In this document: positions 1-64,000 of the stretch, one piece after another
Numbering within the stretch: the first letter of the stretch is position 1
How the letters are laid out: the number at the start of each line of letters is the position of its first letter
DNA from: Pavona decussata
Lineage: Eukaryota
Assembly (NCBI GenBank): GCA_977016875.1
Contig: CDRNST010000049.1
Coordinates: 3,224,001 to 3,288,000 of the forward strand
Direction: 5' to 3'
Length of the DNA stretch: 64,000 nt
Notes under the pieces: model-generated
What the model was told of the DNA's origin: nothing
The model's database searches: none
Seen by the model: only the letters and a program-made list of their open reading frames with translations
Made by a program: the position numbers and the translations under genes

Positions 1-208
1 ATTCCTTCATATTTTGCAAGTTAAACAGTTTGGAAAAAAATAGACCACATAACGTGAATACTTATTTCTAATGGACCTTTTTGATGGCGTTACCGTCGTG
101 CGTTCGTTTCTCCTTATTTGTTCGAGATCATTAAAAGTAGCAAACGTTTCATAACAATTCTAATGCTACAAGAATAAAACCTTTCTTTCCAAATACGTTA
201 TGAATCCT

Positions 209-851
209 TTAACAGTTGTCATGTAAAAGGGATGAAAGCACTGTTGTCAAACAGATTATGAATCCTTTAACAGTCCTTATACCTTAAAAATGAAAACATT
301 TTCACTAAATAGATGATGAACCCTTTGTAGTTGTAAGGCTACAAAAAAGAAAACATTCTTACCAAATACGGTAGAAGGCCCAGTTAACGTGTGAGGTTTT
401 TGTGGAGTCTTGAGTAGTGAAGAGAAATTACCTTTAAATGCTGGAAGATATACAGTGACCAAAATGTCATGCCTGCACCTGCACCGTGTTTTGTATGTTG
501 TTTTTAGTTCATCGGCGTCAAAGCCAACAGTGACACTCTTATAGTTTCTCCAAATCCGACTGTAAACAGTACAATGCTTTTACTGATTAGAATTAGTTCA
601 TTAAATATTTGTTACTTAAAGTGATAAAGAAGAAAATTCCACGAAAGACTTTTAAATGAAATGGTAGAGACTGACTTTTATGTAAGACGTGGCATGCATT
701 CCTTCTCTTATTTTACGTCTTAGCAATATTATCCCACGTAATAACGGACGGATCAGATAATTGACTCTGAGTAAACCCTAGGAATGTCGTACCGAACTTT
801 AGCCCTAGCAACTCAATGTTTGTAGCGGCACAAAAGTTACGGCACATAGCT
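209..851 (-). CDS. Putative 3' part of an unidentified gene (possibly GPI-anchored or decayed); exons 717-851, 363-559, 209-282
   Basis: Three AG/GT-bounded segments join with consistent phases (2-2, 2-1, 1-stop). They give AMCRNFCAATNIELLG...WDNIAKTRIWRNYKSVTVGFDADELKTTYKTRCRCRHDILVTVYLPAFKG...PSTVFGIRTVKGFIICLTTVLSSLLHDNC*, with a hydrophobic C-terminus. No family is recognised, the 852 acceptor lacks a pyrimidine tract, and no clean 5' exons were found. Confidence 0.35.
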
Positions 852-2254
852 CTGTTTTTGTTTTGTTTGTTTTTTATTTTAACTTTATCAATAAGAATGT
901 TAATAGTAACTGTTGGTTTATATCTTACAGTTTCATTCACGTGGGCCTTCTCCTGATCGTCTCAATTCGACTTCTTATGTTTTCATAATTTTTATTATTA
1001 TCCAGCCTTCGATGGTCACCTTCCCATAATATTTGAAGTGTTACATTTTCCTTAGAAAAACCAAGAGGTGAGTTGCGGCCCAGCCTTTTTTGTGAACCAA
1101 CTTTGAGGTGTTTACGAAATCGGATGAAACGCTCTTTGGAGTGTTTGATATAGCCTTTCAAATTGCGTTCGATGTTATGAGGAGACATCCCAGGAAGGAA
1201 AAAATTTAGCGACTTTATGCTAAGTTTTGTTTAGGAAAGAAAACGTGTCTGAAGCATTTTTAAAATATACTGCGTACGCGTGACATAGCATATCATCAAA
1301 GTCGGCAAGGAACACTCTTTTTAGGATGACATTTTGTGGTCACACGCTTAAAGAACAACATATAGTCATACTTGTATTGTCGCTCTCGTACACCTCGTTG
1401 TTGCGGACACTTGGCGTAACCGTAGATGAATCATTCGATAGAATTTGTCACAAATTGCAAAACGAAAACGCTGATGAAATTGCGCAATGACTGGGAAAGT
1501 GTAAGATGTGAAGGCCATGTTGAAGGCAGAATTAAAAACAAAAATTAATACTTTACATGTGCCTATGCTCTTGCGAACTGTCTATGAGCGTTTGTTTGTA
1601 CGCCTGGCTCAAGTTCAAGAACTCGAATGCAAAACAATAATCTCAAACATATTTTCCTACTTTCAATTGCAGGGAAGCATTGAGAAACCTTTAGACTCTG
1701 GTTCACGTCTATCAAGTGACCGTGGGATGATAAAAATTCTCGCATTGAAAATCGCGATAGCGCCAAAGTTCACTTATTGCAAAACGATTAAAAAACAGAA
1801 AAGGTCAGAATCATATGTTGGTCTTTCCATGTTTCACTCACTCCACGTTCGCAATCACATGAAGCAGTCAAGAAATGTCTACTGTCCGGTTTTGTTGCAT
1901 TGCCCCTTCGTGCACAAGACCTCAGCCATGTCAGTATGGCAAGGTTAGTAAAATACATTCTTAATTCAAGAGAAAACAAAGGAAATCACAGTACCGTGAA
2001 GGAGGGTTTGGAAATGTGGTCTTTATTAACATAAAACTGAGTTGGTGAACTATTGCTTTGAATTTCTCCAAGAATTATAAGTAGTTTCAGAAGATATGTA
2101 AAAATCTCGAAAGATATTTTTATCGCCTCGAAGTTGCCTAAAAAATATTGGCGGCGTTTCGTTTTTCAAGCCACTTCTCGATGTTTGGAAAACGGATGAA
2201 ACAATCTTCCTCGTACTTGATTTGTTACTTCCGAATAGGTCACTACGTTCTGGT

Positions 2255-2538
2255 GCCCGGGGGGGGGCTCTCATATGAAAGGGGCGGGGATGCTCGTCGG
2301 ATTTTTTGAATTAAACCCCTAAAGGAGACCAATCTGGGCGTGGCTCAAGCTCTTTCTGACCCCCAAAAGAGACCATTTTCAAACAAAGACAAACAAAAAA
2401 TACAGTCACTTTCTGCAAGAAACGAGACCTTCACGACTAAATTTAATGTCGTTTTGCCCATGACATCCTAAGTGAGACCAAAATTTACACCCCTAGAATC
2501 CCCGCCCCTGTCATATAAGAGTCCTCCCCCCCCTCCGG
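2255..2538. mobile_element. Non-autonomous DNA-transposon-like repeat with CCCGGGGGGG...CCCCCCTCCGG ends
   Basis: G-run/C-run inverted ends, non-coding interior; resembles a common anthozoan interspersed repeat (from memory). Confidence 0.5.
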
Positions 2539-2840
2539 TTCTGGTGATCCACCCGACAACGCTTTGTGTCGCATGAGGAGACACAAAAACAATTAAAAAT
2601 CATCGAGAGATAATGATGACCTCTTGAATCATCATGCAATGCTTCTTCAAATGTATATGTACAGATTAAATTTCTATGTACATTTTGACACAATTTGATA
2701 CTCCATGATACACTATTCAACATTTGTTCAACACTAATTAATTGATTACATTACATACATTACATACTAGGCTCAATTTCCGCCGCTCCCTCGGATCGAG
2801 CGGCTGGTAATCGAGCCTAATTACATACTTAATAATCCTG

Positions 2841-3079
2841 GGCCGGGTTGTTCGAAAGCTGATTAAGGCTAAACCGCGATTAAAAGTTAATCCAGGTTTT
2901 CATCTCGCTCATTAAAAATGATTTTAAAGGCTCATTTTAAGCTTATGGTAAAGAAAAGTCTAAGGCAAAACTTAGGGACAAAAATCTTTTGGACGAATTC
3001 TTATGGATTAGTAAACATACTCGAATCAAAGTTCACGTTAACCCAGGATTAGCTTAATTGGGCTTTGAACAACTGGGCC
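2841..3079. mobile_element. PIF/Harbinger-like MITE (GGCC-GGTTGTTCGAAAGC family), CTG target-site duplication
   Basis: TIRs GGCCGGGTTGTTCGAAAGC / GCTTTGAACAACTGGGCC flanked by CTG at 2838-2840 and 3080-3082; related copies at 5774-6012, 32590-32780 and 42058-42298. Confidence 0.85.
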
Positions 3080-3258
3080 CTGGATTAACGTTGAGCCGTG
3101 TGTCATTACATCAATAACACAACATTGCTTTACATTTACACATGGAGGCGTGAAGTCACGACCGTGGAAAAGACGTTCGTATTTTTTTCAAAATTAAATA
3201 AAGGTGAGTTGTTGCAATTCTCGGTTAGCAAACACCCACAGAAATGGCTGTTTTTATA

Positions 3259-3318
3259 CCAGAGGACGCATTATCCATCTGAACGAACTTGGGAAAACAT
3301 TTGTAGTTCGTCTGGTTG

Positions 3319-3356
<38 letters not shown>

Positions 3357-3422
3357 GCGCCTGGACGAACTAAAGACGAACAAAGGTAGATAGTTCCTCC
3401 AGAAGTATAATGCGTCCTCTAG
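3259..3422. mobile_element. TA-flanked MITE (CTAGAGGACGCATTA TIR) in the presumed 3' UTR of the FLACC1-like gene
   Basis: TIRs CCAGAGGACGCATTA / TAATGCGTCCTCTAG with TA on both sides; related copy at 54732-54926. Confidence 0.75.
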
Positions 3423-3482
3423 TATAAACCCGGCAAATAAATATAATAAATAAACCGGCACTTCGTCGACAGCTTTCAAATT

Positions 3483-6400
3483 TCAACTTAAAAATTCCCT
3501 TTGAGCTCGAAGATTTTCTATTCCTTGATTTGAAATGTTCACAGGTGTAGGCACCAGGCTCTCTCGAGCTCCAGAGCGCGCGCTAGTGTTTAGAGCCCTG
3601 GGACTATACACGTTGCCGTGATGAGAAGTGTGTGGTCTTGGCTTGTCAGATTCCGACTTGGCCCCAGGAGTTATTGGTTTTATCGTTGGTGCTTCGTCAT
3701 CGCTGACGGTAGCTGTTAATTTTTCAGCCGTGGAAACCTCGTTCCTTGTTGATGGAGCACTCAGTGGTCGCCTTTTGCGCACGCTCAGTTCTGAATTCAG
3801 AACATCCGTGTTTTGGTTTCGGAGGGCTGTTAGACTGACGTCACACCTCGTTCGGGCAAGAATAACGGCCTGACGAAGAAAGGAAAGACAGTCAATTAAA
3901 AGTAGATCAACAAATTCACATCAAGAATCAAGCCTACTGTAATCGAATTAAAGAATTTGAGTGCTATTCTCAGATGACATCAAAAACGTAGCTAGTTTGG
4001 TCAAATTCTACCAGTTAATTAAGAAGAAAGAGAGACATTAATTACACTTTATTCGATTAAAGTTAATGGCGGTATCTTTACCTGTAAAGTGCTTTTGGCT
4101 GTGCGAACGGAACTTTCCTATTGTAAGAAAAACAAGGAAAAAAAGAACACTTTCTTTTTAGATATAGTAAGGGTAAAGTACTTTTCCAATGTTACCTATC
4201 AAACAGCAAGGTGGCTCATTGATACTTAATGTAAGAATGATGTCATTCCCCCCTCCTACACAGGTGACAATGATGACACGAAAATGTTTTCTTAGGAACG
4301 TCAGTTCCGCTGTCACTTATTACATTTCTCTAAAATTAACTACCGCATGCCGCTAAACTCATGAACTTATTTGGAAGTAATTTTGAATTTTTCCTTTCAG
4401 AGGGTACAGTATCCCTTGACTCATAAATAAAATAACCGTTTGTCTCACGATGTAGTCACTCAAGTTCTATATGGCGACATTTCCACTGTGCCCGCCAATC
4501 ACAGCTGACCTTCGTGACAATGCAATTTCGGTTTTACGGCAATGCCTTAAGGTTGGTTCTCATATAATCGCTACGATCGTTAGGATGGTTATGATCGCTG
4601 CAAAATGCGACTAGCGATCCAAGCGATCATATGAGAATCGCTCTGTTCGGCGATCATAGCGATCTTAATGATCGTAGCGATCACAGCGATCATATGAGAA
4701 TCGCTCTGTTCGGCGATCATAGCGATCTTAATGATCGTAGCGATCATATGAGAATCGCTCTGTTAGGTGATCATAGCGATCTTAATGATCGTAGCGATCA
4801 CGATCGCTGACTTAGAAAAATTCGATCGATCGTAGCGATTATATGAGAACCAGCCTTAAGAGCGCTATTCAGCCTTCCTGTTACTTATGAAGCGAGAGGA
4901 TGATCATTCAACTTCGATAAATGTTATATTCCCCTCTCGGCAAATCAGTAACTGCGTCAGATGGCAGCAATCATCAGACTTTATAAAGAAATCGTACCTG
5001 CTCTAGATCTTGTTCTGTTTTCAGTTGGAACAGTTGTTCACATTTCTTGATATAGTGACGCCTGAAAAGAGGATATTAACAGTCAAACATAACTTCTGCG
5101 AAAACTATGAAAAAGTTCCAGCAGCAGTGAGGCGACACAAAAATACATCCTCGGAGAGGCGTGGGCAGATAACCGGATTAGGATGAGGAATTTTGCGGGA
5201 GAAATTGAGCAAAATATTATCAAATGGGAGTTAAGGAATCTTCGCTCCATCCCGAGTCATCATGCTCCTGAGTCTCGGAGGATGTATGAAAAAGTACCAA
5301 TTATGGAGTTCATCCGGTAAACCTTGGTGGATACAATGTGACTGGTATACAGTGATACGAATTAAAATGTGTTTTTTGGCAGAAAAATAACCGAAAGCGC
5401 ATTACCATTAATTACATTAAAAGTCATGCTCATACCGACTGTTAAAAATACAAGTTTGAAATTACATAAAAATGCGCGCAGCCCGCCAGAGAGTGCAGCA
5501 AAGCGGTTTCATTTGATGCTCTATGTTTCAATAATTTGGAATCTGAGATCAGATTTGAATCCAGTTTTGAAAGCATTTAGCCTGCGACACACTAGATGAT
5601 TCTATTCTCCGATCGCGGCGAATTTGATCGACAGCGAAAATCGCTCGCCACCGATTAATGCTGACACACTTGGCGATTTTTTCGCCGATCGCGGCGATGT
5701 GGCACTTCAACCTAGTTCCCAGGCTCCATCGAAGAGCGTTTTGAAAACTCGTGTGATAAATTCGCCCAACCTGGGACCAGTTGTTCAAACGCTGGATAAC
5801 TTTATCCTGTGGATAAGTCACTATCCGACAGTTTCAATCTGTGTAAAAATTTCAGTATTTCCTCTTGTACAAGCGAATATGCACACCCTAACCACAGTTA
5901 AGTTTGGGAGTGTACGAAAACCTTGGACAACGTTTAACGTGAAGTATATTTTAGACCCTGAATAGTGCCTTATCCAGCGGATTAAGTTATCCGGCCTTTG
6001 AACAACTGGGGCCTGATTGGTTGACTTTACTGGCGATTCGCAGCGATGAGCGAAGAAAATCGCGGGAACGGGCACTCTGGGCGAGTACCGGCGAATTTAA
6101 TCGCCAATATCTGAAATGCCAAATATCGACGATTTTATACGCCGATCACGGCGATCGGCGATAATCGTAATCGCTGCAGCTAGCGGGCACCCCTGGCGAT
6201 TTTCGCGGATCGCGGCGATCGGCGTATAAAATCGCGTAGTGTCACCGACTTTACGGAGACAGAAACTAGTAGCTACTAGCCACAGACTATAAAAAGTACA
6301 CAGTTACGTAAGTCGTGTACACTAAAAGCCAGCCTGGTTAGATCCTCCTAAAAGACAAAACAACACTAGCCAAATGATGGCATAGAAAGCAATTGTACGG

Positions 6401-9400
6401 AACAGGCTCCAAAGAGCAAACTAATTAAAGTAAAGCATTTTGAGTTCTTTTCAAACAACGGTTTGTGAGTATGACTTAGCTTGTCTTACCTCAAGTCAGT
6501 ATTGTCTGACATCAGACCCTGCATTCTCATAGAATATCTATTGTCCACTTCCTCCACCTGAAAAAATTAAATAATGAGGGACAAAATTTATTTCTAGCGT
6601 TTTTAACGTCCATGGCCAACTTGATACACGTAAAGGAAAGGTAAACTAGCCAATAACTTTCGCTTTTTTTGAAACGAACACGAATAGAAAGCTTTTACGC
6701 TAAACCATCTGGCCATAATAAAAGATCACTTATGATGTAAAAATGTCAGGGCCAAAAATTTAGCACCAAAACACGAGCTTTCTGTACTATTTTGGTGCCT
6801 TTCTTAAGCGAATACGAAAGAATTTCTGTCACGTGAGCATAATGGTCGTTTAATCGTGACAAACGGTTCTGATAAATCACTGAAGTTCTTATTTGATTCT
6901 TATCCACAGTCTTTGCTAAGGAAGCCGGGGTTTTGCAAAGAATATTTTTATGTCATCACGGATTAACAACGACTATGGGTACAGACTTCCATAATTTTAT
7001 AAGAATATTCTGTAGAGTGATGAGCAAACTGGGAACATCAATTTATGTGAGAGAAATCCATCGTAACTCACTCGAGAAAGGCACCGAAATAGTGCCGTGA
7101 GAGCTCGTCTTTGGAGCTACATTTCACCTCCAATAGGTATCAATTTCGTATCTTCTTAGAATAAGGGAGCAAATTTTTTTCTTATCTTATTATTATATGA
7201 TGGGTGGAGACAGTTTGTGCCGAAGCAAACGATTTGCTGTTTTCCGTTTGGCTGACGTTTTTCACAGGTCATTAGCAAAATACTTCAAAAGCAGTGAATG
7301 AAACTCTTGCGGTGTTGTTATGCGCCTCCAAATGGAAAGTCAAATCAGGTTTGGATGTTTTGTTAAATGCAGTGGGCGTTAGCACTTCAACAGCATCACA
7401 CCATTTGTAAGGTGATTTTCTTACTCTTTTTTCCAAAACCAATTTCATCTAGAGACCACTGTTTTACAGATGTGAAAGACCTTGTAACATACTTGCTCTT
7501 AAAAAAAAGGGTCTGACGCCATGAATGGAAAACGGAACATACAACTAAAACAACACAACACTTGACACAAACCTTTTCGGCAAAGTGTTCTTCAAATGCT
7601 GCTAATTTTACTTTCTGCAGAAATAAAAACAGTGAAATGAAGACATGAGTTCTTTGGCCATCTGCCACAGACTCCCTTATCATGTAAAGATATCGCGACC
7701 AGATTCAGCGAGGTTTCAGTCAGGTCACCCTTAGGCCGCTATTTAGAATTTTCCTTACATTAAATACAGCATTCCAGCAAAATTTCTCAAAAACCTACAT
7801 GAAGAGTTTAGGTTAATTAATTAATCGAAACAAGACGTTCTACTGGTATTTTTTTTCAACAAGAATAGTGCGAGCACACGAATTTGAGGATCAACCGTTC
7901 CAATTGTTTGTATACACTTTTTAGAAACTGGCTTATTTACATTCAATCAAATTTTCTATACATACTTTCGAAAACACTGCAAAATTTGTGGAGACCCTTA
8001 TTATCCCCTTGAACTCATCCATGGATAAGGAATCACGTGTATTCCGCCGGGCAACACGAAAGGTGTAAACTTGACCCTCAGGTTCAAATTTCCCACCCCA
8101 CCCAGGTAAAGTTCAAATCCCCAACCCTCTAGAGGGCCTTCCGTGTCAAATACCCTTCTTCCCCGGCTCGGAAGATGGGAAAGATAGGGGAATGCCCGGG
8201 GAAGGGGGGAGGGGGGGGGGGGGGTTGAAGGTTCAAATTGATCGTCGCATAAGGGAATACATATAAATGGTGTGTATTGATTGTCGTTGTCGCCGTGATC
8301 TTTTATCTGTCGTTTCAGTGCCAAACAAGTCACCACGTTGCCTACGCAAGAACGTTGGCTTGCCAGATGTTTGGCGGTAAATGTACTCCGAAACCTACGG
8401 CATTTTCGTATAAGACATGAAAAATGTCATCATTTTTTGGTGCGACGAGTAAAGGAGGGCGATAACTGAATTAGGAAAGGCATCCCTCTCATCCTCCTTG
8501 TTTTCAGTTAAAGATATCAAAAATGTAGAAAGAAATACCTTGTCTTCCAGTTCCATCTGTGTCTTTCTAAGAATTTCTGATTTGGTTTTAAGTTTTTCTT
8601 CAAGTTCCTGTTTTTTCTGTTTTAACATCTGTGTACACACAAAAAAAGTCACAAATTAAAATCAAAGAAAAGAGTATTGATTTGTGGCAACTATACCCCG
8701 CAACCTTTGGTCCGTTCATCAAACCCAAGTGTAAGCTTACAAGAATCGTGCGTCGATAGCAAAAGAGCAAAAGGTATAGTTCACCACTAAATTACATGAG
8801 GATATATGAGTCAGTACGTAGCAGCCTAAATGCAGCAAAGAAAAGGAACTGTAATGTGGTATGAGCCGTCGTTAAGCCTGCCTGCTTTTTGGGTGGATCA
8901 TATACACAAGCTTATGAGAGATTCCCGTTAGCGGATGCTTATCAGCCCTGGGGGAGGGGGGGGGAGGAGGCAAATCTTCGTAAGAGAACATTTCCTGCTA
9001 GATACCTGCATCTCCAAAAGCGCTGACTTGAGTTGCTCAGAATCTTGCACACACTCAGCAAACTTCTCCATTAAGTTCTAAATTAAAGAAAAACGGTTAA
9101 AGTGTTAAGAAAATTAGCATTACTGTATATAAGAGACATGTTGGTGTATACATGATCAAGGTGGGGGGGGGGGGTGTATTAATTATTTCTTCGGTATCAA
9201 ACTTTCAAACAAACTATTAAGTTTAGTTGATAGTTTTGACTCTAGTGTAAAAATTGCTATTGTTTAAGTTCAGTCGTTGTTATTCGTTTGTTCCTCGGTA
9301 ACCTAATTCTCTGTTTTCAAACAAAAGATACTTATGAGCCAAGCCGTACTTTGAGAAACCTTAACATATTAACTGGCTGTCCATTATTGTGTGTGGAAAA

Positions 9401-10395
9401 CAATTCACTTTCACCTTGGTTTTGTTTCACTACAACCTTTAATAATATTGGTTTAACAAAAACGTATGCCGCAATCGCGAGTTGCTTATCCAGGTTTTTC
9501 CGCATGTGGCGCTTTACAAGTACTAGTATTATTTGCTCCAATGTTTGAATTGATTCATACCGATTGGCCAGAGCAATTGCTTACGACAGAGAAAAGAAAA
9601 CAACCCTGAACAGAAAATAGTCTTACTTGACTATTAATTACAGTAGCCATTTTTATCATTCAAGCTTTGGCAATGTGATAAACAACAAGGAATACGAGTC
9701 TTTATAACCTCAGTACAAAATAAACTAGCGTCAAATACTTACATCGACCTCCTTCTTGTGGTCTTCAACTAAAACTTGAATTTGTCTTTGAAACTCTTTG
9801 TTTAATCCATCTATCTCTTTGCTTTTCTCATGAAGCATTTCTCTTCCTATTACAGTAATGAAAACTCTCGTTAGTTCTATAAGCAGTACAATGCAGTTTA
9901 CATCAGTCAAAAGGCTTGCTCCTCAGTTTGACACACAGGTTTACCATCCGCTGTTTGTAAAGTGGAATGCCTGTGTGACGACGGTTGTCTAATTCAATAA
10001 AGCATACCTCAGTGACCGACTATCACGTAAACACGCAATCTCATTGGCTATACAGGTGCCGTCTGCACCTGGAGCTGGTCAATCTTTGAAAATGGCTTCA
10101 ACTTCGCGTTTTCGTGAAGTTTCTGAAGACGACATAGGAAATGTTTTACAAAGTGCTATTCCAGAGAAAACCAAGAGAGCCAAAAGGTATGGAATGAAGA
10201 TTTTTAAAGGTCAGCGCACAATAAAACACCGTGTTATATTTTAAACAATGAAAACATTGTGTAGCTTTGTTTTGATGATGAATGAACTTTGCAAATTCGA
10301 CACTTCGTCACAACGCACGATTTAGCATGCATGATTGATTGATTGATTGATTGATCGATCGATCGATCGATCGATCGATCGATCGATCGATCGAT

Positions 10396-10474
<79 letters not shown>

Positions 10475-13400
10475 GGTAGTATGCTAAATCAACTAGACGG
10501 CTTGCTGTCGGTTGGTGACAGTAAGCTCGGGGATCAGCCGATAGAAACCTCGAGCTTGCCGCCTAATAATAGCCACCCTAACGGCGACGTTTAAGACCTT
10601 TTCAAAGGATTAAAGTGAAATAACACACGGTGTTACATTTTGATGTTCCATCGTATTTTGTTGATCTGAGGCTCGCGAGAACGGCTTTTCTAAATTTATT
10701 AGATGTTTGATCCTCAAAAGACAAGAAAAAGAACCAAAACCAAAGAAATGTCATTTCGCTTCTGCGTGCTCAGAAAAGAAGAAAAAGATTATTTGTGCAA
10801 AATTCAATACAATTTGTCTCCAGGCTGCCTTATGAACTGCTTAAAGAGACCTGAGGAATGGGGATCGTTGACCACTAAAAACCTTTTGAGTGAGGTATTA
10901 CCCAAGCAATGGGTTTGTTGCCTGCGAGCTTCTTGACAGAAAAGTAATCTGAATGTAAGAAAGCTGAACACAGCTGAACACATTGCCTCGACTGTCATTA
11001 TACTCACGCTGTTTGGAGAGTTCATCCTCTTTACGTCTTTCATGTTCGTCTCTCAGCTCCTTCTGCAAAAAAAAAATAATAATAATAAATAAGGCCACCC
11101 TTACGGTTACAGTGCAGTAGATCAATGCGTTTTGACATCTACTCTACGTCCCAGCAATGCTTGGCAGCAATTTTTTTCCCCGCAGATTAATGATATACAC
11201 ACATTTCGTTTCCAAGGCAACGGATAATGGCGGTAAATTTGAATTTAACGTCAGCATACTAAAATTTGCTATCGCTAAAAAACGGGAAAAGATTTTGCGA
11301 AATTTATCATCAATAAGAGGACAAACGCATAGAAAAACTGAGGTCAATTTGTTTTATACAATGACAAACGCAAACGAAAGAGGTTAAATCGCGAGTTAAT
11401 CGAGTAGAATGTAAGTTAGAAAGAGACTAAACGCAGGAAATCAAAACATCAGTTTCCTCGCTACACTGAATTGAGTGAATTTCAGGCTCATAAACTAAAC
11501 GTATAAAACAAGAACTCAGTAACCTTTTTTCCAGTGACAATTTTCTCAAAAAAGTCCTCTGAAACGCTGTTTATTTCGGCTCCAGTAGTTCAAGACTAAT
11601 TCAGTCACAACATTAATTCGCGCTCACCACCGATTTGACGAGCCGAACCTCAACAAAGATCCTAAACGTTCCGCTCCAGAGCTTCGCTTTAGTTTCTCTT
11701 GTCTTACCTCAAGTATTAAAACAATTCTCTCATTCAAGAATTCTAGTATTGAGTCTGATGTCCTCGCCAAAACACGAACACGACCCTAAAAAAGTTTTGC
11801 TGATAGCGTCATCTCTGACTTTTCATCGTCTGTAGTCTAATTGATGATAAAAATTAGTCAATGAGAGCGCGAGAATTTTGGCAGTTATTGTAAAAAATGG
11901 TATTGAGCAGCGACCTATATGCCGTATGCATCTACATGAATGCTGCATAAAAATGTGCTTTTGGCATCATTGAGGGTTCAATTAGCACTAACCAGTGTCA
12001 CAGAAATCAAGGTACTGGTACTACACTGGCATGGGTAAATGCCCCAACCATCCTTCGGTGTGTTTATGTTTCGGTATTCGTACACTGAGCTGTTTATGCA
12101 AATATTAGGACATTAGGGCTAAAGCAAATCTGTGCGACACACAAGAGTATCCCAGTAATCATATGAGAAGCAACTCAAGTGCCTCGCTCATTGAGAAAAA
12201 AAATGAGGGAAAGGGACAACTCATAGTCTTACCACTCTTCTCTGCCATTTGAAATCCATTTCAGTCGCCACCGTCTCCTACAGAATAACAAGTGACACCA
12301 ATAAGGCCTTTGCATTGTCAACTTCTGAAAGTACACGTAACCGCATCGTTCCACAACAGTGTTAATTTGATAGATGAATTTTTTTTCAGTCAGGAAACAG
12401 GAAAAGTACTTGGAAAAAGAAAAACCGAGTTCTTACAACAGTAGTCGACTCAAAACACTGTTCACAAAACATAGCATTTATTTCACAGTGCCATAGCGAT
12501 TTCCCGACACTGCTTCATACTGTAGTCAAGAGGTTAAACATCTCACTGAAAGATGACATCAACCACTTACTGATCTTCGTGGAATAAAGGTGCACATACA
12601 GTATACAAGACACCTCCAACCGACCGGGCCACGGTTCCGAGACGATTTAACAAATCCTCGATTTAATAGCGTTTTCTTACTCTTAAAATAACTAATCCAA
12701 GGACAAAAAAAGGCGATCCTGAATTAAAGCGAAGTTCACCCTGGACTAACCATCGGCCCTCGTTAAATTCACACTAAACCGATCAAACAAGTTATTCGTG
12801 TGCACGCGTGCGAGAAAAATGCAGATCGATGCAGAGCGCGAGAAAACAGTTGACTGCAAGGATGGACCTAACCCGATTTACAAATCGATATCCGGCGTAC
12901 ATTACAAACCGCGCGAGGAATGAATTTGGCACATCCATAAGAGAGAATTCGCTAGTGCTTCTAAATAAGATCACTTTCTTTCTCTTTTTTTTCGTCTTTT
13001 ATAGGATCGCTTTAACGCGGCTTTATTGCATTTCTCACAAGTTTATAGGTAGTTTATTTCACTCAAGAACTCTTACATGGAAATATGTCAGGATTCTGCC
13101 CCCGATGACTTTTAACCTGAATAACATTTTAAGCCATGAAACTTCAGGACATTTTCAGAAATTTACCTAGGAAAAGTTTGATGTGGAGTGTTAGTGTTCA
13201 TTGACTTTGGTGTTACCATGGCAACAATTTTTGACGTGCAGTTTTTTTCAGAAAATGAAAAATACCTTTTAATGAAGAAAAATTACTTTTGTTACTTTAA
13301 CTATTGTGTTTGTAGTTCATATTAGTGTTCCTTTATTGGTTTTGATTACTTTTCGCTTAATTTCGGCGATTTCCTGAAGTTTTGGGGAAATCCAGAAATC

Positions 13401-16400
13401 CAAGATGGCCGCTATTTGGTAATCATGACGTAATGTCACGTCTAATGACTTCCCGTTGCGGACCTCAAAAGAAACATCTTTGGACGTACCATCTATCCTT
13501 CAAGCGTCGTTGTCATAGCTTCTATTCTTACGACGTCACGAACGTTAAGCCCGGTCTCATCAAACTGAAAAAATTCCCGGATGTGTACCCGCGACAGATT
13601 TGGCGCCAAAATAAATGATAGCACTCTGTCTGCACTGACTTGTTTTTTGTCATGAACTTCAATCATTTCTAATTTTCGTGAACACTTGCTACATGTGAAA
13701 CGACCGCAGTGCTCTAAGGTTTATTTTGATCAACAAAATAACCCAGTATGACTGAACTTTTATCGCACAAAAGTAAGAAGAACATTTAGGGGCCAATCAG
13801 GCGAGAATATTTCAAGAAAAACTAAAAAGTAGGATAAGTATCAGTTTGAATTCAACTCATATTACCCTTGAAACGATGCAGGGTTCCCGTAAATTTACAC
13901 TTTGGGCATTTTACAATGCAACAACTAAGTTAAAATAGGCACTGGTAACGCTTGTTGACAAAACAAATAGAGACCTTTGATAGGTTAATCTTTTAATCCT
14001 GGGTTAGCGTTGGGCCGTTGACCAGCTTTTGCACGATCAGGTCCTGTAGTACTGTTTTAACAATACCTAATTAACCTTAAACGTATTACCGTTTCATACT
14101 TCGTATTAACTTTATTTAGAATCTACTCCTTGCCTTGTAAGCTTCAAATGCTCCTTGAAGGCACTCCATTTCACCTTGGAGACCAGCTGATAGCAAAAGA
14201 CAGAATAAGAACATAACAAAAGTTAACTTATAAGCTCACTTTCATTGCAATAATCCGGCTACTAACGTATCCATGAAAAAGTACGGAAGAGTGGCCCAGT
14301 TACAGTCAAACCTCGATTATCCGGACTTGTGGGGACTGGGCTGAATAGTCCGGATAATCGAGAGTCCCAATAAACGAAAATATGAATATCAATGAGCAAA
14401 CAAAAACTGAATAACTTATTTAATTATGCAAGAATCGTAGAACATTCACAACTCATTTACAAGTTATTTAAGTTAACGAAAAACGTTTCACGTCGGCCTA
14501 AAATGCTGAAGTAACTCAGATTGTTTTAATCTGCTTGAGCATGTGCGCGTCGCGAATTCCATCATTCTTCGAAGCTGCCGGCATAAGTTGAATAGCGTCA
14601 ACATTGTTTTGTCTTTCATTTTAACATTACAAATTTTGTCCCTGTCTCAGTTCAGATCCACTCGATGTTTGAGAAGACTTAAAAGAGTTGGGGATATAGT
14701 CTTCTTGGAGGGGGTGGGGGTGCAGTCAAAGGCCTACAGTGATTGGCACAAACCGTTGTCGTGTCCCTGCCAATTCTGGCGAAGCTAATCAAATCAAATC
14801 AAATCAAATAAAGGTTGCACAAAAAAAGTACTTTTTTCCAGCCAAACCAATGAGCCAGCCAATGAGATGGCTTGATCGTAATAATGTAAAGTTTATGGGG
14901 TTCTACTACACGTATAATTTAAACAGACTGGAAATACTAGCTGCAGGTGTTTTATTTACTGAGCCTAATCACAAGTTTGTAAAAATTTGAAATAATTCTT
15001 TAAGATTACTTCTTGTTCTGATCACAGAATGAATTTTCCATCAAGTAAACTAAAACGTATATGGAAGATATAAGAGAGAAAAAGATGTTTGAGCTTGAAA
15101 ACTGTAGGGGTCTCACATCCGTACCTTTCTCCACTTCAGCACTTCGTCTTTCTTCATGAAGCTGTTAAGGATAAGAAATTTGAAACAAATTAACTGGCTG
15201 ACATGTTTAAAGTATGGACACACATGGAAATAATATTATAATAATCAATAACTGATAGTAAACTGCCACTGAAAGACGTTCTGTAACAAATAGAGCAGTT
15301 GAGAGATTACCTGCTCCTAAAGCAAATTCTAGCTTATAAAAATTAATTATCAGGTAGTTTTTCACTGTTAGTGACATAAGTGACACTTCATAATATCAAA
15401 TATACACTGTATTTGCAGAACTTTCATGAACAATATGCAACATTGCCAAATATCTGTTGTCATAATATATTATAGACATGGCTTTCAATTAGTGCCACTA
15501 AGGTTGCGTTCGATTGACTGTATTCCGGAACAAGAATAAGCAGAATATATGAAGCTGTTAGATTTCTCTTTTAAAGTAAATTTGGGAAGACATTTCTGCA
15601 AAATTTCGCTGACACGTGATAGTTTAAGAGCGATTTTGTACTTCAGTAACTCCAAAAACTTCTCATGAGGGATTTCTTGACATCATTCTATGTATTCCTA
15701 TTCCGGAATTGGGTCAATCGAACGCACCCTGATATATCAGTTTCCGACACCATTTAAGTTTACTTCATAACAGGTCATCCGTAAGTGAAGCTTAATAGCA
15801 GGACTTGTTTTTACCTGTTGATTAAATGAGTTTTTTAACTTCTCCATCTCTTCATCATGGTCATCCTCGACTGATCTACAATGAAAAAAGAAAACAGCAC
15901 TTCCATTCAATAATGATACTTATATTTAAAGCCTACAGAAAACAAATGAGCCACTCAGATGGCTCAAATGTATGTGTACCTCTAAGGTACGTATCCAACT
16001 ACCTATGAAACATTAGTCAGTTTTAATTAATACAGTGCACAATGCCTCGATTTCAAAAGCAACTGAAAACATCAATGATAATTTGCAAAAACAATTATAT
16101 TAAGACAAAATAAATTAGCCCCACTTTATATGCTCTCTGTGTTCCTCGTGTATCTGTTCAATATGGGCCTGGTGGTCCTCTTCAACCTGTAAAAATTCAT
16201 GTATTTGAAATTATCACTTCTTAAGACGATGATGTTATAAACTCAAGTCACTGTACTTAGCGTTAGTTTCAAGAGGGGTAGTCCCATACCAGCTTAAACA
16301 ACATAATTTAATAAAAAAAAAAAAGACATGCCTTTGGCTCCGCACCGCACGGGTTTCGCCAAAACGCCGACCCCTGGCTCAGCTGACCCCCTAATGACCT

Positions 16401-19400
16401 CTAACCGACCCCCTCAAAAAATATCAGGGAAAAACAAGAAAAAAGTGAAATTAAAGTTATAAATTTTTAAAACCTACAGGAGATGAAGATGGTGGAAGCG
16501 AGGCAAAACAACGCAAATGACGCAAATTTAACGTTTCCAGACGTCCGCAGCCACCAGTTGATGTTGTTTACAAAATTTCGCCCGTTCCCACGGTAAAATT
16601 AAGCAGAACTAGATTCCAGGTCCCGCTCTGGCTCGCTATTCCCGCGTTGACGTGCTAGTTTGCCTCGCTGGCGATGTCGGGTGACTCAGTAGCTTATTTT
16701 TAAGTCTCCGTAAATTTGCTTCCGTTCTAATCTTAGATAGGTCATCTTTAGCTTGTTTAATTATTGTTTTGTCGTATTTGCTCTGCAGACGACCTCAGAT
16801 TTGGAACATTTCGAGCCGAAGACAAGGTAAGTTCTCGGTGCATTTAAAGGCTGGTTTCCATATGATCGCGGATCGCAGATCGCAATAAGGTCTGCGATCG
16901 TGATCGCAGACGATCGCAGAAGATAGAACCATGTCCTATCTAAAGGCTGGTTTCCATATGATCGCGGATCGCAGACCTTATTGCGATCTGCGATCTGCGA
17001 TCCGCGATCATATGGAAGCCAGCCTTAACTTTCGTTCAGCTTCATGGTCCTGCGAACCAAGATGTTTCGTCGGATAGTTTGACCTTGTTGTTTTTTTTGT
17101 CTGACTGCCACAATTCGCCTCGTTGTAATGAATTAAAGAAACGAAAACAATTCGCTCCTGTCAGAGAATTTGAAGCCTGATACCCGTGGAACTGGGATTT
17201 TTTTTGCGAGCAGACGTTCGATTCTATGTTTAATAAAATATTTAATTCTTAAATCTTCTGTCTAGCAGCGATTTTGGCTACTTGAATGGTTGTCAACTCA
17301 AGGATGCAGCCCTTTCAAAGTATTTTGGTCACAACGAGAGCTGGATGTATCAGAACGTTAGTTTATGGTGAGAAACAGTACAGCCCTTCCTTACGACTTG
17401 TGGTGCATTCGGTCTTTGCACAATAACTTTAATTTAACATTTTCTGTTTTTCCCTGTGATTTTTGGAGGGGTTCAGTTAGGGTTGAGTAGGGGGGTCAGC
17501 TGACCCAGGGGTCAGCATTTTGTTGAAACTCGTACAGAACACATAATTGTAGTGGGAACTAGGCATAATCTCAATTCTGCAAAAGACATTAACGAAAACA
17601 TTACAACAAAAGACAAACTTCAACAAGTCATACAACTTCCAGAGACACAACTTTTAAATTTCAGATAAGGTCTTCATATCCCAACCCTCACCCTGTAAAA
17701 TACCTTTTTGAGGTACATCCTGTGGTTCAGTCTCTCTTCTTCAAGAATCAATGTCAAGTCATCAATCTGCTGACGAAGTTGTTGAATTACAATGTCCCTG
17801 TTTTATTTCAAAAAATAAACGAAACAATGATAAGCATGAGGGGCTTTTCAATAACTAGCTTTTCCCTCAACTGTTGCCGGCATTTACAGGCAATTGGCAA
17901 AGAGCAGTCGTCACCTGCAGGCACTCTAGTGTTTTCTGAATTACAGTTCTTAATTATTGCTCAGCCATATTAAGCACCTCAATACTTAACAGTGGCAGCC
18001 CATGCAAAATTTATACATTAATACCTGATTACTTGCCGTCAGTCTGAGAGCACACTGAGTCCTACCGAAAGGGTGGCCCTTTCAATGTGGGACAAATTTT
18101 AAACCATTTTATTAGTCTCTGAAAGTCTGAAGGTGGATATCGATTTTATAGAGACCGTTTCAGAAAATTAGTATGGATTTTGGAGGCCTCGGGTCTAACT
18201 GGTCAAAACTGCACGGGCAGCATATGATCCCAGCAAAAGAGTATCCCTTAGGAACACTGCATGAGGTACATGCAAAGTAACACTCTAGAATTTAAACTGT
18301 GATACAATAATGTTAGACATCAAAACTGCTGCATCACTTAAACTTGACTTACTTTTCATCTGGGGGTTGTGATCTGCAAATGAATCAATAAAAAATATAG
18401 CCCTTAGCAAAAGTTTGGGAATAATGATTATATAATCACAACGGTTTATTTAAGCTTAATATATTCAATTAAATAAGTTAATAAAAAATTTAATGGAAGA
18501 CAGTTTAATTTTAATTATTTTGAAAAAAAGGTCACAGTTAAAGCAGTGTTGACATATTAATATTTTTAAGTACTAACTTTTAACCACAAAATGACAGTCA
18601 TTAATTATAACTTTTATATTATTTTAATTTCACCAACCTGCAATGGTGTGATGGTTGTTGATAATTCTGTTCAAAAATGTTGTCAGTGATGTCTTTATTG
18701 CACTTCATCTTTAAATACCTAATATGTGGGTGTTAACCAACAGTCAACCTTTTATGGACTCAAACAACACTTTATGCTTTAAACGCTGAGCAGAATTAAG
18801 TTTTGTAACGAGATCTGTCAAGCTAAGCCGAATCTGAAGTCTTAAACATAATTTGTCAGAGTGGTTCAACATTTATGTCCTTTAAAAGAATAGTTCAATA
18901 AATTTTCCCATGGAAAAAAAGCAATGATATCTCTGAAAACAATCAAGGTCTCAGGCACTTTTTCCCACAGCATTTAATTACTTATTTATATTTTCTGCAC
19001 ATGAATATGTACCGTAAATGCTTGAATAAGTACATGGGGTACTTATTTTAATTAATTTTCTGGGTCGAGAAGGGGGCACTTATATTCAGTTCTTTCAAAT
19101 TTTGGCCTCAGACTAATATTGTCTTTATTTCAAGTAAACACAAACTGTAGCAAAACGTCAGAAAACTGAAATGAATCTGTGAGGAGAAACACAAATCTGT
19201 GTGTTAGACTTTAATGGTCTAAGATTTGTACTGTTTGGTTTATTCATTAAAGATGTCTGTACAGCACTACTGCATACCGTATATTCTTTGCCTTTTTTTT
19301 CTTGGGGAGCCCTGGGTGGGGGATGCTTACTTGAAGAGGGCACTTAGTTAATATTTTTAGCCTCAAGGGGGGGGGGGGGGGGGTTATTTGAATGGGGCAT

Positions 19401-21314
19401 TAATTCAAGCATTTGCGGTATATATCTATAGAAAAAATTAATGCTTCAACATAACATTTAGCATGAATTTTATGAAAAGTTCGATCACTCAGCCAGGTCT
19501 GCAGTGAGTTGCAGCCTAGTAAATTTACAAGACAGTAAAATTATTTTGCCCAACTTTTTAAAAATCGGTGAAAAAAAACTGATAAAAAACTCAGACTGGG
19601 ATTTTATCCCCTCAGATTAAAAGCAAGATTACATGTACATGTTTTCTGCAATAATTGTGTAAGTTTATTTGCAACAAATATTCCTCAAAAATGGGTCATT
19701 TTACATTTTCTACAATAATTTTATAACAGTCGTGCAATTATTGCTAAAATTATTAGACAGTACAAGTTTATTTGCAACAAATTATTTCTCAAAAATTACA
19801 TGTTTATTGTAGTCATTTTACATTTTCTAACATAATCTTAATATTACAGTGCAATAATTGCACTGTAATAAAATTAGTCATGAATAAATTAATTAGTTAT
19901 TGACTACTACAACCTTTTATACTAATATCGTAAATTAACCCTAGTTAGATAAAAGCATTTACTGAAATTACACACATTGATAAAAATAAACTCAATTATG
20001 ATGCACATTGACCACCTGTTACTGATACTCACTTTTTTCTTGCCTTTGTCTATATACATACAAAAGAAACAGTCAAAAAGAAATGAAATTAGTGAGTTTC
20101 AAGGGCCATTTCAAAATTAATGTAACATTAAACTTTTTAGGTGATCAGAGGAAGCCCTGCAGGTTCTTAAACAAAAGGAAAGTGACCATAAATATTGAGA
20201 AATCTGGATTTTGAGACCATGCATACACTATGGAAACTAAGAAGTTGTTGCTGGAAGATAACTCAAGGTAATATTGGAAAATAGTAATTCATTTGGTAAG
20301 TTTATAAATTAATGCTTTTGCCGTTGTTGTTGTTGTTTTTCCTATATTTACATAAAGAAAAATATATATAAGCTACATGTAAAAAATGGCAAGTTAATGT
20401 AATAATAATATTGTGAGTCTTAATATACTTAGAATTCTAAATATAGTGGATTCTTGGTTTGTGTAAATTGCCTCTCATCTCTGACACTTAATAGTACAAA
20501 TGGGGATGGGACTCAAATTAATTTTCAATAAATTTGCTGTGCCCCCTCAGTACTCGCAGGGAACTGAAGTCACTAAATATTAAACCACTTTTAGGCCACA
20601 CTAATATTAGGTACTTGAATGAAATTTAACAGCTGACCTTTGTGGTACCTTCCTTGAAAAAGTCATCTGTTATTGTCACATTAATCTTCTCTTTGCTTCT
20701 TGACAAGACGTAACCAGGAGCTAATGTTATAGTCATACCATCCTACCATGGTGATAAGCAACAGCAAATTAGTCAACACTTTATTAATCAAGTTTAATTA
20801 CATTGACTGTCTGGTACAAAAATGCAAGCACACTTCCATGTATACTTCATGTATATATATATATATATATATCGTAGAGATTGACACATAAACTTGGCCA
20901 TCATAAAAAACCTGTATGAACTACTTCTGTCTTATATGCACAACTGTACTTCATTATACTTCAATTATAAACATTGGTATGTACAGTTAAGTATGTGATG
21001 TGTCATATTGAATATGATGACAGCAGTCTACATGGAGACACATGTTACATAAAGTGCAGGCAAAACAATTTACAAAGGCTAAAGCATTTAAATTATAAAC
21101 TCAGGGGGATTGAGGCTGAAGATGATGATGATGATGCCGACGACAATGATGATGATGATGATGATGATGATGATATCATTTATTACTCAAGATATTGTGC
21201 ATGATCAAATGTGCATCACAATAAAACTATAACTACCAATACTAACTAAACATATATGAAATCAATATAACAAATAAATACATGAATCAGTATCTTAGAA
21301 AATAAATAAATAAC

Positions 21315-21367
<53 letters not shown>

Positions 21368-24300
21368 TAATAATAATAATAATATTACAATGAATCTGTT
21401 ATTTATTTCATCACACCAAGACGCCGAAGTAAGCTCCCAAACTGGCTATACATTAGAGGCTTGCATGCAATTTTGGAAGCAAGCATTAACTTCTGTTCAC
21501 AGATTGGGTAAATGATCTTTCGGTATATTTAGAGTTTCCAGAAACAGAATGAAGCCATTAACTGCAGCTCCCAATAACAATTTCTGCAAAAGCTGCTTTT
21601 GTTGTATAAATCACAACTACAAACTAATAGTCTTGGCATATGATTAATTTTTCCTACATCTTGATTGCTCTTATATGTGCTACTGGTTCCCTGATGCCTG
21701 CTGGCACTATTAAAGTGAACACGAAGAGAGGTTGTGGAACAAAACACTGAACTTGCATAATACAGAACTACATGTATACCTGCCAACTTTTTCTGTCAAA
21801 TGCGTGAAATTTTTGTCTTGTTATAACCGGGATTTCCGAAAACGTCCGAGCCACTTGCGAAAATTTCCGATGATTTTCCGAAGACTTGTGAATGTTGCCG
21901 AAAATGTCCGAAGATATTCCGACCACCTTCGAACACGTTAATACGTTTCAAACAGATTGTAGACATTTGAAAGCTTTTGCGATTGTTATAAAGAGCAAAG
22001 AAATATAATATACATAACAAATCTGAAATGAAATGGAATTGTTTTTAGAACAGCTCGTCCGGATTTGTGAGTCAGGCGTGAGAAATTGTCCTCGGTGCAT
22101 GAGATTGGTGTCTTTAGTCTGCAGACGTGAGACTCACGCATAATGTGTGAGAGAGGGCAGGTATACTACATGTATATATCAGATTGCACTGAGATCAGCA
22201 AATATTGAACCAAGTAACTCTGAGGTTAAAATTCAGTGTCACTAGTTTTAAACTTCATGTAATTGAGTTACTGCAGACTTAATGTTTCAGGGGAATTCGA
22301 AAGCAATGATATTTACATCATTAGGTTCCTCAAGTGAGCTTCTGTGCATTGCACTGTACACCTGTCTCCACCTGGAACATCTGCTATGGTACAAAAGAAC
22401 TAATTAATATTTACATTTTACCTATAATAACACACTATTGACTTTAATTCAGTTATTAATTTTAATAGCCAAATTAATACAGAGTATTATGCCATTTATG
22501 TAGATGAATCGATCAATTATACCATACACCAAAAAATACATCCAATTATAAGCCCCCCTCTAGTTTTGTTAGTGTTGTAAGTTTTAATTTTGTTCCAAAT
22601 ATTGACGTTTTAAAGCTTAATTAAATACCAATAAATGAAAAATGTATTTCAATCAACACTGCTATAACTCGTTTTGAAACATTTTCTTCTTTTTTTACCC
22701 CAGGTATAAACCCCCCAGATATAAGTCCATCTACAACCCCTTACGAGTTGCATTAAAGCCTGCAGCACTTTATTTTCTAGCAAATCCGCCCCACTTAGGG
22801 ACTGCCATAATTTTATATGAAAATGACAGGGCTGCTGATCACCATACCTTTCAGGGGTTAAAAATTTATTCATGGGGGGGGAGGGGGGAGACCCATTGTA
22901 GGGTATTTAAAGTAAAACATTTAACTAGTCTATTGATAAATTTAAAGTTATTCTGGTAATATGAAAGATAACCTGATAAACATTGACCCAAATTTCATTA
23001 CAACTTGCCTACACAAAGTGTTTGCTCTGTCATCCAATCATGTAAATAAATATAATTATAATTTGCATAACCTGATGGGAAATAGTTACCAATGTAGAAC
23101 ACTGTCGTGTGCATCAACCTTATAAAAGCCAATACACCTCCATATATCAGAATTACATGTATATAAATTAATTACCTTGCTCTTGGAGAATCACTAAAGC
23201 TGACATTTAATCTGCTGGGAGTTGATCTAAAAAGCAGTACATATTTAAAATTCAATTGGTTACTTAACTTCCTACAAGACTTAATTGGTACAATTGACTT
23301 AATGTATCACTTTGTAATGGATTGGGAAAAAAGAAGCAGTCAAAGCAAACAGAAAAGTCTATAGGAATAACATTCCAAATTGGATATAATTGGCCATTTA
23401 CATGGGGAAACCAATTTTGTAGTTATTAATGCTGGTATTTCAAATTGTTGTTCTTGGCACCTTAGTTACTCTTCTTAACATCTACATTTTAATTAAGTCG
23501 GTAAAGTCATGAGAAATCACACCAAAACTTAAATAAAACATTAATAATTGATTAATGTTCCCTCAGTCCTGGATTCTTTAGAGGCCCTTGCATCTTTCCC
23601 AGGGGGTAAGCTTGATCCTTCCCTTTTTTTTTTTTTTAAGTGGGCTATACAGGGAGGCCTACAAAAGATATGCGAAAGGGTTAACAGACGATATTAGGTT
23701 GAAAAACATTCATAATTTTCTAAACTAAAAGGCTGACAGCAATTAACCCTGAATATTATTTAGCAAGACTAGCAAAAACTGACCAGAAATTCCTGGCAGA
23801 AATTATAATGCGAAAGTTGTGCTTTGTCAATTGTGCTGGAAATAACAAGGCTTTGGGTTTTCTTAGAGATATAAGAAAGAAACAAAACTTCATGTTCAAG
23901 AAAACTGGGACAAAAATGGGTCACCAGAGGAATTTGGTCTCATTCTTATGCTCACTTTCTTTGTCCCTCATCCCTTGGCTTGATTTCCACCGCTCCCTTT
24001 CCTGAAGACTACTGGTAATCGCAGAGCCTACCCCACCCCCTCCCTTCTGACACTCCTAGAATCTCTCACAGTTTCTCTTATACAGCCAAACTGTCTTCCC
24101 ATCAAAATACATGTAACGTCATCCCAGGAGTAATTTCAGTGACCTCACACTTTTCAGATATGTGACTGTAAATTATTAATCTATTGTAAAAATAACTAAC
24201 AGTGGTGGAAATACTCCTGTTTCCCTGTTTTTTTCTCTGCAATGTAAATAGAATATATACAGGAGTGATGCTGTGCCTTAACTGAGAAAGTAAACTTTAC

Positions 24301-24800
24301 TGTCAGAAAAGCGAATCATGCTGTTTTACCAGTTCAGGTATTCACAAACCCTTCATACCTCCATATCGTATATGCATCAAAAGGAAGGTCTACTTGGTTT
24401 TTCGATTTTTATACTATCAGTGTTTACGTATGAATGTATATCAGTAAAAGATCTGTGTCATAGGGTGGAAATAGTTCAAAAGAATTTTTCAGAATTTCAA
24501 ATCTGCGGCGAAGGTAAACAGTAAAAGTTTGTTGTAACGCAATTAGCAACTACAGTAAACAGCGCTTAATTTCGTCAGCAGCTAAGCTCTACGATGAAAC
24601 TAAAATCCCCAAACTAAGCTAGGCACTCACTTGGGCCTTCTGTTATCGGTAGAAGTGTGGTTGCGTCTCCCTCCCGGCGTAGCAGTCTGCGCGCGTCTCT
24701 GAAGCTCCTCGCTTCCAACCTGGCCAATAACCCAAGCCGGTCTCTTGTATGGCGGCCGCGTTCCACTAATACGAATAGTTTCCAAAGGAGCATCGCTCAT
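3483..24800 (-). CDS. FLACC1: Flagellum-associated coiled-coil protein, FLACC1/ALS2CR12-like; 21 coding exons, 1701 nt, 566 aa
   Basis: Exons in transcription order: 24631-24800, 23176-23226, 22317-22383, 20638-20742, 20033-20049, 18353-18373, 17704-17797, 16125-16186, 15815-15875, 15125-15161, 14134-14186, 12233-12277, 11008-11062, 9743-9846, 9006-9077, 8539-8628, 7573-7614, 6490-6557, 4998-5061, 4082-4117, 3483-3869. All phases join into one ORF from ATG in a gccaacATG context to TGA. TITLAPGYVLSRSKEKINVTITDDFF matches the remembered human FLACC1 motif VINVSPGYQLVRNREQISVTLGDEMF. The coiled coil that follows (IQQLRQQIDDLTLILEE; LQGAFEAYKETVATEMDFKW; VDNRYSMRMQGLMSDNTDLR) is collinear with FLACC1. 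Confidence 0.88.
4550..4856. mobile_element. Harbinger/Tourist-like MITE with internal tandem repeats
   Basis: TIR AGGTTGGTTCTCATATAATCGCTACGATCG versus CGATCGTAGCGATTATATGAGAACCAGCCT, TTA/TAA flanks; three ~54-bp internal copies of GCGATCATATGAGAATCGCTCTGTTCGGCGATCATAGCGATCTTAATGATCGTA. Confidence 0.85.
5576..6253. mobile_element. CGATCG-rich MITE (AGTCGGTGACAC-type TIR) carrying a nested Harbinger-like MITE at 5774-6012
   Basis: Degenerate TIRs AGCCTGCGACACACTAG / TAGTGTCACCGACT; a reverse-oriented partial copy without the insert lies at 28047-28300. Confidence 0.8.
5774..6012. mobile_element. Nested PIF/Harbinger-like MITE, CTG TSD
   Basis: GGACCAGTTGTTCAAACGCTGGATAAC / GTTATCCGGCCTTTGAACAACTGGGGC, CTG at 5771-5773 and 6013-6015; the empty site is visible in the 28 kb copy. 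Confidence 0.9.
10092..10210 (+). mobile_element. Crypton (tyrosine-recombinase/DUF3504-type) N-terminal remnant
   Basis: MASTSRFREVSEDDIGNVLQSAIPEKTKRAKRYGMKIFK followed by a donor-like AAG|GTCAGC resembles the RF..vs.eei..l....ip.nTk..t..g.k.F N-terminus of Crypton-derived ORFs; a similar decayed start (MAAASSRF.IVCDEEID) is near 50334-50385. Confidence 0.55.
10333..10472. repeat. Compound microsatellite (GATT)5(GATC)11(GATT)19
   Basis: Read directly from the sequence. Confidence 0.97.
14304..14360 (+). mobile_element. pogo/Tigger-like TIR fragment
   Basis: TA+CAGTCAAACCTCGATTATCCGGAC...GTCCGGATAATCGAG; a similar end TA+CAGTGGAAACTCGATTTAACGA is at ~40489. Confidence 0.55.
15501..15730. 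mobile_element. Harbinger-like MITE
   Basis: TIRs AGGTTGCGTTCGATTGAC..TATTCCGGAA / TTCCGGAATTGGGTCAATCGAACGCACCCT. Confidence 0.75.
16351..17531. mobile_element. Non-autonomous Mutator-like (MULE) element with long TIRs
   Basis: ~110-bp degenerate TIRs (GGGTTTCGCCAAAACGCCGACCCCTGG..CAGCTGACCCCC versus GGGGGTCAGCTGACCCAGGGGTCAGCATTTTGTTGAAACTC); 9-bp flanks GCACCGCAC / GTACAGAAC match 6/9, consistent with a decayed 9-bp TSD. Confidence 0.65.
16848..17025. mobile_element. Harbinger-like MITE nested in the MULE, with duplicated 5' end
   Basis: TIR AGGCTGGTTTCCATATGATCGCGGATCGCAG occurs at 16848 and again at ~16944; 3' TIR GCGATCATATGGAAGCCAGCCT; TAA TSD (16845-16847, 17026-17028). Confidence 0.85.
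19012..19418. mobile_element. Tc1/mariner-type MITE (CCGTAAA TIR, TA TSD)
   Basis: TA+CCGTAAATGCTTGAAT ... ATTCAAGCATTTGCGG+TA. Confidence 0.7.
21120..21174. repeat. Imperfect (GAT)n microsatellite
   Basis: Read directly; it produces the spurious poly-Asp ORF 20974-21204. Confidence 0.9.
21312..21384. repeat. (AAT)n microsatellite
   Basis: Read directly. Confidence 0.95.
21779..22161. mobile_element. MITE with CCTGCCAAC-type TIR
   Basis: TATA+CCTGCCAAC ... GAGAGGGCAGG+TATA. Confidence 0.55.
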
Positions 24801-24918
24801 GTTGGCGGTGCAGGGCGGTCAGTAGGTTTTATCCATGAGTGAGGTCCTTTAGTAGCTCTAAGTTGTCAATCGTATGAAACTACAAGTACATACGTGCAAA
24901 GCTAAAAATCAAACAGTG

Positions 24919-24967
24919 GTTGCCATTAATGCCGTTCAGTCACGCGAGTAAACTATTCGGAGGCAAC
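24919..24967. promoter_or_regulatory. Possible RFX X-box half-sites upstream of the FLACC1-like ATG
   Basis: GTTGCCAT (24919-24926) and GGCAAC (24962-24967) lie 120-170 bp upstream of the start codon, and forkhead-like GTAAACA occurs twice at the start of intron 1 (~24514, ~24555). Ciliary genes are typically RFX/FOXJ1 targets, but these short motifs could be chance. Confidence 0.3.
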
Positions 24968-25189
24968 AGCGACAAAGCCCTTTCATTGGCCATGTGTGTT
25001 CTCAGCTTTCATTTGCTGGGCACGAACTATCTTCTTCACAAAAATACAATCTAATAGCTCTTTCCTATGACAAATTGCGATCGAATGCCTGCATGTATAC
25101 TGAAATCGAAGTCCTTTGCAAAACAAAGTCAAATTTTAACTTGTCCAGCGGACTGGCGTTATAACCATGACAACAATAAAGCTTTCACA

Positions 25190-25470
25190 CAATCTCGTAC
25201 CCAGAGTCTTCAGGCTTTTTGGTCAGCGGGGCAACGCCGGGAAGACTCTGGGGACATCAAATTTTATTACCGCAGGATTTCTGCGGTAAAACGATGGAAA
25301 CCGTTACGGAACAGCCAATCAAAAAAATTGAATTTTTTCGATGTCCCCAGATTCTTCCCGGCGTTGCACCGCTGACCAAAAAGCCTGAAGCAGGGTACGA
25401 GATCAATCTCGTACCCAGAGTCTTCAGGCTTTTTGGTCAGCGGGTGGTCGCCAGTAGAGACTCTGGGACA
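25190..25470. mobile_element. Palindromic MITE (CAATCTCGTACCCAGAGTCTTCAGGC TIR) plus an immediately adjacent partial second copy
   Basis: TIR at 25190, inverted end ...AAAAAGCCTGAAGCAGGGTACGAGAT at 25403; an identical 5' end restarts at 25404. Confidence 0.8.
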
Positions 25471-25954
25471 ATAGAATATCTTCAATTTCGGTTTAAAACG
25501 GAAGTCAAATGCCTCAAAATGGCAGCCTGGGCCTGAAAGTTTTATCGGGCCTTGAAAGTGTTCGAGAAAGCAAAGTTGATTCTAACACGCGATCAAAGGA
25601 ACTGGATTTTTTCCCCGTAACTGACCGGATCAAAGCAACTGGATTTTTTCCTGTAAGAGCGAGCGAAAGGTGGACTTATTCAAAATTGCTACAACAGACA
25701 AGTAACATATTTCTTTTTTACTGTTTATACTTACAAATAAAAAGAAACCATCACTTCTACTCCCACTGAACTGAGCAGCTCGGACTGTGTGTTGAATTTA
25801 TGTTCAAATTACCTTCCCCCTTCCCTTTACAGTTACGTCTCATTAATTGCTTTTAAATCACCTCTTAATATTCACTGTTATAAAGCTTTTTTTGTCTCAA
25901 AAATTTTTAATTTTAATAGACTGAATTGTGTGCCCGCTTTTCTTAAAGTGAATA

Positions 25955-26212
25955 CAGCTGTTTCGACAAAGGTTGCCCAAAAAAGCGTAAAAGCGTACGC
26001 GAGAATGCCGAAAGGTACTCTGGGAGACACCCAAAAAATTTCAGTAAAAGCTCAGAATCCATAATCCCCCGACCGTACAGCGAAGACTTGAGATGGCGGG
26101 CAATAAGGATTCTGAGCTTTTATTGAAATTTATTGGGTATTTCCCAGATATCTTTCGGCATTGTCGCGTACGCTTTTACGCTTTTTTTGGACAACCTTTG
26201 TCGAAACAGCTG
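25955..26212. mobile_element. Tc1/mariner-type foldback MITE, TA TSD
   Basis: CAGCTGTTTCGACAAAGGTTG..AAAAAAGCGTAAAAGCGTACGCGA..ATGCCGAAAG is mirrored almost perfectly at the right end, with ~110-bp arms. Confidence 0.9.
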
Positions 26213-26524
26213 TATAAGAATGTCATATCTGTTCAAATGCAAGCTAGTACAATTTCAACATCAGCATATTTAATACATCTATCATGCATTCTATAGCAGC
26301 CTTGAAGTTTTTCTTTCTGAATAGACATTCCTTTTGTCTAGCTTTTGGCAAAACAGATAGAGAGCTCAAGTGCTCACATCTTGCATGCTTTTAGTGCTGT
26401 AGAGTTGCTCCCAGGTATACTATACATCCTAGAAATAAAATGAAGTAGTATAAAAGTGTTTGAAATGCATTCCAATGCATGTTTAGTTTATTCAATTTAA
26501 ATCCCAATGTGGCTAGTATAATAA

Positions 26525-26525
<1 letters not shown>

Positions 26526-26560
<35 letters not shown>

Positions 26561-26607
26561 GTCATTATTATTATTATCATTATCATCATTATTATTATTA
26601 TTATTAT
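26526..26607. repeat. (ATT/ATC)n microsatellite
   Basis: Read directly; source of the poly-Ile ORF. Confidence 0.93.
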
Positions 26608-26653
26608 AGTTCTTTTTTGTACTTTTAACTTGTAAATATCGATTTTGCTCGGA

Positions 26654-26782
26654 NNNNNNNNNNNNNNNNNNNNNNNNNNNNNNNNNNNNNNNNNNNNNNN
26701 NNNNNNNNNNNNNNNNNNNNNNNNNNNNNNNNNNNNNNNNNNNNNNNNNNNNNNNNNNNNNNNNNNNNNNNNNNNNNNNNNN
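26654..26782. other. Assembly gap (N run); further gaps at 39506-39699 and 49123-49275
   Basis: Runs of n. Confidence 1.
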
Positions 26783-27310
26783 GCACAGAGATTGGATAAT
26801 TGTGACAACAGGCTATCAAAATAAGGACAATGAGTTGTGTTGAGGTTTGTTAACTACTCTGCCGCCTAACCACGGAGTATTTATATGAGAACTGTATGGT
26901 GAGTGGTAATCACCTCTCATCAGTTAATTGGTTATATCATGTGATTCTTGAGAGACTTTTGATATCCTGATATTTCATTTGCTTAGTCAGTCAATTTCTT
27001 TTCTGGCATATATAATTTCATTAGTCTGTTCTTGAACAAATAACTCACCAAAATTTTAAGCCGTCGACAATTTATCAACTTTTGTTGTTAACGATCTTTA
27101 TCGACTTCATTTCACTGACCCGCTGAACCCGTATAATAAATATCACATCAAGATGTCAATCTTCTTTAGCGGCTTTTACAGGGTTTACAGTGACTTCAAT
27201 TCCCTTCCAAGAATTGCTTCTACAGTACACTGTAGTTGACCTCATAAGCAATGGTATCATTGCGGACATAAAAAAGGAAAAAGCAAAACAGGTAGAGTAC
27301 AGAATGTAGT

Positions 27311-30300
27311 TTAATAATAGAGGTAGTATAGTGCTAATATAACAGATTGAATGTGTAATAACATAGCAGTCCAGGCCTGATACGAAATACTGCCTCGTGA
27401 CATCGAAGGGGTTGATTTTTGCGCCACCGGAGAATCAGTGGTCTCATTACGTTCACCTTCCGGCTGAGATTTTGTAGTAAAGTATTCTGTAAGACAAAGG
27501 AAATGAAAAAAGTTATATTGAAGCTTTGGCGATGGTAACATGGGAATACATACCCTTTTGAAAGCAAAAGCAGTAATTGGTTATTTGTACGATAGGGGTG
27601 GGGGCACTGTGGGGGGTGGTGAAGGAAGGGTCTGGGACTGAGATGTGCTGCTCGCACTACTTGCAAGGCTGTAGTCTACTCATGCTGTGATCTGCGAAGT
27701 TTCAAAGAAAAATACTCATTTCCTTTATTCCCCCACAGGGGCTTGGCCTCTGTAGGCATCCTTGTAGCTCGAGCGTAATTATAAAACCACTTGCAGTTGA
27801 AATATACATTCACAAATCACTCGTAAAAAACACATTTGCGATTCACGATCACCCGCAACAAAAAACCATAGGAAAAATTCTGCAATCGGAGGCTTGGATA
27901 GTTCTAGACTAGTATCAAATTGCTTCTATCCTTATTTATATTTTTGTTGTACGAAACTCCCGCAAACATGTAGGATCAGATGGGATTCACTCAGGAAGTG
28001 CTCCCATCGTGGCACTGTAGCTTAGGTGGAAGAGCTGTGGATTACTAAAGCCGGCGACACACTTGGCGATTTGTCAGATATTGGCGCTATAATTCGTCGG
28101 CATTCGCCAAGTGTGCCCGTTCCCGCGATTTTCTACGCTCGTCGCTGCGAATCGTCAGTAAAGTGAACCAATCAGGTAGGGCGATTTTGACACATGACTT
28201 TTCAAAACGCCCCTCAATGGAGCCCGGGAACAAAGTTAAAGTGCCACATCGCCGCGATCGGTAAAAAAAAATCGCCAAGGGTGTCCCTATTAATCGGTGG
28301 AAAAAATCGGCGCTTATTGTGGACGCTTATTCGAGGGTGGGTGCTTATTATTTTCCTAATATTTTCAGCGAGTGAGGACATTTTTAAAGAATAACAAGTT
28401 CATTTCACTTCGACAAGACAAAATAAAGTGTAAAAGCTAACACGAACAAGCCATAAACAGTATAAAAGTTCATTGACTACCGGGGGCTATTTTGGAACAC
28501 AGCTGACGCTGACGCCCCTCTTACTTCACGCTGGGCTATTAGAGATGATTATTTTTGTTGGGAGTGGGTGAGGGTGGACGCTTATTAAGTTTTTGCACTT
28601 TCATGGTGGTCGGTTATTCGAAGGTGGGGGGTTATTATCACAACTACTGTTCAAACTCACCGTGTTTTGGTAATACCACTAGGCTCCTTGTGACTGCAGT
28701 ACTTGCTGGTCCCGTTGTGACAGTAAAGGTATAGTCTCCGGTGTCTGAAGCCTTTAGATTTTTTATGATCAAAACAGTCAACCAGTCCTCGTCTTTACTC
28801 AGCGTCGTGTGCAGTAAAACACGCCCATAACGAGAGGGGCTTAGCAGCTCCTTTCCTTTTCGCCATTCCATGTTTTCAAGCTGAAGGAATCCAGAGAGTT
28901 TCAATTACAATAGACCTTATTTGCTCCTTATCATAACTGCCCACGACAAACCAGGTGATGTTTTCAGGAGAATCGATCATATCTCTTTTTGGAAGTAAAG
29001 AATGCATGCCAGCGTGAATATGACATTTTAAAAGAGACTTTCCCCTATAGTACCCGCACATGATCTGTAATTGGGCACCAAAACAACGAAGCGAATAAGG
29101 TCTATTGCGCTGCAAAAATGTTTCTAGCATTTGTATAGCCACCGGATCACGCGAATTTCACAAATTTACTTTGACTGATGTCTACACACGTTACCAGACT
29201 TGCCGCCCTTATCAGCTCATTACACATAATTTTACCTATATTTCTTGAGTGTTGTGAAATGCCTTTCGTGTTTCAAACAATGACAGATATGCCGTGGCTG
29301 CTACACCAATCTAAACTCAGGAATTGTATTATCCAGTGATCCAGTGTTTTAAAAATAGTTTTAACCCTTGATTAAAATGTTTAAGTGTTTTTTAAGATTT
29401 TCCTATTTTTGACGTCATAAGCACGTAGATTTATTCATTTTCTTCAATTATAGCAGTTCTATTACTTTCAAAAACAGGCTTAAAATATACCATCACATTT
29501 ACTCCATTGCATGTATGCCAATCATTGACATTGAAAACCCAGCAGTATGCAGGATGTTTTTCCCATGAAGTCAACCTAGTTCAATGCCCTTAGCTCCCAC
29601 GAGTCTCCTATAGCTTAGTGGTAGAGCATATGTCCGAACTCTTAATCGGAAGATCTACAGGTTCGACTCCTGATAGGAGCACTCGGATTTCCTTTTTCCG
29701 AATATACCAGTGTCACTTTGAATAATACATCATTCTCACAACCCATGATATTTGGCCAGTCACATGATCAGAACAGAAAAAGGCGTAAACTCAAAACGAC
29801 ATACACGTGTGAAAATTGAAATCAGTGCCGATGGTCAAAGATCGCTGAGGTGCAAAACGTGACATGTTGCTTTTTCGAAATTTGAATTGTAATAGAGGTT
29901 ATGACGTCATAACACGTATATTTATCCATTTGCTTTAGTAGCCGTTCTATTACTTACAAAAAACAGTAAATTCTTACGGTTATAATGAAGGCAAGAAGAG
30001 AAAAATGGAAACTCCACCCCTTTTCTCCCAGCTTAAGAGATTTTTCTTTCTGCCGCGCGTTTGCGAACTGGCACTAGTTCTATGCGTGTAATGAAGAGTT
30101 TTAAAATTCATCTTCTTCACCATCATACATTTCACAAATAATATAATAATATAATAATAATAATAATAACAATCTTTATACAGGGAGCCCACATCACGAA
30201 AGTGATATTCAGTGGGGCCCTGTAGATTGAGAAATGATTTAACACTTACAATTATTTTAAAAATTACAATTATTTAAAAGTAGAAAATACAAAGTCGGCG

Positions 30301-33300
30301 GTAAGAAATAAAAATAAGAAATAATAATTAAAAACTAGCTAAAAACGCGCTCTTTGATACGTTGCTTAAAAATTAAAAACGATTTTATGTCTTTGAAAGA
30401 CTGTTCTAAAAGGTTCCATTCCTTAATACCCTGGTAAAGGAGTGTCTTCTTTCCGTAGTTAGTTCGTACTCGTGGAAGACGGAAATCATTCTTTCTCCGG
30501 GTATTATAGATATTATAAATAACACACTACAAAACACTTCAAAACCGAGCATCACAAAATACCGTCCCTAAAGTTCCCTAGCAACAGTTCTTATTCTGTA
30601 GTTAAAGATTGCCACGGCTCGTTTTCAGGCCTAAACGCGCTTATCGAGAAAACCCTGCTTCTTGTCCGAGGCTTGGGCCCAAATGCGATTCCAGATCATC
30701 TCAACGGGTGACGCCACATCTCATTGCGCGCGGCTTAGGACTGGGGACTAGGGTTCACAAAATACACAAACGCTTAACTGATAAAGTTCATCACTGACCT
30801 CTGGCTTTGGAGTACCACCTTTGACCGTTACATTTATGTTGATTTCATCAAAACCTTCGTATGCTCTCATGTAGACGGCGTGTGGCTCTACCACCAACCT
30901 TGGAGAAACTGAACGAAAACAAAAGAAAATAGACGAAAAATTACAACTGGTGCTTAGATTATAATTGTCCTTCTTGTCCAGTACTGGTGCTAACATTTTG
31001 GTTTTGGTCAGAAACAAAATCTCTTGCGCTTTGTACCTATCTATGAAAAGACTCTTCCTTAGAGGGGAATAGGACAAAATACAACTTTGCGAGTGTACGC
31101 ATTGGCTTTGTTGTCTATAGCATGAAGTATTTCTAACTCCCAGTACAGATTTGGGTCAAACCTTTGAACTATGACCAATCCGCGGGATGAAGATATTGTC
31201 ATGATTGGTGGGTGTGAATGCCGATTACTTCTTGTTAATTGGGATTTGGTTAATAACCGTGATTTGGAACTGTGATATTTCTCCGTCTCTTATCAACACA
31301 CCAAGCAGATGGCCGAGGGGATCGTTGGTAATGAGGACGTCAAACAAGGAAGAATGTAATTCTGAAAATTCAACGAAGCGGCGTAATTTTGTATCAAACA
31401 ATGTCTTTTCTTAGAAAGGTGAAATACCCACTTTATTATTCGTGAAATGTAAAAGGAGGATTTCTAGCGATATGCGATGAAGACCCCCTCCCCTCCCCCT
31501 AGACCTTTACCGCCTTAATAAACCCGGCAAGAAATTTAATGAGGTTTTTGAGCTCTACCACCACGACTATAGGTAAAGGAAAGAGCAAAAACTCGGTTTG
31601 TATGAAAGTGGAAGTTACTTGCGATCTTAAGGACGGTGCCTACGTTCTGCTCATCTCGGGAATGGTCCGAAAAACTTGGGTTTTTTTAATGACGGTGTCT
31701 ATTAATACGAAGGTATTTTTGCGCGGCTTATTACTATGCGGGAAAAGCACGGTTCATCAAGGGGTATGAGAATATGAACAGAAAATTGGTGGTAACTAGG
31801 GTTTTTTCATGGCTTCAATTTTGTCCCATGCATTGTTTCCATTTTAAGATTTTATAATTAATAATGCTCAAATATCTCTGAAATATGCGTAGTTACCTTC
31901 AGTTTTCTTTTGGATTCAAATCTTCTTCACCCTCCCCCTAAACTGCGCAAAAATATCTCTAGATGAGGAGGCACCATCCTAGTTAACTTCGAATTCCATA
32001 ACATTTTTAAACTGTCATGAAGATGATACTTACTCACAACTTTAACTTCCACTATTTCTTCAAACTGACAGTACTTTCCTACTGCTACAATGCGGTACGC
32101 TCCAGCTGTGTCAAACGAGATTCGCGCCAACTTTAGCTTCTTTCGAAATGACGAGGCTCCATATTTCTCGCCTTGAAAAACCAGTAAAAGAAATGTAGCT
32201 ACTTTGACTTTGAGCTTTAAACTACAACAATAATTGCCGACACCCTAACGAGTCCTATTAGTCAGTTATTTTGGATGGTTTTGCTGATAACTGAAGCAAA
32301 TGAAAAAGATTGATATGTCAGTAATTATAACCCTATGAAATGAGAAATTCACTCTGATCTTAAATTAATGGCACTTCTTATTCAAAACTTTGCAGATGCA
32401 TAATATACGATCGATACACTATTTTTGCGTTATTTTGAGCCATGCTTTTACTGGCGAAAACGTTTCGATGCATTCACACAGTTCTGGCTTTGACATATAG
32501 ACAAACAGGACAATGATAGTGTGAGAAATTTTGAACTTGTTTTATGATGTGAACTCGTAGTGCAGTGCCTAAAAAGAAGTGAGTACCAGGGCTCACTTGT
32601 TCGAAGAACGATTAACCTAGCCCAAGGTTAGGGTGAACTTCGATTCCAGTTTAATTACTAATCAATAAATTCAGTTTAGCTTAGAGTTAGCTTTAGAAAC
32701 ATTTCCAACGAGTGAAGCGTGACCCTCGTTTAACTTTTAAGCCTGGATTAGCGTCAGTGGGTTTTCGAGCAACCGGGTCCTCGACTGAACACATTCTACG
32801 TGAAAGAGAATATGTGTGAACTGTGGATGGATTATTAGTACATGTAAAACCATGGGAGTCATTCGTCGGAACGCAACCTTTGCAGCTGGGAAAAAGAAAG
32901 CCGCAAACATCCAGGCTTGAATGGGATTCGAATCCACCAACCTTCGATTGCTGGCGTAATGCTCTACAATTTCTCAAATGTCCCGATAAGCAATCGAGCC
33001 TAAAAATTATTTTAAGCTCCCTGGAAAGGTAGTCAGCGGTGAATCAATCTTTATTGGGTTTGAAAGCTTAGTTTTAGTTTCAAATTATTTACAATTTCAT
33101 GTAACACCTTGAGCAGGTGTTCACTGAAAATTACCATTTATCGATAAAAAGCGGATTTGAATACAAATGTACATACCGAGCCTGGAAAGTAAAGGAACTT
33201 TCGAGAGACTGGCCCCTGGTCGGTTTGTGAGTTATGGTGTTTCGTGATTCCGGTTCAATAAATCCTTATTTTTTTCCAGAGAAAAAGACTTTCAGCGATG

Positions 33301-36300
33301 TCTAAGTCCAGCATGGTAACCAAACAAATCCAGTGTGTTGTATTAAACAACTGATGAATCGAACTGTTCATTTTGATTAATTGGACCTTGATTAATAATA
33401 CAGTACAATAACCTCAATATAGTACTCTACCAGGAAATGCAAATCCCTCAGTATTTCTTTCAATCTGTGTCCCATTGTGATACCAGTCAACTCTAATCAG
33501 TGTTTTTTCATTCTTAATTTTCACTTCTAACAAGTCGCTGACGTCCTTGGTAGCCAAATGAGGGGACTGGGTCACCCACGTGATCACTGGTACATCTGAA
33601 ACGGTTTTTACAAGACGTCAATGTATGGGTATTTACACGGAACGGTATTGGAACCATGAGTGATATTGGATCTAAATTCATAAATAAGGAACGGTGTAGA
33701 AGGGGAACATAGGTGCATGTCCTTTAGTAAGCGTTCCAGGAAATACTTTCTTCCCACTAGTCACAATAGACCATATTCTTATTTTTTTTGGTATATTGTA
33801 CTGGATCTAGCTTGCAATGGAGGATCTTGTGGGGATTTATATTTTGGAAAAAAGTATTTGTATGTGAAAAGATTCTCTCCGCGTGTGCAAGCTGGTTTAA
33901 GTTCAATGTCGAAACCAATACAGTCTATTCAAATCGTAGACTGTGTAGGGAAATTGTGAGAAACGTTTTGTCATAAACGAAGGGGTCAATTTGAAAATCT
34001 ATTCACGACACCCCTGTCCTAACTGCGGTTGAGTACCTTCAGCTGGCGCGGGGAGAGTTAACGTAAGAATACAGCTATTTCAATTGGCGTTGACGGATGT
34101 GAAGGAAATTTGGTTTGACGGGGTCAAAGAAAAATCTTCGAAGTTGGCGGGATTTGAACCCACGACCTCTGGAGTAGATCACCAGCGCTCTAACCTGAAA
34201 CTGAGCTCTAACCTTCATTACCACGACCAGCTCTCAGCTGACCTCGTAGCTCAGTGTGCTACTTATATGTTCGTGTCTTCTCGATATTATTAATTTAATT
34301 GTGAATCTTTCAGTCCTTCTCCAAGAGAATAATGGCAAGTCATTTGTATGATAAGTTGACACATCCAACAGTAGTGTATTTTCTTTGTTTTGGACTGAAA
34401 CAAGCACTCCTTTAATACTACGTCTGGGTGGTTGATTCTTTGCCAAGTTCGTTTCATGCTTGAAAAGCACGCACAAAAATAACGCGGAAAATTATGGGGT
34501 GCTATCTAAAGTAAAATCATATTACCTTCAGTGACTATAATCCGGGACGTGCCTCTGGCCAAACCGAATGGATTTCTGACATCCACTTCATATCGCTCTC
34601 CTGTCTGTTGCAGGGTGGGCTGTGGCAGTCTCAGGATGGCAGAGTTTTGGGTAATCAGCGTTCGTGGTTTCCAGCTCCAGTCATTCACAATATACCAGTT
34701 GACGCTCCAAGCGTTTGGGTCCCGAATGTTGTCGTCGTGCAAGGTTACATTTACTTCTGCGGGTGCTTTTACGCATGCACCGAACGATTCAGGAAGTGAA
34801 ATGCGAGGTTCTTCTAAAATGGGTTGTTGGAATACAAATATATTCAAATTCAGTATCTTTTCTTGCCGGTAAAAAAAAAAATGTGCAATACAAGGCAAAG
34901 AGATCAACACGATAATTAGAAATAGTAGTAGAATTCGACCTCTCTCCCATTACAGGGATTCTATTTATTTTTGCTCTTAAAGTTAAAACTTTGGAATTCA
35001 TTCTGAACTGAACTGAACTGAACTGAACTTTATTTAACGTGGAAACATGCGCTTAGTTATATGGTTTAGTCAGAAACTACACCAGCTATTTTACAGGTAT
35101 GCCACGATAAAAATGAATAAATGAATGAATAAATAGATAAAATAAATGATATTCTCATTTATGCCCATCATCGTTGTGATCAAAGAACTCAAGGATTCCA
35201 AGTAGATTGTTTTGTTTTGATTATGGTTTTTTTTTTGTTTGTTTGTTTGTTTGTTTTTGGTTTTTTTTTTTTTTCGTATGTTTGCAAATGCAAACATTCT
35301 TTATCTCCAGAGCTTCCAATAAAATGTTTTGTTCTTTAGATTCACCGAGCTTGTGGACGAATTCTGACAGAAGGGGGCAAAGGCAATTGTTTGTAATGTT
35401 GATGATCATCAAGCTGGACAAGAGAGATTGCAATACATCAGATCATCTGTCAGTTGTACATGTGCGGCAAAAATATTCCCTGAGGGTCAGGGCATTTGCA
35501 TTTCTCTCTTCTAGTTTTATCATCTTCCAAGAATTTCAGTTAGTATACGATACCTCCAAAGATGATTATAGCATCGATTTGATAGGCAGGTCAAGAGGTT
35601 ATGACGAAAACTATCTAGATGTTGCACGTTTACAGCAATTCAAATTGTCTGCCAAAACTCGTTAATCTGTCCCATCACCCACCTTCATGTCGCAGCTCTA
35701 TAATCTTCTCGCTCCAGGCACCAGTTTTCACATCTTTGACTGTCACTCTGTAAGTTCCCAAATCCTCGGTAGTCATTTTCTCGATCTCTAGCACGTGTGA
35801 TGCCGAGAAATAATCCCCAAAGTAGGCCTTTTCGTAGGCGCGATATCGCCCTCGAGCTCGAAAAAAATTAACGTGGTCATTGTCCCCTTCCGTCTCCAGA
35901 GTAAATAACAGCGATGTTTCTCGATCAGGATCGTTCACTTTGTATTTAAACAACGTGGTCCAACTGTTTTTAGTATGACGTTTTAGCTTGTACCAGGCAA
36001 TCTCATAGGTGTGAAATTTCGCTGGATGAATGAAAGGATTCAAAAAAGAAGAGTAAAGTTTTGCCTTCAATCAAATGTTTCCAGCCAACAAAGTTGAGCG
36101 AAAACATTTAGCAATATAGGCCTAGGATATCATTGCACTTGGTGGTCATAACGTGGGTGTTTTACAAAAACGCGCCCGGATCACCAGTCTTTCAAAGTCT
36201 TTATATACTATTTGTGCCGCTGGTGTATATATAAGGTTTGGCACGTACTTTAATGCATAAAGAATTCAGAATTAACAACACCTGAAATAAAAACCTCGCC

Positions 36301-39300
36301 ACCATTTTATGTACTTAAAGACCTCTCAAAGGATGCCTTGACAATTATTTTACCCTCATCAGAAAGGATAATGTCGGCAAAGAAAAATTAGGGGGCTAGC
36401 CAGATTTTGGGCAATGACTTAGGTATGAAATACGTGTTCATCACTTACGACTGAGTTTTGTGAATATTTTTGTCTAGATGAAACATTTCTGTTGTGATAT
36501 TTCCAAACATTGATGACCTCACAAAAATTGTCTTAGTCTAGCCTAGTATAGTGCCTCTCGATTCTTGACTCAGCTTCTATGCGATTGAACAGGTAGGAAG
36601 CCAAGCACATTCCTTCAAGGAGCTCTCGTCAAATGTTTCAAATGAAACCTCTCTGTCTGTCGGTCTGTCTGTCTGTCTGTCTATCTCAGTCTCTGTTTCT
36701 GTCCAAACAAAAGTAGAGGGCAGTTGTCAATTGACTCTGTCCTGTTACTGTCCCTGCTACACCCTTCCTCTTTCCTTGCACCTGTCTTGCATGCGTTGAT
36801 TTTTATATCATTTTTTTTTTAATTGGTTACCTTCTGTGGCGATACAATAAATAACTAAATAATATATAATTAAAGTGTTCTTCCAAAATGCAAATTTCTA
36901 ATCATGCAAACAATCAATATAGACAATATAGAAGAAACTGATCAACTTAGCCCTCTCACTTCCACAACTACATTTTGAGTCTGTGGATCAAATCCTACGG
37001 TGTATCCATTAAGATGAAAGCTCCTAGGTAATTTTAATTTTAATTACAAACAAAGAAGTTTCGGAAATTTATCTCGATCGTATACTCTCAATGGATGCCC
37101 ATTAAAAACTTTATTTCTTTCTCTTGAGTAAGCCATGAATGGCTTGCTCAAGAAGATGGAATCATCTTTTTTGACAAAATAGCTTTTCGTTAAGCATTAA
37201 ACATTGTGACTTACTTGCTCCCTTGATGAAATACGGAAAGTTCCATTCCCGATGATTTTTTTCAGGCTTTTTATTAGGATCGTTCATCTTGTAAACGTTG
37301 CCAGGTAGATCATGCGAAGAATAACATCGCTCTTCCCACAAAACAAAGTGATCAAATCCTTTTTGCAGAACCAGTCTGCCACAACTTGCCAACTGCTCGA
37401 AGAATTTTTTTCCTCTTGGTACACGCCCCAAATAGGAAAGGCTCCACCCGCGGTCATCAATATAGTTCCTCGGATTTGCTACAGTGAAGTATGCTGTGTT
37501 TGTAGAGAAAATATAGCATGATTATTCTTAGCGGTCCATAAAATGTGGATGGCAGTGTACATGTACATTTCTTTGAACTTTGGAGTCCAACCTCTTTGAA
37601 GGCTGGCTGCACTGTAAGTTTCTAGGCCGGTAACTTCTACTTGTTCGCTTGTTCGTGTCAATAAAGTTTGAACAAGTTTTCCTTCATGACTCGTCCTTGA
37701 CAATTTATATTTGTTGTGTGACTAAGCCTTCTTGTGAAAGCATAATAATCTTGTATAAGGCAAGATTTTGTTGACAAATTTGGACAAGGATGGACACATT
37801 TTATGGAATGAATTATTCTTGCTGGTGCAAACGACTTGCTCGCCTAATAAGTCTTGTTACTTGTTGAATGGTGACTGAAACAGTCTTTTGCACACCAGCT
37901 TGTACAATTATCTGTACTTCTAACATAACGTACAAAATTACTGAATGCTGATTGATCAAGACAGAGGGCATTGGTATTCTTTTTACCGAGCGCAGAATTG
38001 CTCGCGTCCATTTAGACGAGCGGCAAAAATACTAGCTCCTGATTGGCATTTGGTTGATTAGGCCTGTTCCAAACGTCTGCTACTGCCGTGCCGCACTTAA
38101 ATCAATTTGACACGGCAGTAGCACGACAGTGGTTTCAAACGTCGAATTTAATTCAGTCGCGCCAAATTCTAAAACATAGGCAAAATATATTAAAATAATT
38201 TATGAATTTAGTTCGGCACGGCAATAGCACGCCGTTTGGAACAGGCCTAATCAACCTAAATAGAAATGTCCTTTTATACACTTACGAATTCCCGTAACAA
38301 TAACTCCTATAGATGCCACTGAACCGCTTGCATAAACTACTGCAGGCTTTCCCCATACCGGCATTCCACCATCAATAGACTGATCTACTCGTTGTTGAAC
38401 TATGATTTGAGGGGTCTCTATAAGAATGGGAAGCAAATCAATCAATTAATCAAATAAGAGGGCAATACAGGCGGGAGAGGAACTGAATTAATTGATAAAT
38501 TTAGTTAGGAAGGCAGCCATGCAGTCTGCCAGTCAGAGTCAGTCAATCAGTCAATCAGTCAGTCAAGTAAGTCAGTCAGTACATTAAAAATCGAACCGTA
38601 ATCTATCAGTTGATGTAACGTTCAGAGAAATCAGATGAACGTTCCATGATAGAGATAGAATTTGCGGTCACCAGAAATACAATAACATAAACATAGACCT
38701 TCCTTCCGCAAACGATTCTGTTTTGACTTCTTTCTGGACCACATTTAAGGTTTAACGTTTGGTTTTCTGCTACTATGGAATAAGGTATGTTTTTGTTTAA
38801 AACAAATCATTTACTTTAAGTTTTACACTTTCGGGCACAGTGCTAGATTAATGATCTTACCAAAGAGAGTGTGCCACATCGGCTCAGCATAATATGACAT
38901 AGAAGATTGCCATTCTGGAGTGTCTATTCCTGATAACAAGTACAACAATGTAGCATATTGATAAGAAGAACGTATCTCATAATAGCATTCTGGCTACAAA
39001 CATTACAATACAATACGGCAATACACCGTTATTACCTTATTTTGAAAGCCCGTGGTTTCAACTTAATCCTTTAAGTTCCAATTATTTTTTTAATCATAAC
39101 TAAACAAAATTCTCGAATCTGATTGGCTATCAGCAGCCATGATTTGAACATTAGTAGGGCAGAGTACGCATCATGCCTGGTGTAATTGGACAGTACGCGT
39201 CATTTGCGCGCGCTGTAATTAAATCGATCTCGAAAACTTTTAAGTTTTTTAACTTTTAAGTTAAAACTCAACTATTAATCCATCAAAAAGTTAAACTGTT

Positions 39301-42300
39301 GGCCATTTTTCTCAAATTTTGTTAGAATTATTATTTGGTAACAGGACCTCGTCTCACTCACCCAATTCTGTCTGTAATCATACTCGTGATTAAAAATCAG
39401 ACTCCCGTTGCGTGGTCGTCAGATTTTGTCAATCACTCGTATGATTCCAGACACAATTGGACCCCACTCAGTCTTATTTCCATTATTAATTAGTCCGACG
39501 ATGAANNNNNNNNNNNNNNNNNNNNNNNNNNNNNNNNNNNNNNNNNNNNNNNNNNNNNNNNNNNNNNNNNNNNNNNNNNNNNNNNNNNNNNNNNNNNNNN
39601 NNNNNNNNNNNNNNNNNNNNNNNNNNNNNNNNNNNNNNNNNNNNNNNNNNNNNNNNNNNNNNNNNNNNNNNNNNNNNNNNNNNNNNNNNNNNNNNNNNNT
39701 TTTCCGGCTTTTGTTTTACCTAGTGAAGGCGTCTGTTCGCAGGCTAGGTCTTTTATTACAAGATTTATCTCAAGCAGGAGTTTTCCTTCAGTAATTGACA
39801 AGCTACGCTCCCACTTTAAAAAACAATATGGTGAGCTCCTTCTCAATTCTGAAACGTGTTGGTTTGTAACGTAAGCAACATAAACACCCTCAGCTGTGAT
39901 TTCTAGTCTTGGTAAGTTTTCGAACTTCAAATAGAAGGAGTTGACGATCTTGAAAGAAAATGTTCTGTACTAATTTATCGTCATATTTAAATATACCAAT
40001 TTTAGCAGTAATCACGTGATGTCGATATAACTCCGTGCCATCTGGTAAGATTCCTCTGCAGGTAAATTCTTTTGCAGATTTTGTTTTCAAGATTCGCAAC
40101 TCGTGCAGAACAAGTTCCCAGTGCCCAGACGCATTGAACTCCTGGCTGTAGGATCGTTGAGTCCAGGCAATTTTGTTAAAATCCACCAGATGTCTAAGAG
40201 ATGCAAAGAAACGGGATGTTTTGAAACCAAAAAAACATAAACCGATAGGTAAAGCGCTGTAGCAGAGTTTTGCGTGTTTGAAATGGGCGTAATCTTTGGT
40301 TGAGGTGTACTTACCCTTTCAAAAACAAAACAAGGGAAGAGCAAAAGCAAATAATATACGCCAAGAAAGTGTCTTGAGTTTGAGTGCCTTATAAATGACT
40401 GTTCAAACATGATGTACACGATTTGGGGGCATTATATATATATATATATTTTTTAAACAGGACGGAAGAAGTTAAATAAGAACAAATACAGTGGAAACTC
40501 GATTTAACGAATCTATATATCGAAGTTATCGTTATAACAAACGATATTTTATTTTAATTAATTATTTTTTTATCAGCTTTATTGGGCACATCAAAATAAA
40601 CACAAAGAACAAGAAACAAAATGAGTGGTCCAAAGGGTATTGTGCAGAACGGGATAACGAGACCCATGCAACCCCTTTAATATTATGAAAACGTAAAAGA
40701 AACATTAAGAAATCGGTGTTCAACTGTAACACCGACAGGAAAATGCCTTAAGATTCAGTGCCTTGAATTGGACTAGTCAGACGTAACGTCTATACCGTTA
40801 CTTAACTGCCGCTTTTAAGCCTCCCACCACCCGGTTATAAGCCCGTCTACCTGTAAACCCCAAAATACATCTTATTATAAGCCCCCCACCCCGGATATAA
40901 GTCCCCCTCTAGTTTTGTTTGTGTTATTAGTTTTAATTTTGTTCCAAATATTGACGTCTTAAAGCTTAATTAAAAAACCTATAAATTAAAAACGCATTTC
41001 GATCAACACTGATATAGCTCGTTTCAAAACGATTCTTTTTATTCCGGCTATAAACATTCCAACCCCCCCCCCCCCCCCCCCCGATATAAGCTCCTCCGTT
41101 TATAAGCCTATCTAAAACCCCTTACGAAAGTTGTATAAGCCCAGTGCTTATGAGCGACAGTTTACGGTATTACATCCACAATTGGCAGCTTATGGTATAG
41201 GATTTAACCTACAGATGCTACTGAAAGGAACACGAATACTAAGAATTTCACTCACTAACACATGCAGACATCACGTCCCATGAACAGAGACACGTCATAC
41301 CAAAATATTTCAAGACAAATATCTAAATCTAACAAGTCCCAGTTTGATCCAATAAGGATTCGGTCATTGAACGTGTTCTTACTGCAAATAATGGTAGTTT
41401 CCAAAGGGATCGTCGGTAACTGTAGGCTTTCCGCAATTGACCAGTCTCATGTTGTAGTAAACATTATAGTGTGGGCGGCCTTTTGGTTGCTTTAATAATC
41501 CAGGCCATGTTCTGATAACCTCAACGCGTTCTTTGTCTATTTCTGTGGTGAAAAATGAAAACACAAAGCTGAGCTTCACTTTTTCACCGGATTACATAGG
41601 AGAGTTAGAATACAACTGTTTATAATTAAGCAATTTCAGAAAAAATAAGAATAAAGAATGGACAAAAATTATGTGAGGCCTGAAGCGTGTATTGTACTCT
41701 TGATTTAAGTTGCGCATGGAATCATTAAGACTGGGTAGATATAGCTTTATGGCTAAGGGCTAAAGTTACGTTGGTTTGTACACGTTCGGTTTAAATAAAT
41801 CTCATGTATGCAGTGGTCTCGCTTCACTGCTCAGCGGTATACCAGTACTTCACGCATGCGCACGTCAATATAATCTGGCCAGTGGAAGCCTTCGACAGCT
41901 CCTTCGGTCTTAGGCGTTATCAGCACGGTAAAAGCGTCACACACCTCTACGAACGGTAAGCCCGCTTTAAGCGCCAGCCCCACACTATCCAGGTGGAAGC
42001 TGTTGGCTGGGACTGTACAGCAGTGCTGGTAATGCATGTGAAGATGTAGATCACCTGGGCCCAGTTATTCAAAGCCCGATTAAGCTAATCATGGATTAAC
42101 TTAAACTTGAAATTAAGCTTTTAAAATTACTAATCAGAAAAGATCCTTGTCATTTTTGTCCGTAGTTTCGACTTAGACGTTTCGTTACAATTAACTTAAA
42201 ATTAGCTTTCAAAAAAATTTTTAGTGAGCGACATGGCAACCTCGGTTAACTTTTAATCGTGGGTTACCATTAATCCGCTTTCGAACACTGACTGGCCCCT

Positions 42301-45300
42301 GAAGTAACAGGGATACACACATGACGACAAAAGCGTGTCAAAAGAAACCATCTTAACGCAACGGTCACATTACATAGCTCTCTGATATGGTCAGGTAAAA
42401 GCCGCCCGTAAGACGACTTTAGTTAGTAGAGTTGTCTGGCCATGCTTATAAGACCTAAAAGGCCGAAACAGCTATCCATGGCTGTCCAAGTGAAATAGCT
42501 GTGCGCATACGTAAGGTATACTGGTCATAGAGCGGAGCTGAGAGTTTGACCATTGCACTTAAACTGCCTCTTTCCATGTTCAGTCTAGATAGCGCTTAAT
42601 CTAAGAGCAAGCAAAAAATCCACATGATAAAGTAACTCATTACAATCAAGTCTTTTCCTACCGAGAAGTTTCTTTTCAAGTTGAACTTGTGATGATTCCC
42701 CTGCATTTGGAAAGTAAATAATGTGACCTCAATTAATCAGAATGTTAATTCGGATTCATAATAACATAACATCAAATAACATGTTTTGTTTTAAATCTTG
42801 TAAGCGGTCTGGAATCCTAAATCCTTGAAACTGACTTTTTAATGACGCGCGATCCAACGGTCCTGATTTACGGACCGCTCTTAAACACGCGAAACTGTGA
42901 TGTTCCATTTTAAAAATGGTACTTGACGTTCTTTGACTGTTCAGCAGTGTAAAAATAGGGCTTAAAATAAAGTTCCTCAAATAGTAAGTATTCATGGAAT
43001 GGAAGTTAATATTCTCGACAGCATTTCCAAACAAAAGCGCCTTGAAAAGTTGTAGCTTTTTGAAAACTTTCCAACTGGCTTACTTAGCAGTTTCGATTGA
43101 AATTCTTTTACGAAAAAATAAAACAAAAAAATAGTTAACATGTCAGTTTTACGACATGAATTTAAACATGTCAGCCGTCCTCAAGCCTTTTGCACAGTTT
43201 TTCCTTATTCGAAGCAAATGACAGAAAAACGCTAGCAATGCGAATCTGAAAAGCAGTTAACGTTGGTTGTTACGCTATCTCAAGGAAAATGGCAGTGCAC
43301 AACACTAATTAATCTCGTGCCTCGTATAGTATGTGTGCTTTTCTTTGCGACCACGTCTGAGTCGTTCGAAACATTTAACTTCCGATTGGGATACAATACC
43401 ATTCAACATTCATAGTCACAATTTCGTGAACACAGTCTTTTTCCTTCGCACATAAAAAACAAATAACTGAGAAATAGAGAAACAGCGAAATTAACGTTCC
43501 TTTGTTGACGTCATAGCCCTACTATCCCCCAGTCTCCGGTGCTGCTTGGTATTGCATTTCAATCAGAAGTAAATTTTCACTTTTTTATACATCTCAAACC
43601 CGCAAATAGGGATTTTTTTATTTTATTTTATACAAGAACATGAAGATTTGATCAAGCAAATAAAAAGCTGGTCTTGGGTTACAGTTATAACGAGTAAAAA
43701 GCTGGTTTAAATTTATAACATGGTCTGTTATATTCAGGTTTCTTTGATTATAACTTGTAGGATTCTAAATAAATGCTAAAAATACGCGATCTATCCCCTT
43801 CAACATTTGAAAGTCAATTTAAATCAAATTATACTTGCTTCAAAGAAACGCACATTAAACTTGCCTTTAATATTGTAACGGTCTAAAACATAGGATCGGC
43901 AAAACTCAATTCTTAAATATAACCAGCGTAAAACAAAGACAATTTAAATTTATTTCCAGTTTCTCATGGACTTACCGGCATCACATCCGTAAATTTCCAC
44001 TCTCATACAGATCCATCTATACCATGTGACAGGAATGAATCTTACGTAACGAGCACGGATTCGAGGGTTGAGGTAGTGACGGACGGTATCTCTGTTATTA
44101 TTGTTCGCCACAAAGTACTGAAAGGACACAAAGTTGCAGTTTGAGTTGTTATTAACTTCTTAGAACTTTCTTCTGAAAGCATGCTGCAAATTTATCCGAT
44201 ATTTAAAACACGTTTAAACGTTAAAGTACTAAGTGCAGATAACGTTACTATCATAATTTATCAAAACCTGGATAATTAGATAATCTAATTCCGGAGTTTT
44301 GATTGGTTTAGTGGCTATAAGATATCAGCCATTAATTGACTTCTGGTCTCTCTTAAAAAAATGAAACCAACCAGGAACCAAAATATTTCTTAGTTGTTTT
44401 TGATCAGACATTTATTCCACTCGCTCTTGTTGGGTTGGTTGGGTATCTTTTAACGACTTTTAACTTAACGACTAGTCCCGAGGAAAACAGTTAGTTTTAG
44501 CCGAGGGAAACATCGAGATTCGAGGGAAAACAAACCTAACTGTTTCCCGAGGAAGCAGTCATTAAAGGTTTTGTTATATAGAAACAAAAAAAATTGCGAA
44601 GACAATTATTTAGAAAAACACATCAAAGGCTTTAAATGAATGGAACAGCGAACATACAAATCTGAAGTTAATATAAAACATTTTTCAACACCAACTTTCC
44701 CCGGAAAACGCCCTTGAATTAATTTATTTCTTTCCGAAAGTATTATTATGCCAAGGCTACTTACGGTAAAAGTTATTGTTAAGGATTCGGTAACGCTTCT
44801 TCGGCGGCTCCATTTTGCAAACAAGAATCCGGATAAATAACAAACTGGGATATTCCCGCTGTCTCTTTTTGCAGGTGGGCAAAAACATTACACCACCTTC
44901 TGTCACCGCGTAATCACGTGCAACCTACTCAAGCTACTCTTTTCCACCTCGGGAAAATATGAGTTTTGTATTGCAGCCCGCGTGGACACCATTTGATTTT
45001 GGCTTCCACCATGCATGTGATCAAAAAACAACCAACCAAAGCGCACGCTAAGTCCAACGAAACTCCAGCTATATAATAAATCTCAAATCCAACACGCACT
45101 CGTGGAATAATAGTTAAATTGCATCCTGTATGATGGGTAAAGTTATGCAGGAACTTGGCGGTGCCGTCAATAACCAAAGGAGGATAAAACAGAGAAAGAG
45201 AAAGAAATGCGGACAATAACAGCCACCAGTAAAGGGTTTACAAGCCGCACAAGAGCACTGATGGTCCAGTCCAACCTGTGCAGCATTCACATGTAGCATT

Positions 45301-46053
45301 CAAATCAATATGGTATAGTTACTTAACCCTCACTTACACCGAAGGGAATTAAAAATTTGATACATATTGATTGAAGTCTAGGCACCCCAAATATGAAACA
45401 GTTCTCCAACCTTGTGTTGGCTGTTCTTTATATGGTTTGAGATAAAGCTATGTATAACGAGTAATAAACTGCTTGCATTTCATCTTGCAGGAAAAAAATG
45501 GCTGCAGTCGTAATGAAATAGAAACTGGTACTTACTCGTTCACGTTCTTCTGTACTGATTACATCCCAAGAAAACTCATCCAGACTGTATTGTATCACAT
45601 AACCTGTAACCCAACGAGGTTTACTGTGACCAGAATGCCCTTGAGTCGCAAATCCATCAATGAACCTCTCTGTTAACAAGTCGATTTCTAAAGAAAGGAA
45701 ACAGCGTTCACACAGGGTGTCAAGAAGACGATGGTAAAAACGGAAAGATAAATGGAAATAAGGGACGCCTCGGGGTTCATTTTAGCAGAACGTCTGTTTG
45801 GAAGGCCTTGCACTATGTAAAAACGTGACAAAAATTGCACAAACTTCGCACGTGTCGACGGGCCTTTAACCTCCCCTAAACATTTTGATTTAATTTTGAT
45901 GAAAACACCTCGGAATTCCCCTGTTGAGATGGCACCTAAAACCGCTTTCGCGTAATCAAGTAAAAACAATTCCTCTTGTTTGTGGAAGGATCAAAAATAT
46001 CCGGCTCTACGATAATGCACTATTGAACAATTATTCCACGAGAGCGCGTTGGG

Positions 46054-46101
<48 letters not shown>

Positions 46102-47598
46102 AATCATCTCATAGCAACAAGCGTGAGTGGAATAATTGTTTTATTAAAAACAATCACGAAATATTGCTAGATTTTGCGGATTTCCGCTTTGCGAGTAACA
46201 ATTAGAAGACAATTTAATGGTCTCTTTTTCTCGGGCATGGTATAATAGCTCATACACCATGGCCGCTAAGCCAATCAAATCGCTCGAATTGCATTACACA
46301 ATGATCCAGTTTTTAATAATAAGGGTAAGCTAGGATTTCGAAGGACCAAGTTGCTGGGAAGTTCGGAGGATGAGGATATGATGTTCTCTACAAAATGAGA
46401 ACAAATGATTTAGAATTAAGAACAAATTATTAATCTTTCAAGGCTACCCCTTTTAAATGTACTACAGTGAGCTGGAAATAAAAAAAACGACATTTGTATA
46501 TCAGTATTTTCCTTTAATTATCTTGCTGGGAACTCCAGAATTTTCCAAACCATTTCACTGATGTAGTATGACCAGTTTTATTTACCTAAGTACTCGTTAG
46601 GTATGTGGTATTTCTTCCCTCGTCGTTCGTAATTTTCCACGTCCTTCACGCACCAGCCTCCGTTATGGTTGAGGCGTGCATTCCGGGCTCTCGTATTGAG
46701 GCCAGCCCTACTGAATGTAGAGCCTGTTATTTGAGAGTCTCTGATTTTCTTGGATTCCATTCCAAGCGCTGCGTTACAACCTGTACATGGCAAGAGAATC
46801 AGTTGTGATTTTTACCAGATACTGAAAAGGAACAGTAACCAACGCGCTCAGTACATGGGTTTACCTTTTAAAGGAAAATTTTAATGTCTAGTTTATTTTC
46901 ACATGTTTGAACAATTGTTTGTACATATTTTGGCGCCTTGTTTTTGTTATGAATTTTTCTCACTTTTGGAAACCGCCTTAGAACTTTTGGATTTTGGCGC
47001 TATATAAATTGTCATTGTAATCGTAATTGTGATTGTAATTGCAATTGTGGTGGGTATTCATCTGCAGTATTTGTAGCTGGTCAAAAAGTTATGCCTGCTA
47101 ATGATCCACAGATTCCGAACCTTATTAATGAAACAAAAAAATGGCGCTGGGGTAAACACTTTCTTCGCGCCTTCTCTTTTGTCCACTGTAGCAAGCGAGT
47201 TCCTGTGTAATTGCACAATTATAAGCGGTAAAATAATTGAACTTCTAATTATTTAATATATATAATGATTCGGTTTAATAAATTGTGATTTTTTGTTGCT
47301 CACTTTTTTTTTCAGTGACTACTAAATGGAGTAAGTTAACTCACCGTGCGAGGGTAACCCAGAGACTGTTGTTAGTAACAACGTTTGGAAACCCTAAACA
47401 GTGCTATACCAATAACTTGAGAAGTCAATTAAACCGTTCCGAGTTTAAAAAATTTCCCTTCTCATAACTGGGATTCTTAAGCTTATTTATCAAGGTACCC
47501 GGCTGAAAACTACTATGACGAAATTCGCGTCTTTCTAATCTGAGCCATTTTAAAACATAAACAAGTTGTCTGTACATGAAGAAGAATGCTGTTTACTT

Positions 47599-47638
<40 letters not shown>

Positions 47639-48295
47639 TTAAAATATGCAAATTAGCCAAGTGATGACGTCATAAACTCAACCGAATTTTGGTCAAATAT
47701 TATGAAAAGAGATATCTCAGCCAATTTGTATCAGAAATGCTTGATTCTTTGCAGTGACATTGTTCTAGGTGCGCCCCATAATATCAGCTTATCAGTTTTG
47801 TTACCATGGCAACATACTGGGCTCCAGTCCTCCCTGATACTTAAGGCTTCGCTGGATACCTTTGGCATTCTATTTTGATATTTGCCAATGGTGCCTCATG
47901 TGCATGATCCAGCAAGCGTATAAATATGTTACGTCGAGTTTGTGGCCTTGTTAAATGTTTTTCAAGCTGAAAATCACTAAATATTGAAATCAGGTTAGAG
48001 AGGACTGGAAAAGAGTGAGTTGCCACGGGAACCAAATTTTTATAGCCGTAGGTGTATTGCCTTTAGAACTATTAGCCTGCCAGGCTTCAATGGTCTCTGC
48101 TGTAAACTGACTGAGATAGCTCTATTTATATACTTGATGTTATATTGAGTTGAGAATATGACGTCATCAGTCCGCTCATTTACATATTTTACACATTTTT
48201 CAAACGTGAATATCTCCGGAACCAATGCAGATATTTAGAAACGGTAAACGGCGTTTTAAATCTTTTCTAGAATTCTATGTGATAAACCTTAAAAT

Positions 48296-48328
<33 letters not shown>

Positions 48329-49449
48329 TAAACTGCGTATATAAAATAGAGTTGTCCTGCCTATTTTACCCCTGTTTGAGGCTAGGAGCTTCGGGTATCA
48401 AGGGAAATTAGTGGTTATTAGATGTACCTGGCTTCCTCTTTCCCTGATATGGTTCGGGCTTTCCTGCAAATAATAAGATTCGCAAAATGTATATAAATAG
48501 GTTCGTAAACAGACGAAAGCTGACGCTATGTAGGCAACGATCCTAAGAAAAATAAAACAAAATAATAAAAAGTAAGTCACTACAGCGACGGAAACAAAAA
48601 CATGTCTTGAAAATATATGTTCACGTTACTTGGACTATTTCAACTTGTCAGACAATGGTTGCGGTCACAATTATGCTTTTATTATGGTGAGCTAGTGATT
48701 TCAGCTCGATTTGTCACCACGACATTGTAGCTGTTTACAACATGTTTGAATTGATGCACATTTATTGTATTGTCAGAAAGCGTACCGCGATAATGCCTTA
48801 AAATTGCAGATGGCTTACATGGGCGGCAAGGCATGTTATGACAGTATAATATTAGGAAGACTCTAACGTCACGAAACACAGCCTTTTTATGAAAATATGT
48901 CGTTTTGAGAATTGATGGCAAAAACCTTAAGAGAGCAGGTGTCAATAAAAAAGCGAAAGAAGCCAGGTCGCGTACTTAAAACTGGCCTGGCGAATCACGC
49001 TCACGCGCGTAAAAGACGAAGCAGTGATATTCTTGTGAAGAGTGCGAAGTAAACTTAGTCAACAAAGTGCCCAACAAACATCTGGGTAGGGACAGCATAC
49101 CCAGTGGGCATCCTTGAAATACNNNNNNNNNNNNNNNNNNNNNNNNNNNNNNNNNNNNNNNNNNNNNNNNNNNNNNNNNNNNNNNNNNNNNNNNNNNNNN
49201 NNNNNNNNNNNNNNNNNNNNNNNNNNNNNNNNNNNNNNNNNNNNNNNNNNNNNNNNNNNNNNNNNNNNNNNNNNNAAAGAATCCAAACCGACCTTCCACC
49301 GCACAGATGTTTTAATAACTGAGTTACAGGTAGACTCGAAGCATGCGAGGCCATTTATTAGGTTTATATGTGACCCGCGCCCTAAATACTAAATCAGCGA
49401 TGTTAATAATGTTAATGATGACCACATTATAACTATAATGATAACCTGG

Positions 49450-49502
<53 letters not shown>

Positions 49503-52500
49503 GTGGTGTTAATGGAAAATAAACAGGATAGTTTCCTTATTAATACGCACCTGGTAGATTACCAAATATGTCCAAAGCTAAACAGTCGGTGGGACCCTGA
49601 CGCGATTCGTATATGTGGAAGTGCCTAGCGTAGATAGTGGGCATAATGTCCAGGATACCCGCACATTGATGTTTTTCTTCAAATTCAATTCTAATTCCCT
49701 GAAAGCAAAGGAATAATCATTAATTCCGGTCAACCTTCTCGTATCTTCCGGTTTTTCTCTCTTCCCACTTCTTTGTAACGTTTGGCGACAGTTTTGTGTC
49801 TTGCAAACAATTATCTTGATATGCACTTTATCAACATCCGCGTACACTAAAAATTAACCCTCCCCATTCAAAATTATAGAGCAACTGTATGCTGAATATT
49901 CCTATCATTAATTGGTACAGCCTAAATTTTTCATTCTTTTTACAAGTATGCAAACTTTCAAAAAGAAAATTTTAAAAAAACACATGCTTGCTTGTCTTAA
50001 TTTTGATTCATAAGGATCTAATAGTCAGTAATGAACAATCCACAGCCACAGCATCGTGTGGAGAGAAAAATTGGACAGTTTGGGTTTTTGGTGTGCTAGC
50101 CCGCTCAGTTAAACGAAACCAAACCATATAACAGACCACAATGCATCTTGTAATACACTTGGGACCAGATTCCATATAACTATGCTTTTATACCTATGTA
50201 AATCCTTTAAGAGGGCTATACACCCCTTATCTATGTCAAATTAGTATAAATCTACTAGTGCTCTATCACGAATGTCGTTCTCTGATTAGCTACGCTACTC
50301 GCTATAGATAGTGAGTAGCAGTTTTCAAAAAAATGGCGGCCGCTTCGTCGCGTTTTTGAATTGTCTGCGATGAGGAAATAGATAATTTACTTGTTTAGTT
50401 TTGAACGACTAGTAGATTTATATTCACTCTCGATTTCTATGTGTGATAGAAATATTCCCGAGATCATAATCTAATTGTTAAATAGTACCATAATATTATA
50501 TTTGAAAACCAGTCTCGCTCCCAGAGAGGGAGGCAGGCCTCCCAATTTACAAGCTATGGGAACGGGGTTGATTTCAAAACAATACCGTGTGAATAAATAC
50601 AAATGTTTGTTTTTAATACCTGGTTAGGCTTGTCGCTCAACTGGTTGTATGTCCCAGAAAGGCTCCAAACTTCATTGTCAGTGCTATATCGTAGCTCTAA
50701 AGGCCGTCTTTTCCTATTCGGATGGCATTTCCCATCATGCCTAGGTTGCCCAAGAAACACAATTCGCGAGATTGCGTACAGCTCCCTCATGTCAATTCGA
50801 AAAAACGGGGACACATCGTTGCTAGAAGCCTGGGAAACAGATACAGGATATCACTCACGAGAAAGCTTGATTTAGGAAGATTTAGCTTTTCTGATAATTT
50901 GGGACGCTGACGCTTGTTGTAGCCATTATAGCCTTTTGCAGCTATTTCCAGTATAAAACCTGGCGTCCAATGTGCTTAACCGCAGTTGTATAAAATTGAA
51001 AAAGCTAAAACTGAGCCGGAGAGACAAAACAGAAAACTAAAATATGTCAAGCTCCTTTGATCCGATAAAACATCTAATCAGTAAAGTCAATAGTGCTTTT
51101 AAAAGGACGGTAGACTTCCTAATACAGGCCTATTTTTGCGCGGTTAATGACTATGCGAGAAAAGCAGATCAAGCAAAGGCTACTGAAATTCAAAATTATG
51201 CAGTTTTCAAAGATAACTTAGCTTCAATTTGGAAAATAGCTTATCCCATACGTTGCTATATATGTTTTTTGAAGCATTTTAGAGTCATTGTTAGTTACTT
51301 TTAAGTAACTAACAACAACGTATGGGATAAGCTATTTTCCAAATTGAAGCTAAGTTATCTTTGAAAACTACGTGGTTGCCCCAGTTTATATTTTAGATTC
51401 CAACAATTTTCGTAAGGACCTGTTTTTCCAGCGTTTTTATAAACCGCAAAAAAATTAAATACCTTTGAATTAGTGGGCACCAAGAAACCGGACCATCCCG
51501 AGATGCGCAGAAGGTATGCGCAGTATCAAAAGGGGCATCGTCCTTAAATCGATGTTAAAAATCACAGTTAAAGGGACTATGTCAGCTGGGGCACATGCGC
51601 AGTAGAGTCCAATTGAGACTAATTTGCATAAAAAAGCGTCGCGGGATTTTTGTTTTTCCGCTTTTGCAAAACCTTTCAAAAACATCGCAACACACAGCTT
51701 CTATAAATACAAAAGAGCGTTTGTAAATGAAAAATTCAGCTAACTTTCCGAAGATGAACACGATTTATTCAAACAGATGTAAACAGCGTCCTGAACTTGA
51801 CTCTGCAATGGTATTTGAAAAGGTTGGGCCAATGGTTTCAAAGTGCTTCTCATCAAGGCGAGGATACGCCTGGGGTGACATAGCCCTTTACCATGAACGT
51901 CATCACTGTCACTGTACTATTTTTTTCTATTCACATCTGTAAAATTGTGAAAGTATATTGGTTAAGGTTGAGTTGTGCACGCACTTAATTTTCGCGGGCC
52001 GGAAGCTTTTCTTCGGACCTCCTCGCCTTACCACATCCGGTCTTATACAAGTCTGCTTGAGACTTTATTTTCCGTAGTACTTCAAACAGAAAGCAACACG
52101 GAGGTATAATAATCGCTCTTTTCAACATGTCCGTTTAAACCCGTGTTTTTTCATACTTTAAGTGTTGTTATTCACTTACAGGAATGCAAAATAACATCTG
52201 CCCAGGTTCAATGTAGCGCAGTCTCAGAGGGGATGGACTGCCTCTTATGGTTTTTAACCACAACAACTTGACTCTGCCTTGAGTGGTCCATAATCCCAAG
52301 GACTGAATGTCGTCTGTAAATCAACCACAACTTTATTAGTTTTTCAGTCTTCTAGCATGCTAACAAGGCCTAAAAATTTAGGACACCAATAAAATACAAG
52401 CATGAACACATTGGTCACACAACTTGCATTTTGCTCTGACGCTAATGCTTGAAACGTCAACTTTCGAATCTCCGTACGGTGGTCAAATTATTTTATCAAC

Positions 52501-55500
52501 TCTGTTGATAAAACCAGATATTCGTTTCCACTCCCCTGCCAAGGCAACACCAAAGTTTTTTTAAGGAACTAACCCTCTTATCAATCAGTAATAGGCAATG
52601 AATATTGATTGATGTCAGTCAGTTGACTACCAGGCTCAGTCAAGTTATAGTTATTAGTAGATAAGGTCTCTCTTGATTAACCTGCCAACAGCTCAAGATT
52701 GGTGAGACGTTAGTGGAAGAAGAGGAACTTAACGAATATTTCACGAGAGCGCGTTGGATTTTAGATTATAGCTAGCCAACGAGACTATAATCATCTCCTA
52801 TCCAACAAGAGCGAGTGGAACAATTGTTTTATTACAAACAATCAAGAAATATTGCTTAATCTTGCTGTTGTCGTTTTGCAAGAACAACCAGAAGACAATT
52901 TGATAGTGGCTATTTCTAGGGCATGATGTAATGGCTCATATACTACGGCCGCTCACTGCGGGAGCCAATCAAATCTCTGGAATTTCATTATACATGCGAT
53001 GATCCAGTTTTTAATGGCAGTTTTTAACTCGTGAAAGCGCGCATGCGCAATGAACGAGTTATAGCGATGGTGGACTTTTTGACTTGGTTGGTTGGTTGGT
53101 TAGTTCTGTCGTTAACTTTCGGGCATGCGCAGTGAATGAAATTTAAATTCAATTAGTGGGAAAAACACGCAAAAATTTCCTGTTCACAGCGCATCAGGAT
53201 ATTCTCATTCAATCTGTAGAGAATAATTTGACAATCGTTTTAGTGTAAGAATGGAGATTTTTCGTCGAATCTGAGCAAAGTTCTAGGTTTTGTCGTTTTT
53301 TCCACAAACTGCGGCGTCTTTTAAGAATTTAAAATAATTTAATTGAAAAATTCAATTAGTGGAAAAAACACGCGAAAATTTTCTTTTCACGGCGCATCAG
53401 GATATTCTTACTCAGCCTGTAGAGAATAATTTGACAATTATTTTAGTGTAAGAATGGAGATTTCTCGTTGAACCTGAGCAAAGTTATAGGTTTTTCGTTT
53501 TTTTCCACAAAGTGCGGTGGCTTTTAAGAATTTAAAAATAATTGAATTTAACAATAATTGGAATTTAAGAATTTAAAAATAATTGAATTTAACAATAATT
53601 GGATTTAAAAGTAATTAAATTTAAAAATTCAATTACTGAAGTGTCGGCAAGATCTTTGAATAAACAAGACGATTTTTTATAGAGTATTTACGTGACTTGT
53701 GTTAATGTATGTTTAGCACTGGTGGCCTTATTTGTTGTAGGCCTCACCGATTTTTTAACCTATCCTCCCTTCACGATTGAACTAACTGAATAGTTTTACT
53801 CAGAAATATTGCGTGATATTGCGTTGCGCTACTTGAAAGTTTGCCGCCAAAAATTATTTCCCGCCAGAAAATGTCTGGCTGAAAGAAGCACTCTCAACTG
53901 ATAAATTCACTGCTAATCATAACTTTTTGCATACATGAAAACTCGACATCTTTCATCATATTTTTGCTTCTCATACAAAAGTATTATATCAGGTAGATTA
54001 GTTTGCTGAAAAACATTAGTTTGGCTGTCAGTTTTTACGCGAAAGCGGAAAGTGCCATGTCACCCATCAGTGACGTTGTAAACAAAATTATGCAAATTTC
54101 TGGTGAAATGAACAATTTTAGATTTCTTCAGTTTTCATAGAGGTTTCAGAGGAAAAAAATGTTTCATTTTCGCAGTTTACATCTGGTAATTTATGGGAAA
54201 GCAAAAGGACGCGGTCGATGAATTTTCATCAACTGTTTAATACATACCGTGCAGAATTTAGTAAAATGCATGTGTACAGGATCAAAACCTTTTTGGTACG
54301 CGCATTGAATAATGAAGCAAAATACAGACAACTAGCTTTCATTGAAATAATTCTTATTTAGCAAGAGTTAGTCATATTTCAAATTATTTTTACTTGAAGA
54401 TTGCGTGGACTGAACTCCAACGGAAAAATTTCACGCATTTATGCCGCGCATGAAATGTAATGCGGGACTTTGTTCAACAGATTTCCCTTCGTGAGATCAG
54501 CTCGAGCAAAGTAGCCTGCGTAGCTGGCGGTTTTTATGGGTGGGCTCACCGGAAAGCCGGGCACGAGGGCCGAAAAGATTTTTTAGTGCAAGAATGGTTA
54601 TTTCTCGTTACATAATCGGGCAAAGATATAATTTCTTTTAGCTTTCAAGGAAGTGTCCATAGCCGTCTTAATTTCAATTACTGATGTGTCATCTGCATTC
54701 ACGAGTTGGCTCACAGGAGCCTTTGATTATACTAGAGGACGCATTAGCCGTCTGGACGGACTTAGGCAGGTATTCCCAGTTCGTCTGGCTATTCGTTTGT
54801 AGTATAAAGACGGGCACAAGACGCATTCTGCGTCTGGACGAACTATTTTTCGTTGTGCGTCGTTCCGAGACGAACAACGGAAGATAGTTCGTCCACACGC
54901 ATAATGCGTCTTGTGCCCGTCTTTATACGAGAGATAAATAAATAAAACATGATATATTGATAAAAAAAACACACAATTTCAATCAATTCAAGTCACTTAA
55001 CTCAGTTTGTGTCTTTGAAATAATTTTTATAAAGCAACGGAGTGTGCTTTTCTACACCCGAATGTCGGTTTCCGCAGTGATTCCAACGCTAACTGAATTA
55101 GCGACTCACCTGAACAACCAAATACATATAACTTGATACAGGTGTCTTGGTAAGGAAATGTTACTGTGTTAAGGCGAAGATATCTTGCTGCTGCAGGTCT
55201 ACTTTTGTACTTTATCCTCCTCGACGGTGATGTCTTGTCAGGCTAAAACAGGTAAAATACAAGAGAAAGAGAAAAAGTAGTAATAAAGATACTTTAAGAT
55301 GATTAAAACCGGCTTAAAAGTGCCAGAAAATAATAAGACTGTGATTCAAACTTAAGACTGACTCTATATAACAAAGATATTTGGGAGAAAATGCTTTAAC
55401 AAGGGAAACAAACAGGAAATGCCCAATCGAGGTGCTTATCATGGCTGCAAAAGTTAATACGTACTTAGCATGTTTCTGTATCGAATCAGGAATGTACGTA

Positions 55501-56053
55501 CAAACTGTAATAAAATGAAATGTACGAGATTTCCTATAGTCAAAAGTCACATTGTAAATGTAAAATAAAAGATAATTGCAAAAGCATTGCACCCTAAAAA
55601 CCGTTTTTAAAACTCGTCCTTACTAGGAATGCTTATGCGAAGTTATTACTTCAAGCTGTTTGACTTGATCCTCGTCGCGCCTATGCGGCAGATAATTATA
55701 AGCCTTATAAGGTTCACTTCAAGAAGTTTGCAAGGAGTGTTTTACGGTGATAATAGACTGTACTCAGCTCTCACTCTCGTTGATTACTTTCTTGTTAATA
55801 GTGCTTAGATGTAATATATAAAAATATAGCTTACGTATAATTGTGTCCATCTATTTCTATCCAAACTGTATTGAGCGTTAACCCAATTCTCATGCATTCT
55901 TCCGGCTCCATTCGGCCCATTGAAATAGTCCAGTTCGACTCTTGAAATGAAGCGTGGATACATGAGATCAAACACAAGATAGCCCCTTTGTCTGGGTACA
56001 CACCATTTTATATCCGAGCCAGTCCCATCTGGTCCATAGTTTTTAGTGTGACT
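27311..56053 (-). CDS. Cell-surface protein: 3x F5/8 type C (discoidin) + ~5 Ig-like domains + Ser/Thr stalk + GPI-anchor signal; open path of 20 exons (~1196 aa), 5' end unresolved, may be a decaying pseudogene
   Basis: Phase-consistent GT-AG exons: 55835-56053, 55110-55242, 52180-52313, 50620-50829, 49551-49698, 46586-46780, 45536-45687, 43976-44117, 41383-41542, 39997-40193, 38861-38929, 38286-38417, 37215-37478, 35683-36021, 34526-34813, 33431-33595, 32034-32171, 30799-30908, 28661-28880, 27311-27486. The third discoidin domain is canonical (CNAALGMESKKIRDSQITGS..ARNARLN..GWC..EYLEIDL..FATQG..WVTGYVIQYSLD..IRARYVRFIPVTW..ICMRVEIYGC). The first two are divergent (ARYLRL..CIKLYVFGC; IYARHF..CLALDIFG). 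Ig motifs: IAWYK..LEIEKMTTEDLGTYRVTV; VDWYHNG..DTAGAYRIVA; VKGGTPKP..EWRKG..LIIKNLKASDTGDYTFTV. The C-terminus is SRGSISYQAWTAMLLHIQSVILALYYLYY*. The junctions around 39.7-41.5 kb are the least certain. Confidence 0.75.
28047..28300 (-). mobile_element. Partial reverse copy of the 5576-6253 MITE family (empty site for the nested insertion)
   Basis: The reverse complement aligns by eye with 5650-6130 across the insertion point (..CGCCCTACCTGATTGGTTCACTTTACTGACGATTCGCAGCG..). Confidence 0.85.
29605..29720 (+). repeat. tRNA-derived SINE-like repeat / pseudo-tRNA
   Basis: Acceptor-like stem CTCCTAT/ATAGGAG, A box TAGCTTAGTGG, B box GGTTCGACTCC. The anticodon arm is irregular (8-nt loop, extra bases) and it continues into a non-tRNA tail CACTCGGATTTCCTTTTTCCGA. 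Confidence 0.75.
30140..30510 (-). mobile_element. 5'-truncated LINE (L2/CR1/Crack-type) 3' end
   Basis: The minus strand reads YNTRRKNDFRLPRVRTNYGKKTLLYQGIKEWNLLEQSFKDIKSFLIFKQRIKE, the typical ORF2 C-terminus, followed by a 3' UTR and a (TAT)n tail. Confidence 0.85.
32860..32970 (-). repeat. tRNA-derived repeat fragment; related fragments at ~34130-34260, ~57750-58085 and ~59225-59381
   Basis: Reverse B-box-like GGGATTCGAATCC / GGATTTGAACCC together with the CAGGCTTGAA and GCTCTAC motifs shared among copies. Confidence 0.65.
38061..38247. mobile_element. Harbinger-like palindromic MITE
   Basis: GGCCTGTTCCAAACG..TGCTA.TGCCGTGCCG / CGGCACGGCAATAGCA..CGTTTGGAACAGGCC with TTA/TAA flanks. Confidence 0.85.
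40795..41167. mobile_element. Tc1/mariner-type MITE (CCGT..ATAAGCC family); degenerate relative at ~22520-22770
   Basis: TA+CCGTTA ... TTTACGG+TA; the interior CCCCCTCTAGTTTTGTT.GTGTT.T.AGTTTTAATTTTGTTCCAAATATTGACG is shared with the 22.5 kb copy. Confidence 0.75.
41770..42012 (-). pseudogene. Ig-like exon of the discoidin-Ig locus carrying an in-frame TGA
   Basis: A 243-nt phase 1-1 AG/GT segment reads VPANSFHLDSVGLALKAGLPFVEVCDAF..FHWPDYIDVRMREVLVYR*AVKRDHCIHEIYL..; the stop at 41831-41833 sits in a Y-x-C-like position. Confidence 0.5.
42058..42298. mobile_element. PIF/Harbinger-like MITE, CTG TSD
   Basis: GGCCCAGTTATTCAAAGCCCGATTAAG ... GCTTTCGAACAC..ACTGGCCC, CTG at 42055-42057 and 42299-42301. 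Confidence 0.8.
46026..46320. mobile_element. Hairpin-containing non-autonomous repeat (Crypton-like family); second copy at ~52733-53015
   Basis: AACAATTATTCCAC..GCG.GTTG.GTATGAGATGAT..ATAGCCAAC ... GTTGGCTATAATCATCTCATA.CAACAAGCG.GAGTGGAATAATTGTT palindrome (46026-46140) plus a shared tail ending GATCCAGTTTTTAAT. The superfamily assignment is from memory. Confidence 0.7.
47506..48327. mobile_element. Kolobok-like non-autonomous DNA transposon
   Basis: Right end TGATCATAGTAGCACT+TTAA, degenerate left end CTACTATGACGAAA; other TTAA+RG ends of Kolobok-like type occur at ~31627, ~51545, ~51568 and ~61920. Confidence 0.6.
49450..49501. repeat. (GAT)n microsatellite
   Basis: Read directly. Confidence 0.95.
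51202..51369. repeat. Perfect 54-bp inverted repeat with 60-bp spacer
   Basis: 51202-51255 is the exact reverse complement of 51316-51369. Confidence 0.95.
52433..52575 (+). mobile_element. Penelope-like element terminal fragment with a degenerate hammerhead-type core
   Basis: CTCTGACG-CTAATGCTTGAAACGTCAACTTTCGAATCTCCGTACGGTGG..ATCAACTCTGTTGATAAAACCA resembles the abundant anthozoan CTGACGAAGGGCTAACGCTCGAAACGTCAGC repeat, with an internal deletion. Confidence 0.6.
53140..53636. repeat. Tandem duplication, ~200-bp unit x2 plus a ~43-bp duplication
   Basis: AATTCAATTAGTGG.AAAAACACGC.AAAATTT..T.TTCAC.GCGCATCAGGATATTCT.. recurs at ~53147 and ~53349; TTTAAGAATTTAAAAATAATTGAATTTAACAATAATTGG occurs twice. 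Confidence 0.85.
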
Positions 56054-56226
56054 CTGCATTTCAAATAAAACCATTTCAGATTGGTTATTCGGGTGGTGCG
56101 GTGGGAGCAAGGGGAAGGGGATGGGGTGGAGTGTGTGTTTTGAGGGATGTGATGTACCCTGTGGGGGGGGGGGGTGTTCCTTCCATAGTCGGGAATAATG
56201 ATTTATATCAAGCTACGTTATTTTAC

Positions 56227-56700
56227 CGTTATCCATTATGGAAAATTTTCAAAACTTCAGTGCATATTAAACTATCAACAAGACTGGAAACCCCTACACT
56301 TGACGTTAGTGCAAACTGGCGCAGTGTTATCTAGGCTTGATTGTATGCTAAATTAACATTTTTCACGACGTGTTAAAATTTGAAACTGTTTAATGAACAA
56401 TTTTTCTGAAAACACTAATTCCAATTTTTTAGAGCATGTTTCCGTGACATACATGTGCAGTTTGTTCAGAGAAAAGTAGCAGTCTTCAAATGACAAATAT
56501 TAATTTAAAAAAAGTCAGTACTAAAAACTGCTTACCTAAAATACTCAGACACTGATCAATTGTGAGTAGTGTAGCTGATCTAACAACAAGTAGTCACCTT
56601 TTTTAGGCCGTTGCTCCCAAATTTTCCGTGAAGTTTGACAGACGTGATTATACACTGCACAGTTACATGGAGACTCGAAAGCCTCAATGTTGGCTTTATA
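56227..56700 (-). pseudogene. Probable damaged first two exons and TATA box of the discoidin-Ig gene
   Basis: TATAAA (minus strand) at 56695-56700. An exon ending at the strong donor AG|GTAAGC (56536) reads LLVVRSATLLTIDQCLSIL but has no ATG (AAAAAAG-GTG-A instead). The 67-nt segment 56227-56293 reads GVSSLVDSLICTEVLKIFHNG* and is one base short of joining the next exon in frame. Confidence 0.4.
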
Positions 56701-59700
56701 GAACTACCAAAAACATTTCCAGTCCTAAAACCTATTTCGCGTTCACTAACAGAAATTCGACTTTTTAAAGCTTAATACTTTCAAAGTTTGCCTTATTAAG
56801 AACCACCTTTGCCTACTTTGAATTAAAGAAAATCACACCAGTCAATTGGTCAACTTGTTTTATTTAGATATAGGTATAAATGCGGACTGAAACTATTGCA
56901 AGGTACTCCCTTTGTCCTCTATACAGCCGCTATTTCTCGCGATGTTCTGGTCCCTACCAATTGGATAGGAAAGATAAACAAATTGCAAACACTTTTACGA
57001 AATCAAACTAAGAAGAATCGACGCTTCAGATGGCACATCCCCATACATGTGCTAACTAAGTTGGTAATATAAATGAAAAATTGTAAAGAGGTAGCTGTTA
57101 GCGGGTGTGGCATGTAGTTAAGGTTCAGTGTTCTTTCTCTTCCCTAAGATCTCTTCCCATGATAACCTCCATATCATGATTGAAAATCCTTTGTTCAAAA
57201 TGGCTAACTTACGACAGAGTCTAAGGTCGCCATCCAGTATTTTACGTCAATTGGCTGGACATAATGACAATTAGCTGTGGAAACAAGAAGCCAAGAATCA
57301 ACAGAGTAGAAAAACATTCACATTTACTATATACTTGTTTTGATTTGCAAAAAGTAGCGTTTTGACATGAAATATCATAATACAATTATAATGTATTATA
57401 CCATAGTGAAAAATAAGGTCATTAAGCTCGTTACTTGGTTATATTTTTTCCTAAAGCTAAAATTAGGTATGTTTTTAAAGGTTATGTTTTTGCTATGATG
57501 ACCTACTCAGGCAAAAAATGGCCATAACCCGCTTATTAATGTTCCGGCATTTGTTTAATACTGTTATTGTGGTATCCGCTGGTAAAGAGCGGGAGTGATG
57601 ATCGATCAAATTATAGCTCAAGGGAATGCTGAAAATCGTATTGAGGAATCTTTTTTCAGAAAGAGGGCGAGCGTGAGAATGTGTTATCTAGTTAACACTA
57701 CTAGAGCTCTTCTCCGAACGGAGAAAATTGCTATGAATATGAATGTATATGAAACATATATTTGGACTGCAGGTGACAGATTAAATAGACGAAAGACCAT
57801 TGCAGTTATTTTTGCAACTTAAACATTTGCAGAAAGAAATTCTGGAAAAAAATTAGGCTTGAACGGCAATCGAACGCATCACCTCTTCGACGGCTGAGCT
57901 ATCAAGCCAACGGCGAGCTGGTCATATTGTGAGTTCGTAAATAAATATACCCGTGAAGAATGAATAAATAAATATGAATATATAAACATAATATTTGAAC
58001 TGAGGGTAACAGATTAAATAGAAGAAATACCCTCGCAGTTGTTTGAGCATATTATACAGTTACGAAAAGAAAGCCTGAAAAAAAGTAAGACGCCCTTTAA
58101 AGTGTTTATGAGGAATCTTTCCGTCAATGAAAACATTAGCTTTGAACAGCTGATTACCTGTTGACTGAGTTCGATAATGTTGATTGCACAAAACCTTGAC
58201 GTTTTAGTAGTTAGTTATCAATCGATTTTATTAGCTGTTAACGATACCGTGACTCAAGAGTAACAGCAATCTGACAGATACCGAAAATTCTATCGTGGTT
58301 GCATGTTCGCGTGCATGTGAAATATAAGAATAAGCTTCTTTTTTTTTCAGTTGTTGAGTGGTGAGATAGATGGCGAGCCAGAACTGAGTTGCGGTGAATC
58401 ACCTAAGTGGACGTTAAGTCTGAATAAACAGGGATTTATAGTGTTCTTTTCTCCCATTTTTATTTCGTAGGGAATACCGTTATTGGAGGTGGGAATTTCC
58501 CATAGAATCTTTTTCTGTTTGACGGTTGTTTTGTGACGAAGGCATTTACAACTCTTCGGTTGCTCGCAGGACGTTTTCGTGTTCTTGCGCTAGTAATCAA
58601 AACGTGATTATTTTAGGTTCGAGCAGACGCTTAAACGTTTTCACTGCATGGAAGAATTTTGTTCAAACCATGTACTGTAATACAAGCATAATTACTTGAA
58701 GAGCTGGGCCAAACGACCTCGAAGCGCCTAAAGAAATATGCGAAAAAGCGCTCCAACCACTCATCCCAAGTGGATTTCAACAAAATTAAAGACAAATCCG
58801 CATGCAAGACAAGCAAAGCTGTTACACACAGACAATACAGTCAATAAAGCTTGCACACTTACAACAAATTGCTTAACAACAGCTGAACAAAAGCATGTAT
58901 TAGTCCTTTCTTTGTTCAACTTCAAAACGGTTCTCCGCGCTAAACTAACCAAGCCAACCGAAGCTTTGACTCGTGACTATCTGACGTCACACAAGAAGGG
59001 ATGAGTCGGTCCCCTCCCTCCTGACATACGCGAAGATAATGATTCTGATTGGGCCGTTTTTGTTGAAGACAGTGAGAACAATAGACAACCAAGGTATTCC
59101 TTCGCAGACAGTACAGGGTTTAAGCCAGGTTTAATTAATTTATTCATTACAATTACGATGAAGAAGAATACGACGAAGAAACCAATGAATCTTGACGCGG
59201 TCTGCCCCAGGGCATCCCGCGTAAAAATTCAGGCTTGAACGAGATTCAAACCTATGAACGCTGCAAAGGCGATGCAGTGCTCTACTAACTGAGCTATCAA
59301 GCTAACAGGGAGCTGGTAATATTGTGCTAACAAACAAACTAGCCATCTCCCAGTTGGCTTGATAGCTCAGTTGGTAGAGCAGCAAATGGACTGATAGCGG
59401 CAGTCATTGGCTGCCGCTATCAGTTTTCAGGCGAAATAATGTGAAACGGACACGTCTGTTGCCCGTTCGTCCAGACCATCATCATTAACATCATCCTCTG
59501 CACGAAACATGTTCACTTTTAGTTGACCAACTTTGTTGTTATGACACGTGACATATACCAAGCCCAATTTGTCACATTTCTTTTGATTGAAATTTACAAC
59601 AGTTTAAGAAAATGAACTACCTTCTGTCAATGATTTTTGGCCAAGGGTCTAATGAACTAATCGGGCTTTCTGAAAGCTGAGACGTTTATAGTTTGGAGAG

Positions 59701-60353
59701 GTATTTATTATTACCAAACGGGATAGCGAGTTATTACAATTACGATAGCTCGTGTTTTTACCAGTTGCGACAAAGTGTTAGTACAATTAATGCGACATGT
59801 ATGTTATTGAAACACGGCAAGCGTTATTACAATGCTGCATATAACGCAATTCACGACAGCTGTTATTACAATTCACGACAGTTTTTATTACAATTTACGC
59901 AGTTTACACACTTGTCGCAATAGATGAAAGAGGTGCACCAGAAGCAGAAAATTAAAACTGTTGATTCCGTCCCTACTTTGTAAAACAAATTAGGGACGCT
60001 GCCTCTCTTTACTGGGCGCGGAGCCGTTAATGCTATTTTGAGGCCTGATGACACATTTATATTTAAATGGTAAAGAAATGTCAAATCAGCTTTAAAAATA
60101 CTGTTTTTACTGTTTCCTCTGGAAGAATCTTCTTAAGGCGATATAACTGCAATAACTGCAAGCGCTATAGATTTAATCAGACAGTCTACATTAACGAAAA
60201 TGGGGCAACGAAACTTGGTGGATCGCAGTTGTGAAAAATTCGGGGAAATTTTTGAAACATCATCGTTCAACCATCTGCGCTTCTTGAGAAGAATCGTGTT
60301 ATCTCCAACTGAACTTACAGACGTAAGTTAAACTTTCGCTTTGCATATAGAAC

Positions 60354-61277
60354 TTGGAAAGTGACTGGACTTCTAGAAATTTTTGTGATCACTGTTCCGT
60401 TACAATGAAGGGAGCCGAAGAATTCTCTTCGTCCACGTCTATTGTTAATATCGTTTTCAACGCTTTCTTATGTTATACCGCCATCATGTTGAACGGTATC
60501 ACAATCCACGCCGTAAGAAAAACTTCATCGTTACCAAAGCCTTTGAAAACATTGCTCCTGAGTCTGGCTGTTTCTGATCTTGGTGTTGGATTACTGGTTC
60601 ATCCTTTATACATTACAATTCTTGCCATGTGGTTGGAACAAAACGATGAAATTAATACAGCAGTTGCCTTCAAGATTTTCATGACTTTTTTATCGTATGC
60701 TTCGTGTTTTGGTATGCTGGCGCTAGCTGTTGACAGATTCTTGGCCATTCATCTTCATCTCAGATATCAGGAGTTTGTGACTCACAAGCGCGTTGTTGCT
60801 GTGGTGATCTCAATAATGGCCTTCAGCTTATTTCTTTCGTCTGTTCTTTGGTGGATCCCGCAAGATAAGCATATAATTTATAGTTCTGTTGAAATTATCT
60901 GTTACGTAATTCTCGCCATACTTTACTGCAAGATCTATTCAACTGTTCGACGCCACAGAAATCAAATTCAATCCCTACAAGTGCAGCAAGACGAAGGACA
61001 GAATCACGAAATGATGGCGAATTTTGCGAGGCTTGTAAAATTAGCGCTCGGTACATTTTACGTTTATCTGGTGTTTTTGCTTTGTTATCTTCCATTGACT
61101 TGCGTTAAGATTGTTATGATCATCTCTGGATTTAACACAACTACATGGCATATTTTTCATTACTCTTGGACGATGGTGTTTCTAAATTCATCGCTAAACC
61201 CTTTGATTTACTGCTGGAGGATGAGACATATTCGACATGCTGTCATCAACATAATACAAAATATCTTTCCTTGTTAG
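60354..61277 (+). CDS. Class A (rhodopsin-like) GPCR of the cnidarian-expanded melanocortin/adenosine-receptor-like group; single coding exon; first ATG at 60405
   Basis: Seven hydrophobic segments with TM1 N (IMLNGITI), TM2 LAVSDLGVG, TM3 LAVDRFLAIHLHLRY, TM5 YCKIY, TM6 LCYLP and TM7 NSSLNPLIYCWR. Confidence 0.95.
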   Translation: MESDWTSRNFCDHCSVTMKGAEEFSSSTSIVNIVFNAFLCYTAIMLNGITIHAVRKTSSLPKPLKTLLLSLAVSDLGVGLLVHPLYITILAMWLEQNDEINTAVAFKIFMTFLSYASCFGMLALAVDRFLAIHLHLRYQEFVTHKRVVAVVISIMAFSLFLSSVLWWIPQDKHIIYSSVEIICYVILAILYCKIYSTVRRHRNQIQSLQVQQDEGQNHEMMANFARLVKLALGTFYVYLVFLLCYLPLTCVKIVMIISGFNTTTWHIFHYSWTMVFLNSSLNPLIYCWRMRHIRHAVINIIQNIFPC

Positions 61278-62063
61278 AGTTGGAACCTGTGCTAACGGTT
61301 TCTTTAATTCCTAAACTAAAAACAAAACTTGATCACATGATCTCTGGACTTTGGTCTACCAAAAGTTATCGATAACAGACCCAAGGGATCTTTTAATATA
61401 TAGATAATCTGGGCACAACAGATGGTAAACATCCCTACCTAGAGATGAACGAAATTTCTTCGAGTATTGTACCTGTGACACAACTGTTTTCTAAAGTCAA
61501 GTCAAGTAATAAATTATCCAATTCTATGTCGCGAACTCTGCGTACTTTTAGAAAAAATATTGTTGTTGTTTTGTTTTTTGTTTTTGCATCTTTCTGTAAA
61601 TATTTGGCAGCGAACAGCAATCTTAAGAGATGCTCAGGAAGAGTCTGTTCCATAAGTACAACAACACAATGCATTGGACGAGGCCGCTTATCCTTAGCAG
61701 ATGACATGAGGATGTTTTACCGTTCCCCTCATTTTAAGAATTTTAAGAAGCTTGGTACGCAATACCTTCTTCAATTGTATGGTGTAAAAAAATTTTAAAG
61801 AGTTCAATTTTGATCTTCTATTCATCTATGTAGAATGACTAGGACACGCGCCCTCTGGATGAAAGTGCTTTTTACACAATTGTCACAATAAATGAAAAAA
61901 GCACGCACAAAAACAGAACTTAAAGGCCAGTATTTTAAACTTTTTATAATACTATTCGTGGCTTATCTTTTTAAAACTCTTATTCATGTAACTTGTCAGT
62001 TAACTTCTTTTGCTGGATATTAGCATTTTATTTCTTGGGTTATTATTGTTTTTTCCTTCTTCG

Positions 62064-62835
62064 CATATATCAGCATATTTAATTACCCTTTTTCGGTTGC
62101 ACGACCAATCGGTTTGACAGTGATGTCATTTAAGTCTTGCTATTGGCTTGATTAAAATGTATTAAATAAGAAAAGTCACTTCGCTATCAGTTAAAAACGT
62201 GTATAATATCTTTGCCTGTGGTGTTTGCTTGGTATAGAGTTTACCTGTTTGTTCTCGTTAAAATCAACTTCAAAGTTGTGCCAAATTTATACCTTCACTT
62301 TCCGGCGCTGGAGAAACCAAAAATCCGATCCCTTGAAACTCGAAAAAACTTAAAATATCGGATAAAGCTGATTCAGGTTTTAGTGTAAGGACATAAAGGT
62401 CTTTGCCATGTCCGATATATCAGCATATTTAATTGCTACTCGATCTATAAATCCAAATAGTTATGAGATAACCTACCTACAGCTGCGTTGGTTTGTTTGA
62501 AAAACACCCTCTCACTTTTAAAAAATGCCGCAGTAATTTGACCCATTTTCTGTTGTTTGATCAATCAATTTGACAGCCGGTGATATTAAAGTCTTCCCCT
62601 TAGCCTGAGCCTGATTCCAACTTAATAAACACAAAAGTCACTTTAAAATTAAACTTTAGAATAACTTTTAGTGTGGTGTTTGTTTCGTATATAGCCGGTC
62701 CTTCTTGAATTCACCTTGAAAGTTGTGCCAAATTTAAATCTTAACAAGAAGCCGTCACGCGCATTCGCTCGAGAATCCAAAACCCCTTGAAACTCCAAAA
62801 ACTTAAAAGATTCGATCAAGTAGATTTAGGTTTTG
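62064..62835. repeat. Degenerate tandem duplication (~350-400-bp unit x2)
   Basis: ATATATCAGCATATTTAATT, AAAAGTCACTT, TGTGGTGTTTG.TT.GTATA, AAAGTTGTGCCAAATTTA and CCCTTGAAACTC..AAAACTTAAAA each occur twice in the same order. Confidence 0.75.
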
Positions 62836-64000
62836 TACAAGTACGTGTCTTGCAACCCGCCAGAAATGAGCGAAATCTATTTTTTTGAACGAGTCCGGAC
62901 CGGTATTACTGGTATTACGGATTGTTGTCTCTTCCTAACTCTAATTGCGTCTGTAGTTTGCGGAAAAAATATATGGCTTGCTCTTTACTGGGTGAGCTTT
63001 AGTACTCTTTTAATTCATGTCTTTATTCTTTTATCCATTTATAAACTGGGAAATGTTTATATCAAGAAGGCCCGGTGGCACATCTTTATTAAAGATAAAG
63101 AAATAGCAAATCACCTCTAAAATGTATCAGTTGCTGCTGAAGACTTCCGTAACATCTGCTTGAGGCAAAGAGACAAGGCGTTTAATGAAGTCAAACAAAT
63201 GCGGCTCTTAGTTGCGTTGGCCTTCTTTCTTCTTGAAATAGAAAAAGCTTTCTATAAAATTACACGTTTTGTGCGCCCGTGGCAATACTGGACTTTTCCC
63301 GAATAGAAGAAATTTTGTCGATTAGATGCAAACGTTACGGGCCTAAACTCTGGGCACTTGTGCCAGAATCAAGAGTGTAGTGCGAAACATTTTTTTTTTT
63401 TCTCGTGTAAACCCGGATTGAAACTTGAATATTGATCGGCTTAAAATTAACTGCCGGGTCAACTACACTAAAAATCTCACTTGCATGATGAATACAGCAA
63501 TTCAGAAAAGGGTGATTCTACCATACTAAGAACAATTTTAGTTTAGTTAAGTCAGTTGGTTTACATGGGTCTAGGCGTTTAATTAGCATTTGGCAGGTTA
63601 TGCAAGCTGGACTCACTTCAGCTAAGAAATTATATTGCGGGCGCCTGAATAGCCTTTGGATGACTCCAAACTCAACTACCCCTTGAAATCCGGATGCTGT
63701 TGATTTTGCTGCCTTAATTTTAAATCCAAAAGCTTGATCATACGCTTTTAGATATGAATTTATGGCTTTACTCACGATCTCAAGCCATTTGCTTTGGCAA
63801 GTAATTGATAACAGACCCAAGGGAACTTTCCTAAACTAGTCTGTTTCACAAGTCTAACACATCACAAGGCTTTGGATAAATGCAAGCTCGCTTATACTGA
63901 ACAGCTGCCATAAGTGTATTTTTCCACTTCTCTGGCATATATAACGAACTTTAGGGGTCTTTTTTACTTGTAGAATTTCTATTTTAGAAGCTCTGCACAC

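Follow-up and report, generated by a model that had tools for sequence, protein, structure and literature searches.

The question raised by this locus is whether a long series of small exons on the minus strand of a 64,000-nucleotide stretch of the Pavona decussata genome (the window, with positions counted from its first letter) belongs to one gene, and, if so, what kind of surface protein this gene might encode and under which selective regime it evolves. Reading the minus strand from 57274 to 27311, we mapped 22 exons that together form one open frame of 1235 codons, closed by a TAA stop at 27313-27311; AG/GT borders were found at 22 of the 22 exons in the window. Profile, sequence and fold searches were run exon by exon, and the joined frame was checked for frame, stops and composition. 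The frame first encodes three discoidin domains (D1, D2 and D3), which a linker of 13 residues connects to five Ig-like domains; a short Ser/Thr/Pro stalk and a hydrophobic end of GPI type complete the protein. A first-pass annotation had proposed 20 phase-consistent exons within 27311-56700; the phase consistency is borne out by the single open frame, whereas the count has to be raised to 22. The first exon, D1e1 (57274-57213), lies just outside that range, and a 39-nt linker exon, a 279-nt insert in the second Ig-like domain, and a probable upstream signal-peptide exon with a fourth discoidin domain were likewise absent from the earlier description. All domain borders are of phase 1, as is expected for shuffled modules. 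The exons had been described as modular cassettes; many of them are indeed of phase 1-1, but no alternative use was seen. Taken together, we consider it fairly likely that we are dealing with one single-copy stony-coral gene, probably of 26 exons, whose product combines a discoidin head, a rod of five Ig-like domains and a GPI-type tail.

The discoidin head begins, within the window, with D1. Exon D1e1 (57213-57274; 62 nt, entered in phase 1 and left in phase 0) carries the N-terminal Cys of this domain; a protein-level block of similarity is limited to the exon, with 92% identity in another coral (L021) and in this frame only. As D1e1 is open over its full length, coding must begin further upstream. 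The core of D1 is encoded by D1e2 (55835-56053; 219 nt), which matches Pfam F5_F8_type_C over profile positions 19-80 (E 0.024), is single-copy in the genome and has orthologues with 90%, 69% and 49% identity. D1e3 (55110-55242; 133 nt) provides the end of the domain with an ARY.R motif, the C-terminal Cys and a phase-1 donor, and a distant coral has an orthologue of this exon with 57% identity (E 3e-13).

Four exons were assigned to D2. The linker and the start of the domain are encoded by D2e1 (52180-52313; 134 nt), the top-scoring candidate for a phase 1-to-0 exon; this long form is borne out by an orthologue whose alignment starts at the first residue (E 5e-11), and a 62-nt version was rejected because the orthologue supports the 134-nt exon. 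A 53-nt exon at 51618-51566 was also discarded, since it would leave an intron of 23 nt. The least certain exon of the gene is D2e2 (51463-51542; 80 nt), placed by sequence, phase fit and codon usage; it contains a W-C-P motif common to D1 and D3. D2e3 (50620-50821; 202 nt) encodes the D2 core, gives matches to F5_F8_type_C_2 (E 0.07) and F5_F8_type_C (E 0.1), is single-copy in the genome and has an orthologue with 54% identity (E 7e-17); a word search with the open frame of D2 gave no match. The end of D2 is formed by D2e4 (49551-49698; 148 nt), for which an alternative donor of the same phase exists at 49563; its orthologue (61% identity, E 3e-18) is located on the same contig upstream of D3e1.

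D3 is the canonical discoidin domain of the window. It starts with D3e1 (46586-46780; 195 nt), whose orthologue is 61% identical (E 1e-25), and continues with D3e2 (45536-45687; 152 nt; profile positions 39-82) and D3e3 (43976-44117; 142 nt; profile positions 87-127), with which the domain ends. With 28.2 and 31.6 bits against F5_F8_type_C, D3e2 and D3e3 each reach the PF00754 cut-off of 28.2 alone, as against 15.2 bits for D1e2 and 13-14 bits for D2e3 in equivalent single-exon scans. In whole-domain alignments, D1 and D3 are related with z = 12.2 and D1 and D2 with z = 4.6; the alignment of D2 with D3 gave no significance. The F5_F8_type_C matches of D1, D2 and D3, and likewise those of D0, fall at the appropriate profile positions. 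The terminal Cys pair of discoidin domains forms the disulfide that closes the barrel, and this pair, one residue at the domain start and one at its end, is present in D1 and D3, and also in the upstream domain D0 discussed below; D2 lacks it. These data agree with the earlier description of two very divergent and one canonical F5/8C domain, D1 being probably a discoidin domain by its weak Pfam match and its alignment with D3, and D2 weakly suggested by its low profile scores to be a very divergent member of this fold.

The passage from the discoidin head into the Ig-like rod is documented by RNA. Among the RNA contigs, which were compared over 39990-45989, a spliced transcript contig of 2868 nt (X1 record 1) joins D3 to Ig1 in a base-exact manner, its pieces corresponding to 45691-45539, 44117-43975, 41542-41386 and 40193-39992. 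The contig coordinates 1106, 1258, 1400, 1439 and 1599 match D3e2, D3e3, a 39-nt exon, exon X and exon a, respectively, and the piece on D3e2 begins, at its 5' edge, with four additional bases that match the last four of D3e1. The small exon, which we call m (42662-42700; 39 nt, AG...GT, phase 1-1), encodes the linker; it accounts for 38-39 otherwise unplaced contig letters between D3e3 and X, coincides with about 38 nt of depth in the bin 42590-42789, and a similar peptide is found in the distant coral. Upstream of D3e2 the contig extends by another 1105 nt; it ends near D1e1 or D1e2. RNA support thus pertains to the junctions from D3 to Ig1, and the joins from D0 to D1, within D1 and within D2 are proposed from sequence. 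Three metatranscriptome runs were set aside as evidence for splicing, as they contained only unspliced contigs, 90-95% alike, that derive from a related species or from DNA.

Five Ig-like domains follow, encoded by the exons X+a, b+d, e, f+g and h+i, in accord with the earlier estimate of about five. Ig1 is formed by exon X (41383-41542; 160 nt; orthologues 87% and 48% identical) and exon a (39997-40193; 197 nt; orthologues 91% and 66%), both of which are contained in the spliced contig, exon a with its exact acceptor. The first strands of Ig2 are encoded by exon b (38286-38417; 132 nt; orthologues 95%, 86% and 84%) and the remainder by the single-copy exon d (35683-36021; 339 nt; orthologues 44-97%). 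Between these two halves, exon c (37215-37493; 279 nt, phase 1-1) inserts a module of 92 residues that is conserved in four other species, the distant relative L030 included; it gave no Pfam match, a poor model (pLDDT 55) and no significant fold match. An assignment of this module as a yeast Wsc1-type domain was rejected, as this match appears only at E 3.7. Exon e (34526-34813; 288 nt) encodes the entire Ig3. Its AlphaFold2 model (pLDDT 88) is an Ig-type beta sandwich of seven strands for which Foldseek returned at least 500 Ig-domain matches, with TM scores of 0.70-0.77 to Nav beta2, FGFR, Robo1 and NEGR1 (0.76 to Nav beta2 and to FGFR D3). Modeling of the Ig fold covered exon e; the other four Ig domains each span two exons. 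Ig4 is composed of exon f (33431-33595; orthologues 78-94%; Pfam Ig_3, E 0.2) and exon g (32034-32171; orthologues 84-91%), and Ig5 of exon h (30799-30908; orthologues 77-92%) and exon i (28661-28880; orthologues 66-93%; I-set, E 3.7e-4). Pfam scans of half-domains yielded 20.9 bits for I-set in exon i (cut-off 23.7), 17.4 bits for V-set and 16.4 bits for I-set in exon d, and 12.6 bits for Ig_3 in exon f.

Both gaps of the assembly in this region fall within introns. The gap at 49123-49275 interrupts the D2e4/D3e1 intron, which is flanked by complete domains and by phase 1 on either side; a coding-like conserved block was looked for in this intron and none was found. The gap at 39506-39699 is situated in the a/b intron, again with phase 1 on either side. 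Exons a and b are adjacent in two other corals; no exon-like conserved block was detected in the a/b intron, and the introns of the two other corals share a repeat only.

The a/b border deserves particular attention, as the transcript contig runs 5 nt beyond the exon-a donor (39997), to 39992, and the a-to-b junction is consequently derived entirely from comparative evidence. Since no model exon begins with these five letters, and since the contig passes the exon-a donor even though all five preceding introns have been removed, the locus might mainly or additionally produce a short secreted protein comprising the discoidin domains and Ig1, with the Ig2-5/GPI part belonging to a separate or rarer product. 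The donor of exon a is weak (GTATAT), the frame that results from read-through is open for 35 codons up to a stop at 39892-39890, and AATAAA-type signals are present at 39757 and 39094. However, just 5 nt are visible, the compared stretch ending at 39990, and a retained intron or pre-mRNA would look the same; in the distant coral, conservation ends at the donor and does not extend to the read-through tail. Exons b to j, moreover, are under purifying selection and have neither a start nor a signal peptide of their own, and the phase-1 acceptor of exon b fits exon a. We therefore regard the short product as improbable and connect exon a to exon b in our model.

At the other end of the gene, the point of departure is that D1e1 begins at a phase-1 acceptor and has no start codon context. 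A signal-peptide exon was sought between D1e1 and the window's end (57275-64000), much of which is repeat-derived, and no convincing candidate was found; a weak tblastx match of 59253-59152 to D1e2 was dropped because it lies inside a repeat. A candidate signal-peptide exon is present about 16 kb upstream, past the end of the window (L032:8993-8897), and is followed by what is probably a fourth, canonical discoidin domain, the single-copy D0, whose exons score 13, 16.5 and 12 bits against PF00754 in single-exon scans and are colinear with profile positions 2-41, 54-82 and 86-122. The third D0 exon, D0e3, ends at L032:5146 (69146 in window-style numbering) with a consensus phase-1 GTAAGT donor and has no stop. 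As this donor and the acceptor of D1 are both of phase 1, joining the two yields a frame of 26 exons that extends over 4305 nt from ATG to TAA and comprises 1434 codons.

It could be objected that the signal-peptide exon and D0 constitute a different gene and that the gene in the window possesses another first exon. D0e3 and D1e1 are 11.9 kb apart, a rhodopsin-type GPCR gene is located on the opposite strand between them, the two are linked neither by RNA nor by synteny, and the transcript contig reaches no further than the vicinity of D1e1 or D1e2. We nevertheless judge this separation to be unlikely. D0e3 runs without a stop into its consensus phase-1 donor, D1e1 needs exactly a phase-1 exon upstream, the join creates a natural domain border, D0 is single-copy as is the rest of the gene, and the stretch 57275-64000 offers no convincing signal-peptide exon of its own. 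A connection of D0 to D1 is hence proposed from phase and domain structure.

The C-terminal end of the protein is encoded by exon j (27311-27486). By inspection, it consists of a stalk with 42% Ser/Thr/Pro, the residues S-R-G-S, a spacer of 5-8 residues and a hydrophobic end of 21 residues, with zero residues between the latter and the TAA; no AATAAA was found between this stop and the next gap. The Ser/Thr/Pro stalk and the GPI-type tail without a cytoplasmic part that had been recognized previously are thus present in this exon. A GPI signal typically has small residues shortly before a hydrophobic C-terminal stretch, and this layout, S-R-G/A-S and then the hydrophobic end, is kept in two orthologues. 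A GPI anchor at the outer face of the membrane is, judged from these features, most likely. The hydrophobic end is long enough to cross the membrane, and it might instead be retained as a membrane-spanning anchor and escape cleavage. This we hold to be rather doubtful, as nothing follows the hydrophobic stretch that could provide a basic stop-transfer flank, the stretch contains a His and a Gln and is of moderate hydropathy (1.46 over 19 residues), and the conserved run of small residues is positioned 5-8 residues before it, as in standard GPI signals.

How the gene evolves can be assessed from its relatives in other corals. In a coral with dS >1, a single contig carries D1e2, D1e3, D2e1, D2e3, D2e4, D3e1-3, m, X and a-j in this order, each of them open; D1e1 and D2e2 were not found in this distant coral. 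Several further coral assemblies contain orthologues with 65-94% identity, and exons b-c-d are retained in a more distant relative. All exons tested occur once in the 602-Mb genome, in which a search for paralogues found none. In the Ig part dN/dS amounts to 0.07-0.20, in the discoidin domains to 0.14-0.27, and 6 of the 7 differences between transcript and window are synonymous; the gene is under purifying selection. It had been suggested that the locus encodes a lineage-specific, fast-evolving receptor for allo-, symbiont or gamete recognition. One observation points in this direction, namely that D1 and D2 (dN 0.39 and 0.31) change about twice as fast at the protein level as D3 (dN 0.16). 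Against it stand the single gene copy, dN/dS values well under 1 in every domain, the predominance of synonymous differences in the transcript, and the preservation of orthologues in several genera of corals, beyond which a partial relative exists. Polymorphic invertebrate recognition loci of the Hydractinia Alr type form multi-copy clusters and show fast, diversifying evolution; the coral gene, with one copy and dN/dS of 0.07-0.27, shows neither feature. A fast-evolving recognition receptor is accordingly very improbable and not supported by our data, which describe a conserved single-copy gene.

The literature on discoidin-Ig-GPI architectures yielded no paper or named family, in agreement with the earlier statement that no bilaterian family of this composition is known. 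A word search and a library protein search with exon d retrieved, from genomic and metagenomic assemblies, only fragments of single exons and neither a full-length nor a spliced relative, an absence that carries little weight; the contigs behind these fragments are genomic rather than cDNA, and we used them for synteny. Several known proteins share parts of the design. Like the coral protein, contactins and IgLON proteins present a row of Ig domains, a GPI-type C-terminal signal and no cytoplasmic part, and they act via partners in their own or the facing membrane. Contactins, however, consist of six Ig and four FN3 domains and have no discoidin domain, whereas the coral protein has five Ig-like domains, three to four N-terminal discoidin domains and an insert in Ig2; FN3 was not matched by any exon. 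Caspr (CNTNAP, neurexin IV) is a surface protein with an N-terminal discoidin domain as well, and pairs in bilaterians with GPI-anchored contactin, so that the single coral chain carries both kinds of modules. Yet the single discoidin domain of Caspr precedes laminin-G and EGF domains, a TM helix and a cytoplasmic tail, and the coral protein has none of these further parts. Neuropilins resemble it in their tandem discoidin domains (b1, b2) and are co-receptors with little or no signalling of their own, but unlike the coral protein they contain two CUB domains, a MAM domain and a TM helix and lack Ig domains; neither CUB nor MAM was matched by any exon. The tandem discoidin domains of MFG-E8 (lactadherin) and EDIL3/Del-1 bind phospholipid or matrix; these secreted, unanchored proteins possess EGF rather than Ig domains and would be comparable only to the possible short isoform.

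In our model, the product of about 1434 residues would enter the secretory pathway and most likely be tethered by a GPI anchor to the outer surface of the cell. The short Ser/Thr/Pro stalk would lie nearest to the membrane and would be followed by the rod of five Ig-like domains, with the 92-residue insert in the second, and by the discoidin head, which the rod would keep off the membrane. By analogy with known discoidin domains, loops of the head may bind a glycan, a phospholipid or a collagen-type ligand. Lacking a cytoplasmic part, the protein would be able to signal only through a partner in its own membrane. A more far-reaching proposal is that the coral protein unites the GPI-anchored Ig rod of contactin with the discoidin head of Caspr, and that the gene additionally makes a soluble form of discoidin domains and Ig1 by read-through of the exon-a donor. 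We consider this combination to be a long shot; if true, one locus would furnish a receptor on the membrane and, in addition, a secreted protein acting as competitor or as bridging lectin.

The significance of the locus is limited by the fact that there is no sign of diversifying selection and that ligand, tissue and anchor are putative. If our model holds, this gene would encode a conserved anthozoan surface protein in which a multi-domain head of the lectin, lipid-binding or collagen-binding type is carried on a GPI-anchored Ig rod. It would thereby become a candidate for mediating the adhesion of coral cells to matrix or to each other, and would bear on the arrangement, in early animals, of the Ig and discoidin modules known from adhesion proteins of the bilaterian nervous system.

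The first-pass annotation had proposed an architecture of discoidin (F5/8 type C) and Ig-like domains with a GPI-type tail. This architecture exists, and RNA proves its central junction: the canonical discoidin domain D3 and the first Ig domain share one spliced transcript. In the region chosen to test the discoidin-Ig link (39990-45989), a 2868-nt contig from the RNA run X1 aligned in four pieces (45691-45539, 44117-43975, 41542-41386 and 40193-39992), a splicing pattern that places D3 and Ig1 on the same molecule. These pieces, and the DNA read at their borders, define on the minus strand D3e2 (45687-45536), D3e3 (44117-43976), exon X (41542-41383) and exon a, which starts at 40193 and has its donor at 39997. 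At its 5' edge, the first piece extends four bases beyond D3e2, and these are identical to the last four bases of D3e1. Between D3e3 and X, 38-39 letters of the contig remained unplaced, and the bin 42590-42789 carries about 38 nt of RNA depth; together, these values indicate a 39-nt exon. The linker exon m (42700-42662, minus strand) is an exact AG...GT exon of this length in the right phase, and with it the X1 coordinates 1106, 1258, 1400, 1439 and 1599 fit our model to the base. From three coral metatranscriptome runs came only contigs that are 90-95% alike and unspliced, running across exon borders at 39990-40330 and 43630-44586. They stem from a related coral's DNA or pre-mRNA inside RNA libraries and are uninformative on splicing.

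As stated in the first-pass annotation, this minus-strand gene is invisible in the ORF track, since it has no long open frame and only fragments are listed. Initial Pfam scans of these fragments found a canonical F5/8 type C domain over three pieces near 46.7, 45.6 and 44.0 kb, and weak matches at about 56 kb and, to Ig, at about 35.9 and 28.7 kb. When the 35.9-kb frame was used in a word search, single-exon relatives (44-94% identity) emerged from other coral assemblies. The match of the window to locus L014 of a distant coral (dS about 1.2) is confined to ten sharp blocks, and that to locus L016 of a close coral runs nearly throughout; in the alignments of the Ig half, AG and GT borders are conserved around each block. 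Exons a to j, ten in number (40193 to 27311), form a single open frame when joined, and are intact in all orthologues examined. In the discoidin half, exon D1e2 has relatives with 90% and 69% identity. D1e1 is a 62-nt block 5' of it, for which conservation in one D1e2 relative is confined within AG/GT borders; it is conserved in one frame only (92% identity at the protein level), is open throughout, carries the first Cys of D1, and has no start codon. D1e3, D2e2, D2e3, D2e4 and D3e1 were called by motif, splice site and phase, and D2e1 was picked by searching all candidates with a fitting phase; codon usage lends modest added support to the D2 exons. Joined, the 22 exons of the window give 1235 codons and one stop, by which the originally proposed structure is extended.

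All Pfam, homology and fold queries were made with single exons. F5_F8_type_C is the only or best Pfam match in each of D1-D3, at the right profile positions, and D3 is a clear discoidin domain. D1, which has both Cys residues, can be aligned with D3 from end to end (z = 12.2); for D2, the alignment with D1 reaches z = 4.6, and that with D3 is not significant. The five Ig-like domains are encoded by X+a, b+d, e, f+g and h+i, with the usual Cys pair in Ig1 only. Exon e alone encodes an entire Ig domain; its predicted fold (pLDDT 88) matches hundreds of Ig domains in a structure search. Between the halves of Ig2, exon c (37215-37493, minus strand; 279 nt) inserts a module of 92 residues with two conserved Cys. 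It has no Pfam match, and its low-confidence model consists of one long helix and a hairpin; five species retain the exon, among them a relative whose neighboring exon d is only 46% identical. The 36 residues after Ig5 are 42% Ser/Thr/Pro and include, toward their end, the small residues S-R-G-S; the final 21 residues form a hydrophobic end after which nothing follows. S-R-G/A-S and the hydrophobic end are kept in two orthologues. A GPI signal classically consists of small residues followed by a hydrophobic C-terminal end, and the C-terminus of this protein fits such a predicted signal by its anatomy. About 530 nt past the stop codon lies a third assembly gap (26654-26782); from the stop to this gap (26790-27310), no AATAAA or ATTAAA was found to mark the 3' end of the mRNA.

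The joining of exon a to exon b lies outside the X1 RNA support, and we infer it on comparative grounds: the exon order is kept in three other species, the phase matches on both sides, no start codon occurs anywhere in exons b-j, and these exons are under purifying selection. The last X1 piece reaches 39992 and overshoots the exon-a donor by 5 nt, and these 5 letters start none of the downstream model exons; hence, the contig seems to continue into the a/b intron. This run-on may reflect pre-mRNA or intron retention, or else a genuine short form, possibly secreted, arising from read-through of exon a, a form made possible by a frame that stays open for 35 codons (39996-39890, minus strand; stop at 39892-39890). 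Assembly gaps lie in the a/b intron (39506-39699) and in the D2e4/D3e1 intron (49123-49275), where a hidden phase 1-1 exon is unlikely but conceivable. Both gaps have phase 1 on each side and complete flanking domains, and the flanking exons are neighbors in other species. When two other corals are compared, their a/b introns have only a repeat in common (matches in all frames and both strands; nothing by blastn), and comparison of the D2e4/D3e1 intron gave only short two-strand matches.

A single contig of the distant coral carries the discoidin half through exon a in the same order as the window (D1e2 49%, D1e3 57%, D2e1 48% in its long form, D2e3 54%, D2e4 61%, D3e1 61%, D3e2 82%, D3e3 85%, then the linker, X 48% and a 66% identity), and exons b to j continue on locus L014, which overlaps it. 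D1e1 and D2e2, the shortest of the exons, were undetected on this contig. The a/b intron of the distant coral is 6.4 kb long, lengthened by insertion of an opposite-strand retrotransposon with reverse transcriptase and endonuclease frames (L014:2882-7246). Between its linker exon and X lies a 131-codon open frame (L034:10001-10396) without counterpart in the window. Over 22 residues, it resembles the terminal part of a discoidin domain, with 45% identity to D3e3, and may be the remnant of a decayed domain or a chance likeness.

From D1e1 up to position 64000, no credible signal-peptide exon was found. Among first-exon candidates in the 10 kb of contig that follow (L032), a signal-peptide-like exon (L032:8993-8897, minus strand) stands far above the rest: it has a start codon and a hydrophobic core, and its phase-1 donor matches the consensus. 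The three exons after it make up D0, a canonical discoidin domain in which both Cys are present and the Pfam matches are colinear (profile positions 2-41, 54-82 and 86-122); D0 ends, without a stop, in a consensus phase-1 donor (GTAAGT) that fits D1e1. This segment (L032:5146-8993, or G000:C49:3293146-3296993, minus strand) lies 5-9 kb past the window's end. Linked to D1e1, it would complete a 26-exon frame of 4305 nt, ATG to TAA, and it probably constitutes the gene's authentic 5' portion. On the opposite strand, within the probable long intron between D0 and D1e1, a 307-codon frame without introns (60354-61277, plus strand; Pfam 7tm_1, E 3e-27) encodes a rhodopsin-family GPCR. At 57800-58100 and 59150-59420 (minus strand) lie copies of a short repeat, frequent in coral genomes, whose open frames mimic exons; the weak match of one copy to D1e2 is false.

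The first-pass annotation had suggested that the gene may encode a fast-evolving recognition molecule, a view that finds no support in our data. D0e2, D1e2, D2e3 and d each match only themselves in the 602-Mb genome; dN/dS over the Ig half is 0.07-0.20 against four other corals, and 0.27, 0.15 and 0.14 for D1, D2 and D3, rough values given the saturation of dS in the distant pair; six of seven differences between transcript and window are synonymous. Single copy, low dN/dS and mostly synonymous differences mark a conserved gene, not a diversifying one. By analogy, the protein would work most like GPI-anchored Ig adhesion molecules (contactins, IgLONs) with an added discoidin head of the kind possessed by Caspr, neuropilins and MFG-E8. 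It stands outside all these families because their defining FN3, LamG/EGF and CUB/MAM domains are missing, and our literature search found no description of a discoidin-Ig-GPI architecture. The gene is a new arrangement of known modules.

Follow-up and report, generated by a model that had tools for sequence, protein, structure and literature searches.

A predicted PAN/Apple–WSC-type module with its own exon, probably displayed from the B–C loop of a V-set Ig-like domain in the coral Pavona decussata

In a multi-exon gene of Pavona decussata, a 93-residue module encoded by a separate exon is probably displayed from the B–C loop, equivalent to CDR1, of a V-set Ig-like domain, a reading that is reached partly by inference. 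One V-set-type domain would be encoded as two halves, with strands A–B in 38286–38417 and strands C–G in 35683–36021, and a constitutive symmetrical exon, 37215–37493, lying in the phase-1 intron between the halves would supply the module, predicted to have a PAN/Apple fold. In the mature protein the module would protrude from the B–C loop, the counterpart of CDR1 in antibodies. All coordinates refer to the window, the whole stretch of 64 000 nucleotides that was analysed.

Exon structure and splicing

The locus is best explained as a minus-strand multi-exon coral gene in which F5/8-type-C (discoidin) exons lie upstream and a number of divergent Ig-like domains follow downstream. The following features surround the insertion, each given with the evidence on which it rests.

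38861..38930, minus strand: upstream exon of 70 nt (..IDTPEWQSSMSYYAEPMWHTLF); joint 38417->38861 in RNA contigs of the runs X1 and X8
38286..38417, minus strand: N-terminal Ig exon (IgN) of 132 nt; translation, spliced in X1 and X8
37494..38285, minus strand: phase-1 intron of 792 nt; absent from contigs of X1 and X8
37215..37493, minus strand: module exon of 279 nt (93 codons), phase 1-1; RNA joints, orthologues and fold model
36022..37214, minus strand: phase-1 intron of 1193 nt; absent from contigs of X1 and X7
35683..36021, minus strand: C-terminal Ig exon (IgC) of 339 nt; weak Pfam matches, AF2 model and fold searches
34526..34813, minus strand: next exon, one complete divergent Ig-like domain (EPRISLP...SVNWY...RIIVTE); RNA joints 35683->34813 and 34526->33595

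The 70-nt exon is spliced onto IgN in both X1 and X8. The IgN exon reads (E)TPQIIVQQRVDQSIDGGMPVWGKPAVVYASGSVASIGVIVTGI and ends in ..SIGVIVTGI, leaving one base (C) of a split codon, and the module exon reads (P)YFTVANPRNYIDDRGWSLSYLGRVPRGKKFFEQLASCGRLVLQKGFDHFVLWEERCYSSHDLPGNVYKMNDPNKKPEKNHREWNFPYFIKGA. The IgC exon reads KFHTYEIAWYK...DLGTYRVTVKD...IIELRHE, with KFHTYEIAWYK preceded by the CG of the split codon, which encodes T after the module exon and P when IgN is followed immediately by IgC. All three exons lie on the minus strand in intron phase 1, and the three coding pieces quoted in the original prediction read there as quoted. The 792-nt intron contains a MITE-like inverted-repeat element (arms 38049–38075 and 38233–38259), and a tetranucleotide run is found near 36646–36704 in the 1193-nt intron.

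The module exon is used: the joints 38286->37493 and 37215->36021 are found in spliced RNA contigs that come from two coral species and three studies. In X1, one unbroken contig of 2868 nt runs through 38930–38861, 38417–38286, 37493–37215, 36021–35683 and 34813–34560, and X8, from another species, passes through both module joints in a single contig of 2290 nt. The joint 37493->38286 (CT..AC on the plus strand) is present in X1 and X8; the joint 36021->37215 is present in X1 and X7, and also in X8 with three differing letters at the joint. As far as the contig data show, the module exon is always spliced in.

The original prediction had placed the acceptor at 37478, giving an exon of 264 nt and 88 codons; contigs of X1 and X8 place the true acceptor at 37493, so that the exon comprises 279 nt and 93 codons and begins (P)YFTVANPRNY. 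Position 37478 is an in-frame AG lying 15 nt inside the real exon; it is used by no contig, and its use would remove the YF.VA residues, which are conserved. The predicted donor at 37215 (A/GTAAGT) was right, and with the corrected acceptor the exon is still real, in frame and of phase 1-1. The spacing of its central motif, given earlier as beginning C-x6, is corrected to C-x7-G-F-x2-F-x6-C-Y-S.

Conservation and selection

The exon order IgN–module–IgC and the AG/GT sites are identical in all nine related loci that are long enough (among L002–L011 and L036), loci L037–L040 having been left out as too short or carrying a TE-expanded intron, such that the presence of the module cannot be judged. 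The module exon occurs with the same splice sites in at least ten other lineages, and its length across related loci is 276–303 nt, always a multiple of 3. The IgN donor (C/GTAAG) is conserved across loci, and the exon 34526..34813 is conserved in L003, L009 and L036.

The amino-acid identity of the module is 35–59%, against 81–88% for its flanks, and the module is therefore the faster-evolving part; IgN, 81–88% identical in eight orthologous loci, is the most conserved of the three pieces. The dN/dS of the module is 0.12–0.44 (0.05–0.14 for the IgN exon), and pN is below pS in every compared pair. Despite its faster evolution, the module is under purifying selection. Because it is spliced into mRNA, is conserved with the same splice sites and has pN < pS, the module exon is more than a chance open reading frame.

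The comparison of orthologues and paralogues proposed earlier found the exon kept in all orthologues able to show it and no paralogue in the genome, where the module is single-copy and a search returned its own locus only. A genome match at E = 5 on contig C77 is an open reading frame of a repeat element. Among 1.84 billion representative proteins, searched exhaustively, no long protein had a genuine module match; the entries P0001, P0010 and P0012 from this search are repeat or low-complexity artefacts or share a short repeated motif, and none is a homologue of the module.

Predicted fold and family of the module

The AF2 model of the module, built on a ten-sequence alignment, has a mean pLDDT of 66, with values above 80 for the core (residues 19–60) and below 50 for the termini. 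The order of elements is strand–helix–strand–strand, with the helix at 30–44 and strands at 19–23, 48–52 and 55–58, and the model also has short strands at residues 3–5 and 86–88. The first two Foldseek ranks are the WSC domain of yeast Wsc1 (7pz2; E 0.09, probability 0.90), and PAN domains of HGF and plasminogen stand lower in the list. The VIA fold search aligned the module to 7pz2 over 70 residues with a Z of 5.0 and an r.m.s.d. of 3.3 Å, and to the WSC domain of Kremen1 (residues 118–213) with a Z of 4.3. It also matched HGF N, kallikrein and FXI apple, AMA1, MIC4 and MANEC domains, including many PAN matches at Z 3–4.3. WSC or PAN/Apple domains make up about 22 of the 29 best VIA rows, and the top row is a thyroglobulin segment, which is unexplained. 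These scores (E 0.09; Z of 5.5 or less) are below the safe levels of the tools, the background for best matches being 7–8. The models partly support a predicted fold of the PAN/Apple–WSC type, for which the nearest solved structures are WSC domains.

The PAN/WSC superfold is a five-stranded antiparallel sheet around one helix, with one or more disulfides between the helix and the central strand. The PAN topology is β1-β5-β3-β4-β2, in which the first and last strands are side by side (PMC9024836). This strand order fits the close N- and C-termini expected of an inserted domain.

No Pfam family matches the module or nine of its orthologues, WSC included (PF01822, none at E <= 10), and no match was found in a sequence search of the PDB. 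A PF01822 scan of the whole genome returned at least 21 other exons, the module exon not being among them. Aligned by hhalign with ten WSC exons of the same genome, the module gave a probability of 0.85% and a P of 0.065 over 32 columns, which is not significant, although the register is plausible; with nine PAN_1 exons of the genome, P was 0.22 over 11 columns outside the core, and there was no PF00024 match. WSC domains have eight conserved cysteines forming four disulfides and a C-terminal CGG (PMC9024836); the module has two of the eight cysteines and no CGG. The WSC-like character ascribed to the module in the original prediction is thus supported for the predicted fold and unsupported for family membership, against which stand the absence of a PF01822 match in ten sequences, the cysteine count and the hhalign P value.

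The only invariant cysteines of the module are C37, in the helix of the model, and C56, in a strand; D47, H48, S58, S59, N65 and R81 are invariant polar residues, and the variable loops lie at about residues 24–36 and 66–80. In the hhalign register against the WSC exons of the genome, C37 and C56 correspond to the first cysteines of CxxxC and CxC, and position 41 (V/A) and S58 to the second ones; this register also brings the GF, CY and YxG of the module onto the WSC consensus. In Wsc1 the disulfides C49–C69 and C53–C71 are both shared with PAN domains (PMC9024836). As C37 and C56 fall on the C49–C69-type pair, and 41 and S58 on the other, one PAN bridge would be kept whole and the other lost whole. 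A C37–C56 disulfide from the helix to the central strand, one of the two core PAN bridges, may therefore be present in the module.

The two halves of the Ig-like domain

The IgC exon gave weak Pfam matches to V-set (PF07686; E 0.005, 17.4 bits where the cut-off is 26) and to I-set (E 0.0096), and such weak matches recur in four of four orthologues; its profile against PDB sequences gave only matches at E > 0.2. Its AF2 model has seven strands. The Foldseek matches are nearly all V-set domains, with probabilities of about 0.9–0.99, and V-set or other Ig-like domains fill nearly all of the 50 top VIA rows, the best having a Z of 8.3 and an r.m.s.d. of 2.5 Å over 83 residues. From these models IgC is predicted to fold as the V-set strands C, C', C'', D, E, F and G. 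In the VIA alignments to V domains with conventional numbering it covers the stretch from about residue 26–31 to the end of the domain; as the alignment begins at about residue 27, strands A and B are absent from IgC.

For the IgN exon, sequence searches of Pfam and the PDB gave no match. Immediately ahead of the split codon it shows the pattern P-x-I-x..G-x-V-x-I-x-V-x-G, and its length of 43 residues is suitable; these features, together with what IgC lacks, suggest that IgN supplies strands A, A' and B. Models and searches were made exon by exon, and we infer the pairing of IgN with IgC. The insertion into the B–C loop of an Ig domain, as originally proposed, stands in so far as IgC resembles a V-set domain lacking strands A and B, and its site holds provided that IgN supplies these two strands. 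An hhalign comparison of either half with a paralogous Ig domain encoded by a single exon yielded no information.

The V-set tryptophan of strand C (IAWYK) and the D-x-G-x-Y motif (DLGTY) are present in IgC. Both cysteine positions of the canonical B–F disulfide are occupied by V (..IGVIVTG.. and ..YRVTV..), and from its sequence the parent domain is Ig-like without this disulfide. The gene interrupts the B–C loop of a second Ig domain as well, at 30793/28886.

Discussion

The module was originally proposed to be switchable, that is, a regulated cassette included or skipped by tissue, stage or stress to give a module-bearing or a plain Ig domain. We regard this as unlikely. The symmetrical phase 1-1 exon would preserve the frame on skipping, and the direct IgN–IgC join gives a normal ..VTGIPKFHTYEIAWYK pattern; however, phase 1-1 is unavoidable for a constitutive exon flanked by two phase-1 introns. 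Of the junctions proposed for counting, both inclusion joints were found and the skipping joint 38286->36021 was absent from the contigs of four RNA runs, although rare isoforms can be dropped from assembled contigs and minor skipping could be missed in such data. Inclusion, seen in three of three spliced contigs (X1, X7 and X8; three studies), is the only type observed, the X1 and X8 assemblies retained the inclusion form only, and every orthologous locus seen retains the exon under purifying selection, so the splicing switch is without support so far. In a word search with IgC for isoforms, 14 of 14 matches were genomic exon ORFs with intron-derived ends, carrying no isoform information.

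The nested arrangement itself could be questioned if IgN formed a unit of its own with the module, or were a linker, and IgC were an incomplete or strand-swapped Ig-like domain completed otherwise. This would agree with the lack of an Ig signal for IgN in Pfam and PDB sequence searches and with the extra short module strands at residues 3–5 and 86–88, which have no evident partner. Against it, an IgC that aligns from about V-domain residue 27 needs two N-terminal strands, IgN is the most conserved piece and carries the usual Ig pattern before the split codon, and the gene splits a second Ig domain in the same loop; we therefore hold it to be unlikely. A separate doubt concerns descent, since the module could owe nothing to PAN/WSC domains and be a common small α/β arrangement, a product of AlphaFold bias with a shallow alignment, a lineage-specific novel fold or an exonised intron sequence. 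The Pfam and hhalign results, Z values under the background, and the failure to find either a genome paralogue or a long carrier among the representative proteins speak for this view. Nevertheless, the recurrence of one superfold in about 22 of 29 top VIA rows and in the top two Foldseek rows would be unexpected by chance, the cysteine pattern follows a known disulfide pairing and GF, CY and YxG keep the WSC-consensus register, which makes an unrelated origin unlikely.

For the nested module, the most likely role would be to give an extracellular protein of adhesion or recognition a further surface for binding a carbohydrate or protein ligand. The most likely origin of the module would be the shuffling of a 1-1 exon into an intron that was already there, the genome being rich in PAN and WSC modules encoded by single exons (single-ORF matches: 21 or more for WSC and 148 or more for PAN_1). 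A bolder and distinctly speculative proposal is an ancient germline 'domain-in-CDR' receptor of stony corals, in which a fast-evolving PAN/WSC-type module with two variable loops projects from the CDR1-equivalent loop of a V-set domain that lacks the disulfide, within a discoidin–Ig surface protein. It would serve to recognise glycans or partners, be these symbionts, microbes or self/non-self, and might be skipped under certain conditions in a form escaping the contig data.

Taken singly, inserted domains, PAN/WSC modules and Ig-like domains are all well known. A literature search for domains inserted in Ig loops returned nothing specific as precedent, and a PAN-fold module with its own exon in a V-set B–C loop, kept across many coral lineages, appears to be undescribed. 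If true, the arrangement would be a clean natural case of a nested domain created by exon shuffling and would parallel, in the germline, the 'knob' and LAIR1-insert antibodies; the module would stand as a new branch of the PAN/WSC superfold, highly reduced and with a single disulfide. For work on recognition at the coral cell surface, it offers ligand screens a concrete target.

Comparison with known systems

The best structural matches to the module are WSC domains (PF01822; yeast Wsc1, 7PZ2, and human Kremen1, 5FWS), with which it shares a predicted helix on an antiparallel sheet, a putative helix–strand disulfide at matching alignment positions, a GF/GY motif that follows the helix and a beginning in Y-x-G; the WSC matches of the genome, like the module, each lie in one stop-free open frame. 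Unlike WSC domains, the module has no HMM match and two of eight cysteines, lacks the elements that secure the long L5 loop of WSC domains, namely the CGG motif and the equivalents of the Wsc1 bridges C27–C86 and C90–C98 (PMC9024836), and carries an extra conserved N-terminal segment of 19 residues (PRxYIxDRGW). It would sit inside another domain and not in tandem. PAN/Apple domains (PF00024; HGF N, plasminogen, factor XI and kallikrein apple, AMA1 and MIC4) belong to the same predicted fold class, and the module would keep one of the two core helix-to-strand disulfides common to PAN and WSC (PMC9024836). It differs from them in having no HMM or profile–profile match, in the loss of one core bridge and in having no terminus-joining bridge.

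Whole-domain insertion into a β-sandwich is also seen elsewhere. In the integrin β-subunit, the I-like domain is inserted in the hybrid domain, an Ig-like sandwich, and is constitutively present. The coral module resembles it as a whole globular domain placed constitutively in a β-sandwich loop; however, the insert has a vWA fold there and a predicted PAN fold here, the host domain and loop differ, and there is no common descent. Bovine antibodies with an ultralong CDR H3 'knob' and human LAIR1-insert antibodies carry an extra domain in a CDR and are similar in that an extra disulfide-bonded unit (putatively so in the coral) is shown from a hypervariable-type V-set loop. Those inserts are somatic or in CDR3, whereas the coral insert is germline, occupies the loop that would be equivalent to CDR1, is encoded by a separate exon and persists across coral lineages.

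Exon structure and splicing

The module and its predicted host Ig-like domain are encoded by three pieces.

38286–38417, minus strand: N-terminal Ig exon, 3' end ..ASIGVIVTGI plus one base, then GTAAGT
37215–37493, minus strand: module exon, 279 nt, 93 codons, phase 1-1, start (P)YFTVANPRNY, end ..PYFIKGA plus one base, then GTAAGT at 37215
35683–36021, minus strand: C-terminal Ig exon, opening with CG, then KFHTYEIAWYK

The sequences of these three pieces, two flanking exons and an intervening open frame, match those quoted in the original prediction, with two corrections: the module-exon acceptor, which had been placed at 37478, lies at 37493 in the spliced RNA contigs, and the cysteine spacing is C-x7-GF instead of C-x6-GF. 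The phase 1-1 of the module exon holds after the acceptor has been moved, and this symmetry is to be expected, since a constitutive exon flanked on both sides by phase-1 introns can have no other phase.

The sequencing runs containing the window's sequence are labelled with one coded species or as 'coral metagenome', and related contigs come from Tara Pacific coral metagenomes; assembled contigs of four runs (X1, X3, X7 and X8) were compared with the window. An unbroken contig of 2868 nt from X1 joins 38930–38861, 38417–38286, 37493–37215, 36021–35683 and 34813–34560; identical joints are found in a contig of 2290 nt from X8, which represents a second species and a different study, and the joint 36021 to 37215 is found in a contig of 352 nt from X7, from a third study. 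Every stretch spliced out in the contigs is bounded by GT..AG when read on the minus strand. X1, X7 and X8 carry the label 'RNA' by an automatic guess; that these contigs are mRNA is argued by their spliced form together with a single genomic copy containing the introns, and only one copy of the module exists in the 602-Mb genome. The skipping joint 38286 to 36021 was absent from the assembled contigs of all four runs, those of X3 covering intronic repeats only; assembled contigs prove presence, and rare isoforms can escape them. The exon had been proposed to be skippable and switchable, a view that finds no support: only inclusion is seen in the contigs, and every locus open to examination retains the exon under selection.

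The introns contain the following features.

38049–38259: MITE-like element, intron between the N-terminal Ig and module exons
about 36646–36704: tetranucleotide (GACA/CAGA) run, intron between the module and C-terminal Ig exons, where reads seem to be cut
about 39505–39699: N run, next intron upstream

The MITE-like element has nested inverted arms (38049–38075/38233–38259, 96% complementary, and 38078–38104/38203–38229), and contigs of all four runs stack on it at very high depth; it therefore belongs to a widespread, transcribed repeat family.

Conservation of the module and its flanks

An exhaustive HMMER search with the module against 1.84 billion representative proteins returned nine genuine relatives, the window's own ORF among them; none of the proteins returned was both long and a genuine match. 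One further relative came from a word search. All are short ORFs delimited by the splice sites of the exon, reading through ..ACAG/.. at the start and ..G/GTAAG as 'SK' at the end. In every related locus long enough to judge (L002–L011 and L036, in other contigs), the order N-terminal Ig, module, C-terminal Ig is retained, the AG and GT sites are identically placed and the exon lengths are 276–303 nt, every one a multiple of three.

Amino-acid identity to the window and dN/dS of the three exons; dS is near saturation, and pN < pS in every pair
N-terminal Ig exon: identity 81–88%; dN/dS 0.05–0.14
C-terminal Ig exon: identity 45–74%; dN/dS about 0.13–0.36
Module: identity 35–59%; dN/dS 0.12–0.44

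Because pN is below pS throughout despite the near-saturation of dS, the substitution pattern indicates that the module is a real coding exon, and one that is evolving faster than its flanks. The same faster rate is seen in X8, in which 23 of the 277 bases of the module exon differ (8%) compared with 3–4% in the adjoining exons. Nineteen module positions are invariant (P7, R8, D13, R14, W16, G22, C37, L40, G45, D47, H48, C56, S58, S59, P63, N65, R81, F88 and G91), and two stretches, about residues 24–36 and 66–80, vary in sequence and length.

The repeats of a database protein, P0012 (556 aa), share P..YY.DKGW...DF(L/F)G with the conserved N-terminal segment of the module, NPRNYIDDRGWSLSYLG (residues 5–25; E 2e-5, summed over six repeats); this likeness could reflect chance or a common short structural motif. 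One contig of 90,930 nt carries two module exons (L005 and L006), inverted to each other and about 6.5 kb apart, an arrangement due either to assembly, as a palindromic artefact, or to a local inverted duplication in the species concerned. In L004, a 497-residue 7tm_1 (GPCR) gene occupies 5405–6898 on the opposite strand, within the 5.6-kb intron that separates the N-terminal Ig and module exons.

The probable host Ig-like domain

Searches and folds were run exon by exon on the spliced model. The C-terminal Ig exon gave weak V-set and I-set Pfam matches in all four orthologues, and AlphaFold models it as seven strands at a pLDDT of about 60, rising above 70 in strands C, C', F and G. The Foldseek matches were, with few exceptions, V-set domains (CTLA-4, Nav beta subunits, PD-1, VL and TCR) with probabilities of about 0.9–0.99, and in VIA, a fold search run independently of Foldseek, the best 50 rows were nearly all V-set or other Ig-like domains, with a top Z of 8.3. 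The VIA alignment spans from about residue 26–31 to the domain end in V domains with standard numbering, and the C-terminal Ig exon is therefore read as encoding a V-set domain that begins at the CDR1-equivalent loop, without strands A and B. The N-terminal Ig exon, of 43 residues, is the best conserved of the three pieces and carries the usual P-x-I-x...G-x-V-x-I-x-V-x-G pattern ending immediately before the split codon; because it gave no match of its own in the profile searches, we only infer that it supplies strands A–B. Both canonical cysteine positions of the host domain hold valine, but the strand-C tryptophan and the DLGTY motif remain.

The nesting of the module inside an Ig domain is a well-supported prediction, made with domains modelled exon by exon. 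The predicted domain within a domain is real as an architecture at the mRNA level and conserved across loci, the nesting itself being partly inferred.

An intron interrupts the B–C loop of a second Ig-like domain of this gene as well (30793–30924 / 28647–28886, minus strand, ..VKGGTPKPE / LENMEWRKG..). In contrast to the module-bearing split, this one has phase 0 and lies four codons further on, nearer the tryptophan, and its intron is without an inserted exon.

Fold and family of the module

No Pfam match, WSC included, was found for the window's module or its nine orthologues, and a PDB sequence search with the module gave no match. The AlphaFold2 model, built from a 10-sequence alignment, has a mean pLDDT of 66, with core residues 19–60 above 80 and poor termini; the core consists of strand 19–23, helix 30–44 and strands 48–52 and 55–58. 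In Foldseek against the PDB, ranks 1 and 2 were the WSC domain of yeast Wsc1 (7pz2; E 0.09, probability 0.90), and weaker rows include the PAN domains of HGF and plasminogen. VIA matched the module to 7pz2 with a Z of 5.0 (rmsd 3.3 Å over 70 residues), to a fungal glyoxal oxidase segment (Z 4.5) and to Kremen1 residues 118–213, which we take to be the Kremen1 WSC domain (Z 4.3–4.4), and then ranked many PAN/Apple domains (HGF N, leech antiplatelet protein, plasminogen, S-receptor kinase, kallikrein and FXI apple, HAI-1 MANEC, AMA1 and MIC4). The best row, a thyroglobulin segment (Z 5.5), is unexplained. Every one of these scores, taken singly, is below the level that the tools call safe; the PAN/Apple–WSC reading follows from the concentration of matches on one superfold, which accounts for about 22 of the 29 best VIA rows, and not from any one score. 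A PAN/WSC-type fold can thus be proposed with moderate confidence.

The PAN/Apple fold is that of WSC domains, and in Wsc1 the bridges C49–C69 and C53–C71, both common to PAN domains, tie the helix to strand beta-4, whereas C27–C86, C90–C98 and the CGG motif are WSC-specific (PMC9024836). In an hhalign comparison with ten bona fide WSC exons of the same genome, which was not significant (P 0.065), C37 of the module falls on the first cysteine of CxxxC and C56 on the first of CxC, the second cysteines aligning with position 41 (V in the window, A elsewhere) and the invariant S58. No relation was detected by hhalign between the module and the PAN_1 exons of the same genome. Of the proposed WSC-like identity, the likeness to WSC domains in Foldseek and VIA stands; membership of PF01822 does not, given the lack of a Pfam match and the hhalign P value.

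Gene context and possible origin

Discoidin-type matches lie upstream of the Ig exons.

43953–44129, minus strand: F5/8 type C (discoidin), E 2e-7
45431–45679, minus strand: F5/8 type C (discoidin), E 7e-5
46581–46793, minus strand: F5/8 type C (discoidin)
50557–50850 and 55808–56212, minus strand: F5/8 type C (discoidin), further upstream, weaker (E about 0.02–0.04)

One or more discoidin domains probably stand at the start of the gene; with more divergent Ig-like exons downstream of the C-terminal Ig exon, its product looks like an extracellular discoidin–Ig adhesion or recognition protein. The coral's own genome contains at least 21 WSC (PF01822) and at least 148 PAN_1 (PF00024) matches, each in one open frame, almost none of them interrupted by a stop and many clustered in tandem (for example on contigs C1, C275, C339 and C50), which marks PAN-type modules as greatly expanded in this genome. 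The module may have originated as an exon shuffled into a phase-1 intron, for which these matches would provide ample raw material.

Compared with the PAN/WSC core, the module appears to have kept one core bridge whole and to have lost the other whole, which is what descent from that core would predict; in our reading, it is probably a reduced, one-disulfide member of the PAN/Apple–WSC superfold. The elements that it would combine, a domain inserted into another, the PAN/WSC superfold and an Ig-like host, are each of a known kind. The interest lies in a basal animal having a natural architecture for loop display, with a putative function.
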